This document shows, in pieces, positions 1-64,000 of a stretch of DNA of 64,000 nucleotides. The notes beneath the pieces were generated by a model. The model did no database searches and was not told where the DNA came from. It saw only the letters and a list, made by a program, of their open reading frames with translations. A program made the position numbers and the translations under genes. This stretch comes from Gammaproteobacteria bacterium. GTDB taxonomy: Bacteria; Pseudomonadota; Gammaproteobacteria; Pseudomonadales; Azotimanducaceae. The stretch's first letter is position 1, and each line of letters starts with the position of its first letter. The DNA is taken from positions 743-64,742 of the forward strand of contig PBRQ01000028.1 of assembly GCA_002725995.1 (NCBI GenBank). The letters are read 5' to 3'.

Positions 1-878
1 ATCCAGTAGAGCAGGCGCTGATCCCAACGGTCTGCCATGCCACCAAAAAACAACTTACCCGCTATCATTGAGCCGGCAATAATGGACATCAGAAGTGCTG
101 TTTTCTGTTGGCTTATACCGATATCAGCGGTAATCAGACTGAGGTTGGCCTGTATTGTTGAAAAAGCCGCCAGTGCAGGAAGAAACGCGATAATGGGAAT
201 CCAGAAGTTTCTGCTCTGCAGCACCTTCCTCGTCGTCCACTGGGTAGCCTGTTCACCTCCTGACTGCGCTGATTCCGACAGGGCCGGTGCTTCTGGCTCA
301 ATGCCTTTTTCCTTCGGTGTGTTGCGAATGATCTTCCAGACCAGGGGCACGATGATCAGCACGATCAAAAATGCAATGATCTGGTGGCCCTGCCGCCAGC
401 CCAGATTCATCAGCAAGTAAATGGCAAAGGGAGGCATAATGAGGCCGCCGATAGAGGTGCCAGTCGAACCCCAGCCGATTGCAAGACCGCGACGTGCACT
501 AAACCATTTTGCCGCTAAAGTCTGCGCGGCGAGGGGACCAGACAACACGGTCCCGACAGAGATCAGGGTCGCGTAGATGGTTATTACCTGCCACATGGCG
601 GTTGCAAATGAAATAAACAGGAAGCCAATTGCCAGACAGGTTGCGCCGCTGATAATCAGCACCCTGATAGAGAAGGCGTCTAGGATCTTTCCTGCGATCG
701 GGGATACCAGACCCATGGCAATGTTGAATATCATAAATGTGGCGGTGATTTGGGTTCGGCCAACATTGAATTCGGTCATCCAGGCTTCTGCCCAGAAAGT
801 AAAAATGTAAATTGTGAAGCCAAATGAAATAGCCTGGAAGACCACCCCAACCCCTACGATATTCCAGCCGTAGTACAT
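1..878 (-). CDS. MFS-type transporter, N-terminal ~292 codons (3' end lies beyond the window start)
   Basis: Absent from the ORF track because it has no stop in the window. Hand translation of the minus strand from ATG 878-876 gives MYYGWNIVGVGVVFQAISFGFTIYIFTFWAEAWMTEFNVGRTQITATFMIFNIAMGLVSPIAGKILDAFSIRVLIISGATCLAIGFLFISFATAMWQ...AAKWFSARRGLAIGWGSTGTSIGGL...FFGGMADRWDQRLLYW. The frame stays open to position 1, with serial hydrophobic helices and MFS-like R-R-G and D-R-x-x-x-R loops. The + ORFs 37..420 and 577..810 are antisense shadows. Confidence 0.75.
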   Translation of the reverse strand, partial: MYYGWNIVGVGVVFQAISFGFTIYIFTFWAEAWMTEFNVGRTQITATFMIFNIAMGLVSPIAGKILDAFSIRVLIISGATCLAIGFLFISFATAMWQVITIYATLISVGTVLSGPLAAQTLAAKWFSARRGLAIGWGSTGTSIGGLIMPPFAIYLLMNLGWRQGHQIIAFLIVLIIVPLVWKIIRNTPKEKGIEPEAPALSESAQSGGEQATQWTTRKVLQSRNFWIPIIAFLPALAAFSTIQANLSLITADIGISQQKTALLMSIIAGSMIAGKLFFGGMADRWDQRLLYW

Positions 879-913
879 CGCTTATTCCCTGTGCTTGATA
901 GCTTTGCGTGAAT

Positions 914-957
914 TCTAGTTGTTCTGAGCTCTAGTTTTCGTGAGCCCTAGTCTGAAC
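914..957. repeat. Tandem imperfect 16-bp direct repeats (2.7 copies) in the divergent MFS/SDR promoter region
   Basis: The copies are TCTAGTTGTTCTGAGC (914-929), TCTAGTTTTCGTGAGC (930-945) and CCTAGTCTGAAC (946-957), head to tail. A 10-bp palindrome AATTCGAATT lies ~35 bp downstream. Confidence 0.6.
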
Positions 958-1147
958 ACTGTACCCTATTCGCATGGTCGACGGTTAATTCGAATTTGAA
1001 TGGGTGCTTCCTGCAGATAGGAAACCAGTTGAAGGAAAGTGTCGGTTCATTGTAAGAATGAGCTGCTTACCACGAAGGGTTGTTTAACACTAGTGAATAG
1101 GCCATGGTGTAAACATCTGGAAACAAAAGGGTAGAGGAGATTGTTAT

Positions 1148-1924
1148 ATGGACCATCCATCATTGAAAGACAAAGTTGCCATTGTTACTGGTGCAGCACT
1201 TGGCATGGGTGCAGCAACGGCAAAACTTTTTGGCGCTGCGGGTGCCAGTGTCGTTGTAGCAGACCGAAATGAAGAGAAAGGTTTGGAGGTCGTTTCAGAG
1301 ATAACATCGGCCGGTGGCACGGCAATATTTCAGTTTGCCGATGTATCCAAGACATCCGATGTTGAAGCGTTGGTAAAAGCTGCTGTGGACAATTACGGTG
1401 AACTTAATGTTGCCGTAAATAATGCTGCCGTCACTCCGGACACACATCCCGTTCATGAGCTGGATGAGAGCGAATTTGACAATATTATTGCCATCAATCT
1501 GAAGGGTGTCGCTATTTGCATGAAGTATGAATTATTGCAAATTCAGAAGCAGGGGGCGGGTGGTTCAATCGTCAATATTGGCTCCGTTAATTCATTTCGA
1601 CCTCAGCCGTTTAGTACAGCTTATACCGCAGCGAAACATGCGGTGGTCGGCATGACAAAAGTGGCTGCTCTGGAAAATGCCGCCGGTGGAATTCGCGTCA
1701 ATGCCGTTGCACCGGGGGCAATTGATACGCCCATGTTGCAAGGTTCTATGGGCGGATCCCCTGATGAAGCAATGGTGGCCTTAGTTGCAGGTAGGCTTAG
1801 TTTGTTCAACAGGCTCGGGAAACCTGAAGAAGTTGCTCAGGCAAGTTTGTGGCTTTGTTCAGACTTGAGTTCGTTTGTGACCGGCTCAACCATGTGCGTG
1901 GATGCTGGATATACAAATAGCTAA
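1148..1924 (+). CDS. Short-chain dehydrogenase/reductase (classical SDR)
   Basis: TGAALGMGAATA Gly-rich NAD(P) motif, NNAAV, catalytic YTAAKHAVVG (YxxxK), PGAIDTP. GAGGAG RBS lies upstream of ATG 1148. Confidence 0.9.
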   Translation: MDHPSLKDKVAIVTGAALGMGAATAKLFGAAGASVVVADRNEEKGLEVVSEITSAGGTAIFQFADVSKTSDVEALVKAAVDNYGELNVAVNNAAVTPDTHPVHELDESEFDNIIAINLKGVAICMKYELLQIQKQGAGGSIVNIGSVNSFRPQPFSTAYTAAKHAVVGMTKVAALENAAGGIRVNAVAPGAIDTPMLQGSMGGSPDEAMVALVAGRLSLFNRLGKPEEVAQASLWLCSDLSSFVTGSTMCVDAGYTNS

Positions 1925-1937
1925 AATCTGGCGATAC

Positions 1938-1960
1938 AGGTTTCAGCTTCGCTGAAACCT
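1938..1960. terminator. Perfect 10-bp stem hairpin between convergent genes (possible bidirectional terminator)
   Basis: AGGTTTCAGC-TTC-GCTGAAACCT. It starts 14 nt after the SDR stop and overlaps the last codons of the minus-strand gene. There is no clear U-tract. Confidence 0.45.
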
Positions 1961-2953
1961 ATGCACGAAGTCGTTGTACTGTATATCCTGGCTATCACCC
2001 CAGCCGACCTTACCGCCGAGCTTCCATCGAGTCTGGCAGAAATAGACGTTCATGTTCTGCCAGGTTTGCCATGGCATTCTGGCTGTCACGGAGCCAGTGA
2101 TTTCATGCTCGCGCCCACCAACTTCCGTTAGGGAAAGTTCAAACAAGGTGGGTGCGAGTCCGTCTGTGTCGCGGGTTGTGAGTTTTGACGCAGACGCGAG
2201 GGGGACTGTCTCTCCATCCCTTCTGACATAACCCCAGATCAAATTTTTTCCGGCTGGACGGCCAGGATATGCATCCAGCCATTCCGGATTCTTTGCAGGG
2301 TCATCAAAAGCAAGGACATGAAATGCAAGCTCGTCGTTGAAGGCTCCGACCATCCAGGTCATTGGCGGTCCCCCACTTGCTGTCTCCTTACGTATACCAG
2401 CCCAGGATCGGTCACGGGTAAAGTAGCCATCAATCTCATAATCTGTGCCTGCCAACTGGAGTTGGCCCCTGGTACGCATGGACTGCGCGAAATGCTGACC
2501 ACCTGGTCGTCCCGCCGGCGGCATAATCGCCTTGTATCCAATCGAAAACGCCATGTCCCGATCTTCATCCTGACAGCTTATGTTGATTTCGTTGAGTGGC
2601 TCTATCACTTTTACCTTCAGGCCAAGCTCTTCAATGCCGTAGTCGTCAATATCTCCCTCAAGCATTGGCAGAAAGCCAAAATGGTTGATGTATTCGCAGG
2701 TCAGCGTGCTGGTTTTAATTCCTTTCCAGATGTAGACGCTGGCACTCATTACATGAAGCCGAGGGTGAAACCAGATGTAGATTTCACCGTTGATCTGGCT
2801 CTCGGGTATGTTGAATCCAAAGTAAGAAGTTTCTGTTGTTGCGTAGTGTGCATCCTCCGGGACAGGATGCAGGAATTCATCTTCAGGAACGGGTTTGCTG
2901 AGGGGCATGCCGTCAATGCCGCGTGATTGAGTAATTGTCTTTGAACTGTTCAT
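1943..2953 (-). CDS. Uncharacterised RDxSW-family protein, paralogue P1 of 6 (putative CrtC/AttH-like beta-fold)
   Basis: The N-terminal PEDEFLHPVPED matches DDEYLHPAPDG (P4) and EDEYRHEAPED (P5). The central YFTRDRSWAG matches the RDHSW motif of the other paralogues, and the C-terminal VGWGDSQ resembles their GxGxxE. GAAGGAG RBS; the start is 2 nt after the stop of the upstream kinase gene. Confidence 0.7.
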   Translation of the reverse strand: MNSSKTITQSRGIDGMPLSKPVPEDEFLHPVPEDAHYATTETSYFGFNIPESQINGEIYIWFHPRLHVMSASVYIWKGIKTSTLTCEYINHFGFLPMLEGDIDDYGIEELGLKVKVIEPLNEINISCQDEDRDMAFSIGYKAIMPPAGRPGGQHFAQSMRTRGQLQLAGTDYEIDGYFTRDRSWAGIRKETASGGPPMTWMVGAFNDELAFHVLAFDDPAKNPEWLDAYPGRPAGKNLIWGYVRRDGETVPLASASKLTTRDTDGLAPTLFELSLTEVGGREHEITGSVTARMPWQTWQNMNVYFCQTRWKLGGKVGWGDSQDIQYNDFVHRFQRS

Positions 2954-2955
2954 TT

Positions 2956-4431
2956 CTATGCTCCTTCACTTATCTTAAGCAACTGCGCACCTGTTTGTTG
3001 GACGAATTGGCGATAGAGCGGGATCCCCTGGTACGCCATCTTTGTTGCTCGGTAAGAATCACTCAAAAAGCCATACCAGGATACAGAGCAACAGGTAGCG
3101 TTGCGAACCTGGCCCCAGACTTCATAAAAGATGGAGTCCCGCTCGCGAAATTTGATCCCGCCTGCATCTTCGTAAGCTGCAAGAAATTGGTCCCAGGGCA
3201 TAAGGGGCTCAATGAATCTTCTGCAGTAACACAGATCCTCCATTGCATCACCGGCGTGTGCAAATTCCCAGTCGAGTAGTGCCACGATGGCTCCGTTATC
3301 AACAAGTATGTTGTGAAAGCCGACGTCTCCATGGCAAAGGGATATTATAGGAACATCGGCTGGGATATTGTTCAACAGCCACTGGAAACCAGCGGCCAGG
3401 GTTGGAGATACATGAACCCGCCGGTACAACCAGCGATCCTGCCACTCTTCTATATAGCTGCGAAGTGCTTCTCTGGGTGATTGCTGGGCATCAATCGAGA
3501 ACCCGTATCTGGAAGGGTCTTCATTGTGAAGCTTTGCCAAAATCGCTGCGAGATCGCTGCAAATAGATATGCTCTGTTTGCTGTCGGATCCCCAGGCTTC
3601 GGTCCCGGATTCACCAGACATCTTTTTCGATATCATAAACGGCTGACCAAAATAATCTGAATCCTGCTCACAAATAAGCGGTTCGGCCACCGGATACCCA
3701 TTCTCACAAAGGGCTTTCAGCAATTCATACTCATCAACAACAGTATTCTCGCCCGGCCCGAATGGCAGGTCCCGGCGGCTGACCAATGTCTCAATTTCAA
3801 CGCCTTTGACGGTCAGTTGAGAAATTGTGTGGGTGTCCTTGGAAAAACCACCTGGAATCCGCTTCACTCCAGCTACTTTGCCAACGTCCAGTAACGAGGG
3901 ATGTTTCTCTGCCAGGTAGTCGTTGACAATTTCATCTGTCAGATTCTTTTCCATGCTCGAGAGAAGCGAGGTGTTCCTGCTGGTACCTTCGCCCAGTGCC
4001 TGCTGCTCTGCAGCAAATAGATCCTGGTCATGGCGCAGGGTATCGAGCACAAACGGGTTAATTTCGGTGCCCTCAAAATGGTCAGCGGGAGCTTGAGAGA
4101 TAGCCATATCAACCGCTGATGCTGTTTCAAAATAATTTGTCGAAAAATCCGGACTGCCAACGGCAACGTCACTTTCAAGTTCATGGCCATGATTGCGATT
4201 GTTGGCTTGCCTGTTTCCTGGGTTGAGACCCTTGAGAAGGGCTGTGAGCTTCGCCGTATGTTCCGGCAGGAATTCCCCTGCTGACTGATCCCACATTGAT
4301 AAATAGGAGAGGACTTCCGTTGCCATCAGTGCTGAGAATTTGGCGTCGGAGCTCGTTAATTCAGGCAAGATAGTCGTCAGAATATCCGCCTTAACAGATT
4401 CGAGTACCTGTGAAAGGATAGGGTTTATCAT
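2956..4431 (-). CDS. APH-family phosphotransferase (kinase) with ~165-aa N-terminal helical extension
   Basis: The Brenner/APH catalytic motif is LCHGDVGFHNILVDNGAIVALLDWEFAHAGDAMEDL (HGDxxxxN...DWE). The APH domain begins near residue 165 (NDYLAEKHPSLLDVGKVAGVKRIPGGFSKDT). The N-terminal part resembles the separately encoded protein at 18991..19437. Confidence 0.85.
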   Translation of the reverse strand: MINPILSQVLESVKADILTTILPELTSSDAKFSALMATEVLSYLSMWDQSAGEFLPEHTAKLTALLKGLNPGNRQANNRNHGHELESDVAVGSPDFSTNYFETASAVDMAISQAPADHFEGTEINPFVLDTLRHDQDLFAAEQQALGEGTSRNTSLLSSMEKNLTDEIVNDYLAEKHPSLLDVGKVAGVKRIPGGFSKDTHTISQLTVKGVEIETLVSRRDLPFGPGENTVVDEYELLKALCENGYPVAEPLICEQDSDYFGQPFMISKKMSGESGTEAWGSDSKQSISICSDLAAILAKLHNEDPSRYGFSIDAQQSPREALRSYIEEWQDRWLYRRVHVSPTLAAGFQWLLNNIPADVPIISLCHGDVGFHNILVDNGAIVALLDWEFAHAGDAMEDLCYCRRFIEPLMPWDQFLAAYEDAGGIKFRERDSIFYEVWGQVRNATCCSVSWYGFLSDSYRATKMAYQGIPLYRQFVQQTGAQLLKISEGA

Positions 4432-4433
4432 GA

Positions 4434-5618
4434 TTATGACCTCAGCAATATGGTGCCTTTTTTGGCAAGTTCGTCAATTTCCTCGGAGCTGTAATTCATT
4501 TCATGGAGCAACTGCCTGCCATCCTGACCATGGCCAGGGGCAGAGCAGAGCGTCAGTTCGGAGCCAAAAGAGCTTGCCGCTGGCCTCGGTCCCCTGATAT
4601 TCCCAGCCAGGGGGTGGACAGTTTCTTGCAGATATCCAGCCGCTTCGACTTGAGGGTCAGATGCGACTTCTGCCGGTGATAAAACAGGCGCCGCAGGAAC
4701 ATCAGCCCCGCGAAGAACTTCGAGGAGGTCCGCCAGGGGGACATTAGAAATTGACTCCTGAAGCGTATTGAACCAGTCCGCTATGTCGGCGCCGCGTTTA
4801 GCGGCAGTCTCGAAGCGCCCGTTGTCGATCAAGTCCTGACGGTTAAGTGCCTCGCAGAAACTTTTTGCCTGCTTGTCGGTGCTGACCGCGAGACTGACCC
4901 ACCCATCTTTCGCCTTAAAGAGTCGGTAACTCGATAAGATATTGGGCTGATGTGTGGCATCATCATCCAGCAGACTGCAGTGCATCATGACGTCCATCCA
5001 GGTGAAGGTTATATTTGATTCCAGCATCCCGAGTTGTATGTGTGATCCTTCTCCCGTTCGGGCTGATTTAACCAGCGCTGCAGTAATTGCCTGGGCGTTG
5101 GCGGTCGCAGCCACTTTGTCGGCGACAAATCCGCGCACCAGTGTAGGATCGTCTCCAACCTGCTGGGCACTCGCCCATCCCGAAAGCGACTGGATGAGAG
5201 GATCATAAACAGGTAGATCCCTGTAGGGGCCGGTGGGCCCGAAGCCTGTTGATGAACAATAAACAAGGGATGGATATTTGCTGTTGACTGCATCGAACCC
5301 GAAACCCAGTTTAGAGAGTACGCCTGGGCGAAAACCTTCGATGAGTGCATCAGTAGTTTCCAGCAGTTGCCAAAGAATCTTCTTGCCGGCCTCATCTTTC
5401 AAATCCAGTGCAACCGACCGTTTGCCAGAATTAGCATGTGCAAACATAGCGCTGATGCCGCCTTTGTTGCTGCCATAGAATCGTAGTTCATCACCGGTGC
5501 CGGTATTTTCAATTTTGATGACCTCAGCGCCGTAGGATGCCAGCAATTGCGTAGCAAGCGGGACCGCTACCATCTGCCCCAGTTCAATGATTCGTATGCC
5601 TTCCAGTGGAGCTGTCAT
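4434..5618 (-). CDS. Family III CoA-transferase (CaiB/BaiF type)
   Basis: The N-terminal LEGIRIIELGQMVAVPLATQLLASYGAEVIKIE is the typical family III signature. The track ORF starts at GTG 5633, but AAGGAG precedes ATG 5618, which I prefer. Confidence 0.88.
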   Translation of the reverse strand: MTAPLEGIRIIELGQMVAVPLATQLLASYGAEVIKIENTGTGDELRFYGSNKGGISAMFAHANSGKRSVALDLKDEAGKKILWQLLETTDALIEGFRPGVLSKLGFGFDAVNSKYPSLVYCSSTGFGPTGPYRDLPVYDPLIQSLSGWASAQQVGDDPTLVRGFVADKVAATANAQAITAALVKSARTGEGSHIQLGMLESNITFTWMDVMMHCSLLDDDATHQPNILSSYRLFKAKDGWVSLAVSTDKQAKSFCEALNRQDLIDNGRFETAAKRGADIADWFNTLQESISNVPLADLLEVLRGADVPAAPVLSPAEVASDPQVEAAGYLQETVHPLAGNIRGPRPAASSFGSELTLCSAPGHGQDGRQLLHEMNYSSEEIDELAKKGTILLRS

Positions 5619-5794
5619 GCTGTCTCCTTTCACTCAGGTTGATGAATTAGTGCTTTTCTGCACTTTTTTAGAATCGCGGACCTCAGCCCGCTCGTGACAA
5701 ATCAACTGTTGTTGATTTTCGGCCGATACATTCATGTGTCGTTCTAACAGTCGGCTTTTCAGCAGCCTGCCAGCAGTTGTTATGGACCAGGAGT

Positions 5795-7201
5795 TCATGC
5801 CTGAAGCCACTCGGGCTTGCTTTCCCCGGGTTTCAGCGTTGGGCCTTGCCACACTGGTGCTGTTTCAGACATCTGTAGGACTGGTTTTAGCCTTTGCAGT
5901 TGCCCATACGATGACTCGCTGAATTCAGAATAGTCGTTAAACATCTCCCAGAGGCTGGCCTGGGTTTGCGATGCAGATTGATCGTAAGGTGTACCAAGGC
6001 TTAAAAACCACCTGGCCGTCTGGTTGAGTGATACCTTTACGTGCCAGGAGCCGCCAACCTCTGCCCGCTTCTTTAGTGCTGCCAGTACACCGTAGGCACC
6101 CCAGCAGCCCGTAGCATAGTCATGCATGGCGAAATGAAGCCGTTCTGGATCCGCAGGCGCCCCTGGTTGTTCGTGCAATAACAACACGCCAGATGCCGCT
6201 CTCACATTGCTGTCATAGCCGCGTTTATGTATCCATGGACCCTTGTGTCCATAGCAGTTTTCGGAAACGTAAATCACACCAGGGCTGGCTGCCGCGACCT
6301 GCTCTGGTGAAAACCCCCGCTGTGCCAGGTGTCCGGTGCGGAATGACTGGCTAAAAATATCGGCATCCCGCATTAGCTCTCTGAGCAGTCGCTTGTCTTC
6401 AGGTTTGTCGATATTTATATGCGCTCGCCGTTTGCCATGGCCCGTGTCGGCCTGGGAAGATTTCAGGTCTGCGAGGTGAGGAGCGCCGATGTGAAGTACG
6501 TCTGCACCAAACTCCGCGAGGGTGCGTGATACTGTCGGGCCTGCGAGTACGCGGGTCAAGTCCAGAACACGCAGACCACTCAGCGGTCTTGTCCCTTCAG
6601 GCAGGGGTGAGGGGGGTGCGTCACCAATTTGTTCCAGTTCAACCACCGGCAGACTGCTGGCCGCGTGTCCCTGGGGGTGGTTTAACCATTCCTTCTCATT
6701 GCGGAGCACGACTCCTGATAGATCCCTTTCTGTCAGGGCATCTTCCAGTTCGAAACTTTCCCATTCAGCTATTGCGGCTGCTGCCGAGTCACGATCTGGC
6801 TCACAGCCCAGTACTTCGAGGGTGCCGTTGGTGAGAGGCGGAAAAACACAGCTGATTGAAATCCACTTCCCGTCCCGGCACTTGAAGAGGCCTTCGACGG
6901 GCAGGTCATCCAGCTCGTCCATTGTGGTCGCAACCTCACCATCAACTTTGAGTAACCACATGCTGCTCATGAATAGTGCAGCATGGTTCAGGTCAACGTT
7001 GATTTCCTGTCGGCGCCCGCTACGGGCCGCCCAGATGTCATCGATACCGGAACCGACCATTGCCATCGCTGCGCCCATGCCAGAGGCAAGGCACATAGGG
7101 GAGGGGAATACGGGATCACCACCCTTGAAGCTCGTGGCTGACTGGGGAAATGAAACCCCTGAGGCGTCGATTATTCTGGCAAATTCCTTTTGTGTCATCA
7201 T
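5795..7201 (-). CDS. Family III CoA-transferase with ~200-aa N-terminal extension
   Basis: The internal LSGLRVLDLTRVLAGPTVSRTLAEFGADVLHIGAPH is the family III signature, beginning near residue 205. This is the first gene of the minus-strand operon 7201->1943. Confidence 0.85.
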   Translation of the reverse strand: MMTQKEFARIIDASGVSFPQSATSFKGGDPVFPSPMCLASGMGAAMAMVGSGIDDIWAARSGRRQEINVDLNHAALFMSSMWLLKVDGEVATTMDELDDLPVEGLFKCRDGKWISISCVFPPLTNGTLEVLGCEPDRDSAAAAIAEWESFELEDALTERDLSGVVLRNEKEWLNHPQGHAASSLPVVELEQIGDAPPSPLPEGTRPLSGLRVLDLTRVLAGPTVSRTLAEFGADVLHIGAPHLADLKSSQADTGHGKRRAHINIDKPEDKRLLRELMRDADIFSQSFRTGHLAQRGFSPEQVAAASPGVIYVSENCYGHKGPWIHKRGYDSNVRAASGVLLLHEQPGAPADPERLHFAMHDYATGCWGAYGVLAALKKRAEVGGSWHVKVSLNQTARWFLSLGTPYDQSASQTQASLWEMFNDYSEFSESSYGQLQRLKPVLQMSETAPVWQGPTLKPGESKPEWLQA

Positions 7202-7323
7202 GCCTGTTAAGGACCTTTGCCTGGGTTGATCGCGATCATCAGCATGAATGCGTCGGCGTCATAATGAGTTGATACAATAATGTAGCACGTTGTACCATGC
7301 AACCTGAGTTGTCTTCCTTTGGT

Positions 7324-7336
7324 CATATGAAATTGC
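7324..7336 (+). promoter_or_regulatory. Conserved 13-bp box CATATGAAATTGC, copy 1 (candidate shared operator/promoter element)
   Basis: An identical 13-mer occurs at 27818-27830. Both copies are on the + strand, in divergent intergenic regions 74-110 nt upstream of + strand operons. The flanks are also similar (TTTGGT / TTTGTGC immediately 5'). Confidence 0.4.
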
Positions 7337-7445
7337 TCCAGTTTAGTCCTTAGGGCGACTGAGTGGGCTGGATCGGCGGGGAACGACAAGTGAGCATAAA
7401 ACTGGTCCAGGTTATGGTAACCAGTTCTTTAAGGGGTAATAAATA

Positions 7446-8387
7446 ATGAAAGTGGGCCTGAGCTGGGATCTTGATCAGAATGCAGATCCCGTTGAAACTC
7501 CTGTTGAAAGATGGCGCTCGGTACTGGATGAAATTATCCAGGCGGATAACCTGGGGTTTGATAGTGTCTGGATTCCAGAAGGGCGGGATACCGCTGTCTC
7601 CTGTCCGCAACCGTCAATGTATTTAACCGGCGCTGCGGTTAAAACCAAAAGCATTCAACTGGTTGCTGCATCCAGAACCGTTGGGCACGCGCACCCGGTA
7701 CGAATTGCTGAGGAAGTGGCGGTACTTGATTTGTATTCACAGGGTCGAGCTGGTATCAGTTTCCTCTCCGGTGCAAGCCAGCAGGTAGCTGAGCAACATG
7801 TGCAGGAGGTCGTTGACTTTGTGAAGGTCGCCTGGACTGCGGATGAATTTCGCTATCGCGGCGACTACCTTCAGTTCCCCTCCAGTACGGGTGATGAAGC
7901 GCCAAGAGGTGCCAGTGAGCCCGAGCCGAACAGTGCCTTGGAATTCGTGCCACAGTGGGAAGCTGGTCCTGTGCAGCCAGAATTTCTGACTGTTACGCCG
8001 AAGCCGCATCAGCGCCTCCCCATGGCGTATATTGAAGTTGATGAAGAATCCACGCTTGAGTGGGCAGCGAGGCAAGGTGTATCACCTGTCGTGCGAGCTG
8101 ATGTTCCAACGGAAGAGGCGGTTGAGCGCCTTGCCCGTTATCGCAGGATTGCAGATGATGCTGGACGTAGTAGGGCGGAAGTAGACCCGATACTTGAGCG
8201 TCGACTGATTATTGATGGCGCCAGTGACCCGCATACCTTAGGTGGTACAAGTGATGAACTGATAAAGACTATCCGCCAGCTCAAGTTAGTGGGTAGTTTC
8301 AGGCACCTGGTGTGGAAGCGAGAAACAAGTAATGACGGCCAGTTATTGCAATTTGCCGGTGAGATACAACCATTGCTTCAAGCGTGA
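7446..8387 (+). CDS. Luciferase-like monooxygenase (LLM) family protein, divergent subunit
   Basis: The N-terminal MKVGLSW...LDEIIQADNLGFDSVWIPEGR resembles the LLM TIM-barrel start. It sits 21 nt upstream of a second LLM gene. Confidence 0.7.
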   Translation: MKVGLSWDLDQNADPVETPVERWRSVLDEIIQADNLGFDSVWIPEGRDTAVSCPQPSMYLTGAAVKTKSIQLVAASRTVGHAHPVRIAEEVAVLDLYSQGRAGISFLSGASQQVAEQHVQEVVDFVKVAWTADEFRYRGDYLQFPSSTGDEAPRGASEPEPNSALEFVPQWEAGPVQPEFLTVTPKPHQRLPMAYIEVDEESTLEWAARQGVSPVVRADVPTEEAVERLARYRRIADDAGRSRAEVDPILERRLIIDGASDPHTLGGTSDELIKTIRQLKLVGSFRHLVWKRETSNDGQLLQFAGEIQPLLQA

Positions 8388-8408
8388 AGAATAAGTGACA
8401 GGAGTAAG

Positions 8409-9398
8409 ATGATGGAATTCTGGACCGGTGCAGGGACAGTCAGCAAGAATCGAAAAATGCCCACGGCTATTGCTGCTGGCTATGATGCGGCGGCGGAGGG
8501 AGCGATAACAGCCGAGAAGTTAGGATTTGATGGTGTAAGCGCAGCAGAACACCATTTTATGTACGATGCATTTATGCCCCAGCCATTGCAGTCACTGGCG
8601 GCTATGGCTGCGGTAACTGAGAGAGTTAAATTACTGACCGGCGCGATGCTGCTGCCCCTTTATGATCCGCTCGAGGCGGCCGAGCAGTCAATTACTCTTG
8701 ATATTCTATCCAACGGCAGAGTCTGTATGGGCCTTGGTATGGGATATCGCCCCCTCGAATTCAACACCTTTGGAACAGCGAAGAAAACTCGCGGTGCCAG
8801 GCTTGTAGAGGGAATGGAAGTTTTACGGTTAGGGACATCCCAAGAAACATTTTCCTATGAAGGTAAGCACTACCAATACGAAAATGTAAGTCTGCTGCCA
8901 CGCCCAGTGCAAAGTCCAATCGAAATGTACTTCTGCGGCGGTGCCACCCCATTCGGGGCGCGTCGAGCGGGTAAGGCTGGGTTACCCTATTGGTTAGCCA
9001 ATTCACCAACGGATCACTCTGAGGAGATTATCAAGGAGTACCGGCGCATTGGCCTGGAAACTGGTCACGCTCCTGAGCAACTCAAGGTAGCAGTATTCAA
9101 GGATCTGTGTATCGCCGACACCATGCCAGAGGCGCTCGAATTGCGTGACTTCATGATGAATACCTTCTATGAAGAGCACATCCTCGGCTACGGTTACCTG
9201 GTGGACGCGGATGGCAAGAATCTCTACAACCCGCCGAAAGATCATCCGATATACCAGCGGTTTTACAATAGCCTTGCCTGTGTAACACCGGAAATGGCGG
9301 TTGAGGAAGTCAAACGCCATGAGCAGATGGGCATTGATGCAATCTATATGGGCAATCGTGATCTTGTGGCAAAGTACATTCTGCCGGAATTCAAATAG
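8409..9398 (+). CDS. Luciferase-like flavin-dependent monooxygenase/oxidoreductase (LLM)
   Basis: AEKLGFDGVSAAEHHF...RVKLLTGAMLLPLYDPLEAAEQSITLDILSNGRVCMGLGMGYRPLEF is the classic LLM pattern. AGGAG RBS. Confidence 0.85.
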   Translation: MMEFWTGAGTVSKNRKMPTAIAAGYDAAAEGAITAEKLGFDGVSAAEHHFMYDAFMPQPLQSLAAMAAVTERVKLLTGAMLLPLYDPLEAAEQSITLDILSNGRVCMGLGMGYRPLEFNTFGTAKKTRGARLVEGMEVLRLGTSQETFSYEGKHYQYENVSLLPRPVQSPIEMYFCGGATPFGARRAGKAGLPYWLANSPTDHSEEIIKEYRRIGLETGHAPEQLKVAVFKDLCIADTMPEALELRDFMMNTFYEEHILGYGYLVDADGKNLYNPPKDHPIYQRFYNSLACVTPEMAVEEVKRHEQMGIDAIYMGNRDLVAKYILPEFK

Positions 9399-9416
9399 AT
9401 CAAAATCCTGACAGGT

Positions 9417-10193
9417 CTAGTATTGCGCGGTACCACCATCAACGCTGAGTGAGGCACCAGTAATTCCACCGCCAGCTTCACTCGCCAGTAGCACGGCAAG
9501 GGCAGCGACTTCTTCCACCGTGTTGGGGCGCTGAAGGGCAGAGTCCTTTGCGAACAGTGCAACCATCTCATCGAAGGTCATCCCCATTGATTCAGCTGTG
9601 GCAGGACCATTGTCCTTTACGATATCCGTAATGATGAGGCCAGGGCAGATCGAATTAACCGTTACGCCTTCCGTACCCACTTCTCGGGCAATCGATTTAG
9701 TCATGCCATTGATCGCGTGTTTTGCCGCTGTGTAAGCAGTGAATACCGGCTTGCCATGCTTGCCTTCGGTGGAGGAAATATTGATTACCCGCCCCCATTT
9801 GTTAGCAATCATTGTCCTGACCGCGAGTCGAGTAGCCCAGAAGGTTGAGTAAACATTCCATTTCATGGTGTGATCGAAGGCTTCGTCGGTCAGGTCCACC
9901 AGGGGCTGAAGGTCGTTACTTCCTCCTGCGTTATTCACCAGTATATCGAGGTTGCCAAAGTGGGCAATTGTCTGGTTGATGAAACCTTCTATATCAGATT
10001 GGTTAATCGCATCCCCTTGAACGAAGACCAGGTTGTCACCTGCGCCCAGTTCTTTGAGCATGGCCTGCGCCTTCTCTTCGTTGCGCGCCATGATAGTAAC
10101 CTTTGCCCCTTCGGTGAGGTAAGCTTCTGCGATGCCTCTGCCGATACCTGCAGACCCGCCGGTGATGGCGGCGATTTTATTTTTAAGTTTCAT
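9417..10193 (-). CDS. Short-chain dehydrogenase/reductase (3-hydroxyacyl/3-hydroxybutyrate dehydrogenase-like)
   Basis: ITGGSAGIGRGIA, NNAGG, YTAAKHAINGMTK, CPGLI. It is roughly 50% identical by eye to the SDR at 22639..23430. AAGGAG precedes ATG 10193 (the track start 10223 is probably too long). Confidence 0.9.
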   Translation of the reverse strand: MKLKNKIAAITGGSAGIGRGIAEAYLTEGAKVTIMARNEEKAQAMLKELGAGDNLVFVQGDAINQSDIEGFINQTIAHFGNLDILVNNAGGSNDLQPLVDLTDEAFDHTMKWNVYSTFWATRLAVRTMIANKWGRVINISSTEGKHGKPVFTAYTAAKHAINGMTKSIAREVGTEGVTVNSICPGLIITDIVKDNGPATAESMGMTFDEMVALFAKDSALQRPNTVEEVAALAVLLASEAGGGITGASLSVDGGTAQY

Positions 10194-10269
10194 GCCATTC
10201 TCCTTCTTGACGACTAATTTCAACTATAGCATCTTTGTCTGATATCAATATACCTAGAGATCTCACTGC

Positions 10270-11007
10270 ATGCGCAATTACCCCGGAAAAAAGGATGGTA
10301 CTGTTTACAGAAATAGAGAGGTTCACTACTGTTCACAGAAATTCACAAACTTCGTCCGCAGCATCGTATTTTGGACGTTGCTGGCTGTCAGTCTTGGAAC
10401 GGGTAGCCAGGTTATGGCAGGAGATTCATCTGCTGAGGGGCCAAGAATCTTGCCGGTAGATGAACAAGATCTTCCCGAACATTTGAAGCAACTAAAAAAT
10501 AGCAACCCTCGTATTGCCCGGCTGAATATTATTCGTACGATGGCGCGTCATCCTGAGTTGCATAAAGCCTGGTCCAAGTTTGCCGGCTACATCATTCGCA
10601 ACAGTACCTTGCCCGACAGGGATAGGGAACTGGCGACACTTCGCATTGGCTGGCTTTGCAAAGCTGAATATGAATGGTCTCAGCATACTGTCATGGCGAA
10701 AGCAGTGGGCGTTACTGAAGCAGAGATTGAGCAGGTTATCCTGGGAAGTACTGGAAACTGGAATGAATTTGACAGGGCGCTGATGACGGCGGTTGATGAG
10801 TTGCATACGAGTTCCTCTATCACGGATGTCACCTGGCGGCAACTTAGCAGCCATTACAGCGAACAGCAGATGATGGACCTGGTTTTCACCGTCGGGCAGT
10901 ACACGTTGGTGTCGATGGCGCTGAATAGCTTTGGCGTTGAGATCGATGAGGGATATTCAGGTTTCCCTGAATCGTCCATGAAGGAGCCTGGAATAACTGC
11001 CAATTAG
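10270..11007 (+). CDS. Carboxymuconolactone decarboxylase (CMD/AhpD-like) family protein, possible N-terminal signal/anchor
   Basis: RTMARHPELHKAWSKFAGYIIRNSTLPDRDRELATLRIGWLCKAEYEWSQH is the CMD-family helix pattern. A hydrophobic segment IVFWTLLAVSLGTGSQVMA lies near the N-terminus. The start codon is uncertain. Confidence 0.7.
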   Translation: MRNYPGKKDGTVYRNREVHYCSQKFTNFVRSIVFWTLLAVSLGTGSQVMAGDSSAEGPRILPVDEQDLPEHLKQLKNSNPRIARLNIIRTMARHPELHKAWSKFAGYIIRNSTLPDRDRELATLRIGWLCKAEYEWSQHTVMAKAVGVTEAEIEQVILGSTGNWNEFDRALMTAVDELHTSSSITDVTWRQLSSHYSEQQMMDLVFTVGQYTLVSMALNSFGVEIDEGYSGFPESSMKEPGITAN

Positions 11008-11132
11008 GCAACCATTCTGCCATCGAGTTTTTAGGGCATCAGGCACATGCATCATCTGTGCATCATGTTATCCTTTATGGATTGGTACAAAAATAATGAT
11101 TCTATCGAGCCGATTCACGGCAGGGGTTCAAC

Positions 11133-11957
11133 ATGACGAAAAGATTAAAAGGTAAGGTTGCAGCTATTACGGGTGCATACAGTGGTTTTGGTGCAGCAAC
11201 TGCCAGCAGGTTTGTAGCCGAGGGTTGCCGCGTCGTGCTGGGTGATATCCAGGATATAGATACAAGTGAATATGGTGACAGTGCCGTTTTCGCACACTGT
11301 GATGTTTCCAAGGAAGATGATGTCAGTAACCTGGTTGACCTCGCCGTGAGTCATTTTGGCAAGCTCGACATTATGTTCAACAATGCGGGCATCGTTGGTG
11401 CAGTCGGACCTATTGATACGATTCCTGCAGAGGAATGGTCAGCCACCCTTGCGATACTTCTCAATGGTCCTTTCTACGGTATGAAGCATGCTGCCAGGGT
11501 GATGAAGCCCCAGGGATCTGGATCAATTATCAGTACCTCCAGCACTGCCGGGCTGACTGGCGGGCTTGGCCCTAACGCCTACACGGCTGCCAAACATGGG
11601 GTAGTTGGACTGACCAAAAATGTGGCAACGGACCTTTGTCACTATGGTATACGGGTAAATGCCATAGCGCCGGCGGGTATGGCGACCGCTATGGTTGCAA
11701 GCCTGATGGCTGGTGACCCCAAGGCTATTGAAGAGGCAAAGAACATACTGGCAGAACAATCTCCCCTCAAGGGCCGTCCTGGAACCGCGGAAGATGTAGC
11801 CAACGCGGCACTATGGTTAGCAAGCGATGAGTCGGGGTATACCACCGGTCACACACTTACCACAGATTCAGGTGTCACCATCGGCGCGACGGTTGAAGGT
11901 CCTGCGTTCAATGAGCGCCAACCCATGATTCGAGAAGCGGGTAAAGAAGGACTCTGA
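11133..11957 (+). CDS. Short-chain dehydrogenase/reductase
   Basis: ITGAYSGFGAATA, NNAGI, YTAAKHGVVGLTKN. Confidence 0.9.
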   Translation: MTKRLKGKVAAITGAYSGFGAATASRFVAEGCRVVLGDIQDIDTSEYGDSAVFAHCDVSKEDDVSNLVDLAVSHFGKLDIMFNNAGIVGAVGPIDTIPAEEWSATLAILLNGPFYGMKHAARVMKPQGSGSIISTSSTAGLTGGLGPNAYTAAKHGVVGLTKNVATDLCHYGIRVNAIAPAGMATAMVASLMAGDPKAIEEAKNILAEQSPLKGRPGTAEDVANAALWLASDESGYTTGHTLTTDSGVTIGATVEGPAFNERQPMIREAGKEGL

Positions 11958-11987
11958 TCGAGGGCTTTTGAAGGGGAGAGAGCTGAA

Positions 11988-12965
11988 ATGAAAGCAGCGA
12001 TATTTGAGCAGCCAGGTAAATCCCTGGTAATAGGTGAGCGAGATGATCCGCGAATTGTAGAGAACGAGATGCTGCTGCGCGTAAGGTACTGCGGAATCTG
12101 CGGCACAGATATACATGCCTCTCGTGAGGGTCCTTTCATGGCCCCGCCGGGTACGGTATTTGGACATGAGTTCGCTGGTGAAATAATCGAGATTGGCGGT
12201 GGCATATCGAGTGACCAATTTTCCATTGGTGAACGGGTTACCTCATTGCCGTTCATTGGCGACAAGACCATTGGCCTTGGTGACGTCGATGGAGGCTATG
12301 CAGAACTTGTTAAGGTGGACTATCAACAGGCCGTCAAGCTCCCGGATGCGATAGATGACGTGCAGGGCGCGCTGGTTGAGCCCATGGCTGTTGGGCTGCA
12401 TTCAGTGAAGATGGCAGACTCTGTTGCCGGCAAGAAGGTGCTTATAATCGGTGCCGGTCCAATTGGTCTTGCCTGTGCGATCTGGTGTCGTTTTTTTGGT
12501 GCTGATAGAGTGGTTATCAGCGAATTTTCAGAGACGCGAATTCGCATTGCTGAAGGCATTGGTTTTACCGAATTTATCAGCCCCGATCAGGATGTTGGTG
12601 CGGAGTTCACGTCACTCACTGGCGCTGAGCCAGCCGTTCAGTTTGAATGCGTCGGCGCGCCGGGAATGTTACAGAGTTGTATTGAACGAGCACCAGCGAG
12701 GGGTGTGGTGATGGGCATAGGCGTTTGTGACAGCCCCGACAGCATCACACCACTACTGGCTTTCATGAAGGAACTGCGCATGCAATGGGCGGTTGGCTAT
12801 GACAAGGCCGACTTCGAGTTTGCTATTGAAATGATGACGCAGGGCCGGCTAGAGCCGATGCCCATGGTTACAGATATTATCAGCCTGGATCAGGTGCCGG
12901 AATTTTTTGAACAATTGCGCCAGCCATCCAGCCAATGCAAGGTGCTGATTGATTTGCTGAAATGA
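11988..12965 (+). CDS. Zn-dependent medium-chain alcohol dehydrogenase (MDR)
   Basis: CGICGTDIH and GHEFAGEI (catalytic Zn ligands), GAGPIGL Rossmann motif. GGGGAGAG RBS. Confidence 0.9.
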   Translation: MKAAIFEQPGKSLVIGERDDPRIVENEMLLRVRYCGICGTDIHASREGPFMAPPGTVFGHEFAGEIIEIGGGISSDQFSIGERVTSLPFIGDKTIGLGDVDGGYAELVKVDYQQAVKLPDAIDDVQGALVEPMAVGLHSVKMADSVAGKKVLIIGAGPIGLACAIWCRFFGADRVVISEFSETRIRIAEGIGFTEFISPDQDVGAEFTSLTGAEPAVQFECVGAPGMLQSCIERAPARGVVMGIGVCDSPDSITPLLAFMKELRMQWAVGYDKADFEFAIEMMTQGRLEPMPMVTDIISLDQVPEFFEQLRQPSSQCKVLIDLLK

Positions 12966-13014
12966 TCAGTTGGTTCAAAAGGTACACCAAGAATAATCAC
13001 AGAGAGAACAAATA

Positions 13015-13500
13015 ATGAGCGACAATCAATCAAATCAAATAGAGCAGTTAATGGATGAAGCGGAACTGCGGCGACTGACCACAAACTATGCGATAGCGAC
13101 GGACGCGCTGGGCAGTGGTGATCCTGACAGGCAAGTATCAGGCCGGGCGCTTTACCATAAAGTATTTGCGCCTGATGCGCGCGTCAGTGCTGGTGAGTCT
13201 GAACAATTTATTGGCCCTGATGCCTGGGCGGATTACGTTACTAAAGCCCTTGAAACATTCTCAACGACGCAGCACCTGGTTGGTACCATTGACGTCGAAT
13301 TGACGGGAAAGGATAGCGCAAGAATTGCGACATACTTGAGTGCAACCCACGAATATGAGCCAAGAGGTACGCTCTGGATCGTACTTGGCACCTATGATGA
13401 TGAAGCAACAAAAACCGAATCAGGATGGCTTATAACCAAACGCCACCTGTCCATGACCTCATCCGAAGAACGTGCCCACGACGCGGCAAGTGCTCAATAA
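13015..13500 (+). CDS. NTF2-like / SnoaL_4-type protein
   Basis: ELRRLTTNYAIATDALG...TQHLVGTIDVEL...GTYDDEATKTESGWLITKR follows the SnoaL_4/NTF2 pattern. Confidence 0.7.
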   Translation: MSDNQSNQIEQLMDEAELRRLTTNYAIATDALGSGDPDRQVSGRALYHKVFAPDARVSAGESEQFIGPDAWADYVTKALETFSTTQHLVGTIDVELTGKDSARIATYLSATHEYEPRGTLWIVLGTYDDEATKTESGWLITKRHLSMTSSEERAHDAASAQ

Positions 13501-13502
13501 AT

Positions 13503-13524
13503 AGAACCCCTAATTAAGGGTTCT
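13503..13524. terminator. Hairpin between convergent genes
   Basis: AGAACCC-(8 nt loop)-GGGTTCT, immediately after the stop at 13500. The stem is short and there is no U-tract. Confidence 0.3.
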
Positions 13525-13557
13525 CACAGCCCATTTCCGCGCTTTACCTGCAGCCAG

Positions 13558-14334
13558 TTAGGGCAGCAGGGTGTGCTCTTTTGTTGGTGCGCTTTCAAGC
13601 TTGTAATAGGCAAAACCAAAAATATCCAGTGCAGAGGCACCGCTTTCCGTTGTGGGAATGCCACCGGATGGAGCCGTAGCAAGGGTCGCACCCAAGTCTC
13701 CAGCAACCTTCTCCACATCGTCGGTTTCCAGTTCAAAAATCCCGACAAATTGAGTGGCTTCACCTGCATTTACTGAGGCAATTTTGTAACGAGCACCACC
13801 CCGAATTCCTGGCGTGCTGATAATGTCGTCCATATGCCAGTCATACCACTTATTTAGTGCATCAACATCGGCATCCGCGGCAGGCGCGGTATAGGTGACC
13901 AGCAGGCCTTCGGCAGCGTTATCTGGAGATACGTCATTTTCACCTACCTCCAGCGTTTTTGTGTAGTAGGCCCAGGTGTCCACTGATATTAGTCCACCAG
14001 GTCTTGTTCCTCCACCAGCGCCATGAATTTTCCATTCATCTCCCTGGCCTGTTGCCTCTGGCATTACCATACGTTTTGGATCGGGCGCGTTGAGGTACGC
14101 CATCATGCCATTGTTAGCATCTGTCGCATCATCATTGTCAATATAGTAGAGTGCCAGATAAGGTGGAACCTCACCAATGTGGGTCATGGCAAGCTTGTAG
14201 CGGAGTGCTGCCGTCAATCCAGGTGCGTGCAGCACATCAGGTACATGGTTGCCCGTATACCATTCATTGAATTCATCTTCCCGAGCCATATCTTGAGGAT
14301 GGGTTCGGACTAGCATGAGCGTGTTAGTTAACAT
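13558..14334 (-). CDS. Tandem-domain dimeric alpha/beta-barrel (EthD/DUF4286-like) protein
   Basis: There is an internal duplication: EFNEWYTGNHVPDVLHAPGLTAALRYKL (N half) versus ALNKWYDWHMDDIISTPGIRGGARYKI (C half). AGGAG RBS. Confidence 0.55.
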   Translation of the reverse strand: MLTNTLMLVRTHPQDMAREDEFNEWYTGNHVPDVLHAPGLTAALRYKLAMTHIGEVPPYLALYYIDNDDATDANNGMMAYLNAPDPKRMVMPEATGQGDEWKIHGAGGGTRPGGLISVDTWAYYTKTLEVGENDVSPDNAAEGLLVTYTAPAADADVDALNKWYDWHMDDIISTPGIRGGARYKIASVNAGEATQFVGIFELETDDVEKVAGDLGATLATAPSGGIPTTESGASALDIFGFAYYKLESAPTKEHTLLP

Positions 14335-14617
14335 CTTATTGAATCTCCTGAGCGGAACTTGGTTGTTTACGGCTATTTTTCTTCCAGTACATCATCCGGA
14401 TGTATCGCAATGTTTAGATCTATTTACTGCCTACCTTCCTAGTTGACTAATATATGGAAACTGGGCTCAACAATAAAGGAGCTACTCTGCCGAATCAATA
14501 GCCCGCAGAATCGGCTGAAAAATGGTGAGTTGGAGTCCCCGCTGTTCTGGAGCGCTCAGATGTGGAAGAATGAAAGCTACTTACAAAAAGCCAATTCTAT
14601 ATAAATGGAGCTAGTTG

Positions 14618-15841
14618 ATGCCAACGCGCGTGCTAACGGAAGCAGATGAACTACCAAGACACCAGACCATCAGTACCTTTGATACAGTCGCTAACTCAAA
14701 TCCCGAATGGAACGATGGTTACTGGTTCTGTTTTGGTGACCCGGCGGGCGAGGGCAATCTGATTACAGGTATACGTCTGTATCACAACACCAACGTGATT
14801 GATGCCTACGTCATAGTTAGTACCCAGGAAGGCAAACAGTACAACCTGCGGGCAAGCCGCAGATTACGCCCAAGAATTGATGACATAGCCGTAGGCCCCT
14901 TCTGGCAGGAGATTATTAGAGGCCTGCATACCATCAGGCTTGGTTGTGATGAAAATCCCCATCAGGTTGCGTTTGACGTTCTCTGGGAAAGCACAGCCCC
15001 ACCACACGATGAGGCAACTGGTGTACAGAACTACCGGGACGGCCGACTGGTTGGTGAGCGATCCAATTATGTACAGGTAGGTGCACTCTCTGGCTGGGTC
15101 GAGGTTGGTGGCAAGAGATGGGAATTCACGGTTGAGGATGGCTGGGCTGGTGCCCGGGACCATTCATGGGGTCAGGGGTATACGGGTGCAGGTGAGAAGC
15201 CGAACCAATACGCCGCTCCAGTCGTGACAGACGGAAAAACGCGTGGTGGCTGGGGTGGCCCCGGGATGCGGCACTGGGGATTGATCAAGTTCCCTGACCG
15301 TAGCCTTTTTTATGCCTTTATGAGGAATTCTGATGGTACCTATTCAGAGTCTGGTACGGGTGCGAGAGGTAGTAGTGCCATCCACAGTGTTATTGACCAT
15401 AACTATGGTAGCGATATACCCAAGTGGTCTTACACGGATGTGGAAGCGCTGGATCATGAATGGGTTGACGGCCAGCCGCTATTAAAGTGTGGTCGCATCA
15501 ACTTGACCCGCTCCGATGGTAGTGTCGACCGCTTTCAGGTTGATGTTGTCAGCAAACCTGTACACATGCAGGGAGGCGGTTACTGGGGTGGCTGGAATGA
15601 TCAGCTCGGCAGGGGTATCTACCGGGGTGAAGAATATGTCGAAGGAGAAATCTGGGATATCAGCCATCCAGTGAAGATCTTCACAGCTGATGGGGAGGAA
15701 GTGCCCCCGACACCAGCCGCTGGAGCAGCATATTGGGAAGTCTATGCCCTGTATACAAACCTTGATGATCCGAATGATGTCGGTCTTGGAATACTCGAAG
15801 CCGCTATCATTGGTGACTATGAAGGTGTTAAGGCTCGCTAG
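14618..15841 (+). CDS. Uncharacterised RDHSW-family protein, paralogue P2 (long subfamily)
   Basis: DELPRHQTISTFD, WNDGYWFCFGDPAGEG, GRLVGERSNY, ARDHSWGQG, GGGYWGGWNDQLGRGIYRG. It is clearly homologous to 16994..18130. The ATG at 14618 follows GGAG (the track start is TTG 14615). Confidence 0.7.
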   Translation: MPTRVLTEADELPRHQTISTFDTVANSNPEWNDGYWFCFGDPAGEGNLITGIRLYHNTNVIDAYVIVSTQEGKQYNLRASRRLRPRIDDIAVGPFWQEIIRGLHTIRLGCDENPHQVAFDVLWESTAPPHDEATGVQNYRDGRLVGERSNYVQVGALSGWVEVGGKRWEFTVEDGWAGARDHSWGQGYTGAGEKPNQYAAPVVTDGKTRGGWGGPGMRHWGLIKFPDRSLFYAFMRNSDGTYSESGTGARGSSAIHSVIDHNYGSDIPKWSYTDVEALDHEWVDGQPLLKCGRINLTRSDGSVDRFQVDVVSKPVHMQGGGYWGGWNDQLGRGIYRGEEYVEGEIWDISHPVKIFTADGEEVPPTPAAGAAYWEVYALYTNLDDPNDVGLGILEAAIIGDYEGVKAR

Positions 15842-16640
15842 GGAACATATCCTCGGCATTTGGCAGACGCTGCAGGTGATTCCCATTGTCTACGGGTACT
15901 ACCTGCCCCGTCATGGATGTTGACAGGTCGCTGGCCAGGAATATGGCAACATCGGCACAATCGTCGACGGACGTTACTCTACGCAAGGGGGTTTCCTTTA
16001 TGAATGCCCGTGAGATAGGCGATTCACTCTCGAGATTTACCTGCGCATCGTCAATGGGCTCCATGCCGCCGTAGGCGTTCATCGCCGTAGGCACAAAAGT
16101 TGGTGCCAGAGCATTCACGCGTACATTAGATGGGCCGTATTCTCTGGCAGCGATCTTGGTGACGAAATTTGCGGCAGCCTTGCAGCCAGAGTAGGGGGAT
16201 AGTCCGACGGGAACCATCACAGCAGTAGCGGAAGTAATGTTGATCAAGGAGCCACCACCGTTGGCCGCATGGGCATTACCAAAATGCTTCATGAAATAGT
16301 AGGCACCAAAAAACTGAACATCAGCCACTTGTTTTAGCAGAGCAGGATCCAGATCAGCGAGGGTTGACGGCATATTTACGCCTGCTGAATTGATGCTGAA
16401 GTCAATCCTTCCCCATTTTTCTACTGCAGCATTTGCGAGTGCTTCAAGATCATCATAATTGCTGACATCACAGCGAATGGGGGTGGCGCCAATCTCTTTT
16501 GATAACTTTTCAAGTTGATCCACTCTGCGGGCAGCGACTATTAGTTCAGCCCCTTCTTCTACGAATCTTTCTGCGATTCGCCAGCCAATACCACTTGAGG
16601 CGCCCAATACCACTCCCACTTTACCGTCGAGTATACCCAT
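15828..16640 (-). CDS. Short-chain dehydrogenase/reductase
   Basis: VLGASSGIGWRIA, YSGCKAAANFVTK (YxxxK). Its 3' end overlaps the convergent gene by 14 nt. Confidence 0.88.
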   Translation of the reverse strand: MGILDGKVGVVLGASSGIGWRIAERFVEEGAELIVAARRVDQLEKLSKEIGATPIRCDVSNYDDLEALANAAVEKWGRIDFSINSAGVNMPSTLADLDPALLKQVADVQFFGAYYFMKHFGNAHAANGGGSLINITSATAVMVPVGLSPYSGCKAAANFVTKIAAREYGPSNVRVNALAPTFVPTAMNAYGGMEPIDDAQVNLESESPISRAFIKETPLRRVTSVDDCADVAIFLASDLSTSMTGQVVPVDNGNHLQRLPNAEDMFPSEP

Positions 16641-16993
16641 TTCTATCTATTGCTCCCTTGTTTGTCGTATATCGTGTTGTTGAGTATTGCCACTGCTGTG
16701 CCTGGCCCAAAACCGACCTGCTGTAAATTGCAAACCCATGGATTTCCGTCTCTACTCAGGTGAGTCATCGGAATGTCTGAACTGTAGCACGGCTGTATAG
16801 GGATTTGGAATATGCCGATTGATATGAGGTCTTTGGAACCTTGCGCCAGCTGAGTTAATCCATTATTGAGACGTTCATTTTGAACACCAACCCTAATTGA
16901 CGTATGGTCGAGGCGTTGATTGATTTTAATGTTTCTGACCAACATGATTTCAGGGACATCCTCCAAACAAACAAGTGACCAGACTATTTATCT

Positions 16994-18130
16994 ATGAAAC
17001 TGAACCTTACCAAAATGGATGAATTCCCACGTCATCAGACTGGCGTCACCTTTGATATTGTCAACAGTACTTCACCGCACTGGAGTGACGGTTATTACTA
17101 CACACTGGGTGATGATCAGGGCCGGGTTGCCTTTTTTTCGGCGCTGCGACTTTATGCAGTGAACGATGTAATGGATGCATTCACCTGCGTTTCCGGTGGT
17201 GGCCTGCAACACAATATGCGGTTTTCCAGGAGACTGAGACCCCGCATTGATGACCTTGAGTGTGGCGCTATGTCAGTGGAGATTATTGAGGGCCTTCGTC
17301 GTATCCGCACCAAGGCTGAACCAAACGAATATGGCATCAGCTATGACCTGTTATGGGAAGGTTTTACTCCTCCCTACAACGAGGAGTACCACATCAATTT
17401 TGCTGGCGGGCGATTGGTGGGTGAGCGCAGTAATTATGATCAGGTTATGGATGTCACCGGCTGGCTTGAGATCAAGGGCGAGCGATATGAGGTGGAGCCG
17501 GAGCATTGGACTGGTGTTCGGGATCATTCCTGGGGTATCGGGCCAACGGGTGGTCCTCCCTCTAATGTCGCGGCCCCCCTTCCCCGGGGCGTACCCTTTG
17601 GTCTGCGACAGTGGGTATGGTTCAAGCTGCCTGACAGGGCCATCTTCTGGCACTTTCACCGTAATGCCAGCGGTCAGCTGACAAAGTTTGAGAGTGTTTG
17701 CATGTACCCCTATGGGGATGATCGAGAGCCTTATACCTATGCCAATATTGAACAGGATCTGGAGTTTGTTCCCGGCGAACGCAGGCTTATGAGGGGCACC
17801 GTGGAAATGACACGTGAGGATGGTGTTGTGGAACGGTTTCTAATGGAAAATATTACCGATCCGGTTTATCTCGAAGGTGGCGGATACTGGGAGGGCTATG
17901 ACGATCACTGGGGGCGAGGCGTCTACCGCGGAGATGATCATGCGGAGGGGGAAACCTGGGACGTATCCCATCCGACCCGGATAGGTGACCCCAAGGGCAT
18001 AGCACAGTCCCGGCCAGATGCCTGGTGTGAAAATTTTGGCCGGTTCACCAGTCTCGATAACCCAGCTGATGTTGGTATCGGGCATCTCGAATGTGTAGTT
18101 TCGGGACCCTATCCAGGATTTGCAGATTAA
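16994..18130 (+). CDS. Uncharacterised RDHSW-family protein, paralogue P3 (long subfamily)
   Basis: MDEFPRHQTGVTFD, WSDGYYYTLGDDQG, GRLVGERSNY, VRDHSWGIG, GGGYWEGYDDHWGRGVYRG, VGIGHLE. Confidence 0.7.
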   Translation: MKLNLTKMDEFPRHQTGVTFDIVNSTSPHWSDGYYYTLGDDQGRVAFFSALRLYAVNDVMDAFTCVSGGGLQHNMRFSRRLRPRIDDLECGAMSVEIIEGLRRIRTKAEPNEYGISYDLLWEGFTPPYNEEYHINFAGGRLVGERSNYDQVMDVTGWLEIKGERYEVEPEHWTGVRDHSWGIGPTGGPPSNVAAPLPRGVPFGLRQWVWFKLPDRAIFWHFHRNASGQLTKFESVCMYPYGDDREPYTYANIEQDLEFVPGERRLMRGTVEMTREDGVVERFLMENITDPVYLEGGGYWEGYDDHWGRGVYRGDDHAEGETWDVSHPTRIGDPKGIAQSRPDAWCENFGRFTSLDNPADVGIGHLECVVSGPYPGFAD

Positions 18131-18359
18131 GGAACGGCAAATTCCTGGTACCGTTTGAAATCTGATGAGACATTTGGAATACTCGAGGGTGTCGCCAAAA
18201 GAATCGGTGACAATCATGCGGCGGGCGTGTCATAGAATACCGCCGATTTCTCTATAAATCACCGATGGGCAGAATCCGAGGGCTGGATGACTTCCAGACT
18301 CACGGTTCCCGATGGGGACCCTTTACTGTTCGAGCGTTGACAAGAAGGAGTACGTGTAG

Positions 18360-18836
18360 ATGGCGGTAAGTGCAGCTGAGATTGAAATAGGAAAACGATT
18401 GTTCATCGAGGGTTGGGGTGGTGATACACCCGAAGCTCCACTGCAATTTATGACTGAAGACGTTGTCATGCGAGATATTCTAGGGCATGCCGAAGCCATG
18501 CGCGGGCACCAGGAAGTGGTAGATTTCTGGGGTAAAGCTGCCGGAAATCTGCGCGTGCCACCGGAAGAGATCTTCGTCTCGGAAAATGGTATGTCCATGA
18601 CCTGGATGGCTTACGTCCGGATACTTGATGACAGCCAGGGAGCAGAAAATAAGGGCAGGTGGATGTGTGGCGAAGGCATGTCTCGCCTCGAGTTTCGAGA
18701 TGGCCTGGTTTGCCTTGAGGTTGACTACTGGAATGGACCCCAGGGGACATGCGATGACTGGGCCGAGCATCTTGCAGCCAGGGCTGCTATGACTGCGGAG
18801 CAACTGGGTCAAATTACCGGTGGGGATCTAAAGTAA
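18360..18836 (+). CDS. SnoaL-like (NTF2 superfamily) protein
   Basis: IGKRLFIEGWGGD...MRGHQEVVDFWGK...GMSRLEFRDGLVCLEVDYWN. AAGGAG RBS. Confidence 0.65.
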   Translation: MAVSAAEIEIGKRLFIEGWGGDTPEAPLQFMTEDVVMRDILGHAEAMRGHQEVVDFWGKAAGNLRVPPEEIFVSENGMSMTWMAYVRILDDSQGAENKGRWMCGEGMSRLEFRDGLVCLEVDYWNGPQGTCDDWAEHLAARAAMTAEQLGQITGGDLK

Positions 18837-18990
18837 ATTCCTGACAGGAACTGAAGAGCGCGGGTTGATCGGACAAGAATGCGTTAGAGCTTGTGCGGGA
18901 TAGCTGTGATGAGGCCGACTAGAAGAGCCTTGAGAAACACTGTGGATATTAGTCTGCAGGCACTTGTCTATAGGAACAGGAGAACAAGGG

Positions 18991-19437
18991 ATGACATTAC
19001 CGGTACCACCTGATGCTGCAATGATTTTGCAGAACAGCATCGTTACGCTTCGGGACGTCTTGTTACCGCTCACCAAAGATGATGAATATGCCCGCTTCAA
19101 TGGTGGCTTACTCGTTGGTGCGCTTGAATATGCACTTGCCTCCCTGGAGGAAGACAGGGCCAGCAAGAATCGAACCGGGTTGGCGGCGGCACTGGAAGAA
19201 TTACGGCCAGCACTGCTGCAGGCTGATAACGCCGAACTGATCGCCATGATCGATCTGGCATCCCCATTTGAAGCAGCATCGAAGTTGCTGGTATGGGGGC
19301 AGAACAACCCTGGAGAACTGGCGAATGAAGTGCAAAAAATATTGCGGGCGGAGCTAAATTTGCAACTTGATACAGAGTTAGGCGCATCAGTGCCGATAAT
19401 GGGTGCGTTTATGGCCGGTATGCGAGGTGATGTTTGA
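18991..19437 (+). CDS. Small helical protein translationally coupled to the APH-family kinase (putative kinase partner)
   Basis: AGGAG lies 8 nt before ATG 18991. Its stop TGA overlaps the TTG start of the kinase (TTGA). DVLLPLTKDDEYARFNGGLLVGALEYAL resembles TTILPELTSSDAKFSALMATEVLSYL in the N-terminal extension of kinase 2956..4431. The Ser-rich antisense ORF 18828..19454 is rejected. Confidence 0.6.
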   Translation: MTLPVPPDAAMILQNSIVTLRDVLLPLTKDDEYARFNGGLLVGALEYALASLEEDRASKNRTGLAAALEELRPALLQADNAELIAMIDLASPFEAASKLLVWGQNNPGELANEVQKILRAELNLQLDTELGASVPIMGAFMAGMRGDV

Positions 19438-20396
19438 ATAAGGAAAAGCGACATGCCGCTTTAGCACCCTACCTTCGGGACATTTTAGAGGCTGATGATA
19501 GTGTTGCTATCGTTGCTGAAAATCGCCTGACCATGGGGCAGTCACGGGCGATGTTTGTGTTGGACCTGGAATATGCCAAAGATGGTGCGGCGATCCAGCG
19601 CAAGGTAGTGGTCCGTGTTGAACAGTGGGGGCACCTGGGTTCCGATAGCGAGAATGAAGTGAATATCATGCGTGCCCTGCATGCGCTGGACTACCCGGTC
19701 GCAGAGATTCTGGGCTATGAGACATCAAGCGATTTACTTGAACAGCCCTTTTTTGTCATGGGCTTTGTGCCTGGCGTGAGTACCTTCTCGGAGGATACGG
19801 CGGATGAATATATTGCTGCACTGCATCGCCTGCACTCTATTGATGCGACCAGTGACGCCTTTGACTTCCTTGAAACACCAGGGGCACCACATGGTGCAGC
19901 CCTGCAGCAGGTGGAACGGTGGTATGACACTTATCGCTCCCACATAGTGGGTGAACCATCACCCCTGGTTGAGGAAGCGACACAGTGGCTGCGCAATAAT
20001 GCCCCGGAGAATGAGCGGGTAACTCTCGTCCATGGTGATCCAGGCCCTGGAAATTATCTCTATGACGATGGACATGTTACGGCGGTCGTTGACTGGGAGT
20101 TTATTCACAAGGGGGATCCATACGATGACTGGGCCTACCTGATTGCCATGCGAGGTGTGGCCTACCTGCAGGAAGACGACTGGATCGCAAGAATTGAAAA
20201 GATCACCGGCAGCAAAATAGACCGGCAGCGGCTGGAATACTGGAAGGCGGTCAACTTCCTGATGGGTGTCGGTATTGATCAGACATCGCACCGGATATAC
20301 GCCGATCACCAGAATCCAGCACCCAACCTACTGGCTATTGCAACGGGGGTTCACCTGTCGGCGCTAAGACGTTTGTGTAATGCGATATTCTTGTGA
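19434..20396 (+). CDS. APH-family phosphotransferase (kinase)
   Basis: LVHGDPGPGNYLYDDGHVTAVVDWEFIHKGDPYDDWAY (HGDxxxxN...DWE). The start is probably TTG, overlapping the upstream stop. Confidence 0.85.
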   Translation: MNKEKRHAALAPYLRDILEADDSVAIVAENRLTMGQSRAMFVLDLEYAKDGAAIQRKVVVRVEQWGHLGSDSENEVNIMRALHALDYPVAEILGYETSSDLLEQPFFVMGFVPGVSTFSEDTADEYIAALHRLHSIDATSDAFDFLETPGAPHGAALQQVERWYDTYRSHIVGEPSPLVEEATQWLRNNAPENERVTLVHGDPGPGNYLYDDGHVTAVVDWEFIHKGDPYDDWAYLIAMRGVAYLQEDDWIARIEKITGSKIDRQRLEYWKAVNFLMGVGIDQTSHRIYADHQNPAPNLLAIATGVHLSALRRLCNAIFL

Positions 20397-20502
20397 TATT
20401 GCCTAGGGCGCGGTTGCACCCTTAACATCCGCTCACGTTATATCACGACCTGCAGCCGAGGCGGGTGACACAATTCTCCACTGGCGAGCACAAGCCATGT
20501 TG

Positions 20503-22398
20503 CTAGAGGGTTCGGCCGACCTCGTGGCCCTCAACTATGGCTTCCCTGAATCTGTCATGACCATTGGCATCACCAATGACATGTATGTCTGTAACCTGTG
20601 TTTTTAGGGATTCGGCCAGTTCCTTGTCCGCGTCATAGCCAATGGCAAGAACGATCGTGTCCACCTTGAAGAAACGGGTCTTGCCGTTGATCGTCACGCT
20701 AGCACCTTCGGGCGTGATTTCTTCAATCGTCGTAAACTCATGGGTCATCACACCTGCCATTGCCACGTTGTCCAGCATTGCGGGTCTATTGAACATTGAG
20801 AAGTCCCTCGCCAGTTCACTACGTGCGACCAGGTCCACAGCCCTGCCCTGCTTGGCCAGTAGTTCTGCTGTTTCTAGACCGACCATGCCGCCACCAATAA
20901 CCAGGACCTTTTGCCCCACCGGTACTTCGCCTGTTATTGCCGTTTCGGCTGGCACGACATTGTCACCCTCCATGCCCAGCACATTGAGCCCCCTTGGTTT
21001 TGCGCCAATAGCCAGAACCACGGCATCCGGCTTGACCTCGCTGACGAGGTCAGCATTCACTTCTGTGTCTAGCTCGATTTTGACGCCAGCTTTTTTCATA
21101 CCTGTTTCAAGGTATTTTCTGAAGTCATCGACATCTTCTTTGCCATGACCGGCTGCAGCAGCATACAGTAGTCCACCCAGCCGATTGTCTCTCTCGTACA
21201 GGGTTACATCATGTCCTCTCTCGGCTGCTACCCTTGCCGCTTCCATGCCCGCAGGGCCGGAGCCGGCAATCATGACCTTCCGTGCTTTTTCGGCCGGCCC
21301 AAACTCAGTCTCGGCTTCATAGCATAGCCGGGCATTGACGGCACAGCTCATGTGATCGTACTTGGATCGGTCAAAACATGTGTTGCAACCAAGGCAGGGT
21401 GTTATCGTCTCCGAGAGTCCAGCCTGCGCCTTGTTGGGCCACTCAGGATCAGCCATCAGCGCTCTTGCCATGCCGATAATATCGGCTTTACCAGATCGGA
21501 GAATCTCTTCAGCCTCACCGGGTTGGGATATTCTTCCTACAGCGATTATTGGGATATCAACGACCTTTTTGATAGCGCCAGCCCAGTCAGCAAAACAGTT
21601 ACGTGGAAATGAGATCATCAGTGGCACACAGGATGAGATAAAACCCCGGTTGTGACTGTTGGCTCCTTCGGAGATGATCAGTGCATCGACGCCTGACTCC
21701 TCAAGCAGCTGGGCAGCGCGGCAGGAATCCCCCAGTGAGATGCCATTGTGCTCCGGCTCCATCGCAGCAAGCCTGAAGGTAATACCAAAATCGTCCCCGA
21801 CCGATTTGCGGATAGCCTCTACGGTTTCAGTCATCCAGCGGACCCTGTTCTCGATTGGTCCGCCGTATTCGTCCTCCCGGTGATTGTCCATTGGCGAGAG
21901 AAACTGCCGCCAGATGTAGGCATGGGTTGCATGTAGCTCCATGAAATCAAATCCGGCTTCCCGCTGGTTGTAGGCGGCTTCCGCGAGCCAGGCCGTGTAT
22001 TGATGCATTTCCTCGACCGTAATTTCGAGTGGCCTCGGGTCGGGCCAGTCAATGGCAATGGATTGTTCCGTCGCCGGTGACCAGCCACCGGAAGGTGTCA
22101 GGGGGCGAGTGTCTGTTTTCTCCGGGCCGTAGATAGCGAGGGACTGGGTACCGACATAACAATCTTCGGCTGCGTCGTGCATGGTTTTTGCGAACCGCTT
22201 AAGTTCCTTGGTCGGGTGGCGAAGTATCTCCATATTGGCCAGACCACCCGTTGTGAGTGCCGCAACGCCACCCCTGGCTCGTGCCGAATAGTAGTTCAAG
22301 GCAGTTGCATTACGGTGGCCAGGATTACCAAGGGGCAGGTGGTAAGTCCTGTTCTTGAAGGTCATGGGTCCGACTTTAATAGGCTCGAAAAGTTTCAT
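20503..22398 (-). CDS. FadH/BaiH-class NAD(P)H:flavin oxidoreductase (OYE TIM barrel + 4Fe-4S + FAD/NAD domains), copy 1
   Basis: MTFKNR OYE-type start; Cys cluster CLGCNTCFDRSKYDHMSC; two dinucleotide folds, IAGSGPAGMEAA and VIGGGMVGLETA. About 88% aa identity to copy 2 over the stretches compared by eye. Confidence 0.85.
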   Translation of the reverse strand: MKLFEPIKVGPMTFKNRTYHLPLGNPGHRNATALNYYSARARGGVAALTTGGLANMEILRHPTKELKRFAKTMHDAAEDCYVGTQSLAIYGPEKTDTRPLTPSGGWSPATEQSIAIDWPDPRPLEITVEEMHQYTAWLAEAAYNQREAGFDFMELHATHAYIWRQFLSPMDNHREDEYGGPIENRVRWMTETVEAIRKSVGDDFGITFRLAAMEPEHNGISLGDSCRAAQLLEESGVDALIISEGANSHNRGFISSCVPLMISFPRNCFADWAGAIKKVVDIPIIAVGRISQPGEAEEILRSGKADIIGMARALMADPEWPNKAQAGLSETITPCLGCNTCFDRSKYDHMSCAVNARLCYEAETEFGPAEKARKVMIAGSGPAGMEAARVAAERGHDVTLYERDNRLGGLLYAAAAGHGKEDVDDFRKYLETGMKKAGVKIELDTEVNADLVSEVKPDAVVLAIGAKPRGLNVLGMEGDNVVPAETAITGEVPVGQKVLVIGGGMVGLETAELLAKQGRAVDLVARSELARDFSMFNRPAMLDNVAMAGVMTHEFTTIEEITPEGASVTINGKTRFFKVDTIVLAIGYDADKELAESLKTQVTDIHVIGDANGHDRFREAIVEGHEVGRTL

Positions 22399-22638
22399 AG
22401 GCTGCTCTCGGTTAGTTCCTAGCTCTGGCTTAATTCCGCAAGAATTGTAGGGTTGTCAGTGTGAGGAGATTTTGGGCCGGTGTAAAGTGCCAGGGAAAAT
22501 TTTACCGTTAGCCGAAGAAATTATGGAGTCCTGCGTAAATTTTGTGGAAGGGGAGTCGCCGATCAAGGTTGTGGAGAGCGCTCAAGGCAACTTGAAATAC
22601 TGGCCAAGAATCCCAACTGAGGTCATGCTCGGCTCCTC

Positions 22639-23430
22639 TTAGAGAGCCGTGCCGCCGTTTACGTCCCACAGGGCACCGGTAACGCCACCGCCTGCATCGG
22701 AGGCTAGAAGCACTGCCACCGCTGCCATTTCCTCGACGGTATTCAACCGGTTTATAGCAGCATCCTTGGCGTAATCCTGAACATATTCATCATAGGTCAT
22801 ACCGAGTGCCGCGGCCGCTTCCGGCCCGGTATCTGTCATCAGGTCAGTCTCAACGGCCCCAGGACAGATTGCGTTGCAGGTGATTCCGAGCTGGCCGTTT
22901 TCAAAAGCCACAGCTTTTGTAAAGCCATTGATAGCGTGCTTGTTAGTGATGTAATGGGACACCATTGACTTGTTGGCCTGCTTTCCCTCCACGGAGGAGA
23001 TATTAATGATGCGCCCCCACTGACGAGTCAGCATATCCTGCAGAGCGCGCCGTGTTGCCCAGAAGGTGGCATTCAACATCCAGTTAAGCGCCTCGTTCCA
23101 GGCTTCATCGCTGAGTGAAGCGACGGGCGCGAAGCCTGAAGATCCCCCGGCATTGTTGACCAGGATATCTATCCTGCCGAATTGATCGATGGTTCCTGTT
23201 ACGGCATCTTCCACCGATGACTGTTCTCTTACGTCGCCGGCAATGAAGTGCGCACTGTCGCCAGCGGCCATTTCAGCAAGGGCCTGATCACCCTTTTCCT
23301 GGGAGCGCCCACTGACCACGACTTTTGCGCCTTCGGCCAAAAAAGCCTCGGCGATGCCGCGCCCGATACCACGGGTTGCGCCCGTAATGAGTGCAACCCG
23401 GTCAGCGAGTTTTTTTGCCACTTCTGTCAC
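22639..23430 (-). CDS. Short-chain dehydrogenase/reductase
   Basis: ITGATRGIGRGIA, NNAGG, YITNKHAINGFTK, CPGAV. Paralogue of 9417..10193. GTG start. Confidence 0.88.
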   Translation of the reverse strand: MTEVAKKLADRVALITGATRGIGRGIAEAFLAEGAKVVVSGRSQEKGDQALAEMAAGDSAHFIAGDVREQSSVEDAVTGTIDQFGRIDILVNNAGGSSGFAPVASLSDEAWNEALNWMLNATFWATRRALQDMLTRQWGRIINISSVEGKQANKSMVSHYITNKHAINGFTKAVAFENGQLGITCNAICPGAVETDLMTDTGPEAAAALGMTYDEYVQDYAKDAAINRLNTVEEMAAVAVLLASDAGGGVTGALWDVNGGTAL

Positions 23431-23472
23431 CCCTATCTTGGACTCCAGACAATTCCTGTGAACCTGGTAGGT

Positions 23473-25371
23473 CTAGAGGTTTCTGCCGACTTCATGACCC
23501 TCAATGATGGCTTCCCTGAACCTGTCATGACCATTGGCATCACCAATGACATGTATGTCTGCATTCTGTTGCTTCAAGGACTCTGCCAGTTCGGTATCAG
23601 CATCATAGCCAATAGCCAGGATGATCGTATCTACCTTGAAGAAACGGGTCTTGCCGTTAATCGTCACGTTAGCACCTTCGGGTGTGATCTCTTCAATCGT
23701 TGTAAATTCATGGGTGATTACGCCAGCCATTGCCACCTTGTCCAGCATTGCCGGTTTGTTGAACATTGAAAAGTCTCTCGCCAGTTCACTACGGGCAACC
23801 AGGTCCACTGCCTTGCCATGATTAGCCAGTAGTTCTGCGGTTTCAAGACCGACCATGCCGCCACCAATGACCAGTACCTTTTGCCCCACTTCTACTTCGC
23901 CCGTTATCGCCAATTCAGCAGGTACGACATTGTCACCTTCCATTCCCAGCACGTTGAGTCCCCTCGGTTTGGCGCCGATTGCCAGAACCACGGCATCCGG
24001 CTTGACCTGGGTGACGAGTTCGGCATTTACTTCTGTGTCCAGCTCTATTTTGACGCCCGCTCGTTCCATGCCTGTTTCCAGGTATTTTCTGAAGTCATCG
24101 ACATCACCTTTACCTTCACCAGCAGCGGCGGCGTACAGCAGCCCCCCGAGGCGGTTTTCTCTTTCGTACAGGGTCACGTCATGGCCTCTCTCAGCTGCGA
24201 TCCTTGCCGCTTCCATACCAGCAGGGCCTGAACCAGCTATCATGATCTTGCGAGCGTTTTCGGCTGGGCCATACTCAGTTTGTTCTTCATAGCAGAGTCT
24301 GGCATTGACGGCGCAGGTCATGTGATCGTATCCCTGGGAATAGTCAAAACATGTGTTGCAACCAAGGCAGGGAATGATTGTCTCAGAGAGCCCTGCCCGT
24401 GCCTTGTTAGCCCACTCGGGATCAGCCATCAAGGCTCTTGCCAGGCCGATGATATCAGCCTGACCTGACTGCAGAATTTCTTCGGCCTCGGCTGGTTGCG
24501 TTATTCTCCCCACGGCGATGACGGGAATATCGACGACCTTCTTAATAGCTCCCGCCCAATGCGCAAAACAGTTGCGATCGAAAGAGATCATCAGGGGTAC
24601 GCAGGAGGAGATAAATCCACGGTTGTGACTGTTGGCTCCCTCAGAGATGATCAAGGCATCGACGCCGGCCTCTTCAAGCAGCTGCGCAGCACGGCTGGAA
24701 TCTCCCAGTGAGATACCATTGTGCTCGGGCTCCATCGCAGCAAGCCTGAAGGTAATACCAAAATCATCACCCACTGACTTGCGGATGGCCTCAACGGTTT
24801 CAGTCATCCAGCGCACCCGATTCTCGATCGGTCCACCGTATTCATCTTCCCGGTGATTGTCCATGGGCGAGAGAAACTGTCGCCAGATATAGGCGTGGGT
24901 TGCATGCAGTTCCATGAAATCAAATCCGGCTTCCCGCTGGTTGTAGGCGGCTTCCGCGAGCCATGCCGTGTACTGATGCATCTCCTCGACTGTAATTTCA
25001 ACCGGCCTCGGATCAGGCCAGTCAATGGCAATGGACTGTTCCGTCGCCGGTGACCAGCCGCCCGAAGGTGTCAGGGGTCGTTTATCTATTTTCTCGGGGC
25101 CGTAGATAGCGAGAGACTGGGTGCCGACATAACAGTCATCCGCCGAGTCGTGGATGGTTTTTGCGAACCGCTTCAGTTCCTCGGTGGGGTGACGAAGTAT
25201 TTCCATATTGGCGATGCCACCCGTGGTGAGCGCTGCAACGCCACCCTCTGCACGTGCTGAATAGTAGTTCAGTGCTGTTTGACTGCGATGGCCAGGCTCA
25301 CCAAGGGGCAGGTGATAAATCCTGTTCTTGAAGGTCATGGGTCCGACTTTAATAGGCTCAAATAATTTCAT
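23473..25371 (-). CDS. FadH/BaiH-class NAD(P)H:flavin oxidoreductase, copy 2
   Basis: Same architecture as copy 1, with CLGCNTCFDYSQGYDHMTC (one-residue insertion), IAGSGPAGMEAA and VIGGGMVGLETA. Confidence 0.85.
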   Translation of the reverse strand: MKLFEPIKVGPMTFKNRIYHLPLGEPGHRSQTALNYYSARAEGGVAALTTGGIANMEILRHPTEELKRFAKTIHDSADDCYVGTQSLAIYGPEKIDKRPLTPSGGWSPATEQSIAIDWPDPRPVEITVEEMHQYTAWLAEAAYNQREAGFDFMELHATHAYIWRQFLSPMDNHREDEYGGPIENRVRWMTETVEAIRKSVGDDFGITFRLAAMEPEHNGISLGDSSRAAQLLEEAGVDALIISEGANSHNRGFISSCVPLMISFDRNCFAHWAGAIKKVVDIPVIAVGRITQPAEAEEILQSGQADIIGLARALMADPEWANKARAGLSETIIPCLGCNTCFDYSQGYDHMTCAVNARLCYEEQTEYGPAENARKIMIAGSGPAGMEAARIAAERGHDVTLYERENRLGGLLYAAAAGEGKGDVDDFRKYLETGMERAGVKIELDTEVNAELVTQVKPDAVVLAIGAKPRGLNVLGMEGDNVVPAELAITGEVEVGQKVLVIGGGMVGLETAELLANHGKAVDLVARSELARDFSMFNKPAMLDKVAMAGVITHEFTTIEEITPEGANVTINGKTRFFKVDTIILAIGYDADTELAESLKQQNADIHVIGDANGHDRFREAIIEGHEVGRNL

Positions 25372-25440
25372 ATGTTGCTCTCAGTTAGTTCTTGTCCCTA
25401 GTTCAATTACTTAAAAATTGGGGTTGTTGGTATAGGGGTA

Positions 25441-26181
25441 TTATATGGTTGTCCAGCCGCCATCGACATCAAGTACCATGCCCGTTGCGTAGTCACATTT
25501 AGCCAGAAACATGGCGGCCTCGGCCATGTCTTCCGGGAAGCCCGGTCGACCCATGGGAATTTTCTCAACAAATTCTCGGCGCAGGCTGTTAACGGGATCG
25601 TCAAGGTTCAAATCTGCATGAGCAGGACGATCTATAATCAGGCCGGGTGAAAGGACATTAACTCTTATTTCTCTCGGTGCCAGTTCCATTGCCAAAGCTT
25701 TACCCATGGAATTCACTGCACCACAGAGGCCAGCGCCACCTGCATATTCGACGATGCCTGCGCGTGCAGCAATGCCAGAACAAAGCATGATCACACTCCC
25801 CGCCGGCATCTTTGGTACCGCGTAGTGGCACGCACGTATCTGACCAAAAAAGCGGGGAGCGAATAGTTCTTCCCACTCTGATACAGGTAGCTCATCGATG
25901 GCACCAAACACGAAGGAGCCGGCACAGGTGGCGAGTAAATCGACTTGTTCGAAGGGCTCGAAGAACTTTGCAACCTGATCATCATTTGCCGCATCAACCT
26001 GGGCATAGGTAGCACCGTGGCCGATGGATGCAACCGCTTCCTTTAGCTTGTCTTCATTTCTGGCCACTATGGTGACATTGGCACCCTCACTTGCGAACCT
26101 GCGGGCTATTGCCAGCCCAATATTGGAACTCCCGCCGAAGACGACGGCATTTTTGCCAGTCAAACTATCCATATAGGGCAC
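25441..26181 (-). CDS. Short-chain dehydrogenase/reductase
   Basis: VFGGSSNIGLAIARRFASEGANV Gly-rich motif, typical SDR length and C-terminal VDGGW. Confidence 0.8.
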   Translation of the reverse strand: MPYMDSLTGKNAVVFGGSSNIGLAIARRFASEGANVTIVARNEDKLKEAVASIGHGATYAQVDAANDDQVAKFFEPFEQVDLLATCAGSFVFGAIDELPVSEWEELFAPRFFGQIRACHYAVPKMPAGSVIMLCSGIAARAGIVEYAGGAGLCGAVNSMGKALAMELAPREIRVNVLSPGLIIDRPAHADLNLDDPVNSLRREFVEKIPMGRPGFPEDMAEAAMFLAKCDYATGMVLDVDGGWTTI

Positions 26182-26229
26182 CTCATTTAGTTTGTTCTTA
26201 ATTGAAATACTTTCGTTATTATCACCATA

Positions 26230-27027
26230 TCAAAGAGTTAACCAGCCGCCATCAATAGGCAGGTAGACCCCGGTTATGTATTCACTCATGGGGGAGCATA
26301 AGAATAGAGCCGCCTTACCGACTTCGTCAGGCTTACCCCAGCGCTCCATCGGTATGCGCGAAATCCTCGAGGCGACCTGATCGTTGAGGGGTTGCCCACT
26401 GTGGGTGGGTACAGCATTCGGGTCAATGGGAGGTTCCGGGAAATCCTGGACCCAGGTAGCGCCAGGTGCCAGCGCATTGACATTGATCTTGTGCTTGGCG
26501 AGTTCAAGTGCCATTGTCTTCGTCATCTGGGTTACGGCTGCCTTGGAACCATCATAGTTAACGCCCACACCGGGAGTAACAGCCTGAGTTGAAGCCATAT
26601 TAATGATGCGGCCACCCTTTCCTGCCTCGATCATGGCGCGTGCCTCTGCGCGACAGCAGTAAAATACACCGTCGAGGTTAACGGACATCAGACCACGCCA
26701 GCGGTCGGTTTCCATGTCGACAAGTGGACCACCAAAACCGTTATAAACTCCGGCATTGTTGACGGCAATATCCAACCCGCCATGTTTGACCACAATATCA
26801 GCGATCGCTTTATCGACCATCTCTTCATTTGACACATCCAATGGCAGCGGCTCTGCACCGAGGGTTGCCGCTGTTTCCTGGACAAGCTCCTCGTTGACAT
26901 CTGAGACTATCACCGTAGCACCGGCAGCCTGCAGGGTTTCAGCAACAGACTTGCCAATGCCATGCGCAGCGCCCGTGATGAGAGCAGTCTTGCCCGTGAG
27001 ATCTAGCCAGTCAGCAGGTGAGGTCAT
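26230..27027 (-). CDS. Short-chain dehydrogenase/reductase
   Basis: ITGAAHGIGKSVA, NNAGV, YDGSKAAVTQMTK, IDGGW. ATG 27027 follows GGAG (the track start is TTG 27042). Confidence 0.88.
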   Translation of the reverse strand: MTSPADWLDLTGKTALITGAAHGIGKSVAETLQAAGATVIVSDVNEELVQETAATLGAEPLPLDVSNEEMVDKAIADIVVKHGGLDIAVNNAGVYNGFGGPLVDMETDRWRGLMSVNLDGVFYCCRAEARAMIEAGKGGRIINMASTQAVTPGVGVNYDGSKAAVTQMTKTMALELAKHKINVNALAPGATWVQDFPEPPIDPNAVPTHSGQPLNDQVASRISRIPMERWGKPDEVGKAALFLCSPMSEYITGVYLPIDGGWLTL

Positions 27028-27139
27028 AAAAATTTTCTCCAAAGGTGTGATGTTAGATAGTATTTTGCTTCATCAGTGTTCATTTCTGCGCTGCAGCATT
27101 TACTTGCAACAGCCAAATTGCCTTACATCCAGGTGAAAT

Positions 27140-27658
27140 CTAGGCGCCTTTTGCTGCTGAGATTTCATTGCATTGTTTCTTCATCATATCCATGCCTGCT
27201 ATGACGGCTTCACTAAAATCGAGAATCTCAATAACTGAACAGTGATTGTCGTTACAATCGAAATAGCTGAATCTCACCTGTCCATCAGACAGGGAGCCCT
27301 GGCCGAGCAACTCGCAGCCTTCAAATGCTGCGACTACCTCATCATATTCCGGAACAACAAAGGCAATGTGGTGCAAACCACTGCGACCCTGATCCTGGAA
27401 TTCCGTATAGATACTCTTGCCTCTGACGGGCTGTATTAACTCAATTTGTACTTCTCCGGCGAAGCCCAGCGCTATAGTCATGGCGCTGTCAGATGTTTGA
27501 CCGCGGTACTGGCAGGTATCACCCAGTTCCACCTCCGAGCGAGCCCAGACGGGTACACCGAGCATTTTGCCGAACCACTCTTCTGCCGTGATAATATCCG
27601 GCACGACATAGGCAGTCTGGAAATAGTACTGGCCTATGGAGTCAAGAATGCTGCTCAT
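27140..27658 (-). CDS. VOC (glyoxalase/bleomycin-resistance/dioxygenase) superfamily protein
   Basis: GLHHIAFVVPEYDEVV metal-ligand style motif. Paralogue of 38241..38753 (GFHHVGCLVTDFEKE). First gene of the minus-strand operon 27658->20503. Confidence 0.75.
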   Translation of the reverse strand: MSSILDSIGQYYFQTAYVVPDIITAEEWFGKMLGVPVWARSEVELGDTCQYRGQTSDSAMTIALGFAGEVQIELIQPVRGKSIYTEFQDQGRSGLHHIAFVVPEYDEVVAAFEGCELLGQGSLSDGQVRFSYFDCNDNHCSVIEILDFSEAVIAGMDMMKKQCNEISAAKGA

Positions 27659-27817
27659 TTTCTTCTTCCTTTCATTGGTTAAGTGTTTAGATATTGGCGG
27701 GGTGCTGCGTCTTCGCGAGTCCTGTAAATGGTGTTTTGTTACCCCAATTCCTCAGTCCATCAATAGGGCAACATGGATACTACCAATTGCATTTAACTAC
27801 AAGCCTTTTGTTTGTGC

Positions 27818-27830
27818 CATATGAAATTGC
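27818..27830 (+). promoter_or_regulatory. Conserved 13-bp box CATATGAAATTGC, copy 2
   Basis: Identical to 7324-7336. It lies 74 nt upstream of ATG 27904 of the P4-P5-Mo-P6 operon. Confidence 0.4.
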
Positions 27831-27903
27831 AACACGTGATAAAATATTGTTACTATCCAGTCAGAAAATGCAAGTTTTAGAATTCACGACCTGAGGATAG
27901 TTG

Positions 27904-28911
27904 ATGACAATTGTAGATGATGACGAGTATTTACATCCGGCACCAGATGGATCAGATGGGCTTTGGAGTGACAACCTGTGGTTTTCGTTCTGTGATCGTG
28001 AAGCAGATATATTTGGTATCAACCACTTCCACGTAACGAACAAGGGATATGCTCGATTCAGCACCTGCCTGGTGATTGATGGAATCCCCATGCCCTGGGC
28101 AAACAAAGTGCCCTGGGATGATATTGGTAAGTTCGATGTCCTGACGGATGGCGGTAGCATGACCTACCAGGTGATCAAGCCCCAGGAAGAACTCAGGATT
28201 ACAGCGGACAACGAAAAGTATGGATTTGACGTGACCTTCAGGGCGCGGTTTCCAGTGTTTGATTACAATGACTGTCTTGGCGGTAACCCGCTTAAATCTG
28301 CCGGGGAGTACGGGGGACACTACGAGCAAGGGCTTCAGTGTAATGGAGATTTTGAAGTGCGTGGTGGTCCTCGAGCGGGATTGAGAAAGGTTGACTGTTA
28401 TTCTCACCGCGATCATTCCTGGACGGACCGCTTTCGTAGCGGCTCTCCATGGGAGCCAAATAAGCCTGCCACCAGAGAGCAGTCTTTGGGCCACTACTGG
28501 CCTTCAATTCAGACTGACAGCATGCACCTGAATGCATTTGGTTATATGAGTCCTTCCTTCCAGGCAGTGAATCCGGAACGGTCCAGCATCGGTGGATTTC
28601 TGTCGGACAAGAATGGTTCACGGCCCATACAAGGTGCGCAATGCCTTGACTGCCGTTTGGAAGATGATGGACGCTCAGCGATGAGTTTCCGCTATCAATT
28701 CACTTTGCCCGATGGTGAAGTCATTCATGTCAAAACTGGCCGCAAGTATGCTCAGTCAGTCAATGGGTTGATGCGCGGAGAAAATGATGCCGAGTGTTTA
28801 CTCGACTGTTATGAAGGTTTCTTCGATTTTGAAGTGGAAGAGACGGGCGAGCGTGGGTATGGTTGTGCTGAATACTCAATCAATCCACCATTTCCACGGT
28901 GGCGGTACTAA
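27904..28911 (+). CDS. Uncharacterised RDHSW-family protein, paralogue P4 (short subfamily)
   Basis: DDEYLHPAPDG, WSDNLWFSFCDREADIFGINHFHVTNKG, RFPVFDY, YSHRDHSWTDRF, FFDFEVEETGERGYGCAEYS. Confidence 0.72.
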   Translation: MTIVDDDEYLHPAPDGSDGLWSDNLWFSFCDREADIFGINHFHVTNKGYARFSTCLVIDGIPMPWANKVPWDDIGKFDVLTDGGSMTYQVIKPQEELRITADNEKYGFDVTFRARFPVFDYNDCLGGNPLKSAGEYGGHYEQGLQCNGDFEVRGGPRAGLRKVDCYSHRDHSWTDRFRSGSPWEPNKPATREQSLGHYWPSIQTDSMHLNAFGYMSPSFQAVNPERSSIGGFLSDKNGSRPIQGAQCLDCRLEDDGRSAMSFRYQFTLPDGEVIHVKTGRKYAQSVNGLMRGENDAECLLDCYEGFFDFEVEETGERGYGCAEYSINPPFPRWRY

Positions 28912-28983
28912 ATAAGTTAACTGGCCGATGAAATTAGCAACAAAGAAACTTGATATTCAAATACCAGATATAAGGAAAGAGCC

Positions 28984-29952
28984 ATGGTAGTTAAAGCAGA
29001 AGACGAATACAGGCATGAAGCGCCAGAAGACCTGAGCGCTGGTTTCTGGGGCGACACGCTCTGGGTCAGTGTGGTGGATCGCGAAGCAAATATCTTCGGA
29101 ATAAACCACTTCACACTAACGAACAAAGGCTGGGGGCGATTTGAGGCACTCTACGTTATCGATGGTGTTCAGCAGCAGTACGGAAACAAGTACCCCTTGA
29201 CCAAGGAGGCGGACCAGGGGCCTTGGAGTGATGGGCTCCTGACCTATGAAGTGGTTAAGCCGCTGGAGGAAATCAGGATTACATTTGATGGACCACGATT
29301 TGGCTTCGATCTGAGCTTTAAGGGTCGCTTCCCTGTCTTCGACTACGAAGACTCTGTCAACGGAAACCCACTCAGCCATGGTCACTATTACGGCGGTCAT
29401 TTTGAGCAGGGGTTGCATTGTACGGGCCCATTTGAAATCCGAGGCGGACCCTGCAAGGGCGAAACACGCCAGCTGGATTCATGGTCTCACCGCGATCATT
29501 CTTGGTCTACCCGCTTTGCGGATGAGCCACCCTGGGATTATTCACAACAAAATATCGCCAACCATTACTGGCCCTCCATTCAGTTGGTGGACAAGCACAT
29601 TAATGTTTTTGGTGTACATCAGCCTGACGGTCCTTTCGGTGGCTTCGTTTCAGATGCCAATGGCTCAAGAGCGATGCTCAGTGCTTCCTGCGAGGTTCTG
29701 AAATCTGACAATCAGCGTGATGCCGCGGCTTTCAGGTACACTTTGGAAATGCCAGATGGTGAAACCCTACATGTTCGAACAGGGCGCAAATACGGTCAGG
29801 TAAAACTCTGGGATCGGGGTGAAAATGACCTGGAGAATCGCCTCGACTGCTACGAGCCATTTTTTGACTTTGAAGTTGAAGAGACCGGTGAGCGGGGTTA
29901 TGGCGTATGTGAGTATTCTGTCCATCCACCGTGGCCTCGCTGGCTGGTATAA
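28984..29952 (+). CDS. Uncharacterised RDHSW-family protein, paralogue P5 (short subfamily)
   Basis: EDEYRHEAPED, WGDTLWVSVVDREANIFGINHF, WSHRDHSWSTRF, FFDFEVEETGERGYGVCEYS. Roughly 75-80% identical by eye to P6. AAGGAAAGAG RBS. Confidence 0.72.
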   Translation: MVVKAEDEYRHEAPEDLSAGFWGDTLWVSVVDREANIFGINHFTLTNKGWGRFEALYVIDGVQQQYGNKYPLTKEADQGPWSDGLLTYEVVKPLEEIRITFDGPRFGFDLSFKGRFPVFDYEDSVNGNPLSHGHYYGGHFEQGLHCTGPFEIRGGPCKGETRQLDSWSHRDHSWSTRFADEPPWDYSQQNIANHYWPSIQLVDKHINVFGVHQPDGPFGGFVSDANGSRAMLSASCEVLKSDNQRDAAAFRYTLEMPDGETLHVRTGRKYGQVKLWDRGENDLENRLDCYEPFFDFEVEETGERGYGVCEYSVHPPWPRWLV

Positions 29953-29976
29953 AATACGCCTGTCTCAACAGGAGCA

Positions 29977-32115
29977 ATGAGTATGAGCACACACAAAACC
30001 TTTTGCCGATTCTGCCATGCTTATTGCGCCATTGAGGTCGATGTTGAAGATGGTGTTCCCATTGAAGTAAGAGGGGATACCAGTGATCCAGTCTATTCCG
30101 GTTACACTTGTATCAAGGGGCGCCAGCTTCCTGCCCAGTTCACCAACCCAGGGCGGGTGCGCAAGCCCTTAAAGAGAATGCCCGATGGTTCGTACCAGGA
30201 AATTGATTTACAGGTTGCCCTCGATGAGATTGGTGCCAAGGTCAAGACCTTGCTCGATGACAACCCACGCGGTGTAGCCACCTATATCGGTTCGTACGGG
30301 TTTCAGAATTCCGCTGCGCTACATATAGCGAAGTCGTGGCACAAGAGCGTCGGCTCAACCTCATATTACACTTCCGTAACCATCGATCAACCGGCGAAGC
30401 AGATTGCCTGGTCAAGAGTCGGCTCCTGGGGCGGTGGTAGCCACAGTTTTACCGATGCAGATGTGGTCATGCTCATTGGTAATAATGCCGTGGTATCACA
30501 GTATTCGCCCTTCGGCGGTATTCCTCCATTCAGTCCCTACAAAAGGCTGCGTGATGAAGTCAAGAAGGGCATGAAGGTCATCACGGTAGATCCACGTAAA
30601 ACAGAGGTTGCAAACCGGTCCCACATACACATGCAGATTAATCCCGGTAAGGATGCGACACTGCTGTCCGGTATGATCAATATCATATTGAGTGAAGGGC
30701 TGGAGGATACTGAATTTTGCAATGCATATGTTCAGGACCTAGACAGTTTCAGAAACCGGGTAAAGGACTATACCCCTGGCTATGTTGCTCAGCAGTGCGG
30801 TATCCCGGAAGAGCAGTTATTTGAAGCCACGCGTCTCTTCGCAGCCGGGCCAAGGGGCGTAGCATCGGCAGGGACAGGGCCTGACATGGCATCTCATGCG
30901 GTCCTGACGGAACACCTGATTGTCGTGCTCAACCTAATCTGCGGCAGGGTCAACAGGGAGGGTGAGCGATTCCCAAACCCCGGTATGATGACGCCCGAGA
31001 TACCGCGCAGGGCTGAAGTAATTCCTCCTTCCCCTGTGTTTGGCATCGGTCCCAAGAGTCGGTTCAGGGGGCTGGGCGAGGTATTTGGAGAGATGCCTAC
31101 TGCTACTCTCAATGATGAAATCCTGGAGGACGGAGAAGGCCAGATCAAAGCGTTATTTTGTATGGGTGGCAATCCGATGGTCGCATTTCCGGATCAGGAT
31201 AAAACCAAACGCGCGATGGACAAGCTGGAATTGCTCGTTTGCATTGATATTGTCCGTTCCGCGACATCCAAATTAGCAGACTACATTCTCCCACCCACCC
31301 TGTCTCTTGAACGTGATGACGTGACCATGCTGACAGATGTCTGGTACGACCAGCCCTATAGCCACTACACGGAGGCCATTCTTGAGAAGAATCCTCAGAG
31401 CCTCGAAGAGTGGGAGTTTTACTGGGAAATATCGCGAAGGCTGGGCATACCCATAGATCTGCCGGGCGGGCAGCTAGGCCTGGAGACATGTCCAACCAAG
31501 TTTGAAGCGCTGGACCTTCTAACCCCGGGTGCCAAGGTGCCAGTTGCCGATATTCGGGCAAAACCTGCCGGGCATCTGTTTGAGAAAATCAACATCACGG
31601 TTGAAGCCGGGTCAAATAGCGATTCACTGTTTCAACTGGAGCCTGAAGGCGTTGCTGAAGAAATACAGGAAATTCTGGCGGAGCCTGTTTGGACCGACGG
31701 CAAAATTATTGATAATGACAAGGAGTACACCCACCTGTTGATAAGCCGTCGATTGAAGCATTACTTTAATTCTTCAGGTCACACATTGCCGGCATTGATG
31801 GCGAAGGGCACGACTAACTACGCCTATATGAACCCATCTGACCTAGCGGAAATGAGGATTGAGGATGGGCAGTTAGTTGAAATAAGTGCTTCAGCAGGAT
31901 CATTAGTGGGTGTGGCAGAATCCGCGCAAGATGTAAAATCAGGAACTGTGTCTATGGCTCATGCTTTCGGTGATCTACCGGGTAACTTTGGTGATGTTCG
32001 AGAGGTTGGCAGCAGCACCAACCGTCTGGTTGACGATGATCGCACCTATTGCAAGATCAGTGGAATGCCTCGTATGAGTGCTATCCCTGTCAATCTGAGA
32101 GTCGTTGCTGAATAG
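29977..32115 (+). CDS. Single-subunit cytoplasmic molybdopterin (bis-MGD, DMSO-reductase superfamily) oxidoreductase with N-terminal 4Fe-4S domain
   Basis: The N-terminal Cys pattern is C-x2-C-x3-C-x27-C (FCRFCHAYC...YTCIKG). There is no twin-arginine signal. The C-terminal dinucleotide-binding barrel is MNPSDLAEMRIEDGQLVEISASAGSLVGVAE. The start may be the second ATG at 29983, which has better RBS spacing. Confidence 0.85.
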   Translation: MSMSTHKTFCRFCHAYCAIEVDVEDGVPIEVRGDTSDPVYSGYTCIKGRQLPAQFTNPGRVRKPLKRMPDGSYQEIDLQVALDEIGAKVKTLLDDNPRGVATYIGSYGFQNSAALHIAKSWHKSVGSTSYYTSVTIDQPAKQIAWSRVGSWGGGSHSFTDADVVMLIGNNAVVSQYSPFGGIPPFSPYKRLRDEVKKGMKVITVDPRKTEVANRSHIHMQINPGKDATLLSGMINIILSEGLEDTEFCNAYVQDLDSFRNRVKDYTPGYVAQQCGIPEEQLFEATRLFAAGPRGVASAGTGPDMASHAVLTEHLIVVLNLICGRVNREGERFPNPGMMTPEIPRRAEVIPPSPVFGIGPKSRFRGLGEVFGEMPTATLNDEILEDGEGQIKALFCMGGNPMVAFPDQDKTKRAMDKLELLVCIDIVRSATSKLADYILPPTLSLERDDVTMLTDVWYDQPYSHYTEAILEKNPQSLEEWEFYWEISRRLGIPIDLPGGQLGLETCPTKFEALDLLTPGAKVPVADIRAKPAGHLFEKINITVEAGSNSDSLFQLEPEGVAEEIQEILAEPVWTDGKIIDNDKEYTHLLISRRLKHYFNSSGHTLPALMAKGTTNYAYMNPSDLAEMRIEDGQLVEISASAGSLVGVAESAQDVKSGTVSMAHAFGDLPGNFGDVREVGSSTNRLVDDDRTYCKISGMPRMSAIPVNLRVVAE

Positions 32116-32200
32116 CAGGTCGGATCTAAGATCACCGATACGCGCTCTGAAAACGGGTCGTGTATCATCGCTTACTTTTTTGTAGTCAGGATGATTGGAT

Positions 32201-33223
32201 ATGGTTGAAGTAGTAGATGATTTTCGACATGTCGCCCCGGCAGAAGCGGAAAATGAACTCTGGGGTGATACGCTCTGGATCAGCGTTGTCGATAGGGAAG
32301 CCAATATATTTGGCATTATCCACCTTCATCTAACGAACAAAGGTTGGGGACGGTTTGAATCACTTTTTGTGATTGATGGTGTGCAGCAGCAGTACGGGAA
32401 CAAGTATCCGCTAACAAAAGACACGGACCAGGGACCCTGGTCAGATGGGTTGCTCACCTATGAAGTAATCAAACCCCTCGATGAAATTCGTGTCCAGTTT
32501 AATGGTCCGCGCTACGGCTTTGATTTGAACTTCAAGGGTCGCTTCCCAGTATTTGATTATGCCGACTCTGTCTATGGCAACCCCTTGAGCCATGCAAACT
32601 ATTATGGCGGACATCTTGAACAGGGTATGCACTGCACCGGTAGTTTTGAGATTCGCGGTGGACCCAATAAGGGCGATGTGCGCAAGCTGGATTCCTGGTC
32701 CCACCGGGACCACTCCTGGTCGACTCGGTTTGCAGATGAGCCGGCATGGGACTACGGACAACACAATATACAATCCCACTACTGGCCTTCTATTCAACTT
32801 CCCGACAAACATATCAATGTATTTGGACTGTTCCGAGAAGATGTTCTCAAGCTAACGTTTGAACATGGCACTGAGGCAGTCGACAGTGGGTCTGACAAAC
32901 AGATTATTGGTGGATTTGTTGCCAGTGCGGATGGGGTCGAGGCTGTTCGAGGTGCATCTGCAAAGGTGCTGCTTGAGGATGATGGAAGAACTGCCGCAGC
33001 CTTCAGCTACGAAATTATCATGCCGGACGAAAGTATTATTCATGTGAATACGGGCCGGAAGTATGGTCAGGTCAAGCTCTGGGATCGTGGTGAAAATGAC
33101 CTTGAGAACAGGCTGGATTGCTATGAACCTTTCTTTGATTTCGAGATTGAGGAAACCGGGGAGCAGGGATATGGGGTTTGTGAATATTCAATCGCACCAC
33201 CCTGGCCGCGGTGGCTCGTATAA
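32201..33223 (+). CDS. Uncharacterised RDHSW-family protein, paralogue P6 (short subfamily)
   Basis: DDFRHVAPAE, WGDTLWISVVDREANIFGIIHLH, WSHRDHSWSTRF, FFDFEIEETGEQGYGVCEYS. It carries a ~20-aa insertion relative to P5. ATG 32201 is preferred over the track start TTG 32195. Confidence 0.72.
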   Translation: MVEVVDDFRHVAPAEAENELWGDTLWISVVDREANIFGIIHLHLTNKGWGRFESLFVIDGVQQQYGNKYPLTKDTDQGPWSDGLLTYEVIKPLDEIRVQFNGPRYGFDLNFKGRFPVFDYADSVYGNPLSHANYYGGHLEQGMHCTGSFEIRGGPNKGDVRKLDSWSHRDHSWSTRFADEPAWDYGQHNIQSHYWPSIQLPDKHINVFGLFREDVLKLTFEHGTEAVDSGSDKQIIGGFVASADGVEAVRGASAKVLLEDDGRTAAAFSYEIIMPDESIIHVNTGRKYGQVKLWDRGENDLENRLDCYEPFFDFEIEETGEQGYGVCEYSIAPPWPRWLV

Positions 33224-33386
33224 CTCAGCGCATGGAAATTTCAGGATAAGAACAACTGAATAGTTAGAGGTGTCTGCGATGCAGGGGGAGATCTAAATGC
33301 TTTTACTATCGATGAAGAGGGTAATAAAAATGTTACCGCACTGGCTGTTCGGCCCCGGGTTGTTCGATCCAGTGTGCAGGCAAGCG

Positions 33387-34397
33387 ATGAAACATCGATT
33401 GCTCCTGTTGTTAAGTCTGATGTTTATGGCAAACAGCAGCAGTGCATTAAATATTCTACTGACCAATGATGATGGCTGGGATACTGAAAATATTCGGGTT
33501 CTGAAATTGGAATTAGATGCTGCCGGCCACGACGTTATTATGTCGACCCCCTGTACTCAACAAAGCGGCAAGGGCGGCGCCCTGACCGTGCTGAAACATC
33601 TACCGGTCAATACCTCAAGATCATCACGTGGTGAGTATTGTTTGGGGGATGTTGATGCAAGTAAATCCTATGCGGAATATGCAGATGGCACACCGGTAAT
33701 GTCCGCGTTGTATGGGATAGATGTGTTGGCTCCGCGAAAGTGGGAGGGCGCCCCTGACCTGGTGATATCAGGTCCGAATACAGGCAACAACCTTGGAATG
33801 GTAAACAATAACTCTGGGACCCTGGGCGCTGCACTGGTTGCCATCAGCCGGGGAATACCGGCGATAGCGGTCAGTGCGAACACCATGTCGCTCATTGATA
33901 AAACCCAGGCCCCTATTATTGCTGATGTGACTCTCAATATCCTTGCCCAGTTGGAAGCAAGTCGCTCACCTTCAGCACCGCTTTTACCACCCTTGACCGG
34001 ATTGAATATTAACTTCCCGAAAGAAATTAAGAGTCACAAGGGAATCAAATTTACACAGGTTGGCTGGGAATCAGCTTTTGCTTTGGGGTTCTCCACTGAC
34101 CTGTCAAAAGAAAAAAGGATCATGGTGCTGGCAGCGGCGAGAATACTCGATTCTGGTAAGGTAAAGTCCTGGGATGAGGCCATGAAGGTGGCAGAGAGCA
34201 GGTACAGCGGTAAGAATGGTCTGACTTTTGTTACCAGCGGCGCAGATGACGTTGACCCTCTATCTGAGGGTAATGCGGTGCACGAAGGGTATATAACCAT
34301 CAGCACTTTTGACGGCAGCATACAGGCTGCATCAGAAAAATCACTGGCGACGCAGCGGAGACTGAGCAGCCTCCAAAAACAGATGAAGTCAAAATAG
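33387..34397 (+). CDS. SurE-family 5'/3'-nucleotidase/phosphatase-like protein with signal peptide
   Basis: LNILLTNDDGWD is the SurE signature. MKHRLLLLLSLMFMANSSSA is a cleavable-type signal if the start is ATG 33387. The track ORF starts at 33297. Confidence 0.7.
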   Translation: MKHRLLLLLSLMFMANSSSALNILLTNDDGWDTENIRVLKLELDAAGHDVIMSTPCTQQSGKGGALTVLKHLPVNTSRSSRGEYCLGDVDASKSYAEYADGTPVMSALYGIDVLAPRKWEGAPDLVISGPNTGNNLGMVNNNSGTLGAALVAISRGIPAIAVSANTMSLIDKTQAPIIADVTLNILAQLEASRSPSAPLLPPLTGLNINFPKEIKSHKGIKFTQVGWESAFALGFSTDLSKEKRIMVLAAARILDSGKVKSWDEAMKVAESRYSGKNGLTFVTSGADDVDPLSEGNAVHEGYITISTFDGSIQAASEKSLATQRRLSSLQKQMKSK

Positions 34398-34473
34398 TTA
34401 CCTGCCTGGTATGCATCTTCAGGTGCAGATTTTTAGCAGCGCCATTTAAAACAACAAGAAAAAGGAAAAGATT

Positions 34474-34926
34474 ATGAGCAGAGTTGCTGCAGAAGATAAA
34501 GACGCATTTTTTGCTGATGTGGCCAAGGCCAGTGAAGAATCAGTCTGGTGTGCGCTGGCGACGATTTCAAATAATGAGCCCAGAGTACGGATAGTGCATC
34601 CCACCTGGGAGGGCGATGTCCTCTGGGTCGCAACGGGTCCTGAAACCCTGAAGATAAAGGAGATGGAACAGAATGCTGCAGTTGATGTGCAGTTTCAGGT
34701 AGCCCCCCCAGGCTTTATTCACATCCTCTGCCGCGGTCGGGTGGATTTATGTATGGATGAAGAAACCCGGCAGCATGCCTGGGATGCAATGAACTACGAT
34801 ATGACGCAGTTCTTTCCTGGCGGGGCAACAGGAGACGACTTTATTGCCGTTCGCATAAACCCAACCCGGGTAGAACTGTCCGAAATGTTTGGCACGGCAA
34901 ACAAGCGTGTGTGGCGCCCAAGCTAG
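34474..34926 (+). CDS. Pyridoxamine 5'-phosphate oxidase-like FMN-binding split-barrel protein
   Basis: VWCALATISNNEPRVRIVHPTWEGDVLWVATGPETLKIKEMEQN follows the PNPOx-like pattern. Confidence 0.65.
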   Translation: MSRVAAEDKDAFFADVAKASEESVWCALATISNNEPRVRIVHPTWEGDVLWVATGPETLKIKEMEQNAAVDVQFQVAPPGFIHILCRGRVDLCMDEETRQHAWDAMNYDMTQFFPGGATGDDFIAVRINPTRVELSEMFGTANKRVWRPS

Positions 34927-34983
34927 CAACAGTCCGATATTAATATCTGTCAGGCTTGAATCTTACTATTAGTCTGGACGTTC

Positions 34984-35484
34984 TTAAGGACCGGGTGCTC
35001 GACCTGCTGATGGGCGATCAAATGAACCCTGGCGGAATTTGGCGGCGTCGATCTCCATGGGGGTAATGGGTTCTGAAGTCGTGCCTTCATTGATACAAGC
35101 ACGCTCAATGATGCGCCATTCATCTCCCCGCTTCTCATAGACATCCAGGTAGCGTCCATACCAGGTATCCAATATGTCAGCGTCCTTCTGAAATAGGTAG
35201 GTGATGTTGTAGGCTTCACCACGCGCGTGTATGCCATCATCATCCAGTTCGATGAAGTGGTTGAAAATACAGTGTCCTGTTGAACGCCACTTCAGGTGAC
35301 TGACCATGCAGATCTCGGAAAACTCCATGGCATTACCGACAAAGACGCCATGGTCATCGGTTGCTTCCGGCCAGTATGCCGATTTCATCAATTCCTCATC
35401 CAGGCGGTCAACGCCCCGACAATAGCGCTTGGCAACATTTCTTATGGATTCCAGGTCTGACAATTGCTGGGGAGAAAATTCCAT
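34984..35484 (-). CDS. NTF2-like / SnoaL_4-type protein
   Basis: LESIRNVAKRYCRGVDRLDEELMKSAYWPEATDDHG...YEKRGDEWRIIER. Confidence 0.7.
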   Translation of the reverse strand: MEFSPQQLSDLESIRNVAKRYCRGVDRLDEELMKSAYWPEATDDHGVFVGNAMEFSEICMVSHLKWRSTGHCIFNHFIELDDDGIHARGEAYNITYLFQKDADILDTWYGRYLDVYEKRGDEWRIIERACINEGTTSEPITPMEIDAAKFRQGSFDRPSAGRAPGP

Positions 35485-35602
35485 ATTCCTTTTCCTTTCT
35501 GGGGCAGGGGAGCCTACAGAATAGCACTTTCAGCCCGCAGGTCGCGAAGGAACAGCGACCTGCAGATGAATAGGCCGTATCATCGACGCTGGTAGTGCTC
35601 GA

Positions 35603-36850
35603 CTACCAGAGATCGTACTTTTGAACCTCGGCTCTGCCAACAACCATATGATGTACTTCATCCGGTCCATCAGCAAAACGCAGGTGGCGTACATCCGTAT
35701 ACATTTCTGCAAGGGGTGTCCATTGTGAGACACCAGCCGCGCCATGCATCTGAATCGCCTGGTCAATAATTTTACATACCTTGTCCGGTACGATTGCCTT
35801 GACCCCACTGACGTAGACCCTGGCTTCCTTATTGCCGAGAACGTCCATGGCTTTTGCAGCCTGCAGGACCATCAGGCGCATGCCATCAATTTCAAGGCGA
35901 GCCCGTGAAATGACTTCAAGGTTCTTGCCCAGTTTGGCAATTGGCTTGCCAAAGGCGACTCGACTTCCGGCGCGTCTGACCATGAGCTCCAGTGCTTTTT
36001 CAGCTTTTCCAATGGAACGCATACAGTGATGAATTCGGCCGGGGCCCAGGCGAACCTGTGAAATCTCAAAACCGCGGCCTTCTCCCAGCAGAATATTCTC
36101 TTTAGGTACTCGCACATTGTCGAACTTAATGTGCATGTGCCCGCGCGGTGCATGGTCTTTTCCAAAAACTTGCATGGCCTCAAGTATTTCAACTCCCGGG
36201 GTATCGATGGGCACGAGTATCTGCGATTGCTGCCTGCTGGAGGGAGCATCAGGACTTGTTTTAACCATTGTAATCATGATTTTACAGCGTGGGTCCGCTG
36301 CGCCGGAAATGTAAAACTTTTCCCCATTAATTACCCACTCGTCACCATCGGGGACCGCCTCGGTGCTAACATTTTTGGCGTCAGACGAGGGTATGCCAGG
36401 TTCCGTCATGGCATAGGCCGAACGGATTTCACCGTTCAGTAGTGGCTTAAGCCATTGCTCTTTTTGTTCCGGCGTACCTACCCGCTCCAGCACTTCCATG
36501 TTACCTGTATCCGGTGCACTACAGTTCAGCGTTTCCGACGCCAGGTTGGACTTGCCAAGTTCAGCAGCAATGTAGGCGTAGTCTAGATTAGTCAGACCTT
36601 CACCCATTTCGGAATCCGGTAGGAAGAAATTCCACAAGCCTGATTTTTTGGCCTTCGCTTTCGCACCGTCGAGTAATTCCAACTGACGCGGATGCCAGGA
36701 CCATCGATCTTCCTTTTCTCTGTCGAGTTCATAAAATTCCTCGGTAATGGGGTCTACATTGTCCTTAATGTGCTTTATTACTGCATCCATTAAGGGTTGC
36801 GCTTTCTCTGACATTGCCAGAGTAAATAGATCGCTTTCTAAATCAGGCAT
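35603..36850 (-). CDS. Acyl-CoA dehydrogenase, ACAD10/ACAD11 (FadE2)-like subtype
   Basis: GLWNFFLP, NLDYAYIAAELG, NCSAPDTGNMEVL, AYAMTEPGIPSSDAKN, GRGFEISQVRLGPGRIHHCMRSIG and LRFADGPDEVH are strings I recognise as characteristic of the ACAD10/11-type ACAD domain. Confidence 0.85.
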   Translation of the reverse strand: MPDLESDLFTLAMSEKAQPLMDAVIKHIKDNVDPITEEFYELDREKEDRWSWHPRQLELLDGAKAKAKKSGLWNFFLPDSEMGEGLTNLDYAYIAAELGKSNLASETLNCSAPDTGNMEVLERVGTPEQKEQWLKPLLNGEIRSAYAMTEPGIPSSDAKNVSTEAVPDGDEWVINGEKFYISGAADPRCKIMITMVKTSPDAPSSRQQSQILVPIDTPGVEILEAMQVFGKDHAPRGHMHIKFDNVRVPKENILLGEGRGFEISQVRLGPGRIHHCMRSIGKAEKALELMVRRAGSRVAFGKPIAKLGKNLEVISRARLEIDGMRLMVLQAAKAMDVLGNKEARVYVSGVKAIVPDKVCKIIDQAIQMHGAAGVSQWTPLAEMYTDVRHLRFADGPDEVHHMVVGRAEVQKYDLW

Positions 36851-37043
36851 ATCGGTATTCTCAGCTATTTTTTGGGGTGTTACTAATGTACGACTTTGAT
36901 ATTGATAGAACTATTAATATCACAGTGCATGATATGTGTCATTTAAACTGGAGAATGAAAAGACAAGTTGCACTCACCTAGGGTCATTTTCCCCTGGGTG
37001 CAGCGCCCCGGGTTCTAGAACGATGACGCTTTTGTGTCAGATG

Positions 37044-37862
37044 CTAGCGGTCAAACAGAAATGCCCGCGTCTCCTCTCTCGCGGCAGCTATATCAACAGC
37101 CTTCAGTCTGTCCGTATCACCCACTTCCTCTGGTACATAAAAGTGTATCTGATCACTGTTCTCGTAGGCCTGCCAGACTGCCTCCGCTATCGCTGTCGCT
37201 GGCATTACTCGATAGGGACCCACCTTCGGAAGGCCTTCCAACATAGTGTCGTCAAAGGGGCGTCCTGCATTGGCCGCAGTTGCCCCGCGCAGCATGGGTG
37301 TATTGATGCACCCGGGCAGCACGTCCGCTGTTCTCACGCCGAATCTTTCAAATTCGAGGGACAGGGCTTCGGTCATTCCTTTTACAGCAAATTTAGATGC
37401 CGTATAGGCGACGCGCATCGCGTGGCCATAGGTTGCAACGGAAGAAGAGGTGCTCACGCAAAGGGAATTTTCGGTGGCCTTTAGCAGTGGCAAAGCAGTA
37501 CGGATACCTATGATGACACCATAGATGTTGATATCGATGATTTGACGAATGGTTTCCATTGGCATCTCGTCAAACCAACCTCCGGGCGCAATACCTGCGT
37601 TGTTAAACATTATGTCCAGCTTTCCATCGGTGTGGCTTGCGAATTCATCTACTGCGGTGGCGAAATCGGCCTCATCCGTAACATCGAGTTTGCGGGTTAG
37701 TACCTGTCCGGGTTCAAACAGAGATTTGGCAGTTTCCAGAATGGATTCGTTGATATCATACAAGCCAACGAACCAGCCCCTTTCTGCAAAGTAACGGCCA
37801 GTTTCAAGTCCCATTCCGCCACCGCCACCGGTAATAAATACCGACTTTTTGTTCTCTGACAT
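37044..37862 (-). CDS. Short-chain dehydrogenase/reductase
   Basis: FITGGGGGMGLETG, NNAGI, YTASKFAVKGMTEAL. GGGAG RBS. Confidence 0.88.
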   Translation of the reverse strand: MSENKKSVFITGGGGGMGLETGRYFAERGWFVGLYDINESILETAKSLFEPGQVLTRKLDVTDEADFATAVDEFASHTDGKLDIMFNNAGIAPGGWFDEMPMETIRQIIDINIYGVIIGIRTALPLLKATENSLCVSTSSSVATYGHAMRVAYTASKFAVKGMTEALSLEFERFGVRTADVLPGCINTPMLRGATAANAGRPFDDTMLEGLPKVGPYRVMPATAIAEAVWQAYENSDQIHFYVPEEVGDTDRLKAVDIAAAREETRAFLFDR

Positions 37863-38240
37863 ATCATTCTTCTCCCTTTTACACTGAGTCTAAACGCTGG
37901 ATTTTAGTTGTTTGGATCCTGTTCGCTCTTGGCAATATCTAGCCAAATGCTTGAGCGGGCTATAAACAACGCCAGGTAAGCAAATGGCAAATTGAGAGCT
38001 AGCCCACTCCATATCCGAATTCAAATAGGAGCGAATTAGCCGGTCTGATGCCGCCGACCATACCATTGTTTTTGATTCAAAACCTGACAACCTGCTCCTC
38101 GAGGCATGGCGGGAGGGGAATGACTTTTTGCCCCTCAAGGGGAATGACCTATGGTTCACTGGCTGGACAGGCTGCAGGCCAGTCTGGATAACTTGTTCAA
38201 AATGCTATAGGTTTTGCCCAACAATTCAGGGAACATCCCT

Positions 38241-38753
38241 ATGAACTATCCTCATTTTCAGGAGGCCTACCTGGTCAATGACCTTGAAGAGGCCATTGGC
38301 AAGTGGCATGCACTCTATGGTGCCGGACCTTTTGTGGTGGCGCCTCACCACAGGGCGGATACCTTTATGTATCGTGGCACAAGTGTCGAGGCAGATGTTT
38401 CCTATGGCTTCGGTTATCTGGGCGACATGATGATTCAATTTATCCAGCAGCATGATGACCAGCCTTCTATTTATCGGGATATGTATAAGCAGGGCGAGCA
38501 GGGGTTTCATCATGTGGGTTGTTTGGTGACAGACTTCGAAAAGGAAAAACAGCGATTCTTAACTCTGGGTTTTGAGCTTGCCTGTGAGCTTTATGCGGAT
38601 AATGTCAATGCATGCTACTTTGATACGCGGGAAGTGAGTAGTGGTTTCACGGAATTGCATGCAGACCCACCTCATATTCTGGGTGGCTTCGCGACATGGA
38701 AGCGTGCCCATGAAGGGATGAAAGCGGGTGATAGTCCGCTTCTGGCGCGGTAG
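38241..38753 (+). CDS. VOC superfamily protein
   Basis: GFHHVGCLVTDFEKE. Paralogue of 27140..27658. ATG 38241 follows AGGGA (the track start is TTG 38214). Confidence 0.72.
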   Translation: MNYPHFQEAYLVNDLEEAIGKWHALYGAGPFVVAPHHRADTFMYRGTSVEADVSYGFGYLGDMMIQFIQQHDDQPSIYRDMYKQGEQGFHHVGCLVTDFEKEKQRFLTLGFELACELYADNVNACYFDTREVSSGFTELHADPPHILGGFATWKRAHEGMKAGDSPLLAR

Positions 38754-38764
38754 CGATATCGCCA

Positions 38765-39522
38765 ATGGCGCAACTCGTCACAATCCTCGTGCCTCATTAT
38801 AAGAACTTGATGCTGAGTAAGCTCCGCCTGCGCTTGCTTCGAAAACATACGTCCCTGGAGCTGGCCCGCGTCGTAGTCATTGACAATGGCCCCTAGGATG
38901 AATTAACGCAATACCTTCGAAGCGTTGAATGGATTGAACTGATTGAACGGGAAAGAGAATCACAAGAATCCAACGCCCTGTCCCATAGTCGCGCGCTTGA
39001 TCTTGCAGTTATCAGCGTAACTACGCCCTATGTACTCTCAGTTCATACGGATACCCTGGTAACCAGCGATGAGTGGTTGCTCTTTCTCCTGGAACCCATG
39101 CAGCGCAATTCGAATCTTGCCGGGATCGGATCCTGGAAACTGGAAGACAAACCCTGGCACAAGAAAGCTGCAAAGAGCATAGAAGCACTCTTCAAGCCAG
39201 CGGCTGCTCCACAATACCTGCACAGCCACTGCGCCCTATATCGAACTGATGTGATCAGGGAACTGAACGTTACTTTCTCCCTCTGAAAAGAAGCCGCAGG
39301 CAAGGCCATGTACGATGAAATGATCGCCGCGCAGGTCATGAGATGGAATTTTTGCCTGCGACAATCCTGCTGCGTTACATGGAGCATCTTAATCACACCA
39401 CAATTGTGCTCACTTCTGATCTTGGTGGGCATGCTCAGACTTTCAAGGATGGCACTCGAAGGATAAATAAGCGTCTCGTGGTGGCGATCTCGGTGCTGGC
39501 TGATGACAGTCTTGATAGATAG
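38765..39522 (+). pseudogene. Family 2 glycosyltransferase pseudogene (in-frame TAG plus frame change)
   Basis: MAQLVTILVPHYKN...VVVIDNGP is followed by TAG at 38894-96. The same frame continues ...SHSRALDLAVISVTTPYVLSVHTDTLV...HCALYRTDVIRELN to TGA near 39285. The C-terminal part (EFLPATILLRYMEHLNHTT...) continues in another frame to 39522. Confidence 0.7.
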
Positions 39523-39687
39523 AAGTGCTTGCCCCAATAGATCAATCTAGAGTAATTCAGTTCTTGGGTACCATTCTCAACTGCAGGGTGCCTGCGCTGG
39601 CACTCGGCGCCTGTTTCATGCCAGAGGCCTGCAGGTGGCAAGCTCTCTGGTTTGAAAATCGTGTGGTGTCGCGTATTGTCTCCCGTT

Positions 39688-40108
39688 TCAAGAAACAGCC
39701 ATCACAGAATCAGTTTCCAGCAGGGTCTTGAGGTTACTGAGAATAGCCATCCATCCGTTTGAAATCTGAGGATAAACCACGCTCTTCTCTGGGAAATCCT
39801 CGTGGATCAGGGTTAGTTTTGTTGAATCTTCGACTTGTTCGAACAGGAAAGTGACCTTGCTCGCCTTCTCCTTTTTGGCCTGTTCATTGCAGTGAACGTG
39901 CCAGGTAAATGAGAGTTTTTAGAATGGCTCGGCCGTCAATACTTTACCCTCCACCGCTGTCGAACCATCCTGGTTGAGATAGGTGACTGCCGAGCCGGGT
40001 TTCCAGTCGGATCGTATATCGGTGGCGTGAAAGTACCTGCGGGTAAACTCAGCTTTCGTCAGGGCTTCTCAGACTTGTTCCGGTTCTGCTTTGATATAGA
40101 TAGTACAT
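39688..40108 (-). pseudogene. SRPBCC (Aha1/AHSA1-like) protein pseudogene downstream of arsR-family gene
   Basis: The minus-strand reading is TIYIKAEPEQV[TGA]EALTKAEFTRRYFHATDIRSDWKPGSAVTYLNQDGSTAVEGKVLTAEPF[TAA]KLSFTWHVH...KLTLIHEDFPEKSVVYPQISNGWMAILSNLKTLLET. The stops are at 40069-71 (in the position of the conserved Trp) and 39919-21. The ATG at 40108 is in a different frame. Confidence 0.7.
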
Positions 40109-40114
40109 ACGTAT

Positions 40115-40468
40115 TTATCTTAACTCATTTTCCTTCTCCAGTTCTTGTTTGAGTTGCAGCAGGGTTGTGGCCTGGTGGCTCGCGAATTTGCTGACCCACC
40201 GCTCAAAGATCTCCTGCAGGGGCACGGGGTTTAAAAAATGGTGTTTGTTGCGTCCATCCTGCACGCAGCTAATCAGGTTTGCCGATTCCATTATTGAGAG
40301 GTGTTTGCCGACTGCCTGCCGCGACATACTAAGCTCATTGCATAATTCATTAAGTGTCAGACCATCCGTTTGGTGAAGGACGTCCAATAGGTGATGCCGG
40401 TTTGAGTCGGCAAGGGCTCTATAAATGTCAGCCATATCTGATACGTCTGTTTCTTGAAAAATATGCAA
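40115..40468 (-). CDS. ArsR/SmtB-family HTH transcriptional regulator
   Basis: ALADSNRHHLLDVLHQTDGLTLNELCNELSMSRQAVGKHLSIMESANLI is the winged-HTH pattern. The start may be the internal ATG at 40435. Confidence 0.8.
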   Translation of the reverse strand: MHIFQETDVSDMADIYRALADSNRHHLLDVLHQTDGLTLNELCNELSMSRQAVGKHLSIMESANLISCVQDGRNKHHFLNPVPLQEIFERWVSKFASHQATTLLQLKQELEKENELR

Positions 40469-40589
40469 CCATAAGGTTGCATGTCAAATAGAATTCCAAA
40501 TTTCCTCATCTAGCCTGCGGGGTGAGCGATTTTCGGGTGATATAATCCGAGATCCTTTGTTGGCTCTGGAGTGTCATGTGTGTGAGCGT

Positions 40590-41024
40590 ATGGTTGGCTT
40601 GTTGTTTGCGGCGCTATTCTTTTTATCAACGCCGGTTGCCGCAGATGTACTGAAGGTGTCTGATTGCTGGTCCAGGGCGTCAACACCCGGTGCTGATACA
40701 GGCGTAATCTATTGCTCTCTCAGGAACGAAGGGGAAAACCCATTGGTTGTCGAGAAAGTGACCAGTGAAGTTGCAGGGATGATCATGATTCATGATACGG
40801 TTCACCACAATGATATGGTCATGATGTCACATCTTGATAAGTTGAGTATTGAGCCCGGGGAAGCGGTGCAGCTTAAACCTGGCGGGCTGCATATGATGCT
40901 GACGGGAATGACTCGGGCATTGGTTGAGAAAGACGTGTATCAGATTGAATTCCTTTACTCTGATGACAGCACCGCCACGGCCGACGTTCGAGTGGGTTCG
41001 ATTGGCCAGCTAGTCGCGCCTTAA
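40590..41024 (+). CDS. PCu(A)C-type periplasmic copper chaperone (DUF461)
   Basis: Signal MVGLLFAALFFLSTPVAA. Cu(I) motifs MIMIHDTVHHNDMVMMSHL and GGLHMMLTG (H/M-rich). Confidence 0.75.
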   Translation: MVGLLFAALFFLSTPVAADVLKVSDCWSRASTPGADTGVIYCSLRNEGENPLVVEKVTSEVAGMIMIHDTVHHNDMVMMSHLDKLSIEPGEAVQLKPGGLHMMLTGMTRALVEKDVYQIEFLYSDDSTATADVRVGSIGQLVAP

Positions 41025-42427
41025 ATGCCGGAAACCACCGTGCAAAAGCTAAATGGTGCAATGAAATTGCAGCTCGCCGGGGACCTCAATTCTGCTGAAC
41101 CCATCTACCAGGATATTCTTGAAGATGAGCCGGACAATGCGGATGTCAATCACTTGCTAGGGCTTATCCGCAGCGAGCAGGACGACAGTGATGAGGCAGT
41201 TCGCCTTATCCAAAAAGCGATTGGACTCAATGCGAATGCAGCCCCGTTTCATCACAACATTGCGGGTATATACAGGTGCATGGGAAGGCTCCGTGAGTCT
41301 GAATCAGAGTTCCGCAGGGCAATATAACTAAAGGCAGATTACGGTGAAGCCTAACCGGGTCTGGTGGAAATGGTGACCTTCGAAAAGGGCGATCCATTGC
41401 TTCAGCAAATACTGAACCAGTTGTCGAATAGGAATCCGGATTCAGGATTACGCAGCTACTTTCACTTTGCCGCAGGGAAAATCTGTGATGACCTAGGGGC
41501 GTATGATGAAGCATTCAAACATTATTCCGTGGGAAATCGGGACGCGAATAAAACTTTTGACCACAGTGAATTTCGCCAGGCTGTGAAGGATACGATCTAT
41601 ATCTTCAGCCGGACTTTCGTGCAATACAATATCGGCTCTGGTGGTTTAACGGGAAGCCCGATCTTTATCGTCGGTATGCCGCGTTCTGGCACCACACTAG
41701 TAGAGCAAATTCTGGCAAGTCATTCGAAGGTCTTCGGCGCGGGTGAGCTTAATGATATGAAATTTGTTGCCAGATCGGCCGGGAATATAAGTAGCATCAG
41801 GCAGAGCTTCCCTAATTGCATGCCCGGCATTTTCAGGTCAGGCTATGTAAAACTCGCAGCGGAATATCAGAAGAGGGTCGCCAGCGTTCTCTCCTCGGGC
41901 TCCTTTGAACGGGTTATTGACAAGCACCCGTTGAACTTCCAGTTCATAGGTTTGATTCTGCAAATATTTCCCAATGCGCGGATTATTAACACCATACGCC
42001 ACCCACTAGATACATGTCTTTCATGCTTTTTCAAAATTTCACAAAGGGCCAGCACTATACTTTTGATCTGGTAAAGCTGGCGCATTTTTACAATGACTAC
42101 AACCGGCTCATGGAACACTTGTCATTGGTCTATCCCGGGAAGATCTACACAATTGAGTACGAGAAAGCCCTTTCGGATCAGGAGGGGGAAACCAAGAGTT
42201 TGCTTGAGTACTGTGGTCTTGAGTTTGAAAAAGGCTGCCTTGATTTTTACAAGAACGAAAGGGTTGTAAAAACTGCCAGCTTTCTTCAGGTCAGAAAGCC
42301 TATATACCATAGCTCCGTAAATCGCTGGAAGAACTACACTGCTCAGCTATCCGAATTGGCTGCCATCCTTGGGCTTAAAATACAGAAGCCAGTAACCATA
42401 TATGACAGGTCATCTTTGCTTATGTGA
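41025..42427 (+). pseudogene. TPR-repeat sulfotransferase pseudogene (two in-frame TAA plus one frameshift)
   Basis: TPR repeats (DNADVNHLLGLI..., NAAPFHHNIAGIY...) are interrupted by TAA at 41325-27 and 41352-54, inside a TPR consensus AI*LKADYGEA*PGL. The PAPS-binding loop is FIVGMPRSGTTLVEQ. The frame shifts at the T-run near 42026-42033 (HPLDTCLSCFF / QNFTKGQHYTFDL). Confidence 0.72.
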
Positions 42428-42540
42428 CTGCGATTTATTCCAGGGGTCGGGGAAAGGCGGTCCATTTTCTCTTCACCTGGTGATTGAAATTTTCTGCTTG
42501 AACCATGCTAAAGTGTCTTCAGGGTTCTAAGGATATTCAG

Positions 42541-42999
42541 ATGAATTGCGCATCATGGGGCGAGTTTGAGCAGGCTATGCCAGAGCTGGCAGCGTTTGGT
42601 AGGGACCGCCTTGACGGCAAGGTTTCCTACCTCGCTACCGTACGCAAAAATGGCCAACCTCGTGCACATCCCGTAACCCCCATTGTTGGAGGGGGGTATT
42701 GCTTTATATTTGTCGAGCCGAGTTCGCCAAAGGTTCATGACTTGATGGAAAACGGACATTTCTGTCTCCATTGTGCAATGAATGACAGTTCCGGTAGTAG
42801 CGGTGAATTTCAGGTGACGGGCGTGGTTCGTCAGATTGAAGAAAGTGAATTGAGATCCGAGGCTGAATCAATTTCCAGCTTTAGGCCTTCAGCCCGCTAC
42901 CTGCTGTTTGAGCTTCGCCTGGCGGAGGTCATTTCCACATCCTATCTGGGTGGTCGGCCGAGCAGGCACAAATGGGTGCAAACTGCAGATGCCGGTTGA
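42541..42999 (+). CDS. Pyridoxamine 5'-phosphate oxidase-like FMN-binding protein
   Basis: SYLATVRKNGQPRAHPVTPIVGGGYCFIFVEPSSPKVHDLMENGH. Confidence 0.6.
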   Translation: MNCASWGEFEQAMPELAAFGRDRLDGKVSYLATVRKNGQPRAHPVTPIVGGGYCFIFVEPSSPKVHDLMENGHFCLHCAMNDSSGSSGEFQVTGVVRQIEESELRSEAESISSFRPSARYLLFELRLAEVISTSYLGGRPSRHKWVQTADAG

Positions 43000-43004
43000 G
43001 CGAT

Positions 43005-44360
43005 CTATAGTTGTAGCTGATTGAGGCGTTTGCGCTCAGGGTGATCCGGCATCATCTTCCTGTTGATCCAGTCTTTTACCAGCCGCTCAAGCTCGATGAA
43101 AGGTAAGGGGCCTGGCTTTAGGACCGTATTGTGAAATTCATTGAGGTCAAAATTCTGCTTGAGTATCTGCTTGCTCTGTTCCCTTAGCTCTTCAAGTCGC
43201 ATGCGAACCAGCAGTGGTGCTGAAAAGGTGCCTGGTATTTTGCGGGTAATTTGAATCGATTTTTGTAGTCGCTTGACCGGGTAAGGGGAGGAGGCGGACG
43301 CAAATTCCAATGCCTTGGTTTCTGACCAGTTGTCCGTGTGAATGTGCATGTCTGCAATGGCAAGGGAAATAGTCATTGCTTCAAAATACAGGAGAGAAAG
43401 CGCAGAGCGCTGAAAATCTGGCAGGTCAGCCAGGTTGGCGGTTAGGTAGACGGCCCATCCTTCTGAGTACCGGGGTATCGAAATCATCGATTGGATTTTA
43501 AGCAAAGGCCTGCTGCTCATGGCATACATGCCCGGCATACCGTAGTAGGTAGCGACACTTTCGGTTTCAAACAGGGGGAGTTGACTCATGTCGCCGAGAT
43601 CAATGCTGAATACTTTGTTGTTCGCCCTGTATGAGAACGTCCTCCCTGGGTCATTTTCTACACCCTCGACGGTGAACTCCGTGCTTCCTATTTCACTAGA
43701 ATCAATGCCAGCACCAATAAGAGCTGGATCAACAAGAGACGGTGTGAGCTTCCCTATGGCGAGCAGGGACGTCACTATGAGATTTAGATATTCCTGTCGG
43801 CCAGCATCCGTATTAGGCAAATAATTTTCATGATCTTCACGCATGGCTCTGAAAAGGGTTTCAATCGGCAGTTGATTGTCTGGTTGAGCAAGCTTGCGGA
43901 TACGGGCATGTGCGGTGGAGAGCCTCGCATAGGCCTCGTTCTCAAAGTCCGCAAGGTTAGGGGAATACGAAGTCTCCCGCCGGAGCATCTCCTCATAGGA
44001 AAGCGCTACTGAGGCACCTGCTCTGTTGCGTTCAGACTGCCTAAGGTATTCCAGCAGGCGCAGTTGGAGCCGGCTGCCGGCGGACAACTTTGTTTCATCG
44101 AGAGACTGCTTCAGTTTGTGCCGATGGCTATCAATTACGATCAATTTTTCGCTTGCATCAGCGTTGCTGATGTCCTGGAAAGCCAGGTGCAAGAGTGTTT
44201 CGGCTAGTTTGTTTTCGAACCGTTCGGTGATAGTTGCAGCTCGAGCCGTAGGCTGAATAGATCGGGACCCTGTGTCGATCACTGAACATGCGGTCAGAAG
44301 CACAAGGAATGTTAGCTTGAGAATGAGGATAGGGTGGAACAATTTGGTAGGTCTAGTCAA
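43005..44360 (-). CDS. DUF885-like lipoprotein (putative metallopeptidase-like fold)
   Basis: Lipobox LVLLTAC. YSEGWAVYL resembles the DUF885 EGWA motif. The TTG start overlaps the upstream stop by 8 nt. Confidence 0.45.
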   Translation of the reverse strand: MTRPTKLFHPILILKLTFLVLLTACSVIDTGSRSIQPTARAATITERFENKLAETLLHLAFQDISNADASEKLIVIDSHRHKLKQSLDETKLSAGSRLQLRLLEYLRQSERNRAGASVALSYEEMLRRETSYSPNLADFENEAYARLSTAHARIRKLAQPDNQLPIETLFRAMREDHENYLPNTDAGRQEYLNLIVTSLLAIGKLTPSLVDPALIGAGIDSSEIGSTEFTVEGVENDPGRTFSYRANNKVFSIDLGDMSQLPLFETESVATYYGMPGMYAMSSRPLLKIQSMISIPRYSEGWAVYLTANLADLPDFQRSALSLLYFEAMTISLAIADMHIHTDNWSETKALEFASASSPYPVKRLQKSIQITRKIPGTFSAPLLVRMRLEELREQSKQILKQNFDLNEFHNTVLKPGPLPFIELERLVKDWINRKMMPDHPERKRLNQLQL

Positions 44361-44958
44361 TTTGAAGAGAGTTTCTTATCCGATCAGCTGCCTCAGTCAG
44401 TTTTTTTGACCTGGCTATACATTCAGCAGTCTGTGTATTGACAGTAGTTCTATAGTTTTTGTCACCAATACTTTTAAGATTAATGAGGATGTTGAGTTCA
44501 GCCGATCTGATTGTTGCTGCAATTAGAATCGCGGCCATGGTGGAGTCGGTAACCAGGTTTTTGTTGCCGGTCCGCAGCAAAACCAAGGCGTCATCAATCA
44601 TTGAGTCTACCAGAACCATCATTTCACGAGGAGATTCGGCTGCCTCCTTCAGAGACGCTTGGATGTTGTCGAGACGGCCTGCCTCATTTTCAGGTCGCCT
44701 CAATGCCACCATGAGTTTGTTGAAAGCTTCGATGTCTGTCGTGGCCAGCGCCAGGAAAGAGACTCTGGCTTCTTGTACGCGGCTCTGTATTTGTGTGACG
44801 CCTTCGACATGAGGTGAAAAACTACAAACCATGGAGATGAGCGCCGCTGCCTGGGCTCCTGTGATAGCCGCTACTGCACCACCGCCGGGCGTTGAAGTCT
44901 TTGCGGCGACGGTATCCAGGAAGGATTCAATGGAGTTTTCAGACACGCCACTCTTCAT
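44353..44958 (-). CDS. Cyclodeaminase/cyclohydrolase family protein (Fch-type methenyl-THF cyclohydrolase / FTCD C-domain)
   Basis: KTSTPGGGAVAAITGAQAAALISMV signature. ATGA start/stop overlap with the upstream dehydrogenase gene. Confidence 0.75.
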   Translation of the reverse strand: MKSGVSENSIESFLDTVAAKTSTPGGGAVAAITGAQAAALISMVCSFSPHVEGVTQIQSRVQEARVSFLALATTDIEAFNKLMVALRRPENEAGRLDNIQASLKEAAESPREMMVLVDSMIDDALVLLRTGNKNLVTDSTMAAILIAATIRSAELNILINLKSIGDKNYRTTVNTQTAECIARSKKLTEAADRIRNSLQID

Positions 44959-45878
44959 GCCGGGTTCACCTGATGAAAGTTTGTAAACAACCGCAGGGTA
45001 TTACGCATACACATGGCGACGGTCATTGGCCCAATTCTCGGAATGTAGATATCGGCCATTTTTCCAATATCATTTTCAAAATTTGGTGTGCTCGAAAAAT
45101 TCAGGCAGATGGTGCCCGCCCTGATTTCACCGCAACTGATTTTTCTGAAGGAGCTGCTGGGAACCCCTGTGATCACGATATCCGACTCCATCAAAGCCCG
45201 TTCCCTTGTGATATTAGATTCACTAGGAAGGGCATCTACAAATTCAAGAGGACCATTGACATCAAAAGAATGCACCTTAGCGCCATCGTTGGACATCATG
45301 ATTGCGAGCGGTCTGCCAATTACTTCACTGCGGTTGAAAATAGATATGATTTTCCCATCCATGGGCCGTTCTTGATCATCGGTGTATATGCCTAATTCTG
45401 TCAGAATTTTCACAATTGCCAGGGAAGTGCATGGCAATACTGCTTTCCGTGACTGGTCACCGGAGACCGCCATGCGGTCATTGGCGGAAATTTTCTTTGT
45501 CCAGTAGGTGCTGCCTGCCTCAATGTCTTTTCTGTAGTCAACCTGGTTTCGCAGATAGTCATCATGTTGGTTGTTGAATACGGGAAAGTAGATGAAGATG
45601 CCATGGATATCGGTATTCCTGTTCGCGGCACTGATCGCATCCTCCAATTGCAGGCGCTCAATTTGGCGGAGATCATAGTTAATTCCCACCTTGTCAAACT
45701 TTTGTTTTGTGGCCATGGCGTAGACAAGAGAAGGCTTGTCACTTGAGGCGATCAAGCCAATAACATTGAGTCTGGCCCCCATGCTCGATACGTCTTGTCG
45801 AATTTCATTCACATACTTCTCGGCAAGAATTGATGGATCAGGTATGAGGGGGGAGGCGCCCAAGCCGTCAGCCATCAT
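44955..45878 (-). CDS. Monofunctional methylenetetrahydrofolate dehydrogenase, fungal MTD1-like
   Basis: IFIYFPVFNNQHDDYL, AVLPCTSLAIVKIL, IFNRSEVIGRPLAIMMSNDGAKVHSFDVN, DIVITGVPS and GPMTVAMCMRNTLRL closely parallel the yeast Mtd1 strings I recall (VYFPVFGN.., ILPCTPLAIVKIL, INRSEIVGRPLAALLANDGATVYSVDVN). The track ORF extends to 45929. I prefer ATG 45878, which overlaps the SIS gene by 11 nt rather than 62 nt. Confidence 0.75.
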   Translation of the reverse strand: MMADGLGASPLIPDPSILAEKYVNEIRQDVSSMGARLNVIGLIASSDKPSLVYAMATKQKFDKVGINYDLRQIERLQLEDAISAANRNTDIHGIFIYFPVFNNQHDDYLRNQVDYRKDIEAGSTYWTKKISANDRMAVSGDQSRKAVLPCTSLAIVKILTELGIYTDDQERPMDGKIISIFNRSEVIGRPLAIMMSNDGAKVHSFDVNGPLEFVDALPSESNITRERALMESDIVITGVPSSSFRKISCGEIRAGTICLNFSSTPNFENDIGKMADIYIPRIGPMTVAMCMRNTLRLFTNFHQVNPA

Positions 45879-46542
45879 TTTTTTTCTTTGTAATGGATCC
45901 GAGATAACCTTTGTGATGGCGCATCCCATAGTCCTCTACTGTGAACCCTTTCAACTCCATCAGAGTCAGGGCGATTGCATCACTTATTGCCAACATAACG
46001 GCGATTGTTGCGCTTGGTGTGATTTTTAGGGGGCAGGGCTCCTCAATATCGGGTCCCATATCGAGCACGATCTCGCTCAGTTCTCTGAGGGGAGAGTCAA
46101 TATGGGAGGTTATGCCGATGATGCTGCCGATACCCAGGTGGTGAGCAATTTCCAGCATCTCGATTACCTCATTGGATTTGCCACTGGTGGAGAAAGCGAT
46201 GATGCAATCCCCCTCGGAAAGCATACCCATATCGCCATGCCCCGCCTCTGCCGGATGGATATAAAACGCCGGGGTACCGGTTGAAGCTAGTGTGGCCGCA
46301 AACTTGTGTGCTATGAAGCCGGCCTTGCCTATTCCCGTGGTCACAATACGGCCATCGCATGCCAGGAGGGTCTTGACCGCCTCTTCAAAAGCATCAGTAA
46401 TTTTGATGGCGCCAATAGCTGCCGCTTCACTCTCGATAACACGGGACATTTTCTGCTTAATGTTCAGCTGCATATTGTTTGACTGCTTTTTGTTCAATGG
46501 GTGATCCTTGGCAGATATTGATAGCGCGTTATTATACGACAA
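45868..46542 (-). CDS. SIS-domain sugar-phosphate isomerase (KpsF/GutQ-like, without CBS pair)
   Basis: TTGIGKAGFIAHKFAATLASTGTPAFYIHPAEAGHGDMGML...IAFSTSGKSNE matches the KpsF-type SIS core. The protein ends before any CBS domains. Confidence 0.75.
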   Translation of the reverse strand: MSYNNALSISAKDHPLNKKQSNNMQLNIKQKMSRVIESEAAAIGAIKITDAFEEAVKTLLACDGRIVTTGIGKAGFIAHKFAATLASTGTPAFYIHPAEAGHGDMGMLSEGDCIIAFSTSGKSNEVIEMLEIAHHLGIGSIIGITSHIDSPLRELSEIVLDMGPDIEEPCPLKITPSATIAVMLAISDAIALTLMELKGFTVEDYGMRHHKGYLGSITKKKNDG

Positions 46543-46655
46543 GCCACCATGGGTGTAGGTTCCGATTGACTGCTATTCACATAGGCCGTTCTGGGTTGAG
46601 GGTCATGGCAGGCATTCTCCCATCAATACGGTATCTGGTTGCCCTTTTTTGGCGT

Positions 46656-47144
46656 TCAAGTGGTCGTCGCCAGTTCCTTTGCGACATCCCTGATGTGAGG
46701 GTGGTAGGCGAATAGCTCATCGATGTTCGCAACGGGAAGCCAACGGTGACCCAGCAGGTATGCCTCATCATCAACGGGTATGGGTTCCTGCTTCGTTAGC
46801 CTGGCTGCAAACCAGTGAGTTGTACAATCAAAGGTGATAGTGTCCCAGTCAAAAAGATACTGGGTGACCTTCTCTAGAGCTGGTCGCAATGCGACAAAGT
46901 GTCCAGTTTCTTCCAGTGTCTCTCGGATAGCAGCTTCTTCCGGTGTTTCGTTCTTTTCAATTTTTCCACCGGGAAGTGACCACATTCGCTTCCCCGTTGT
47001 TGGGTCCTGAAGCTCAATGGCGAGGAAATCTGCCCCTTTGCAACAAACGACGGTGGCTCGCCTTCTATTTTCTACTCGCATCGATCTCTCGCTGGTGAAG
47101 CATTGTCCCTGGGTGAGCGGGGTATTTGGACCGAAATATGACAT
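46656..47144 (-). CDS. NUDIX hydrolase
   Basis: Nudix box GGKIEKNETPEEAAIRETLEETG. The start may be the internal ATG at 47081. Confidence 0.85.
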   Translation of the reverse strand: MSYFGPNTPLTQGQCFTSERSMRVENRRRATVVCCKGADFLAIELQDPTTGKRMWSLPGGKIEKNETPEEAAIRETLEETGHFVALRPALEKVTQYLFDWDTITFDCTTHWFAARLTKQEPIPVDDEAYLLGHRWLPVANIDELFAYHPHIRDVAKELATTT

Positions 47145-47239
47145 TCCAGCCCGTTCGCTACTCAGCTTGCCTCAAATCTGTGAATTTTGCACCAGGCTGG
47201 ACCACAATCCACGGTATAACTCATTGAAGCACTGGAAAA

Positions 47240-48043
47240 ATGTTGAATATCAGCGAACTGGCGGTCAGATAAAAAAGTGGTGTGGCCGTGGCAGTTGGGC
47301 TGATCGTATTGTTTGGTGATGTCAGCATCAGCAAGCTCCCATTACAGCTCCTGCCCAACGTTCAGCGCCCACAGATCTCTATCTACAACAATTGGTGTTC
47401 GGCAGCCCCACAGGAAGTTGAAGAAGCCATTGCGGCAGCCACAGGAAGAGGTGCTTCGCTTCAATTCAGGTGTTGAGAGCATTGTCAGTAGCACTTCGAG
47501 GGGGCAGGGGCAGGTAGTACTGAATTATCAGCTTGGCTACGACATGAACCAGGCCATGCTCGATGTCATCAACCGGCTTAACCAGGCAACGCCCAGACCT
47601 GCAGATTCCGGTGAGCCCTTTGTTGCCAGCGGTGGTGATGGTGGTTTGCCGGGCCCTGCTTCAATTCTTATCCATGCCGGCGAAAACAATCCGGTCGAGG
47701 ACATGATTGAAGAGGTTGTAGAACCCAGGTTAAGCAGGATTCCAGGGGTTGCCCAGGTGAATCTGAATGCCAGGCGACCCAAAGAGGTCAGTATCGTCTT
47801 GACCCATTTGAAACCGCTATGCTGGGGGTTCGGGTGAGTGGTATAGCCGTAGCCCTGTCGAGGGCAAGGAATATTTCTGGTGGTTTCGCGGATGTTGGCC
47901 GTCGCCGGTATACGGTCCGTTTTCTGGGTGATGGACAGGGAGAACTGGTATCTGTATTGGGGGATTTACAGGTCGGAGACAGGGTGGCGATACGAGGCGT
48001 GGAACGACTTCAGGATGGGCAGGCGGTCAAACCTATTATCTGA
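47240..48043 (+). pseudogene. RND (AcrB-type) efflux transporter remnant: 5' quarter only, with nonsense and frameshifts
   Basis: MLNISELAVR is followed by TAA at 47270-72. RND N-terminal features are then spread over three frames (AVAVGLIVLFGDVSISKLPLQLLPNVQRPQISIYNNW..APQEVEE; GVESIVSSTSRGQGQVVLNYQLGYDMNQAMLDV; RLSRIPGVAQVNLNARRPKEV). It ends at 48043, abutting the convergent gene. Confidence 0.65.
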
Positions 48044-49993
48044 TCAGTTGATTTCTGAGCGCTGTTCGCCCTGGCTCAAAATCCAGGCATCGACCTGTTT
48101 GTTCAGTGCGGACTTTTCGTCAGAGCCAATACTGAGCGGGTCAAACCGCCATCGGTTATGAGTGACAAGGAGGGGAAGCAGCTCAGGCTTTTGGATCCTG
48201 ATTAACCAGTGTCGCAGAAGTTCACCCCTGTCTCGTCTTAGTCCTTCTTCTGACAAATAGGCCTCGACTTTGTAGAAGGGTGAGTCCTTTCCAAACAACC
48301 TTGAATCAGTGTTAGAACTTTTCTTACCAGAGATGATCACCTGTTCGCTGGTGGTGATCCTCCAAATTAGAAATAGCAACAGAAGACCGCCAATGATATA
48401 GAGCTCCAGTTCGTAGTCCTCAACCTTCTGATCATTCCACCACATTCGAAACATGAAGGAGTAGTTTGTGGCGAAGTCGAACATGGGTTGTAACGGGTTG
48501 GCATTGTCGTCTTCTTCATCGAGCCATACTCCTGGTGTCGTATCCACCACGATCCATTTGTTGTTCACATGGGCGATCGTCCAGGCATGGGCATGACGTT
48601 GCCGAACGATATACATGCCTAAGGTAGGGTTGTATTCCTGTACTGCATAACCAACGACGTAGCGAGTTGGTACCCCCATTTGTCTCAGTAGCAGGGTTGT
48701 CGCACTGGCGAAGTATTCGCAGTGGCCAGCCTTTCTGGTGTAAAGGAAATGTTCCAGTGGGTTTTTAGCACCCTGGTCGTCCTGGTACAGACTGTATTTG
48801 AAGTCCGAGAAATAGCTTTGCACAAACGCAACTGCCTTTTTCGCCGGGTAATTTCCCTTCTCCACAATTCCCGACAACAATTTCTCATGCGTTTCATCAA
48901 GGAAAAGGTCGATTTCTCCCGGTGGGTCAGAGATAGGGTTTTCCAACGCGTATTTGATCTCGTATGACGGGCTGGGTACAAGACCGGTACCCTGGATGGT
49001 TCCGTACTTGTTCAGCTTAACTTCAAGGGCAGGTAGATCATGGATTTCAGATAGTGAGGCAGGCGCCGGTACCAGGGAACGTTCACGATCAAACTCCAGA
49101 TAGATTTTGGCGCTGGATTCTTCAGCGCTCCGGTCTGAAAAGCGCCAGGTGAAGTCATCCTCGTGGGTCACATTGTTGAAATTCGTTTCCCAGGCGTCCC
49201 ACTCCATTGAGAAGCCACTGCTCGGATGATTGTAGATCGCCTCCTGCAGGAGGCTCGGAAAATGGTGTCCTTCACTCGTCTCAATTCGAAAGAGTATTGA
49301 GTCAGAGAGTTTTAGTTGTCCTACCTTGCCCAAAGCCGTTCTGGTTTTTAAGGGGTCGGTTCGTTGCATGAGCCAGTTGGTAATCCACTGTTCTGTTTTT
49401 GCCTTGATCGCGAGGTGAGTTCCCCGGATCGTCTGGTGGGCGAATTCTGCGCTTATAAAAGTAACGGCAACGGCCAGAATCCATACCCCCGCCTGATATC
49501 GCGAAGAACGTAATGGGTATAGCGACCAGAAGATTGCGATCACTGCTAGGGGGAAAAAAAGTGAATGGTCGCTTGTATTGAAACCTGCGGCCAAAAGGCA
49601 CATGCCCAAAAGTAGGTAATCCATATCCCAGGATTGCTGAACCGGCTCCCGTTGCCTGCGAAGAGAGTAAAAAAGTATGTCGAGGGTCATTCTCTCTGTG
49701 GTGCTGTAAGCAAGGACTATGACCAGTGGGGAAAAAAGAATAGGCAGCCATTGAATAAGGGTGGTGATGAAATGGTAGGTACGGGCATTGAGGAAAAGGA
49801 AGATGACCATGCCCACCATTGCGAAACTGGTCAGGTCTGCAACCCGGTAGAAATCCTGCTTGGTCAGTGCCCAGCGCCTGTTTACGAAGTATCTAGCTTC
49901 GAGGATGACGGTGATGGGAATTGCAAACCAGATGAGGTCCGCCTGAATTCCCCAGGCAAGGATGACAAGTCCCTGAATGATTCTTGGTTTCAC
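48044..49993 (-). CDS. Membrane transglutaminase-like protein (TgpA-like: N-terminal TM region + TGase core)
   Basis: The Cys-His-Asp core is GHCEYFASATTLLLRQMGVPTRYVVGY, HAWTIAHV and WIVVDTTP, with multiple N-terminal TM helices. Third gene of the MoxR-DUF58 operon (4-nt overlap). Confidence 0.8.
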   Translation of the reverse strand: MKPRIIQGLVILAWGIQADLIWFAIPITVILEARYFVNRRWALTKQDFYRVADLTSFAMVGMVIFLFLNARTYHFITTLIQWLPILFSPLVIVLAYSTTERMTLDILFYSLRRQREPVQQSWDMDYLLLGMCLLAAGFNTSDHSLFFPLAVIAIFWSLYPLRSSRYQAGVWILAVAVTFISAEFAHQTIRGTHLAIKAKTEQWITNWLMQRTDPLKTRTALGKVGQLKLSDSILFRIETSEGHHFPSLLQEAIYNHPSSGFSMEWDAWETNFNNVTHEDDFTWRFSDRSAEESSAKIYLEFDRERSLVPAPASLSEIHDLPALEVKLNKYGTIQGTGLVPSPSYEIKYALENPISDPPGEIDLFLDETHEKLLSGIVEKGNYPAKKAVAFVQSYFSDFKYSLYQDDQGAKNPLEHFLYTRKAGHCEYFASATTLLLRQMGVPTRYVVGYAVQEYNPTLGMYIVRQRHAHAWTIAHVNNKWIVVDTTPGVWLDEEDDNANPLQPMFDFATNYSFMFRMWWNDQKVEDYELELYIIGGLLLLFLIWRITTSEQVIISGKKSSNTDSRLFGKDSPFYKVEAYLSEEGLRRDRGELLRHWLIRIQKPELLPLLVTHNRWRFDPLSIGSDEKSALNKQVDAWILSQGEQRSEIN

Positions 49994-51315
49994 AAGCCCG
50001 CCAGCCTTTTAGCAACTTCGTTGACGGGCAGAATATTTGCCCTTGCGGGTGTATCCGCCAGTTTCTTTTCGTCCTGTGTCACAATAAATAGTGCCACGGG
50101 GATACCTGTGGATGACATGCTTCTCACAAGTTGCTGCTGTGATTCACTCCAACCTGGCAGAACGAGAATACAGCCGCTAATTAACGTGCGGTGGGCTGAC
50201 AGGGTTTCCTGCAACCGTTCGGCTGCTCCTTCATACCTTGTCAGGGTGGCAAGTGCTTCCAACTGGTGGTTCACATGTGCGTAGCCACGCCCGGCGGTGA
50301 CGATTTGGGTCGTATTGGCGGCATAGATCAGGTCCATCAGGCCGTCACTGGTTTCAGTCTGCAGGAGCAGGCTTGCGGCAACAGATACCGTTTCCTCCAG
50401 AAGCTCGGAGTCCTTAGTGTCCGTATCAAGTACCAGCGCCTGGCGAACGAAGAACTCATCCTGAAACTCCTTCACGACAGGCTTCTCTCGCTTGGCAGTG
50501 CTTGGCCAGTGAACCTTGCGCATTGAGTCTCCATCTCTATAGTCCCGCAAGGATACAAATTCCTCTGACTCACCAATTGACCAGGTGGAATTAACACCAC
50601 CAGGCTGAAAATGCCTGCCGCCGGGCAGCTCAAAATTTGTTGATACCGGGTAGCGTTTGGGAAGTACCATGAGTTGTTCGTGCTGGTTAAAGTTCTTTAT
50701 GGCGTAGTTCAAACCAAACGGGTCCGGGCTGAGCAGGGTAGTCGAAGTGAAATTGACGATACCGCGACGCAGGGGCATTGCTTCCATCATTGTGTCCGCG
50801 GAGCCTTTCAGGCTGACTTCGGGAACATCACCCTGCTTTATGACGATGCCTGTATTGCGCCGTTGCAGCCAGATGAATCGATGAAAACCGATCCAGCGAT
50901 CGTAGGCGTTTCTTGTTTCCTCGCCTGGCTCGCGTTCCTGCTGATACTGCTTGAAGTTCGGGGAAACAATTAGTGGATTGTCGATGAGCTTCAGATCGCG
51001 CTCCGTATGATTCCCATCATTCGCGACATTGATTGAGTATTCGAAGGACTGGCCGGCGGTTGCGTATTTTGGCAGGCGTCTCGTCACGGTGACTTTCGGC
51101 AGTTGAATTCGCAGCGACAATCTGGAAACAATAATCAGGCAGGTCAGAAAGGCAAACAGCTGGTAGGTCAGGGTCAGGTCTGTGTCCACGCCAATAGCAG
51201 CGCAGATGATGGCGCTTGTCTGTATGAGTTTCCCCCTTTCTGATGTCCTGCGCGAGGCTTTCTGGCTGGCTCGCGTTATCCTGACAAAGCTTGGAAAGAT
51301 GGTTTCTCTGAACAT
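49990..51315 (-). CDS. DUF58 family protein
   Basis: RDYRDGDSMRKVHWPSTAKREKPVVKEFQDE is the DUF58 hallmark. N-terminal TM helices. Confidence 0.8.
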   Translation of the reverse strand: MFRETIFPSFVRITRASQKASRRTSERGKLIQTSAIICAAIGVDTDLTLTYQLFAFLTCLIIVSRLSLRIQLPKVTVTRRLPKYATAGQSFEYSINVANDGNHTERDLKLIDNPLIVSPNFKQYQQEREPGEETRNAYDRWIGFHRFIWLQRRNTGIVIKQGDVPEVSLKGSADTMMEAMPLRRGIVNFTSTTLLSPDPFGLNYAIKNFNQHEQLMVLPKRYPVSTNFELPGGRHFQPGGVNSTWSIGESEEFVSLRDYRDGDSMRKVHWPSTAKREKPVVKEFQDEFFVRQALVLDTDTKDSELLEETVSVAASLLLQTETSDGLMDLIYAANTTQIVTAGRGYAHVNHQLEALATLTRYEGAAERLQETLSAHRTLISGCILVLPGWSESQQQLVRSMSSTGIPVALFIVTQDEKKLADTPARANILPVNEVAKRLAGL

Positions 51316-51339
51316 GATGTCCTGCCGACGTTGTTGATC

Positions 51340-52302
51340 TCAGGCAGGTACGGGAATGTCTTGCAGTATTTCCACGATGTATTCGCCTGAATCGGTCCCG
51401 GAATATTGGGACTCCGGATCAAGTGCCAGGCGGTGCGCAATAATAGGAATTGCCAGTTCCTGAATAAGATCCGGCGTTACGAATTCAAGGCCATCGATGA
51501 GCGCGAGGGCCTGAGAACACTTCATCATGGTGATCCCGGCACGGGGGCTCGCACCCATTTGAATTCCTGGGTGCTTTCGGGTTGCCGCAACAATATCAAC
51601 GATATAGTGTTTAAGCTCCTCTGACATGCGCACATTCTCGGCGGCTTTCCTGATTGATCTTAGGTCTTCAAGGCTGGTGCAGGCCTCCAGTTTTGCCAGG
51701 GGGTGCTCATGTTTTTGAGCCTCCAGGATCTTCACCTCGTCTTCCCTTGATACATAGCCTAGATCGAATCGCATCGCAAAACGATCCATCTGAGCCTCGG
51801 GTAGCGGATAGGTGCCATGAAATTCCACCGGATTCTGGGTGGCGATCACGAAAAACAATTCATCCATTTTTATTCGGTCCCCCTCAACGCTAACCTGGTT
51901 TTCTGCCATGGCTTCAAGGAGGGCTGATTGTGTTCGAGGAGATGCACGGTTGATTTCATCTGCCAGAAGGACCTGCGCAAAAATCGGACCTGGTCTAAAC
52001 CTGAAGTCCTGATTGTTCTGGTCATAGACCGATACACCAAGAATATCCGAGGGCAACAGGTCCGGGGTAAACTGTATGCGTTTGAAGTCTGCACTGATTG
52101 ATCCTGCCAACGATTTTGCTAGTGTTGTCTTGCCGGTGCCCGGCACATCCTCTAAAAGTACATGTCCGCCGGCAATAAATGCGGTAAGCAACCACTTGAT
52201 GCTCTCATTATTGCAGCGGATGACAGTTTCTATGTTGTCCTTGAGTTGCTTTAGAAGCGCACCTTCCCTCGAAGGATAAATATCTGGCTGGTCTGAAGTC
52301 AT
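51340..52302 (-). CDS. MoxR-like AAA+ ATPase
   Basis: GHVLLEDVPGTGKTTLAKSLA Walker A, LLADEINRASPRTQSALLEAM Walker B/sensor region. Confidence 0.9.
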   Translation of the reverse strand: MTSDQPDIYPSREGALLKQLKDNIETVIRCNNESIKWLLTAFIAGGHVLLEDVPGTGKTTLAKSLAGSISADFKRIQFTPDLLPSDILGVSVYDQNNQDFRFRPGPIFAQVLLADEINRASPRTQSALLEAMAENQVSVEGDRIKMDELFFVIATQNPVEFHGTYPLPEAQMDRFAMRFDLGYVSREDEVKILEAQKHEHPLAKLEACTSLEDLRSIRKAAENVRMSEELKHYIVDIVAATRKHPGIQMGASPRAGITMMKCSQALALIDGLEFVTPDLIQELAIPIIAHRLALDPESQYSGTDSGEYIVEILQDIPVPA

Positions 52303-52399
52303 TAGGGTCCTGACCTGAGAATAGGTTTCCTGATAACCGTATCATCACAAGTGCTGGAATGCAGGTCAACCGGTTTGCCTTGAAGGTCTGCCCTTCAGG

Positions 52400-53371
52400 T
52401 TAATCACCCTGATGACAGGAAACGAGATGGCCGTCATCAATGGACCTAAGTTGCGGTAGCTCGTGTTTGCACCTGTCCATGACTTGCGGGCAGCGTGGGT
52501 GAAAGCGGCATCCAGATGGTGGATCAATGGGTGAGGGTACATCGCCTGATATTACCAGGCGTTCTGTTACCTGGTGCGGGTCGGGGATTGGTATGGCGGA
52601 TATGAGTGATTGGGTATAGGGGTGTCGTGGATTGTGGTATACGATTTCTCCGGCTGAACTTTCTGCAACCTTCCCTAGGTACATTATCGCGATACGGTCA
52701 GAGATGTGTTTGACGACAGCGAGGTCATGGGCAATAAATAGGTAAGACAAATTGAATTCTTTTTGCAGTTCTATTAGCAAGTTCAGGATCTGACTTTGTA
52801 TTGATACGTCCAGCGCGGAAACAGGTTCATCACAGATAATAAGTTTTGGCTTCAGGGCGATAGAACGCGCTATGCCTATTCGCTGTCTTTGACCACCTGA
52901 GAATTCAAAAGGATAGCGACTTGCAGAACGAGCTGGTAATCCCACGATCTCCAATAATTTTTTTACCTGTTTCTTTCTTGAAACCCTGTCGCCTATATTC
53001 TGCACGACGAAAGGCTCTTCAATAATATCTGCCACCGTGTGCCTGGCATTAAGAGATTCCATCGGGTCCTGGAATATCATCTGTATGTGTTGTCGGTAGG
53101 GTAATAGAGCCTTGCCCTTGAGGTGAGTGATGTCCTGGCCTTCGAATAAAATTGAACCTGAAGTTGGTTGATGAAGGCGAGTGATGCAGCGTCCAAGTGT
53201 TGATTTACCACACCCAGATTCTCCGACGAGGCCAAGGGTCTCTCCTGGCTGGATGCTTAGGGAAACGCCATCGACCGCCCTGTTATATTTGTTGGTTCTG
53301 AGAAAGATGCCCTCTTTCACGGGGAAATGCATTTTCAGATCACGTACTTTCAGGATTGGTGTTTCAGACAT
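52400..53371 (-). CDS. ABC transporter ATP-binding protein (oligopeptide/dipeptide OppF/DppF type)
   Basis: GESGCGKST Walker A, FSGGQRQR signature, [11 protein letters not shown]-terminal oligopeptide-type extension (GCRFHPRCP). Confidence 0.9.
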
Positions 53372-54343
53372 CTAAATATCCTGCCAGCGAAAACAGCTCA
53401 CATCATGTTGCCCCTGGACCGTGTTAATGGGTGGCGCTGACAGGGTGCAGGGATCCTCCGCAAACGAACATCTATTTTCAAACCGGCAACCCGGTGGTAG
53501 GTCCAGCAGCCCTGGAACCATGCCCTCAATGATACTGAGTTTCGACTTGGGTTCAGTATCCAGTCGTGGTATCGATGTGAGTAAACCACGGGTATAGGGG
53601 TGTGAGGGGCGATCAAAGACATCGTATACGCTGCCTTTCTCCGCTACTTTTCCGGCATACATGACGACCACCTCATCGCAGGTCTCAGCTATGACGCCGA
53701 GATCGTGGGTAATGAGGATGACGGACATATCCATATCAGCCTGTAAATCCTTGATGAGTTCAAGAATCTGAGCCTGAATCGTCACGTCCAGCGCGGTCGT
53801 TGGTTCATCGGCGATGAGCAATGCCGGTTTACAGGCCAATGCTATAGCGATAACAACCCTCTGCCTCATTCCACCTGACAGCTGGTGCGGGTACTCGCCC
53901 ATTCTCAGATCAGGGGAGGGGATGCCTACCCTGTCAAGTATATCAATCGACTCCTTCAGCGCTTTCTCAAGACCGTAATCATTATGCAAGAGTAAAACCT
54001 CGGCAAGTTGCTTGCCGATGGTATGTACCGGGTTAAGTGCCGTCATTGGCTCCTGAAAAATCATGCTGACGTCATTGCCGCGCAACTTCTCCATTTCCTT
54101 CAGCGGTAAACGGGTCAGGTCCTGTCCTTGAAAGAGGATAGATCCCCCCGCAATTTGACCCAGAGGCTGCGGAAGAAGTCGCATGATAGAAAGGGCTGTG
54201 ACGCTTTTACCGCAGCCAGATTCACCAACAATACCCAGGGTTACCCCGGCATCTGCTGAGAAACTGATTTGATCGACCGCCCTGACTCGGCCCTCATCCG
54301 TGTCAAATTCGGTGATCAGATCGATAATTTCTAGTAAAGGCAT
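53372..54343 (-). CDS. ABC transporter ATP-binding protein (OppD/DppD type)
   Basis: [35 protein letters not shown]. Confidence 0.9.
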
Positions 54344-54367
54344 AGCTGTCTTTCCCTGGCCATTCTG

Positions 54368-56329
54368 CTAATTTGCGTGCTGGTCATAGTTGCGCACTTG
54401 TGGCTCGAATGATTTGCCGTCATTTTTAGCTGACAGGGTTTCTTCCTTCATGTCCGTATCAATCCAATGCACGAATAATTGACCTCCACTTCGTGCATGT
54501 TTATAGCTGAAGCTTTCCGGATATCGCACCCATCGCCAATGACCCACCCTGAAGAAAGGCTGATAAAAACCCGGAGAGAAGGAAGCGTGCTCATGATGTA
54601 ACTCTGTCATGGCGAATGCGAGTTCCTTCATTTCATCCTTACTATCAGATGCCCGGTAACGGTGTATCATGTCATCCATTTCAAATATGGAGAGTGTTTC
54701 CAGGTTATTGGTCTGGGTTATGAGCTTCCGGTCGGGGTTGACTGACCCATCTTCGAGGAATGCATCATCATAGGCGTTGTCAGAATGATAGGTTTCCCAA
54801 AACCTGGGGTACATCTCTAACGATACATTGAAGGCTGAAAAGTGAATGTCGTGTTTTTTCTCCTGTACTTTCTTCCAGCCGGTCGTGCCATCGAGCACTT
54901 CGACACGGAATTCAAGGCCGGCCTTGGCGGCTTCCTCCTTCAAAATAGTGAGAATATCTTTAAGGTTTTCCCATCCGCTGGAGAGAGTAAACGCTAGTTT
55001 CTGGCCTTCATCGTTCACGAGGATTCCATCTGGACCTCGCTGGGCGAATCCAGCTTTGGCAAAAGACCTAAGTGCCTTTTCTATGCTGAAAGACCTTGCT
55101 TTCAGAGTGGGGTGGGTGAACTCACCATAGCCATCCGATGAAGTTTGCATACGGCTGTAGTCACCACGGAAAAACTTGTCAATAACCAGTTGCCAATTGG
55201 TTGCGTAGTTGATGCCTACCCGGATGTCTCTGTTTTCCAACAGTGGTCGTGATGTGTTCATCCACAGACCGTAGGTTGGTCTTGGCCGTTGGTTATAGAA
55301 TACCGATTTATGAATATACCCTGCCGCCACATCTGCATCATTATTAGGTAGTTTTTCGTACCAGTATTCAGCCAGGTTAAGGCCGAATTGATCAATATCG
55401 CCACGTTTGAATGCTTCAAAGACTTTCGGTGTGTCCCGAATAACTGAAATCCGAATGCGGTCAGCGTTGAATCGATACTGCCAGAATTTCTTGTCGTTAG
55501 CCCACCAGTTCTTGTTCCGTGTCAGGGTGATCAGGCGGCCCTTTTTGATGTCCTTATCCTTGATAACGTAGGGCGCGCTGGTGGGAGCAAAGCGCCACTG
55601 ATATCGCTCCACGAAATCGTCACCAACTTCCTTGTAGAAGTGTTGTGGCATTGGACGCAATTCCAGTACTCGGGCATCCATATCCGGCTTCGCGTCAGGG
55701 ATTGATATGGAGAAGGTCTGTTCATCATATTTTGTGATATTCGTATACTGGGTACCGTACCAATTGTTGTACCAGGGTGCGACGATATAGGGTGACTGAA
55801 AGAACCAGAACATAAACATGAAATCATCAGATGTTATCGGTACACCGTCAGACCAACTTGCATTGCTGTCCAGCTTGACAAAAATTGTCTTGCTCTCCTT
55901 GTCCACCGCCCAGGAGTCCGCAAGACCCGGATAGTACTCAAATTTATCCGGGTGGCGGTGACCGATCTGCATCGAAGTATCATCCAGGATCCAGGGCCTA
56001 AAGGAGCCATTTGAGTCAGGACCAACAATACGAAGTGTCCGTGGGAAGTCTTGTATTTGCGTATATTCAGTACCACCCTTTTTGGCGTTGGTGGATCCTA
56101 TCTCCGGGAGGTATGTACCGTTTTGCCAGTTAAGGGTCGGTGGTATATCGGCCAGTGTTTTGAAGCTGAAGAATTCGGGTTTGGAGGCGTAGTAGTCCTG
56201 AATCTCCTGAGTATTGTCCGGTGTTTCCAGGTCTGAGATCGGCGCATCACTGGCTGGCTCACTACATCCGCTGAGTAGAAATGTGGATACGCCGACCAAC
56301 AGAACAATTCTGTTGAAATAGATTTTCAT
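54368..56329 (-). CDS. ABC transporter substrate-binding lipoprotein, family 5 (YejA/peptide type)
   Basis: Lipobox LLSGCSE. The 653-aa size and position inside the peptide-type ABC operon fit the call. Confidence 0.8.
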   Translation of the reverse strand: MKIYFNRIVLLVGVSTFLLSGCSEPASDAPISDLETPDNTQEIQDYYASKPEFFSFKTLADIPPTLNWQNGTYLPEIGSTNAKKGGTEYTQIQDFPRTLRIVGPDSNGSFRPWILDDTSMQIGHRHPDKFEYYPGLADSWAVDKESKTIFVKLDSNASWSDGVPITSDDFMFMFWFFQSPYIVAPWYNNWYGTQYTNITKYDEQTFSISIPDAKPDMDARVLELRPMPQHFYKEVGDDFVERYQWRFAPTSAPYVIKDKDIKKGRLITLTRNKNWWANDKKFWQYRFNADRIRISVIRDTPKVFEAFKRGDIDQFGLNLAEYWYEKLPNNDADVAAGYIHKSVFYNQRPRPTYGLWMNTSRPLLENRDIRVGINYATNWQLVIDKFFRGDYSRMQTSSDGYGEFTHPTLKARSFSIEKALRSFAKAGFAQRGPDGILVNDEGQKLAFTLSSGWENLKDILTILKEEAAKAGLEFRVEVLDGTTGWKKVQEKKHDIHFSAFNVSLEMYPRFWETYHSDNAYDDAFLEDGSVNPDRKLITQTNNLETLSIFEMDDMIHRYRASDSKDEMKELAFAMTELHHEHASFSPGFYQPFFRVGHWRWVRYPESFSYKHARSGGQLFVHWIDTDMKEETLSAKNDGKSFEPQVRNYDQHAN

Positions 56330-56365
56330 TTAGATTGCCTCATGATTTCAAATGCTATCCACATG

Positions 56366-57433
56366 TTAGCGATAGATGGTAAATTGTTTTGGGTCAAATG
56401 ATTCTCTTACAGCTTCACCAATGAAGGTGACCAGCGTCAGTAGTATGACCAGGGTGCCAAAGGCTGATGACACTATCCAGGGTGCAGTACGCAGATTCGC
56501 TGTTCCCTGTTTTAGTAGTTCTCCAAGGCTTGGCGTGGGCGGGGGAAGTCCAAAGCCGAGAAAGTCGAGTGCAGTAATGGCGGATATGGCGCCTACGATT
56601 GTGAAGGGCATGAAGGTGACCAGTGTCGACAGGGCATTGGGTAATATATGCCGGAAAATAATTCTTGTATTTGATGCGCCGATGATCCGGGCCGCCGCTG
56701 TATAGTCTCTTGATTTTTCCTTGTAGGTCTCTGTCCTCATGTAGTAGGTCATACTGGTCCAGGAGAACAACACCATGACCGTTAACAGGATGGCAACACG
56801 TGCAGGTATAGAGAAATTTGAGGGGATGACCGAGAAAACAATGATGACCATATATAGGAACGGAACGTTCGACCAGATTTCAATCAGACGCTGAAAAGTC
56901 AAGTCGAAAATGCCCCCGAAATACCCCATGGCACAGCCGATTGATATGCCGATGACATAAACGCAGGCCATAAAAGCTAACGAGAAGATCAGGGCGATTC
57001 TTGTGCCGTAGAATAACCGTGAGAGGATATCGCGGCTCGTTGTATCCGTGCCCAGAAAGTGCCTATTACTAATGGATGGTGGGTCAGGTTTGAAAACTCC
57101 GCCGGGTGAATGATTTTCGTACGGGTTGTAGGGGACAATAGGCATAAGAACCCAGTTTTCGTTGCCGTTTTCTTTGAATTGCTGTTTCAGTTCCCTGTAG
57201 TTCGCCTCGTAGGAGTAGCTCAGGCCGAAGTCAGTGCCCGGGTGGAAGTCAGAGTAGGTTGGAAAATAGAGCTCGCCTTCGTAACTTACGACAAGCGCCC
57301 GATTGTTAATGAGCAATTCACCAAATGAAGCCAGCACGAGCATGCCAGCCAGAAGCAGAAAGCTGTAGTAGCCACGTTTGATTTCACGAAATCGACGAAG
57401 CTTTTTGAGGGTTTGGGGATTGAATCTAAACAT
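56366..57433 (-). CDS. ABC transporter permease (YejE/OppC type)
   Basis: Multi-pass membrane protein with a BPD-transporter EAA-like region (YTAAARIIGASNTRIIFRHILPN). Confidence 0.85.
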   Translation of the reverse strand: MFRFNPQTLKKLRRFREIKRGYYSFLLLAGMLVLASFGELLINNRALVVSYEGELYFPTYSDFHPGTDFGLSYSYEANYRELKQQFKENGNENWVLMPIVPYNPYENHSPGGVFKPDPPSISNRHFLGTDTTSRDILSRLFYGTRIALIFSLAFMACVYVIGISIGCAMGYFGGIFDLTFQRLIEIWSNVPFLYMVIIVFSVIPSNFSIPARVAILLTVMVLFSWTSMTYYMRTETYKEKSRDYTAAARIIGASNTRIIFRHILPNALSTLVTFMPFTIVGAISAITALDFLGFGLPPPTPSLGELLKQGTANLRTAPWIVSSAFGTLVILLTLVTFIGEAVRESFDPKQFTIYR

Positions 57434-57438
57434 AAGTA

Positions 57439-58461
57439 CTATTGAAATCTGATCCTCGGGTCTACCAGTGCAACGAGAAAATCTGAAATGATATTCCCAA
57501 GGAGCAGAAGAAAGGCTGCGAGTAGCACGACACCCATGACGACGGGATAGTCACGGTCAAGAATAGCGGTGAGCCCCAGGAGGCCGAAGCCGTCGATATC
57601 AAAAATGGTTTCTATCAGGAAGGAGCCGGAAACCAGTAGCGTAATGTTTTGCCCGAAGGTCGTTGCTATTGGAATCATCGAGTTGCGCATGGCGTGCCGC
57701 GTTACTGCCTTTCTAAAGGGCACGCCCTTGGCGATCGCGGTCCTCATGTAGTCGGCAGCCAGGTTGTCCAGCAGGTGGTTTTTAAGCAATAGGGTAACCA
57801 GCGCAAAACTGCCGACCAGATAACAGATAAGGGGAAGCACCGAATGATTGATCAGGTCCAGGGTTTTCCCCAGGACATCTTTTTCTTCAAACGAAAAGCT
57901 GACGAAGCCGCCCATGGGGAACCATTCAAGACGGACAGAAAAATACAGCAACAGAAGTGATCCCAGGGCATAGCCAGGAATAGCGTAGCCTACAAAAATC
58001 AGGATTGAGGAGACGTTGTCGACGATGGTCCTGTGTCTGATTGCCTTTAGAATACCCAGGGGAATACAGACCGCATAGGTAATTATCAAGGTTACCAGCC
58101 CATAGTAGAGGGAGACGGGGAATCGGTCCCGGATGACATCCCAAACTGGTTCGTTGTAGCGGTAGGATGAGCCGAGATCACCTTTCACTACCTTTACGAC
58201 CCAGTCGAAATAGCTGATGAGGATGGGCTTATCGAAGCCGTAGTATTCCTTGAGCCTCAGCAACTGATCGTCTGACAGGGCCATGTCCTGACCTGCGACC
58301 TGAGTGCTGACACCGGATGCGGCATTGAACTGCTGGGACTCCATGATGGCCCGCTCGAGCGGCCCGCCTGGGACAAGGCGAGTGATCACGAAGACAATAA
58401 TGGTGACACCCAGCAAGGTGGGGGGTATTAGCAGTAAACGTCTGATGAAGTAGTCGCGCAT
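57439..58461 (-). CDS. ABC transporter permease (YejB/OppB type)
   Basis: MRDYFIRRLLLIPPTLLGVTIIVFVITRLVPGGP is the canonical OppB/DppB-type start. The EAA-like loop is DYMRTAIAKGVPFRKAVTRHAMRN. The track ORF start at 58617 is probably spurious upstream extension. Confidence 0.85.
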   Translation of the reverse strand: MRDYFIRRLLLIPPTLLGVTIIVFVITRLVPGGPLERAIMESQQFNAASGVSTQVAGQDMALSDDQLLRLKEYYGFDKPILISYFDWVVKVVKGDLGSSYRYNEPVWDVIRDRFPVSLYYGLVTLIITYAVCIPLGILKAIRHRTIVDNVSSILIFVGYAIPGYALGSLLLLYFSVRLEWFPMGGFVSFSFEEKDVLGKTLDLINHSVLPLICYLVGSFALVTLLLKNHLLDNLAADYMRTAIAKGVPFRKAVTRHAMRNSMIPIATTFGQNITLLVSGSFLIETIFDIDGFGLLGLTAILDRDYPVVMGVVLLAAFLLLLGNIISDFLVALVDPRIRFQ

Positions 58462-58860
58462 GTTTATTCTTATGTAGTCGACACCGTACTGATGGCACAG
58501 TATCAAAGGCAGTCGTGGCTTTTGGCCTCTGCCGGTTTCTCTCCAGGGTAAATTTTTTCTCGTCCGGTACAGGCCCAGTACAGACCTAGTGTTGATTGCT
58601 GGCCGATGTTGCCACAAAGACCAGGCCCTTGATAGGGCATCGGCCTCTTTTTTCGCTCCTTTGGGCGCTTTGTGCTGGTGCCCGTCTGTGCAGTAACATG
58701 GTTCAAATAATGTGGATTTCCCACTGGGCCATCGAAGTCGTGGCGTTATGAGCAGTAAAGCTGGAGCCGATGGGCCGTGCTGGTGATTTTTTGTGGTAAC
58801 GTTTAGTAAATTGGAGCTTTGTCAAAAGAGCTTGGCAATGCATTAGATTGAGGGAGAGGT

Positions 58861-60519
58861 ATGAGCAGCCTGCTATCTGAAACAAGAATAACCGCAACGA
58901 CAATTGGAGATCTACTTTTCTCTGCGGCGGATGAATTTCCTCAGACGAAAGCCGTCGTATTGCCAGATCAGAATACGACCTATGCTGCTCTGCGCGACCG
59001 GGCCCTCTCGCGTGCAAAGAGTCTGCATGCGCTGGGCGTTGAACCAGGAGATCATGTTGGGGTGTTGTTACCGACCTGCATGGATTTTGTTGATACGCTG
59101 TTTGCCATATCCATGCTGGGCGCTGTAACAGTTCCGATCAATGCGCGCTATAAACCACCGGAAATATCCTATGTCTCTGAAAATGCTGACCTGGTTACGC
59201 TGATCACAACGGATGAGTTTGATGATGCGGTCGATTTTGTGGAGCGAGTGCAGGCTGCTTTCCCAGACCTAGCTAATACCACTGACCCCCTGAGTCTGTC
59301 CCTTGACAGCGCTCCTTTGCTGAGAAATGTTGTCGTTTTCGGTTCCACTTCCGCGCCAGGAATGTTGACGAATGCGCAACTTGATGCCCTGGCTGAGGGA
59401 GTAGACGAGGACGAAATACACAGGCGGCGCTTACAGGCTAGGCTCGGCAGTACGGCTCTGATCATGTACACATCCGGCACTACTTCCAATCCGAAGGGCT
59501 GCATGATTTCCCATGAGTCCATGGTCAGAAACAGCATGGCATTAGGCAAGCGATATGAGCTTGGACACGAAGATAGTTTCTGGTCTCCACTGCCGATGTT
59601 TCATATCGCCGCCATACTACCGCTGGTAACAACCTTCGATGTAGGCGGTACCTATGTCACGACGCCACATTTCGAAGCGGGTGAAGCACTGAAAATGCTG
59701 CAGGAAGAGGGAGTGACTGCCGCCTACCCGAGTTTCTGGACCATCATGTCAGATCTTATCAACCATCCGGATTTCGAAAAAGCAGACCTGACAAGAATCA
59801 AATTGATGAATGCAAACTTCGGTGTGCAGCCGCCGGAGGTGGGTATCATCATGGAGAAGGCAATGCCCAATACCATTTTCGTTGGCACCTTCGGTATGAC
59901 GGAGGCTTCGGGTACAGTATCTACCAGCCGATTGTCGGATACCCGTGAGCAGCGTTTCACGCGACTAGGTACGCCCCTGCCTGGCAATGAGGTTCGTATC
60001 ATTGATCCTGAAACCGGTACGGACCTGCCTTCTGGGGAGCAGGGGGAGTGCTGGATTCGCGGCCCTGGTATTTTTACCGAATACTATAAATCACCAGACA
60101 AAACAGCAGAGGCGCTTGATGAACATGGATGGTTCCACTCCGGCGACATCTGCTCCCAGGATGAAGATGGCCAGATGATGTTTCATGGTCGGCTAAAAGA
60201 CATGCTGAAGGTCGGAGGGGAGAACGTAGCGGCGATCGAGATTGAAACCTGCCTGCAAAAACATCCGGCAGTAAGACTGGCCCAGGTTGTTGGCATACCA
60301 CATGCCAGGCTGCAGGAAATTCCTGCTGCTTTCGTGGAGATCAACGATGAGGAAGTAGTTTCAGAACAAGAGCTGATTGATTTTTGTAAAGACAAGGTAG
60401 CGGGTTTCAAGATTCCTGCCCATGTGCGATTTATTGACGAATGGCCCATGTCATCCACTAAGATTCAGAAGTACAAGCTGCAGCAGCAGATTATCGAAGA
60501 TCTTGGCTTGGATGTTTGA
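58861..60519 (+). CDS. AMP-dependent acyl-CoA synthetase/ligase (FadD-like)
   Basis: AMP-binding motif MYTSGTTSNPKGCMISH, later GWFHSGDI and GRLKDMLKVGGENV. Confidence 0.9.
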   Translation: MSSLLSETRITATTIGDLLFSAADEFPQTKAVVLPDQNTTYAALRDRALSRAKSLHALGVEPGDHVGVLLPTCMDFVDTLFAISMLGAVTVPINARYKPPEISYVSENADLVTLITTDEFDDAVDFVERVQAAFPDLANTTDPLSLSLDSAPLLRNVVVFGSTSAPGMLTNAQLDALAEGVDEDEIHRRRLQARLGSTALIMYTSGTTSNPKGCMISHESMVRNSMALGKRYELGHEDSFWSPLPMFHIAAILPLVTTFDVGGTYVTTPHFEAGEALKMLQEEGVTAAYPSFWTIMSDLINHPDFEKADLTRIKLMNANFGVQPPEVGIIMEKAMPNTIFVGTFGMTEASGTVSTSRLSDTREQRFTRLGTPLPGNEVRIIDPETGTDLPSGEQGECWIRGPGIFTEYYKSPDKTAEALDEHGWFHSGDICSQDEDGQMMFHGRLKDMLKVGGENVAAIEIETCLQKHPAVRLAQVVGIPHARLQEIPAAFVEINDEEVVSEQELIDFCKDKVAGFKIPAHVRFIDEWPMSSTKIQKYKLQQQIIEDLGLDV

Positions 60520-60727
60520 ATCGGTATGTTAAGCAGCAAACCATTCGTGATGTTTGCAACGGTCCTTAGTTACACATCGGATTGAATAGCCTGGTACCTA
60601 ATCTTCTGTGGCATCGGCCATCCATGGCCGGGTCCCGCGTCCTTCCCTGGCGCTAGCCACGTCAGATCAGGTGCCAGACTATCCTATCCTAACTACTGAA
60701 ATTCGTCGAATTAATATCTGGTCAGGA

Positions 60728-61015
60728 CTAGCTGGACCCCACCAGCTCTTCAATCCGTGCTCTGGTGGTTGCTCTATCTTTGAACCATGAGCGGTTTAGC
60801 TCGGCAAACTCGGCAGCGGACTTCGGGACATCTTCGTCCTTGAAGATAGCTTCAACCGGGCAGGCGGGCTCACATAAGGCACAATTTATGCACTCGTTGG
60901 GCTCTATGTAGCACATTCGATCATCTTGATCTGTATGAATGCAATCGACGGGGCATACCTCAATGCAGGATTGATCCAGTACATCAATACAGCTTTCGAC
61001 TATCACAAAAGTCAT
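60728..61015 (-). CDS. 7Fe ferredoxin (FdxA type, 3Fe-4S + 4Fe-4S)
   Basis: CIDVLDQSCIEVCP and CINCALCEPACP cluster motifs. ATG 61015 (MTFVIVESC) follows GAGG; the track start is TTG 61027. Confidence 0.85.
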   Translation of the reverse strand: MTFVIVESCIDVLDQSCIEVCPVDCIHTDQDDRMCYIEPNECINCALCEPACPVEAIFKDEDVPKSAAEFAELNRSWFKDRATTRARIEELVGSS

Positions 61016-61330
61016 GCGGAACCTCAACTAAGGAACTCAAACTACTGGCCGCGCGGAGCCAGCTAGGTCTCTGACGCTTATGCTACTGCATTAGGTGTAA
61101 TTGCAATACTGGTTCACAGCAGGTAAGTTCAGATACCTAAACCTTACTACAACTTCAATAATCTTGGACGGAAGAAATTTGTGAACGCTGGCATCTTTTT
61201 TAGTTGATACCCAACACAAAGAAGTGATCAGAAGTGGATGACAGCGGTCGCTCCGGGTGAGCCGGCGAAGTACAGTGGTTCTTAACTGACATGGACGTTA
61301 TCCATTTGCCAACCAATATGGGGACGTTGC

Positions 61331-62620
61331 ATGTCTACTACAGCAGAAGCGGCTAAAAATGATGCTGATCTCGATCCGCGGGAATTTGATTCTGAGGAGT
61401 TTCAGCACAATCCTTTCGATATATACAGGCGCTTGCGAGACCACCACCCCGTCTACCATGATCGCTTCCACAATCGCTGGATTCTTTCTCGCTATTGGGA
61501 TATTGATGGCGCCTTTCAGGATTCAGAAGGGTATGACCGCGCCGTCTACAAGCCAGATGGCCCCTACGAATTTGGCACCAGACATGTATTTGGACCTAAC
61601 ATACTGGAGTATGGAAACAGCGGTGAGCATCGGCGGTTGCGAAATATTATTGCCGGCCAGTTCATAGGCCAGAAATTAAAAGACTTTCTGCCCATGATTG
61701 ATCAGATTTCCCAGGAGGTAATAGAAAAGTTCTATGATGCCGGTGAAGTGAACATCGTCTCACAGTTTTCGACTCAGGTACCCGTCCGGGTTGTTTCTAA
61801 CATGCTGGGACTTCCTCGCGAAGATGAGGACATGTTCGTGGAATGGTACCATCTGCTGATCGCTGGCCTGGGCTTTGGCAGTGAACACATGGAAAAGGCT
61901 CTGCAGGCACGCAATGACATGTGGGACTATATCGATCCCATGATCAGGGAACGGACCAAGAACCCGGGTGAAGACCTGATGTCCCGGATATGTAGTGCAG
62001 AGCTGGACGGTGCCCGCATGTCAATCGAAGAGGTCAAAGGATTTATCGCCCTATTATTGGCGGCCGGTGGTGACACCACGGACAAAGCCATAGCCAACAT
62101 GTGGTATCACATGCTGTACACGCGACCGGACCAGCTAATGGAAGTCATCGAAGAGCCCGCCCTGTGGGACAATGTTTTTACCGAAATGATGCGCTTCGAT
62201 CCGGTTGTACATATTCAGCCTCGCCATACTACGAGGGAGATACCAATCCATGGTCACGTGATCCCTGAACGTGCACAGGTCATTCTCTACCTTGGAGCGG
62301 GCAACCGTGATGAAAGGGTATTCGCCGACCCCGACACCTTTGATATACATCGCAAGGATCTTCATATGGGCCGTGAGAATCGCTCCGGGCGATACAAGGA
62401 TGGAAAGCCTGGACATCTAGGCTTTGGTATTGGGCAACATTTCTGTATGGGCTATGCCTTGGCGAGACAGGAGTCAGCTATTGCTTGTACCAGGCTGATG
62501 GAAGCGGTTAAGAATGTGCGACCGAAGTTTGCTGATCATCCAGGAATTACCTCACCTTCAATTGACTCGGGTGGATTTCGTGCGCCTGAGGAATTGTGGA
62601 TGGAGTTTGATCGCAAATGA
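61331..62620 (+). CDS. Cytochrome P450 monooxygenase
   Basis: Heme loop FGIGQHFCMGYALAR, I-helix LLAAGGDTT, EMMR (ExxR). Confidence 0.92.
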   Translation: MSTTAEAAKNDADLDPREFDSEEFQHNPFDIYRRLRDHHPVYHDRFHNRWILSRYWDIDGAFQDSEGYDRAVYKPDGPYEFGTRHVFGPNILEYGNSGEHRRLRNIIAGQFIGQKLKDFLPMIDQISQEVIEKFYDAGEVNIVSQFSTQVPVRVVSNMLGLPREDEDMFVEWYHLLIAGLGFGSEHMEKALQARNDMWDYIDPMIRERTKNPGEDLMSRICSAELDGARMSIEEVKGFIALLLAAGGDTTDKAIANMWYHMLYTRPDQLMEVIEEPALWDNVFTEMMRFDPVVHIQPRHTTREIPIHGHVIPERAQVILYLGAGNRDERVFADPDTFDIHRKDLHMGRENRSGRYKDGKPGHLGFGIGQHFCMGYALARQESAIACTRLMEAVKNVRPKFADHPGITSPSIDSGGFRAPEELWMEFDRK

Positions 62621-62808
62621 AAATAAAAATTGATCTAGATAGGTGCTACATGTCCGGCGAATGCTTCTACAACCACCCCGAGCTTTTTCAAAGGGGTGAG
62701 GATGGCTTTCCGGTGTTGCGGACGGATGAACCTGAGGGTGATCTCAAAAAGCATGGCGATGAGGCCATTGAGGTTTGTCCGGCCGCGGCGATAACGCTGG
62801 AGAAATGA
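62617..62808 (+). CDS. Small 3Fe-4S ferredoxin (P450 redox partner type)
   Basis: 63 aa. C-x5-C...CP pattern (DRCYMSGEC ... EVCPAAAI). ATGA overlap with the P450 stop. Confidence 0.8.
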   Translation: MKIKIDLDRCYMSGECFYNHPELFQRGEDGFPVLRTDEPEGDLKKHGDEAIEVCPAAAITLEK

Positions 62809-62812
62809 ACCT

Positions 62813-63180
62813 TCAGTCCGCCGGGTCCATCTTCTGATACCAGTAGGTGCGTACGGACAGGTTGCCAAAATCCAGATCTTCGACCGGTGTTTCCGGCCCT
62901 ACCAGGATGATGGGGTCGCCGCTTTCCAGTACCAGTGCAAATGGCTCTGGTGCAATAGAACGGACTCGACGGCAGCATCGTGACGTGGGTCATAGCCCTG
63001 TATCGCGTCATCCGTGATTGTTAAGGTAGGTGCGTTTACATCTTCCTGCAGCCTGGGTTTGTGTCTAGATGACCGGCGGACTTATAGGCTTGACGAAGGG
63101 TTGATTGTACCCGGATCAATCACCTTAAGCCCTGTTGTATATTGTACTTATATACCATTTTGGCAGGCTTGTTCCAGTGG
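62813..63180 (-). pseudogene. Unidentified gene remnant (frame-shifted coding fragments)
   Basis: The minus strand reads ...EPFALVLESGDPIILVGPETPVEDLDFGNLSVRTYWYQKMDPAD-stop (62813). Upstream pieces (..APTLTITDDAIQGYDPRHDAAVESVLL..) lie in another frame and no start codon is present. I do not recognise the family. Confidence 0.3.
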
Positions 63181-63241
63181 TCTATGCCGGAGGCAGCCCT
63201 ATTCATGTCATAATTGATCCAGGCTGTAATCGAGTAGCTTT

Positions 63242-64000
63242 GTGGGTAAACAGTTTGGAGTAACATTAAGGAAAATTCGCCGCTTAAGCCAGAGCACACT
63301 CTGGTTTCGATTTGAAAGGAATGATGGGGAGCTGGTTTCATTTGAGCCGGGTCAATTCTTTCGTTTTGAATTTTCTGACAAGGCCGGGGATTTTGAACGC
63401 GCCTATAGCCCCTGCAATTTTGGGCAGGGCGTTGCGGACACGCCCTACCTGGACCTGGTTGTCTCCTACGTGGACGGGGGCAGGGCCTCTCAATACCTGT
63501 TTCATTGCGATGAAGGGATTGCTGCAACCGTTGGAGGCCCTTTTGGTCGACTGGTTGTACCCAAAAAGCTCCCGGCCAGGTTGTTTCTGGTTGCAACCAG
63601 TGTTGGCATTGCACCCTTTATGCCGATACTGAGAGCGCTCACTCCGGCGATGCAAGCGCGGGAGCTTGAGGTGGTTTTGCTATTTGGCGCCAGGACCCGT
63701 GATGAGTTTCTGTTCCGGCAGGAGATTGCAGCCATTGATGGTCAGTTTGACTGTTTTACGCTGAGAATTTGCTACTCGAGGGAATCTCTGGTGGATAGCA
63801 AAGCATTTGAGTTCAGTGGTCATGTTACCGGGCAGGTGGTCAGTTTCTCGCCCGACCCGGATTCGGACACATTTCTGTTGTGCGGGAATCCACAGATGGT
63901 TGATGATTGTTTTGCGCTGCTCAGGAATATGGGATTTTCCGCGAGGCAGGTTGTTCGGGAAAAGTATGTTTTTGCGAGAAAGGCAAGGCCCCAAAAAAGA
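63242..64000 (+). CDS. FNR-type (Fpr-like) ferredoxin/flavodoxin reductase, 5' part (runs off the window end)
   Basis: Absent from the ORF track because it has no stop in the window. Hand translation from GTG 63242 gives ..LWFRFERNDGELVSFEPGQFFRFEF..FERAYSPCN (RxYS FAD motif), GGRASQYL, GGPFG, FLVATSVGIAPFMPIL and LLCGNPQMV. The minus-strand ORFs 63120..63994 are antisense shadows. Confidence 0.8.
   Translation, partial: MGKQFGVTLRKIRRLSQSTLWFRFERNDGELVSFEPGQFFRFEFSDKAGDFERAYSPCNFGQGVADTPYLDLVVSYVDGGRASQYLFHCDEGIAATVGGPFGRLVVPKKLPARLFLVATSVGIAPFMPILRALTPAMQARELEVVLLFGARTRDEFLFRQEIAAIDGQFDCFTLRICYSRESLVDSKAFEFSGHVTGQVVSFSPDPDSDTFLLCGNPQMVDDCFALLRNMGFSARQVVREKYVFARKARPQKR

Follow-up and report, generated by a model that had tools for sequence, protein, structure and literature searches.

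Dehydration of 25-hydroxysteroids at the expense of ATP is divided between two separate proteins, the kinase 25-HSK and a C-O lyase (PMC7411048, PMC8449060). In Sterolibacterium the lyase, 25-phosphosteroid lyase (25-PSL), eliminates phosphate from the tertiary phosphoester made by the kinase and yields an alkene (pathway: PMC7411048, PMC8449060, PMC11061730). 25-HSK itself (WP_154717265.1) is annotated as a 'phosphotransferase family' protein (PMC7411048, PMC8449060), and the authors of the 25-HSK paper found no candidate for the lyase in the vicinity of its gene in S. denitrificans. Structures of 25-PSL were released in January 2026 (PDB 9fzn, 9g2i and 9g4c), with PDB titles that include '25-phosphosteroid lyase + phosphate + desmost-1,4-diene-3-one'; as our literature search found no published account of its structure or mechanism, the roles of the conserved residues are here inferred. 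An APH-type kinase also acts in ACAD10 and ACAD11, where it phosphorylates the hydroxyl of a 4-hydroxyacyl-CoA, and elimination of that phosphate leaves the enoyl-CoA (PMC11342911, PMC12440821). In M. tuberculosis, Rv3168 and Rv3169 lie in one operon under repression by Rv3167c, a TetR regulator (PMC5340868), Rv3168 (PDB 3ats/3att) being described merely as a putative aminoglycoside phosphotransferase (PMC3691515).

We analysed a 64,000 nt stretch of gammaproteobacterial DNA (hereafter the window), in which the original prediction had placed six paralogues of one protein family, marked by a central R-D-(H/R)-S-W motif, beside SDRs, kinases, CoA-transferases and a Mo enzyme. All six open-reading frames to which it gave coordinates (P1-P6, Table 1) are present and intact, the neighbours are of the kinds it named, and the N-terminal, W/Y-rich-Asp and central R-D-x-S-W strings it quoted were all found in the translations. 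The C-terminal G-x-G-x-x-E, claimed for every member, occurs in five of the proteins, the exception being P1 (GWGDSQ, without the Glu). The mechanical ORF list begins P2, P4 and P6 at a TTG 3-6 nt upstream, the predicted ATG starts being equally plausible. Within the window we found no seventh family member and no APH kinases beyond the two listed.

Table 1. Coordinates of the six family members and of the neighbouring genes discussed, by position in the window
Feature	Coordinates	Strand	Description
P1	1943..2953	-	25-PSL/Rv3169 superfamily, DUF7064 type; putative phosphoester (C-O) lyase
APH_A	2956..4431	-	Long APH-family kinase, 491 aa; proposed partner of P1
Two family-III CoA-transferases	4434..7201	-	CoA_transf_3 (Pfam), E=3e-97 and E=4.6e-54
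P2	14618..15841	+	Long subfamily, Rv3169 family; putative phosphoester lyase
P3	16994..18130	+	Rv3169-family member; nearest relative of 25-phosphosteroid lyase in the window
SnoaL-like gene	18360..18836	+	Within the cassette from P3 to APH_B; SnoaL_2 (Pfam), E=1.4e-10
Small ORF, 157 aa	18964..19437	+	Overlaps the start of APH_B by 4 nt
APH_B	19434..20396	+	Short APH-family kinase, 320 aa; APH (Pfam), E=2.1e-29
P4	27904..28911	+	Short subfamily; 52% identity with P5 (BLASTP); motif residues kept
P5	28984..29952	+	Short subfamily; AF2 model matches 25-PSL
MopB molybdo/tungsto-enzyme	29977..32115	+	Between P5 and P6; predicted cytoplasmic
P6	32201..33223	+	Short subfamily; 71% identity with P5 (BLASTP)

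The six proteins had been presented as uncharacterised and not assignable to any characterised enzyme, a description that no longer holds: P3 matches 25-PSL, which is the sole characterised member of the family, and profile models exist in both NCBIfam (Rv3169_fam) and Pfam (DUF7064/DUF7065). P3 aligned with PDB 9fzn at E=3.8e-30 (phmmer, query 2-315 against chain 2-313), and the profile of the long subfamily, P2 and P3, matched 25-PSL at E=5e-42 over residues 1-312 of 362, which demonstrates homology over nearly the full length. Identity with 25-PSL is 19-28% across the six, with P3 at 28% and P2 at 27%. PDB sequence searches with P5 alone, P1 alone or the short-subfamily profile (P4-P6) returned nothing significant and the P1-family profile reached 25-PSL at E=0.022 only; P1 and the short subfamily are tied to the relatives of 25-PSL through profile alignment (hhalign, 94-98%), not through a direct sequence match. 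The residues D9, H14, Q149, R175, D176, S178 and W179 (25-PSL numbering) are present in all six and in 25-PSL, where the C-terminal GYG..E is also found. At the level of sequence, these strictly conserved polar residues argue for the same catalytic machinery as in 25-PSL.

Pairwise BLASTP identities confirmed the proposed division into a long subfamily (P2, P3), a short one (P4, P5, P6) and an outlier (P1). P2 and P3 share 42% identity (E=1e-98) and P4 and P6 48%, whilst P5 and P6, which had been put at 75-80%, fall slightly under that range (71% by BLASTP, 75% in a MAFFT alignment). No pairwise BLASTP match among the six linked one subfamily to another, the best being P1-P4 at E=0.025, so profile methods were required, and it is the NCBIfam profile, hhalign and AlphaFold/Foldseek, not BLASTP, that bear out the claim of a single family. 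NCBIfam NF053593 (Rv3169 family; curated cutoff 150 bits) matches all six proteins, P3 (269 bits) and P2 (220 bits) above the cutoff, P1 and P4-P6 below it at 38-43 bits with E about 1e-10 (P1 9e-10, P4 5e-10, P6 4e-10). Judged by these profile scores, P2 and P3 are Rv3169 family members and P1 and P4-P6 are superfamily relatives. Subfamily alignments compared by hhalign joined short to long at 94.1% (E=1.3e-7), P1-type to long at 97.5% (E=5e-12) and P1-type to short at 98.2% (E=5.6e-14), and the AF2 models of P5 and P1 match the same PDB folds. P1 scores 52.7 bits against Pfam DUF7064 (PF23212), over its gathering threshold of 24.7, and DUF7065 (PF23213, threshold 27) gives 22.8 bits for P3 and 17.6 bits for P1, both below; neither Pfam model matches P2, P5 or P6, and the match of P4 is weak. 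The family comprises about 3,000 clusters at 50% identity. In a computed alignment of 36 sequences spanning the three subfamilies, the RDxSW and N-terminal residues noticed by eye are kept: Q150, G156, R176, D177, W180, W207 and G363 are invariant, and conservation is 90% or higher at D9, E10, H14, S179 and H222 (P3 numbering).

The characterised member of the family is a phosphate-eliminating lyase and two kinases are encoded in the island, so ATP-driven dehydratase pairs are the most likely arrangement. We consider it probable that all six are putative phosphate lyases of the 25-PSL/Rv3169 superfamily (Pfam DUF7065+DUF7064) that act after phosphorylation by an APH kinase. The analysis establishes homology, fold, shared motifs and recurrent kinase linkage, whereas activity, substrates and the pairing of kinases with lyases are inferred. 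Weighing against this reading are the low identity with 25-PSL, the scores of P1 and P4-P6 far under the NCBIfam cutoff, the small number of kinases beside six lyases, the other chemistries known on this fold and a MopB of a type other than S25DH/S26DH. In such a pair the ATP-dependent step would belong to an APH-family kinase, which would phosphorylate a hydroxyl that is a poor leaving group, probably a tertiary or secondary one; its bearer would be a hydrophobic intermediate of lipid, isoprenoid or steroid-like nature, maybe a CoA ester. The RDHSW protein would next take up the phosphoester in its barrel and eliminate inorganic phosphate, leaving a C=C bond, with ATP-driven dehydration as the net reaction. 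Enzymes encoded nearby would take over the resulting alkenes: SDRs, enoate/dienoyl reductases, ACAD and, perhaps, MopB.

Both kinases have intact HGDxGxxN and DWEF catalytic motifs. In APH_A the Pfam APH domain covers residues 215-425 (E=3.6e-25), the N-terminal 200 aa have no Pfam match, and the best-matching PDB entries, 3dxp and 8v3v (the kinase domain of ACAD11), score about 1e-10 to 1e-11. The two CoA-transferases, APH_A and P1 form one tightly spaced minus-strand operon with a 2-nt spacer before APH_A and the P1 start codon 2 nt past the APH_A stop codon, and this gene order is also present at a second locus; APH_A and P1 would be a translationally close pair behind the CoA-transferases. 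APH_B finds its best PDB match in 3ats, the Rv3168 structure paired with 3att (E=1.6e-17), and also matches 9fsg at 1e-10 and ACAD11 at 2e-10; 9fsg, 9ft5 and 9fu5 are PDB entries of a 379-aa 'APH-like protein'. It lies 1.3 kb downstream of P3 on the same strand, in a cassette that would consist of P3, SnoaL, the small ORF and APH_B, and is the proposed partner of P3 and possibly also of P2 and P4-P6. The small ORF has no Pfam match, shares 33% identity (pairwise E=8e-7) with a 127-aa gene before the APH gene of Desertimonas flava (locus L128) and is a possible kinase accessory protein. Six putative lyases stand against two kinases in the window, the nearest kinase being 3.6 kb from P2 and 7.5-12 kb from P4-P6, none of them adjacent; as lyases diversified in substrate, P2 and P4-P6 would depend on possibly promiscuous window kinases or on kinases encoded elsewhere. 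The original prediction had seen the kinases as neighbours, though as one type among several, and had missed the probable functional partnership; its suggestion of a substrate-diversified activity beside kinases we count as supported.

The MopB enzyme carries the Pfam domains Molybdop_Fe4S4, Molybdopterin and Molydop_binding, has its best PDB matches in Fdh, FdhF, acetylene hydratase and NapA (1e-30 to 1e-35) and matches no NCBIfam equivalog above cutoff; its orthologues adjoin family members at five further loci. We rejected it as an S25DH/S26DH-type steroid hydroxylase, as it is Fdh/Nap/acetylene-hydratase-like and not type-II DMSOR/S25DH-like, so the window does not hold a simple copy of the Sterolibacterium pathway. 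The SurE-like gene after P6 was likewise rejected as part of the system, its adjacency to family members not being conserved elsewhere. The island is also rich in SnoaL-like proteins and luciferase-like monooxygenases, and holds enoate/dienoyl reductases and an ACAD.

The original prediction had proposed a survey of genomes for co-occurrence with APH kinases, and the loci compared show conserved linkage. Of 78 P1-type loci from other genomes, 39 have an APH-like ORF no more than 300 bp from the P1-type gene (38 on the same strand) and 61 have one within 5 kb, against a background density of 0.029 per kb; the adjoining kinase is an APH_A homologue, and a 4-bp overlap joins the APH gene to the DUF7064 gene in Steroidobacter denitrificans. 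Both of the long-type loci examined have an APH gene in the cassette, the arrangement SDR|P3-epimerase-small-APH-SnoaL occurring in Desertimonas flava and another MAG, with SnoaL genes in these homologous cassettes (L128 and L130). For the short subfamily an APH gene is adjacent in 4 of 21 loci of at least 5 kb, and the cassette P5-APH-ZnADH-glyoxalase-P4 is recurrent in metagenomes; APH_B-type kinases adjoin P3-type and P5/P4-type genes elsewhere. Rv3169 is the namesake of the NCBIfam model whose cutoff P2 and P3 pass. We also sought a kinase-lyase fusion protein, and the only long match examined was a P450 fusion.

The guess of a CrtC/AttH beta-barrel fold was correct: the predicted fold is an AttH/CrtC-like double beta-barrel (AF2 models, P5 pLDDT 92.8 and pTM 0.91, P1 pLDDT 92.9), and in Foldseek 25-PSL (9g4c_B) gives the highest TM-score for both P5 (TMq 0.71, E=2.9e-10) and P1 (TMq 0.65, E=1.1e-12, its top match). 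The CrtC-domain kievitone hydratase 7a0t is top-ranked for P5 (E=2.3e-10, TM 0.59) and also matches P1 (E=3.9e-10, TM 0.55), as does AttH 2ich (E=1.6e-6, TM 0.55), and the E-values of the hydratases and of the Diels-Alderases Fsa2, CghA and Phm7 (1e-6 to 1e-8) are comparable to those of 25-PSL: one fold, several chemistries. These matches speak for CrtC/kievitone-hydratase-like, cofactor-independent hydratases or dehydratases that would use an acidic Asp and no phosphorylated intermediate, be it for all six proteins or just for P4-P6, which have no adjacent kinase in the window. Generation of a tertiary carbocation by an acidic Asp has been proposed for the CrtC superfamily (PMC6013536), an Asp is invariant here, and the family profiles find 7a0q and 2ich weakly (E=0.2-1.1). 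Against this, none of the six matches Pfam CrtC or Lipocalin_9 at E<=1, the TM-scores are 0.55-0.59 to the hydratase and 0.65-0.71 to 25-PSL, significant sequence similarity is to 25-PSL only, the invariant Arg, Ser and His are common to that phosphate-binding enzyme, and other genomes show conserved adjacency to kinases for each of the three subfamilies; we regard such hydratases as unlikely. The cofactor-independent C=C hydratase originally envisaged thus gives way, as the nearest characterised relative eliminates from a kinase-made phosphoester and the conserved kinase adjacency agrees with this, and phosphate elimination is the likelier chemistry than hydration.

It is very improbable, in our estimate, that the barrel instead carries out another reaction (isomerisation, a cyclisation/pericyclic reaction or epoxide rearrangement) or acts as a non-catalytic binder or carrier of hydrophobic pathway intermediates. 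The Diels-Alderase matches are significant, CrtC-domain PenF and AsqC carry out epoxide rearrangements (PMC6013536), and SnoaL-like proteins and luciferase-like monooxygenases, plentiful in the island, would suit such a role; but the Diels-Alderase TM-scores are lower (0.46-0.58, at 8-12% identity), the strictly conserved polar residues shared with 25-PSL favour the same catalytic machinery, a pure carrier would not need an invariant R-D-x-S-W, and neither a carrier nor a pericyclase role explains the kinase linkage.

Our verdict is that the six proteins are probably new members of a recently defined kind of enzyme. More tentatively, and with greater doubt than belief, APH-kinase and RDHSW-lyase pairs might be a widespread modular 'ATP-dependent dehydratase' device that turns unreactive sterol, isoprenoid and lipid alcohols into alkenes. 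If so, the users of the device would be aerobic marine Gammaproteobacteria, sphingomonads, Steroidobacteraceae and mycobacteria (Rv3168-Rv3169), the six-fold expansion would mark a pathway that repeats the dehydration trick with three co-evolving kinase/lyase types, some copies would be tied to a new MopB enzyme, a cytoplasmic one, by which the alkene product could be hydroxylated or hydrated, and Rv3168 would be half of a lipid dehydratase, not an aminoglycoside kinase. Should the kinase-lyase reading be right, ATP-dependent dehydration would not be restricted to anaerobic cholesterol degradation and would be a common catabolic tool of oxic marine and soil bacteria and of mycobacteria. Thousands of DUF7064, DUF7065 and 'Rv3169 family' proteins would gain a testable function, as would the neighbouring 'aminoglycoside phosphotransferase-like' kinases, including that of the TetR-regulated Rv3168-Rv3169 operon of M. 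tuberculosis. The lyases of the island fall into three divergent subtypes and its kinases into two, a compact set for work on substrate specificity.

Compared with known systems, the window proteins share with CrtC, kievitone hydratase and AttH (7a0q, 7a0t, 2ich) the double beta-barrel fold at TM 0.55-0.59, the probable type of moiety acted upon (the tertiary centre and alkene of an isoprenoid terminus) and a proposed essential Asp, yet those enzymes have no significant sequence or Pfam match to them, add water without ATP, phosphate or a partner kinase, and work in the opposite physiological direction. ACAD10 and ACAD11 follow the same phosphorylate-then-eliminate logic, the window kinases match the ACAD11 kinase domain at about 1e-10, and CoA-transferases and an ACAD are present in the island, but there the eliminating enzyme is an FAD-dependent ACAD domain and not an RDHSW barrel protein. 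In the Rv3168-Rv3169 operon a kinase gene is likewise linked to an RDHSW-protein gene, although gene order and intervening genes are unlike those of the window. Set against 25-PSL, S. denitrificans is a denitrifier whereas the window belongs to a marine gammaproteobacterial MAG and has numerous neighbours of oxygenase type, kinase and lyase genes are adjacent in the window whereas the 25-HSK paper saw no such adjacency in S. denitrificans, and the window holds six paralogues, whose substrates may be CoA esters, without an S25DH/S26DH-type Mo hydroxylase. 25-PSL is nevertheless homologous to P2 and P3 over nearly its full length, has in common with the family the N-terminal D-(D/E)-x-x-x-H, the Gln, the R-D-(H/R)-S-W and the C-terminal G-x-G-x-x-E, and acts downstream of a separate ATP-dependent kinase.

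Scanning all ORFs of the window with HMMs recovered exactly six members of the RDHSW family (P1–P6) and two APH kinases (APH_A and APH_B). The six family ORFs called by eye are all intact in the ORF list, and every motif string read for them occurs in the translations, save that the C-terminal motif of P1 is GWGDSQ, without the Glu. BLASTP reproduced the proposed long pair (P2 and P3, 42% identity) and short trio (P4–P5 52%, P4–P6 48%, P5–P6 71%, the last 75% by MAFFT alignment) and found no link between subfamilies (top cross-subfamily E = 0.025). That the six nevertheless form a single family, as originally predicted, is borne out by profiles, structure and motif conservation: NCBIfam NF053593 (“Rv3169 family protein”) matches 6/6, P2 and P3 exceeding the cutoff and P1, P4, P5 and P6 lying under it at E of about 1e-10, whilst Pfam assigns P1 to DUF7064 and DUF7065 is matched sub-threshold by P1 and P3. 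Comparing subfamily alignments made from database homologues, hhalign joined short to long (94.1%, E = 1.3e-7), P1-type to long (97.5%, E = 5e-12) and P1-type to short (98.2%, E = 5.6e-14). Across 36 aligned sequences from the three subfamilies a Gln, the R-D-x-x-W core, a second Trp and a C-terminal Gly are invariant, and the N-terminal D-E...H and the Ser are conserved at ≥90%.

Features of the window and their positions
Feature	Coordinates	Strand	Remarks
P1	1943..2953	-	intact ORF
P2	14618..15841	+	intact ORF
P3	16994..18130	+	intact ORF
P4	27904..28911	+	intact ORF
P5	28984..29952	+	intact ORF
P6	32201..33223	+	intact ORF
APH_A, APH-family kinase, 491 aa	2956..4431	-	directly precedes P1, 2-nt spacer
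Second family-III CoA-transferase, 468 aa	5795..7201	-	family-III match starts only at residue 207
Minus-strand ORF	18828..19454	-	overlaps 157-aa ORF; probably spurious
157-aa ORF	18964..19437	+	overlaps APH_B start by 4 nt; no Pfam match
APH_B, APH kinase, 320 aa	19434..20396	+	start overlapped 4 nt by 157-aa ORF
OYE + pyridine-nucleotide-disulphide-oxidoreductase gene, first copy	20503..22398	-	2,4-dienoyl-CoA-reductase-like
OYE + pyridine-nucleotide-disulphide-oxidoreductase gene, second copy	23473..25371	-	2,4-dienoyl-CoA-reductase-like
MopB enzyme, cytoplasmic	29977..32115	+	Fe4S4 domain at residue 3
SurE-like phosphatase/nucleotidase, 366 aa	33297..34397	+	directly after P6; SurE domain 53-257
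DUF885 gene; MoxR AAA+ / DUF58 / transglutaminase-like set; Opp/Dpp-type ABC peptide transporter operon	43005..58617	-	outside island, unrelated

The description of the family as uncharacterised is outdated, as P3 matches 25-phosphosteroid lyase (25-PSL; PDB 9fzn, 9g2i and 9g4c) at E = 3.8e-30, and the long-subfamily profile does so at E = 5e-42 over residues 1–312 of 362. The release date of these PDB entries is January 2026, and one of the structures has phosphate and desmost-1,4-diene-3-one bound; a literature search for a paper on the structure found none. Once residues 1–312 of 25-PSL had been reconstructed from the HMMER printout and aligned with P1–P6, D9, H14, G138, Q149, G155, G161, R175, D176, S178 and W179 were invariant; the RDxSW region of 25-PSL reads GSRDRSWG, its C-terminal GEVGYGMMEF matches the fourth predicted motif, and the identity of the six proteins to it is only 19–28%. 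AF2 models of P5 (pLDDT 92.8) and P1 (pLDDT 92.9) are all-beta, and the highest Foldseek TM-score of both is to 25-PSL (0.71 and 0.65), followed by kievitone hydratase, a CrtC-domain protein (TM 0.55–0.59, E = 2e-10 to 4e-10), fungal Diels-Alderases and then AttH (2ich, TM 0.55), so the guess of a CrtC/AttH-like fold was right. The 25-PSL/Rv3169 family gains P2 and P3 as new members, and P1 and P4–P6 are divergent subfamilies in its superfamily.

Both kinases keep the HGDxGxxN and DWEF catalytic motifs, and their top PDB matches are 3ats (E = 1.6e-17 for APH_B), paired with 3att, which is Mycobacterium tuberculosis Rv3168 (PMC3691515), the ACAD11 kinase domain, 3dxp and the “APH-like protein” 9fsg. 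Rv3168 and Rv3169 form a single TetR-repressed operon (PMC5340868), so the protein after which the family model is named has an APH kinase partner of its own. In the window, APH_A is preceded by two family-III CoA-transferase genes, again with a 2-nt spacer; the N-terminal ~200 residues of the second fall outside the family-III match. APH_A has an N-terminal extension of ~200 residues without a Pfam match, and the long form is kept in kinases partnering P1-type genes (e.g. 468 aa in Steroidobacter denitrificans). Downstream of P3, on the same strand, lie a SnoaL-like gene, the 157-aa ORF and APH_B; the 157-aa product, 33% identical (pairwise E = 8e-7) to that of a 127-aa gene preceding an APH kinase in Desertimonas flava (locus L128, 8171..8554), is a candidate for a small, conserved accessory protein of the kinase. 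The two OYE-containing genes are 91% identical, enclose an SDR gene and look like a recent tandem duplication within the island, which stops near 38 kb, the remaining window being unrelated. The SurE-like protein is unusually long, and the search of the other loci turned up no SurE-like gene beside a family member.

The kinase linkage recurs among 78 P1-type loci, which were recovered by scanning genomes with the P1-family alignment and whose ORFs were searched with the window proteins; they come from Steroidobacteraceae, Sphingobium, Novosphingobium, Croceicoccus estronivorus, Mycobacterium, Halieaceae and others. Of the 78, 63 contain an APH-like ORF, 61 within 5 kb of the family gene and 39 within 300 bp (38 of these 39 on the same strand); background regions, more than 4 kb away from every family gene, hold 0.029 APH ORFs per kb. 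The APH gene of Steroidobacter denitrificans shares 4 bp with its DUF7064 neighbour. An APH–P1type–SDR–P3type cassette was seen in at least seven loci, and the long-subfamily cassette of D. flava and one MAG (SDR, then P3type–epimerase–small ORF–APH–SnoaL–SnoaL–CoA ligase) parallels the P3 cassette of the window. Short-subfamily metagenome loci carry a recurring SDR–P5type–APH–ZnADH–glyoxalase–P4type–SDR cassette, with an adjacent APH in only 4/21 loci of ≥5 kb and one within 5 kb in 7/21. Paralogue expansion also occurs elsewhere: 25/78 loci hold at least two members, and the P1-type expansions of a betaproteobacterial MAG (nine loci: L010, L025, L063, L065, L067, L069, L070, L072 and L078) and a Steroidobacteraceae MAG (seven: L008, L032, L033, L036, L037, L064 and L077) exceed that of the window. 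An exhaustive profile search gave 3,055 clusters (50% identity) at E ≤ 1e-3 and 1,531 at E ≤ 1e-10.

The MopB enzyme is Fdh/Nap/acetylene-hydratase-like, not of the S25DH/S26DH type, and matches no NCBIfam equivalog above its cutoff. The position of its Fe4S4 domain leaves no space for a Tat signal. Close orthologues (390–650 bits) adjoin RDHSW-family genes in five unrelated loci (L075, L078, L105, L106 and L110), and it is an uncharacterised subfamily that co-localises with the family.

We propose that an APH kinase would phosphorylate the hydroxyl of a hydrophobic intermediate and that the RDHSW barrel protein would then eliminate the phosphate to give an alkene, a net ATP-driven dehydration. 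Among the conserved residues, Arg, Ser, His and Gln could plausibly bind the phosphate, and Asp could act as a base or stabilise a carbocation. Loci related to the long subfamily also hold 3-beta-HSD-like epimerases, Rieske oxygenases, P450s and an RPE65-family gene, and these neighbours, together with a P450 fusion, point to steroid or terpenoid-like substrates. In this fusion (database protein P0496, 797 aa) a cytochrome P450 domain (193–362) lies upstream of an RDHSW/DUF7065 domain (424–787); it is known from one cluster, and faulty gene calling could explain it, but a hydroxylase joined to a putative lyase would suit a logic of hydroxylate, activate, eliminate. Some substrates may be hydroxyacyl-CoAs, because CoA-transferases lie upstream of APH_A–P1 and the kinases resemble that of ACAD11.

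A weak point is that six putative lyases face two kinases in the window. No kinase there adjoins P4–P6, so these may instead act as direct hydratases, as dehydratases or in another role. The hydratase chemistry originally suggested for the whole family gives way to phosphate lyase as the more likely activity of the six, the closest characterised relative being one that eliminates phosphate.

The phosphate-lyase reading has precedent in Sterolibacterium denitrificans, where the ATP-dependent kinase 25-HSK, annotated as a “phosphotransferase family” protein, puts phosphate on the tertiary 25-hydroxyl of the cholesterol side chain and a separate C–O lyase then eliminates it to give a delta-24 alkene (PMC7411048, PMC8449060); as of 2021 the lyase gene was unidentified, with no candidate close to the kinase gene, and in 2024 the enzyme was still termed “putative” (PMC11061730). 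The breadth and modularity of the kinase–lyase pairing, the Rv3168–Rv3169 link and the recurring MopB association are of interest, but they are no categorically new system. ACAD10/11, with a kinase domain in ACAD11 similar to the window kinases, also phosphorylate before eliminating, acting on 4-hydroxyacyl-CoA (PMC11342911, PMC12440821). The mechanism proposed for CrtC-type hydratases has an isoprenoid C=C protonated to a tertiary carbocation (PMC6013536); elimination from a tertiary phosphate by 25-PSL would formally run the opposite way on a moiety of this kind, which would rationalise the fold that they share.

Follow-up and report, generated by a model that had tools for sequence, protein, structure and literature searches.

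Three of the four genes in the unit P4-P5-MopB-P6, found in a 64,000-nucleotide stretch of gammaproteobacterial DNA (the window, below), encode proteins related to 25-phosphosteroid lyase (25-PSL), and the fourth encodes a stand-alone cytoplasmic enzyme of the MopB/DMSO-reductase superfamily. With a probability of roughly 0.55, we read P4, P5 and P6 as 25-PSL-family lyases and MopB as a stand-alone enzyme of one catabolic pathway shared with them, not as members of a subunit complex. The initial annotation had described the P proteins as near-identical copies of an unknown protein, and P5 and P6 as possible subunits or substrate-delivery partners of a new heteromeric Mo enzyme. The amino acid identity is 71% between P5 and P6, 52% between P4 and P5 and 47% between P4 and P6, and "unknown" is an outdated designation for homologues of 25-PSL. 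The proposed partner role is unsupported in view of the synteny counts, the deletion of P6 in a sibling genome and the homology to 25-PSL.

Features of the window discussed in the text (positions counted from its first nucleotide)
Feature	Position	Strand	Basis or remark
P1, distant PSL-like paralogue	1943-2953	-	Pfam DUF7064 (7e-14)
APH kinase upstream of P1	2956-4431	-	Pfam APH
P2, PSL-like paralogue	14615-15841	+	RDHSW-type motif
P3, PSL-like paralogue	16994-18130	+	RDHSW-type motif
APH-family (lipid-hydroxyl-type) kinase	19434-20396	+	Pfam APH (2e-29)
OYE-type FMN/FAD reductase, SDR, OYE, SDR, SDR block	20503-27042	-	Pfam
Glyoxalase_4 (VOC) gene	27140-27658	-	Pfam
Divergent intergenic region on the P4 side	27659-27903		between Glyoxalase_4 gene (-) and P4 (+)
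P4	27904-28911 (alternative start 27901)	+	ORF
P4 HRDHSW motif	28405-28422	+	
P5	28984-29952	+	ORF
P5 HRDHSW motif	29488-29505	+	
MopB, 712 aa	29977-32115	+	ORF and Pfam domains
MopB FS0 cysteines (coding segment)	30004-30111	+	sequence
T-I-D-Q-P candidate ligand segment	30379-30393	+	sequence alignment
P6	32195/32201-33223	+	ORF
P6 HRDHSW motif	32702-32719	+	

The co-directional order of P4, P5, MopB and P6 with short gaps, as first described, was confirmed on the plus strand. The gaps are 72 nt between P4 and P5, 24 nt between P5 and MopB (30 nt from the second ATG of MopB) and 79–85 nt between MopB and P6. No terminator-like site was found on the plus strand from 27,900 to 33,300, and the four genes are probably carried on one transcript. 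In the sequence, GAGGA, the ribosome-binding site (RBS), precedes the P4 ATG at 27,904 by 6 nt. The divergent intergenic region is the presumed promoter region of the unit, and it gave no convincing sigma-70 match. Compared with a sibling MAG (L001) of approximately 88–91% nucleotide identity to the window, synonymous and non-synonymous codon differences number 106 and 9 in P4, 88 and 7 in P5, and 148 and 28 in MopB. These counts indicate that P4, P5 and MopB are real genes under purifying selection.

The relationship of the P proteins to 25-PSL of Sterolibacterium denitrificans (PDB 9fzn, 9g2i, 9g4c) emerges at the level of profiles and folds. The P proteins match the NCBIfam Rv3169 family weakly (P4 matches Rv3169_fam and Pfam DUF7064), and P5 or P1 as single sequences gave no significant match to 25-PSL; a profile was needed, and the one built from 58 aligned P-family members, P4 included, matched 9fzn and 9g2i (E = 7e-12) and 9g4c (1e-10) in the PDB. 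The AF2 model of P5 (pLDDT 94.3, pTM 0.92) is an all-beta double barrel, the fold of 25-PSL, and its top Foldseek matches are 9g4c, 9g2i and 9fzn (E = 5e-11, TM 0.70; 363 aligned columns with 9g4c_B), followed by kievitone hydratase (TM 0.57–0.60). D7, H11, Q142, R170, D171 and G307 (P5 numbering) are invariant in the family, R170 and D171 in all 58 sequences. The profile alignment pairs hRDhsW of the P family with sRDRSWG of 25-PSL, D7 and H11 with ADVVRH, Q142 with FAQ, and GYG with GYG, so that R-D-x-S-W, an N-terminal D-x3-H, a Gln and a C-terminal GYG are common to both. The 25-PSL entry 9g4c, with bound phosphate and product, reads RNRSW, and since it carries Asn in place of the motif Asp, the Asp aligned with D171 of the P family is implied to be catalytic.

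Of the features of the 25-PSL family, detectable homology, the double beta-barrel fold and R-D-x-S-W with the N-terminal D...H are thus present in the P proteins. From sequence and model, P4, P5 and P6 are diverged paralogues of this family (Rv3169/DUF7064-7065) with a putative phosphate-lyase activity. Their chemistry could differ from that of 25-PSL, because relatives of the same fold include hydratases and Diels-Alderases and the identity between P5 and 25-PSL is as low as about 17%. P4–P6, at this approximately 17% identity, are about 40 residues shorter than 25-PSL. They make up a subfamily of their own, with HRDHSW where 25-PSL has SRDRSWG, which occurs in marine Gammaproteobacteria, Dehalococcoidia and Deltaproteobacteria. 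The usual context of this subfamily is CoA-ester metabolism (OYE, SDR, ACAD, CoA-transferase) and not sterol side-chain genes.

The 712-aa MopB is a complete bis-MGD enzyme with one [4Fe-4S] cluster. It has the three domains of the superfamily, Molybdop_Fe4S4, Molybdopterin and Molydop_binding (Pfam E = 1.6e-12, 5e-31 and 1e-15), together with MGD-binding motifs, of which D205-P206-R207 and G397-G398-N399-P400 are invariant among 63 sequences. Several points of the initial annotation hold here. The C-x2-C-x3-C-x27-C motif is present as Cys10, 13, 17 and 45; a Tat signal is ruled out on reading the N-terminus, because the Fe-S motif begins at residue 10 and leaves no room for one; and neither Pfam scans of the neighbouring genes nor a search for motifs across all ORFs in the window turned up a Fer4-type (beta), heme (gamma) or chaperone gene within roughly 10 kb. 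The description as a stand-alone cytoplasmic enzyme is therefore supported. Invariant in the 63 sequences are also C10, C13, H14, C17, C45, T135, I136, D137 and Q138, with K47 and P139 near-invariant, and paralogues at 39–43% identity retain CRFCHA.C and (S/T)-I-D-Q-P-G-K. No NCBIfam model matched MopB at its cut-off, and the AF2 model (pLDDT 91) reaches TM 0.74–0.77 to formate dehydrogenases (FDH), Psr, Nap and acetylene hydratase (AH). MopB belongs to a large uncharacterised clade about equidistant from these four.

The candidate region proposed earlier for the metal ligand, GSTSYYTSVTIDQPAK, proved correct and holds the family-invariant T135-I136-D137-Q138 followed by near-invariant P139. 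Since the I-D-Q-P segment is invariant and the T-I-D-Q-P ligand segment contains neither Cys nor Sec, the ligand is most likely Asp137. D137 aligns to the ligand Cys of FDH 7vw6 and sits at the kink preceding helix 139–148 in the AF2 model; different alignments of this region vary by up to 3 residues, pointing to T135, D137 or Q138. The view that MopB falls outside NasA, FdhF and AH also stands, with NCBIfam scores far under cut-off, the FDH His and Arg missing, and no Cys or Sec ligand. FdhF-type FDH and NasA/NasC/NarB share its three-domain architecture, FS0 motif and length of approximately 700–750 aa, and the cluster-to-pterin Lys (K47 in C-I-K-G) is common to MopB, FDH and assimilatory nitrate reductases. 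Formate dehydrogenase was rejected on the lack of Sec/Cys, on Gln138 at the position of the FDH His, on the alignment of FDH PLRGQ to v-P-N-P-G and on a TIGR01591 (Fdh-alpha) score of 187 against a cut-off of 666. Assimilatory nitrate reductase was rejected on scores of 153 against 1100 (NasC) and 80 against 1000 (NasA), and on the ligand segment without Cys. No nitrate, nitrite or formate genes lie near the MopB gene. A type II hydroxylase (EBDH, S25DH/S26DH) was discarded as well: a Tat signal and Fer4 and heme genes are missing, 2ivf (EBDH) and NarG match only locally, over 65–75 residues (65 for 2ivf), and neither is among the Foldseek top 50 for the MopB model.

The genes that accompany MopB elsewhere bear on the question of a shared pathway. 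In its nearest clade (marine Pseudomonadales, at least 60% identity to the window MopB), 24 loci have a co-directional EcKL/APH kinase gene 0.6–2.2 kb downstream of MopB, and it is missing only where the contig is truncated; the operon reads MopB-HisPhos-EcKL-unk-ZnADH. A Myxococcota MAG (L088) has an operon of APH, a 25-PSL orthologue (E = 1e-91 to 9fzn), MopB (54% identical to that of the window) and FMO, with 2 nt between lyase and MopB. In another locus (L168), MopB (43%), OYE, SDR and a P gene are co-directional. The majority of MopB orthologues, in about 50 loci (Tepidiformaceae and others), are not close to a kinase or lyase gene; Zn-ADH and Rieske oxygenase genes are their neighbours. 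The MopB clade is nonetheless repeatedly tied to lipid-hydroxyl kinases and 25-PSL-type lyases in several phyla, and this recurrent linkage favours a common degradative pathway over a new enzyme of several subunits.

Could P5, P6 or both nevertheless bind MopB as structural, delivery or catalytic subunits? The tight co-directional spacing without a terminator would suit such a complex, as would the 25-PSL orthologue that stops just ahead of the MopB start in the Myxococcota MAG, and the double-barrel, lipocalin-like fold of the model could carry hydrophobic ligands. The P-MopB-P arrangement is not conserved, however: of 80 genome loci that carry a MopB orthologue, 76 are without a P-family gene within 10 kb and just 4 have one, and among 30 long metagenome loci containing a P5-like gene about 27 lack MopB and just 3 include it, one of the three being the same organism as the window. 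In the sibling L001, P6 is precisely deleted between two GGATATGG microhomologies, which fuses the upstream region to approximately the last 20 codons of P6, and MopB is still under purifying selection. P6 is dispensable in that genome. Moreover, none of the residues conserved with the free-standing 25-PSL is lost in the P proteins, and the nearest MopB relatives are in operons with entirely different partners. With P-MopB-P not conserved and P6 cleanly deleted, a heteromeric enzyme is very improbable. A different doubt is that MopB may have no functional tie to the P proteins: a cytoplasmic reductase or oxidase (acting on an oxyanion, an S- or N-oxide or a small organic molecule, for example) would have been inserted into a tandem P array in this lineage and would share a transcript, not a pathway, with it. 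Because six P paralogues crowd 38 kb of the window, P-MopB adjacency alone is weak evidence against this. The island is paralogue-dense and rearranged relative to other organisms, a conserved P module (SDR-OYE-SDR-P5like-APH-Glx-P4like-SDR) recurs without MopB, one locus (L129) has P5-like and P6-like genes in tandem without MopB, and the majority of the distant MopB orthologues lack a kinase or lyase in their vicinity. Yet the kinase/lyase linkage has recurred independently in marine Pseudomonadales (the 24 loci), Myxococcota (L034/L088, L036), a Spirochaetales MAG (L037), L168 and the window lineage, so chance is a poor explanation; Pfam scans of the neighbours also revealed neither transporters nor regulators for inorganic substrates near MopB. 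We regard mere coincidence as rather unlikely.

A non-redox hydratase, which like AH would hydrate an unsaturated hydrophobic substrate without net electron transfer, would explain the missing electron-transfer partners of MopB. AH of Pelobacter acetylenicus (2e7z) is also a stand-alone cytoplasmic MopB enzyme with a single [4Fe-4S] cluster, FS0 only, and is the best PDB profile match of MopB (5e-57). It has an ionisable residue just after the second cluster Cys: Asp13, its catalytic residue, whose position is taken in the profile alignment by the invariant, ionisable His14 of MopB. FDHs score nearly as well, though (1e-55 to 1e-54), AH is only seventh in Foldseek, where its TM equals that of FDH, Nap and Psr, and the hydration of alkenes normally requires neither Mo nor W. 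AH identity as such was rejected: at approximately 18% identity, the ligand Cys141 of AH falls on Gln138 in the profile alignment and is missing from MopB, which has T-I-D-Q-P instead. A hydratase of this kind seems quite unlikely.

In the shared pathway that we favour, an APH-type kinase would phosphorylate a hydroxyl group, probably a tertiary one, of a hydrophobic or CoA-bound substrate. P4, P5 and P6, as soluble double-beta-barrel C-O lyases, would then eliminate the phosphate to give an alkene. MopB would most likely form or use up either the alcohol or the alkene, the two compounds that kinase and lyase convert into each other, by water-dependent hydroxylation or by hydration, and the substrates would be isoprenoid- or sterol-like compounds. 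Of the earlier proposal, hydration or hydroxylation of a hydrophobic substrate thus remains the most attractive reading, with a precedent in Sterolibacterium, and P5/P6 as partners drop out of it. That precedent is a cascade of Mo hydroxylase, kinase and lyase (PMC7411048, PMC8449060, PMC11061730), in which S25DH, 25-HSK, 25-PSL and S26DH activate the cholesterol side chain anaerobically (PMC7411048, PMC11061730); 25-PSL partners phosphotransferase-family kinases genomically and functionally, and the kinase and lyase genes of Sterolibacterium are non-adjacent (PMC8449060). The proposed scheme would parallel its logic, with MopB-family Mo enzymes, an ATP-dependent kinase, a phosphate lyase and a hydrophobic isoprenoid chain, and related loci have Zn-ADH and acyl-CoA ligase genes near the MopB orthologue, as later steps of the Sterolibacterium pathway would need. 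S25DH and S26DH differ in belonging to the ethylbenzene-dehydrogenase (type II) group: they are exported by Tat to the periplasm, consist of alpha, beta and gamma subunits and need a chaperone, whereas the window MopB is cytoplasmic and single-subunit with a type I C-x2-C-x3-C FS0. For a hydroxylase reaction, it is not obvious which electron acceptor an enzyme of one subunit would use. The S25DH cascade is anaerobic, and the hosts of window-type MopB are mostly aerobes that also have P450 and Rieske oxygenases. As a speculative extension, the CRFCHAxC plus (S/T)-I-D-Q-P clade might represent a novel class of Mo/W enzymes, cytoplasmic, with one subunit and an Asp ligand, that use water to hydroxylate or hydrate tertiary or allylic carbons of isoprenoid- or sterol-like substrates, an idea that we hold to be doubtful. 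If true, this clade with APH/EcKL kinases and 25-PSL-type lyases would be a cytoplasmic counterpart of the S25DH/25-HSK/25-PSL/S26DH cascade, widespread in aerobic marine Gammaproteobacteria, Myxococcota and Chloroflexota.

The rest of the window bears out the suggestion of a CoA/lipid catabolic island around MopB: Pfam scans of the neighbours identified SDR, OYE, PSL-like and SurE genes. The P4-P6 unit itself contains no kinase gene, and the nearest APH gene, 7.5 kb upstream on the same strand, is a candidate partner kinase for the P lyases. Three more distant RDHSW-type paralogues, P1, P2 and P3, lie elsewhere in the window. P2 and P3 have the motifs ARDHSWG and VRDHSWG with an opposite-strand SDR between them, and the 25-PSL orthologue of L088 shares 32% identity with P3. 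P1 lies directly downstream of an APH kinase, a pairing as in Rv3169/Rv3168, and the window's APH kinases, this one included, match the ACAD11 kinase domain (8v3v) and 3ats, which we take to be Rv3168. The scheme proposed here has its logic, phosphorylation of a lipid hydroxyl followed by elimination of the phosphate, in common with ACAD10/ACAD11 and presumably with Rv3168/Rv3169; the elimination in ACAD10/11 is by an acyl-CoA-dehydrogenase domain, not a PSL-type barrel, and no function of Rv3169 is reported in the literature. P/APH pairing is seen for P1 in the window, in L081, L085 and L088, and in seven of the 30 metagenome loci, where APH lies between the P5-like and P4-like genes. The two OYE copies of the window are 91% identical, and the OYE and SDR families of their block accompany P5-like and P4-like genes in other organisms. 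P4-like orthologues (66–73% identity) adjoin Glyoxalase_4 in 8 metagenome loci (among them L108, L114, L115, L120, L123, L126 and L153), and the same adjacency occurs in L083 and L085; Glyoxalase_4 is a conserved companion of P4-like genes.

The four genes, three RDHSW-motif paralogues (P4, P5 and P6) and the stand-alone molybdopterin enzyme among them (MopB), were recovered by ORF calling on a single strand, at the positions that the initial annotation had given. Shine-Dalgarno-like sequences were seen by inspection 5' of the ATGs at 27904, 28984 and 29977, and a simple terminator scan of the + strand found no site from P4 to the end of P6, thus co-transcription of the unit is plausible. Comparison with the sibling MAG Gammaproteobacteria bacterium NP949 (L001) gave synonymous/non-synonymous codon differences of 106/9 in P4, 88/7 in P5 and 148/28 in MopB, which shows that these three genes are under strong purifying selection. 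The gene that follows P6 encodes a SurE-family protein with a long hydrophobic N-terminal extension, signal-peptide-like in appearance, and it occupies the slot that a histidine phosphatase takes in MopB orthologue loci elsewhere.

Positions of genes and sites in the window and of the compared loci (each in its own contig)
Feature	Position	Strand	Description
P4	27901/27904-28911	+	ORF, 336 aa
P5	28984-29952	+	ORF, 322 aa
MopB	29977-32115	+	ORF, 712 aa
P6	32195/32201-33223	+	ORF, 342 aa
GGATATGG, first copy	32197-32204		P6 start
GGATATGG, second copy	about 33168		near P6 end
SurE-family gene	33297-34397	+	phosphatase/nucleotidase
P1	1943-2953	-	RDHSW-type paralogue
P1 with APH kinase	1943-4431	-	kinase of 491 aa, 2956-4431
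APH kinase	19434-20396	+	second APH kinase of the window
OYE-type gene	20503-22398	-	FMN/FAD, 2,4-dienoyl-CoA-reductase-like
OYE-type gene	23473-25371	-	FMN/FAD, 2,4-dienoyl-CoA-reductase-like
L087	6875-15485		marine Pseudomonadales MopB operon
L088	7482-13661		Myxococcota MAG, JBNLVK010000065
L168	4365-10984		gene cluster headed by a MopB paralogue
L062	12856-13587		243-aa gene, Tepidiformaceae

The P proteins had been described as near-identical copies of an unknown protein. The likeness was overstated: they are paralogues, with identities of 71% (P5/P6), 52% (P4/P5) and 47% (P4/P6), and three further, more distant ones elsewhere in the window bring the total to six copies. Public data contain about 1,170 clusters of RDHSW proteins at 50% identity, database homologues are without exception named "hypothetical", and Pfam/NCBIfam gave only weak matches to DUF7064/DUF7065 and Rv3169_fam (39-43 bits, cut-off 150). 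In an alignment of 58 members of the family six residues are invariant, D7, H11, Q142, R170, D171 and G307 (P5 numbering), and many His, Glu and Trp are near-invariant, a conservation pattern typical of an enzyme and not of a carrier. AlphaFold2 on this alignment predicted a confident all-beta double-barrel (pLDDT 94.3, pTM 0.92), and the top Foldseek match in the PDB was the 25-phosphosteroid lyase (25-PSL) of Sterolibacterium denitrificans (9g4c, 9g2i and 9fzn, released in January 2026; E=5e-11, TM 0.70), followed by kievitone hydratase (7a0t, 7a0q; TM 0.57-0.60) and, lower, by the Diels-Alderases Fsa2 and CghA (7e5t, 6kaw, 6kbc). Single-sequence PDB searches with P5 and P1 returned nothing meaningful, and 25-PSL becomes visible only by family profile and fold search; the P-family profile finds it from sequence alone at E=7e-12, aligning hRDhsW with sRDRSWG, the N-terminal D...H with ADVVRH, Q142 with FAQ and the C-terminal GYG with GYG. 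The ligand-bound entry 9g4c has RNRSW where 9g2i and 9fzn read RDRSW, implying that the motif Asp was inactivated by the depositors, presumably to trap phosphate and product. Fold and profile matches thus make RDHSW the conserved motif of a lyase family, and show that P4-P6 belong to the 25-PSL family and have this motif intact. P5 and 25-PSL are only about 17% identical: the P proteins add new and divergent members to a family for which the first structure dates from 2026.

25-PSL eliminates phosphate from 25-phospho-steroids to yield a delta-24 alkene, after phosphorylation by 25-HSK, a phosphotransferase-family kinase (PMC8449060, PMC11061730, PMC7411048). Our search found no PDB entry labelled 25-HSK, the label of 9fsg being only "aminoglycoside phosphotransferase-like protein", and literature searches on Rv3169, DUF7064/DUF7065, 25-PSL and SAR202 molybdopterin yielded, apart from the Sterolibacterium papers, no description of the function of the P or the MopB family. 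P1, a DUF7064 protein with a TRDRSW motif, lies directly downstream of an APH kinase that resembles the kinase domain of ACAD11 and 3ats. We take 3ats to be Rv3168, so that the P1/APH pair would mirror Rv3168/Rv3169, and by analogy this suggests that the Mycobacterium tuberculosis pair may itself be a kinase/lyase tandem. A recurrent module of SDR, OYE-type reductase, SDR, P5-like, APH, Zn-ADH, Glyoxalase_4, P4-like and SDR genes is found in Deltaproteobacteria, Dehalococcoidia and metagenomes, and all its families also occur at 19.4-29.9 kb of the window, but rearranged. The genomic context agrees with reading the P proteins as kinase-partnered lyases; the P4-P6 operon itself has no kinase inside it. 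The P proteins can now be assigned, in a testable way, as lyases that eliminate phosphate in partnership with lipid-hydroxyl kinases. The assignment would tie the Rv3168/Rv3169 pair, together with abundant catabolic islands of marine and SAR202 type, to the ATP-dependent dehydration found in Sterolibacterium.

For MopB, motif and Pfam scans agree with the initial annotation. Cys10, 13, 17 and 45 form the C-x2-C-x3-C-x27-C motif, which begins ten residues from the start and thereby excludes a Tat signal, and no ferredoxin-type, heme or chaperone gene was found nearby (Pfam on about 40 surrounding ORFs, motif scan on all ORFs of the window). The protein has the three canonical domains, and none of its NCBIfam scores comes near the cut-off (Fdh-alpha 187/666, PhsA 164/694, NasC 153/1100). 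Its homologues number thousands, all with generic names, and a genome scan placed the clade in at least 369 species-level genomes, among them marine Pseudomonadales (OM182, HTCC2089/Azotimanducaceae, Halieaceae), Alphaproteobacteria, Myxococcota, Desulfuromonadales, Spirochaetales, Steroidobacteraceae and Tepidiformaceae/Dehalococcoidia. Over 63 sequences of 52-96% identity, C10, R11, C13, H14, C17, C45 and T135-I136-D137-Q138 are invariant, as are the MGD-binding DPR and GGNP motifs; K47 and P139 are conserved in at least 90%, and paralogues at 39-43% identity retain CRFCHA.C and (S/T)-I-D-Q-P-G-K. MopB is a complete bis-MGD protein under selection, stand-alone and cytoplasmic, and its clade is uncharacterised.

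The ligand segment of MopB has no Cys, and the His and Arg of FDH are replaced by Gln138 and Pro335, which together with the low scores puts the protein outside FdhF, Nas, Nap and acetylene hydratase (AH). Sequence does not settle the metal ligand, as the reference Cys falls on T135 (HDCR FdhF), D137 (FDH1, 7vw6) or Q138 (AH). In the AF2 model (pLDDT 91) D137/Q138 are located at the kink directly before helix 139-148, and the kink before the helix is where the ligands of this superfamily sit. We favor D137, that is, probably an Asp ligand, on two grounds: the helix register of the model, and the presence of either Ser or Thr at position 135 among the paralogues. To our knowledge no group but Nar/EBDH has been described with Asp ligands, and this group differs from MopB in that matches are local, of 65-75 residues only, and does not appear in the Foldseek top 50. 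A hydroxylase of the EBDH/S25DH type is rejected on the same local similarity and on the lack of a Tat signal and of beta and gamma subunits. The model is equidistant (TM 0.74-0.77, 18-20% identity) from FDH1, polysulfide reductase, Nap, acetylene hydratase and FdhH. The position of AH Asp13, which activates the metal-bound water in the AH structure, is held in MopB by the invariant His14. MopB is a new variant within its superfamily: the scaffold is of type I, the ligand is non-Cys (probably Asp), a His follows the second cluster Cys, and partner subunits are missing.

The initial annotation had further suggested, as one of two readings, a heteromeric Mo enzyme with P5 and P6 as subunits or substrate-delivery partners, and the synteny does not support it. 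Among 80 genome loci with MopB orthologues (46-96% identity, mostly 10 kb flanks), searched with an HMM of the six window P paralogues, P-family genes occur in only four: the sibling, two Myxococcota loci (L034, L036) and a Spirochaetales MAG (L037) with a P fragment at its contig end. From the P side, MopB is present in three of the 30 metagenome loci with P5-like genes and a length of 8 kb or more, one from the window's own organism (L109) and the others being 43% and 35% paralogues. In addition, the sibling is collinear with the window but has lost P6 by a clean deletion. Its positions 12143-12392, compared with window 32119-33228, fuse the upstream region of P6 to the last 20 or so codons, and the junction is a GGATATGG microhomology present at each end of the window's P6, pointing to a microhomology-mediated deletion. 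MopB loci without P, P loci without MopB and the loss of P6 in a sibling are not the behavior of an obligate subunit, and this role of P5/P6 is therefore rejected. The P-MopB-P arrangement is lineage-specific, and the general feature is the linkage of the MopB clade to kinases and lyases.

This linkage takes several forms. In marine Pseudomonadales, which have the MopBs of the nearest clade (identity of 60% or more), a co-directional ecdysteroid-kinase-like (EcKL)/APH kinase lies 0.6-2.2 kb downstream of MopB in 24 loci (among L002-L027, L072 and L077), and the two loci without it are both on truncated contigs. The operon, as in L087, comprises TonB receptor, LEH (limonene-epoxide-hydrolase-like)/SnoaL, MopB, (acyl-CoA ligase), His-phosphatase, EcKL kinase, a 180-aa protein and Zn-ADH. 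The clearest natural coupling of the clade to a kinase/lyase system is the tight operon of L088, with an APH kinase, a true 25-PSL orthologue (full length, phmmer E=1e-91 to 9fzn), a MopB 54% identical to the window's that starts 2 nt past the stop codon of the lyase gene, and a flavin monooxygenase. Both the L088 kinase and those of the window are similar to the kinase domain of ACAD11 type. In L168 a 43%-identical MopB paralogue retaining CRFCHAFC and S-I-D-Q-P-G-K heads a co-directional series of OYE reductase, SDR and P-family genes, and downstream are a second P gene, two enoyl-CoA hydratases, a tyrosine-phosphatase-like gene, APH and ACAD. The more distant orthologues of Tepidiformaceae have Zn-ADH and Rieske oxygenase neighbors and no kinase: in 26 Chloroflexota loci (L041-L067) MopB is followed by a conserved 243-aa protein, next by a Zn-ADH-like gene and then by the alpha subunit of a Rieske oxygenase. 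Neither this protein nor the conserved 180-aa one has a Pfam match or is detectably related to the P family. Linkage to genes of phosphorylation and elimination is thus recurrent across phyla and not universal, which is the pattern expected of a shared pathway and not of a complex. The molybdoenzymes of this large clade, which has no name so far, are stand-alone and cytoplasmic, and the analysis defines the clade by a non-Cys ligand segment and recurrent kinase/lyase linkage. A Pseudomonadales-type MopB-kinase locus (MopB 65% identical to the window's) is present on a contig (L011, CAXPUI010000123.1) of a public MAG that was binned as "Candidatus Fonsibacter ubiquis", probably a binning error.

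As for the pathway, the kinases would phosphorylate a hindered hydroxyl of an isoprenoid-, sterol- or branched acyl-CoA-type substrate, the P lyases would eliminate the phosphate to leave an alkene, and MopB could either generate the alcohol or functionalise the alkene with water, a sequence analogous to S25DH, 25-HSK, 25-PSL and S26DH, where S25DH and S26DH are steroid Mo hydroxylases. The Zn-ADH and acyl-CoA ligase beside MopB orthologues may carry the product onwards. The earlier idea of a hydration or hydroxylation step on a hydrophobic substrate is strengthened and made testable; the reaction of MopB itself is one that we infer. We keep a non-redox hydratase as a rival to the hydroxylase, because a hydroxylase would need an electron acceptor and none was identified. 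MopB may also have been inserted by coincidence, since the island around it is very dense in P paralogues. If the clade does act as hydroxylase or hydratase on tertiary or allylic carbons, oxygen-independent C-H/C=C functionalisation would take place on a new enzyme scaffold and would extend to bacteria of the oxic ocean.

The island, window 1-38000, holds six PSL-like genes, SDRs, two luciferase-like monooxygenases, two family III CoA-transferases, SnoaL-like and Glyoxalase_4 proteins, one ACAD and two APH kinases. A similar repertoire has been described for the "recalcitrant organic matter" islands of SAR202 type. The two OYE-type genes of the window encode proteins that are 91% identical, each with an SDR gene behind it: a reductase-SDR unit was recently duplicated in tandem.

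Follow-up and report, generated by a model that had tools for sequence, protein, structure and literature searches.

The locus described here raises the question of why a gammaproteobacterium carries, in a run of four overlapping genes, a dehydrogenase resembling Mtd1 of yeast. A recent gene-family survey treats Mtd1 as a fungal duplicate (PMC11064299). Literature searches on bacterial Mtd1/EC 1.5.1.15, on DUF885 function and on FolD/Fch in Gammaproteobacteria found nothing on such a system. The window, i.e., the whole stretch of DNA that was analyzed, is 64,000 nt in length. The explanation that best fits the data as a whole, and which we consider rather likely, is that the dehydrogenase gene (mtd) and the adjacent cyclohydrolase-type gene (fch) form a functional core that replaces FolD in a clade of the family, and that the flanking isomerase (SIS) and DUF885-like genes have separate roles.

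Gene order of the mtd locus

Reading of the minus strand together with the ORF list shows four intact minus-strand genes in the order SIS, mtd, FTCD_C and DUF885-like, and confirms the overlaps of 11 or 62 nt, ATGA and 8 nt given in a preliminary description of this DNA. The first gene encodes a sugar-phosphate isomerase with a single domain (Pfam SIS, 1e-22). Its ORF in full is at positions 45868–46542 and reaches TTG 46542; the start is most likely ATG 46473 (45868–46473, 201 aa), as orthologues are 193–205 aa. The SIS stop codon (45868–45870) lies inside the dehydrogenase gene, and the overlap is 11 or 62 nt for a dehydrogenase start at ATG 45878 or ATG 45929, respectively. The full dehydrogenase ORF is at positions 44955–45929, and the later ATG, which gives a protein of 307 aa (44955–45878), agrees with an orthologue size of ~300 aa. 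The FTCD_C gene (44353–44958, 201 aa) starts on the dehydrogenase stop, the two sharing the 4 nt ATGA at 44955–44958. Its own stop codon (44353–44355) is overlapped by 8 nt by the last gene, which begins with TTG at 44360 and encodes a shortened DUF885-fold lipoprotein (43005–44360, 451 aa; Pfam DUF885, 3.1e-29).

Two other genes flank this unit. A NUDIX hydrolase gene (46656–47144, minus strand; Pfam NUDIX, 1e-17) is 113 nt upstream of the SIS ORF and adjoins SIS in 25 of 50 loci of relatives; it is a frequent neighbour and at most a candidate member of the unit. On the plus strand, a convergent PNPOx-like gene (42505–42999; Pfam PNPOx_N, 3.8e-8) comes to within 5 nt of the stop codon of DUF885. 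The PNPOx-like gene is kept as the convergent neighbour in 33/50 loci and marks the 3' boundary of the four-gene unit.

Gene order was compared in 40 relatives from more than 10 genera. The FTCD_C gene is directly 3' of the dehydrogenase gene in all 40, SIS precedes it in 39 and a DUF885-like gene follows the pair in 37. The order first noticed in the window recurs in many relatives, and because of this synteny the four-gene arrangement is not due to chance. The overlaps suggest translational coupling of SIS with mtd-fch, and the genes are probably co-transcribed. A scan of positions 42400–47400 for promoters and terminators gave counts at or below the shuffled expectation, which carries no information either way.

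A dehydrogenase of the Mtd1 type

The preliminary description had assigned the dehydrogenase to the yeast Mtd1 type and not to FolD, an assignment that comparison with solved structures, a phylogenetic tree and individual residues all uphold. Among structures, yeast Mtd1 (1edz) is matched with an E value of 1.7e-53, compared with 1.5e-8 for the best FolD, and no MtdA structure is among the PDB matches. Scores against the NCBIfam FolD models are at most 56 bits, and the cut-offs are 333–530. In the tree, the Mtd1-like group, which includes the window's protein, is apart from the FolD group with full support.

The alignment reveals that the Lys/Gln/Asp triad of FolD is replaced by Thr, Tyr and Glu in the window's dehydrogenase, a further character that places it outside FolD. 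The protein reads Y-A-M-A-T and I-Y-F-P-V at the sites of the Lys and Gln, like fungal Mtd1. In every Mtd1-like member aligned, the Lys of YxxxK is changed to Thr, Ala or Met, the Gln of VQLPLP to Tyr or Phe and the Asp of DVDG to Glu. Across 27 relatives, residues Y53, E120, C150, T151 and D206 do not vary. D206 is the Asp in the S-x-D position, common to fungal Mtd1 sequences; an Asp at this position of a Rossmann fold suggests NAD+. The roles of these residues, including those of the cyclohydrolase Lys and Gln, are presumed ones. Judged by sequence, the dehydrogenase is of the Mtd1 type (EC 1.5.1.15 class) and is neither FolD nor MtdA. It is predicted to be monofunctional, lacking the FolD cyclohydrolase Lys and Gln, and its preferred cofactor is probably NAD+. 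Mtd1-like proteins are annotated by NCBI as bifunctional FolD or as hypothetical proteins, and only some JGI entries describe them as NAD+-type; the present assignment to the Mtd1 type would correct these annotations.

The window's dehydrogenase has ~40% identity over its full length to Mtd1 of S. cerevisiae (1edz/1ee9), an NAD+-dependent monofunctional enzyme. Both have Thr and Tyr in place of the FolD cyclohydrolase Lys and Gln, and the Glu, Cys-Thr and NRSExxGRP...SxD motifs are common to both. However, the gene in the window comes from a bacterium and branches outside the fungal clade, and in most carriers the bacterial gene is the sole enzyme of its family and not an extra. A separate Fch gene also accompanies it in every case, whereas yeast is not known to have a stand-alone Fch and relies on trifunctional Ade3/Mis1. 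As the bacterial clade is outside the fungal one, the transfer from fungi considered earlier is unsupported. No donor is proposed, since support is lacking at the deep forks of the tree and a large number of its representatives have no known origin.

The MtdA-Fch system of the methylotroph Methylobacterium extorquens is similar in that two proteins stand in place of FolD, and its Fch (7vg4) is homologous to the window's FTCD_C protein. It differs in its dehydrogenase, that of the window belonging to the FolD/Mtd1 family, and there is no sign of RuMP in the present hosts as judged by a search for hexulose-phosphate synthase only. With bifunctional FolD, the window's protein has in common the domain pair THF_DHG_CYH + THF_DHG_CYH_C and the net position in the pathway.

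Complementary distribution of the mtd-fch pair and FolD

In bacterial one-carbon metabolism FolD is regarded as a core, near-universal enzyme. Within the window's family, 400 genomes were compared; these are related and hence not independent samples. The Mtd1-like gene is found in 92 of them and canonical FolD in 288, but both occur together in only six, the window's genome among these. Among the 92 Mtd1-positive genomes, 86 yielded no FolD, and among the 308 Mtd1-negative ones 282 have it. The 86 include five single-contig genomes, where the sole THF_DHG_CYH match is the Mtd1-like gene; this is also the case in genomes G001, G003, G004, G006, G007 and G008. Switches between FolD and the Mtd1-like gene are seen inside two genera (g1 and g2). 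Neither gene was found in 26/400 genomes, one of which (G534) is rated 100% complete; therefore either the searches overlook something or there is a third solution. The FTCD_C gene follows the same pattern: it is present in 9/9 genomes with the Mtd1-like gene and in 0/32 without it (41 genomes). The mtd-fch pair was also found on two unrelated bacterial contigs.

The near-exclusion of the Mtd1-like gene and FolD, the exact co-occurrence with FTCD_C and the adjacency of the two genes in 40/40 relatives are the reasons why mtd-fch is best read as a two-protein replacement of FolD. The functional core would be a two-gene cassette, in which the Mtd1-type dehydrogenase would oxidize 5,10-methylene-THF to 5,10-methenyl-THF, probably with NAD+, and the Fch-type protein would hydrolyze methenyl-THF to 10-formyl-THF. 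Together the two proteins would do the job of one bifunctional FolD. The cassette would have taken FolD's place in a clade that spans ~12 genera within this marine family of the Pseudomonadales, placed directly behind SIS, the isomerase that the family would need for Kdo and LPS synthesis. An ancestor may have had both FolD and the cassette, with reciprocal loss thereafter, and the window's genome would be one of the few that keep both.

The repeated, natural swap between FolD and Mtd1 plus Fch is visible within single genera. It offers a clean system for asking why a bifunctional NADP enzyme is used in one case and a split, probably NAD-linked pair in the other, and whether redox balance in marine heterotrophs is affected by the change of cofactor. 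The swap also bears on the origin of fungal Mtd1. If displacement of FolD by Mtd1 and Fch extends over the clade of free-living marine Gammaproteobacteria as a whole, the cell's main methylene-THF oxidation would move from NADP+ to NAD+, and fungal Mtd1 would be an offshoot of a mainly bacterial family of sparse distribution rather than an invention of fungi. This broader proposal is put forward tentatively, at slightly less than an even chance.

Whether a canonical folD exists elsewhere in the window's genome had been raised at the outset. It does, and this FolD is native to the family, with 96% identity to the FolD of the sister species G005. Fhs is present as well, and with both enzymes available the pair may be redundant or dissimilatory in role in this particular genome. 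In a more general form of this idea, mtd-fch would be an accessory module for dissimilatory C1 oxidation that delivers 10-formyl-THF to Fhs, so that catabolism of methyl groups yields NADH, ATP and formate, and FolD would be the biosynthetic enzyme. The invariant S-x-D Asp, through the NAD+ that it suggests in Rossmann folds, would favour the oxidative direction. As an account of the pair in the clade this is unlikely: the great majority of carriers (86/92) have no FolD to serve biosynthesis, Fhs is absent in 8/9 Mtd1-like carriers among the closest relatives, and a PurU-like third formyltransferase-fold gene was not found in the window's genome. The same 8/9 count led to the rejection of Fhs as an obligatory partner of mtd-fch. 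Fhs is likewise absent from the FolD-less relatives named above, so that the replacement pair is the only route to 10-formyl-THF found in them.

The Fch-type partner and the neighbouring genes

The SIS and DUF885-like genes appear to be neighbours of mtd-fch and not partners. In G005, SIS and DUF885 are present, but the stretch from the stop of SIS to the start of DUF885 is cleanly devoid of mtd-fch; G007 carries mtd-fch but neither SIS nor DUF885. Nearly all of the family has SIS as its one KdsD-type isomerase, independent of the presence of mtd-fch, and in genomes without mtd it stands in a different gene context. For these reasons the functional coupling of SIS and DUF885 to the C1 pair that had been suggested earlier finds no support. 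A functional tie between SIS and mtd alone may exist, given overlaps conserved over many genera (39/40).

The tight overlaps and a four-gene order kept in 37/40 relatives would also agree with a single pathway of all four genes, e.g., a private supply of formyl donor for an N-formylated sugar or surface glycan, and a sulfotransferase gene is nearby. However, the modules occur separately, the formyltransferases found in the genome are PurN- and Fmt-like only, the DUF885 protein is exported and without a metal motif, and the sulfotransferase gene is broken in the window's genome. A common pathway, and with it the formyl-sugar idea of the preliminary description, is quite improbable.

The FTCD_C protein is a stand-alone protein of ~200 aa that matches positions 1–180 of the 182 in PF04961 (3.8e-41). 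Its match to NCBIfam FchA (NF045657) has an E value of 4.4e-35 and 121 bits, far below the cut-off of 275. PDB matches carry both cyclohydrolase and cyclodeaminase annotations: the best, 1o5h (1.2e-25), was deposited as a cyclodeaminase, and 7vg4 (1.7e-23) is a methenyl-THF cyclohydrolase. Sequence alone cannot tell cyclohydrolase from formimino-THF cyclodeaminase in FTCD_C proteins, and here the context favours a methenyl-THF cyclohydrolase, because FTCD_N was not found in the window's genome (87% complete), the distribution is complementary to that of FolD and FTCD_C co-occurs with the Mtd1-like gene. This is in line with the earlier proposal that a separate Fch-type protein supplies the cyclohydrolase step. 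A cyclodeaminase, with the dehydrogenase reducing methenyl-THF in salvage of C1 units released when histidine or purines are broken down, would suit the 1o5h match and the low FchA score; lacking the FTCD_N formiminotransferase partner, and set against a distribution that calls for a cyclohydrolase, it is very improbable. Prediction of an Mtd-Fch complex gave a score of 0.00, under the mark, which speaks neither for nor against such a complex.

The SIS protein matches NCBIfam KdsD with an E value of 6e-44, but only at model positions 9–199 of 328. It is the sole KpsF-type match in the window's genome, with that model covered only to position 156 of 268. Neither the gene nor any of its orthologues has a CBS domain, and the start of the next gene falls within the last SIS codons; a frameshifted KpsF is therefore excluded and the CBS-less character first described stands. 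On these sequence features the protein is of a single-SIS subtype and is not a canonical KdsD, which has a C-terminal CBS pair. Its best solved relative is a single-SIS protein from B. fragilis (3etn, 4e-44), similar over its full length and also without CBS, and the GKAG, HPxEAxHGD, SGK..E and RHHxGYLG motifs align. The difference is in the host, a gammaproteobacterium of an order that otherwise has full-length, CBS-bearing KdsD. A single KpsF-type match was obtained in every one of 24 family genomes, short in 20 and full-length in four. KdsA is present in the window's genome (394.7 bits, cut-off 314), and the SIS protein is read as a putative CBS-less arabinose-5-phosphate isomerase that feeds Kdo/LPS synthesis. 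Replacement of the family's KdsD by a CBS-less isomerase bears on the purpose of CBS domains. The idea that a CBS-pair protein (C8) is what is left of a KdsD that was split was rejected, as its gene is located among acyl-CoA dehydrogenase genes. That SIS is a 6-phospho-3-hexuloisomerase joining formaldehyde fixation (RuMP) to THF-bound C1, an idea also raised earlier, is hardly credible, as its HxlB match is weak (1.9e-11), the KdsD and GutQ matches are far stronger (6e-44) and a search for hexulose-phosphate synthase found none (25.7 bits, with the cut-off at 200).

The DUF885-like protein has a signal peptide and a lipobox (L-T-A-C) that is widely conserved among orthologues. It scores 103.4 bits against Pfam DUF885 (gathering cut-off 32.4), but only at profile positions 218–532, and its N-terminal half lacks ~150 residues relative to the DUF885 lipoproteins 3o0y, 3iuk and 3u24. 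HExxPGHH is replaced by YYGMPGMY, which aligns to HEanPGHH of 3o0y (4.4e-12), and the motif is lost in all orthologues aligned but one. The protein is presumably an exported, inactive lipoprotein with a gluzincin-like DUF885 fold (Peptidase_MA clan) that has lost its metal motif, and a role in folate chemistry is unlikely. Family and fold are shared with 3o0y, 3iuk and 3u24, of which 3o0y and 3u24 are lipoproteins too. These three structures are the top Foldseek matches of its AlphaFold model (pLDDT 88.6), with an E value of 7e-12 and a probability of 1.00 for 3o0y.

The four-gene locus and its Mtd1-type dehydrogenase

The four genes are on the minus strand and are all intact, as judged from the ORF list and the minus-strand sequence. 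The DUF885-like gene is located at positions 43005–44360, the FTCD_C gene at 44353–44958 and the tetrahydrofolate (THF) dehydrogenase gene at 44955–45929. An alternative in-frame ATG at position 45878 gives a dehydrogenase of about 300 aa, the length of most orthologues. The SIS gene spans positions 45868–46542, and its start is probably the ATG at 46473, which gives 201 aa as in orthologues. The overlaps are 8 nt between the DUF885-like and FTCD_C genes, ATGA between the FTCD_C and dehydrogenase genes, and 11 or 62 nt between the dehydrogenase and SIS genes. Pfam confirmed all four domain assignments, and the overlapping arrangement of the preliminary description is borne out, as is the assignment of the FTCD_C gene to the Fch type. 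Scanning the locus for promoter and terminator consensus sequences gave no informative signal.

The dehydrogenase had been described as Mtd1-type rather than FolD-type, and sequence comparisons agree. Among all PDB sequences, yeast MTD1 (1edz/1ee9) matches with an E value of 1.7e-53 versus 1.5e-8 for the best FolD, and there is no match to MtdA. All NCBIfam FolD models score at or below 56 bits, far under their cut-offs of 333–530. In an alignment that includes FolDs and named fungal Mtd1 sequences, the FolD Lys of YxxxK is Thr in the window protein (Thr, Ala or Met in other Mtd1-like sequences), the Gln of VQLPLP is Tyr (Tyr or Phe in the others), and the Asp of DVDG is Glu, as in the others. 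In the yeast enzyme, it is probably the absence of the FolD Lys and Gln that makes Mtd1 monofunctional. Residues E120, C150, T151 and D206, the last being the Asp in the S-x-D position, are invariant in 27 relatives. The presence of D206 suggests NAD+ as the cofactor.

An exhaustive search of cluster representatives gave 327 matches at E ≤1e-10. Some of these lie in plainly prokaryotic contigs, and some have an adjacent FTCD_C gene while others do not. A tree built by a quick method and rooted on FolD places the gammaproteobacterial sequences together in a single clade (support 99), which groups with other representatives, some of bacterial context. Named fungal Mtd1 proteins form a separate clade (support 96) together with sequences of unknown origin. 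The window gene thus does not fall within the fungal group. Support is lacking at the deep forks, and therefore no direction is claimed for the inter-domain transfer raised in the preliminary description. Some JGI entries name such proteins 'methylenetetrahydrofolate dehydrogenase (NAD+)'; NCBI names are bifunctional FolD or hypothetical. A 2024 gene-family survey treated MTD1 as a fungal duplicate (PMC11064299).

Distribution of the mtd-fch pair and of FolD

The Mtd1-like gene is present in 91 of the 399 other genomes of the GTDB family and in 12 of its 44 genera, the window's own genus counted. Searches of one genome from each of 16 further families of the order, and of a 400-genome sample spanning the phylum, did not find it. 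Synteny was compared across 40 carriers representing more than 10 genera. In all 40, the Mtd1-like gene is directly followed by FTCD_C; SIS precedes it in 39, in many cases overlapping by 4 nt, and the pair is followed by a DUF885-like gene in 37, so that the gene order recurs in other bacteria. FTCD_C occurs in exactly the Mtd1-positive genomes (9/9 vs 0/32 Mtd1-negative).

Within the same set of 400 family genomes, 288 have a canonical FolD, defined as a PF00763 match at E ≤1e-25, and the presence of FolD was cross-tabulated by hand with that of the Mtd1-like gene. Among 92 genomes with the Mtd1-like gene, FolD was found in 6 (G000, G002, G553, G723, G725 and G737) and not found in 86; among 308 without it, 282 have FolD and neither enzyme was found in 26. 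At a loose threshold, the single THF_DHG_CYH match in six carriers (G001, G003, G004, G006, G007 and G008) is the Mtd1-like gene itself. It is the sole such match even in five single-contig genomes from three genera, so the absence of FolD is not due to gaps in the assemblies. Fhs is absent from the FolD-less relatives searched, and no path to 10-formyl-THF other than mtd-fch was found in them.

Both states are present within each of two genera, g1 and g2. The preliminary description asked whether a canonical folD exists elsewhere in the genome; one is present. This FolD groups with those of g1 and g2, shares 96% identity with the FolD of G005, the closest relative, and is native to the family. 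The distribution fits a history in which FolD and mtd-fch would have coexisted before being lost reciprocally. What G005 lacks is precisely the 1.6-kb cassette: its sequence is homologous to the window up to the SIS stop and again from within the DUF885-like gene. Around the DUF885 start, the junction in the G005 locus (L027, positions 5487–5694) carries two short sequences duplicated in tandem, GGGGCTCTTCCAGC x2 and GGCGAGACCCGGTCAG x2.

The pattern is strong comparative evidence, not proof, that the pair is a natural FolD replacement in most carriers, because the genomes are related, not independent samples, and neither enzyme was found in 26. The latter (e.g., G534), one of which is rated 100% complete, have either a divergent enzyme missed by the searches or a third solution. 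No description of FolD replacement by this pair was found in the searchable literature. In the window's own genome, which holds both FolD and Fhs, the pair may instead be redundant or serve NAD-linked C1 oxidation. As for alternative readings, among them the formylated-sugar and C1-sugar-phosphate roles considered earlier, no sugar formyltransferase (only PurN- and Fmt-like genes), no FTCD_N and no hexulose-phosphate synthase were found in the own genome, and the sulfotransferase gene nearby is broken.

The SIS and DUF885-like genes and their surroundings

A functional link between all four genes had been proposed and is not supported. The short SIS form occurs both with and without mtd-fch, and in genomes without mtd the SIS gene adjoins a GH20 gene. 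G005 lacks the cassette, and G007 has a full-length KdsD and mtd-fch without an adjoining SIS gene. A KpsF-type match occurs exactly once in every one of the 24 closest family genomes, as the short single-SIS form in 20 and the full-length form in 4; the two forms never occur together. All 16 of the order's other families carry the full-length form. In nearly all of the GTDB family (20/24 genomes sampled), full-length KdsD (SIS plus two CBS domains) has been replaced by a CBS-less isomerase of about 200 aa. The SIS gene is read as the family's housekeeping arabinose-5-phosphate isomerase, with the cassette sitting behind it, since it is the only KpsF/KdsD-type match in the own genome, KdsA is present, its distribution is independent of mtd-fch, and the closest protein of solved structure is 3etn, a single-SIS protein of B. 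fragilis.

An L-T-A-C lipobox accompanies a signal peptide at the N-terminus of the DUF885-like product, and a lipobox is kept in most orthologues. The Pfam DUF885 profile is matched over the C-terminal 60% only. A confident structural model (pLDDT 88.6) matches the DUF885 lipoproteins 3o0y, 3iuk and 3u24, and YYGMPGMY of the window protein aligns to the HExxPGHH motif of 3o0y. This motif is kept by only one of the aligned orthologues, which range from 374 to 634 aa. The protein is predicted to be exported and is probably metal-free, which makes it unlikely to act in folate chemistry in the cytoplasm. Its gene evolves fastest of the four: against L003, a locus from the same genus, identity is 50%, compared with 87% for SIS. 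The motif-keeping gene, from G553 (L054, positions 1346–3136, minus strand), has HEGIPGHH and a full length of 596 aa; G553 is also among the six genomes with both FolD and the Mtd1-like gene.

The TPR-sulfotransferase gene at positions 41025–42427 (plus strand) is a pseudogene. The intact 467-aa G005 protein aligns across its in-frame stops, with ORF ends at 41327 and 42074 and a frame shift near 42026–42290. The window lacks two genes that L003 has between NUDIX and SIS. The gap from the transglutaminase gene to the NUDIX gene (47145–48043) is about 900 nt, and about 270 nt in G005.
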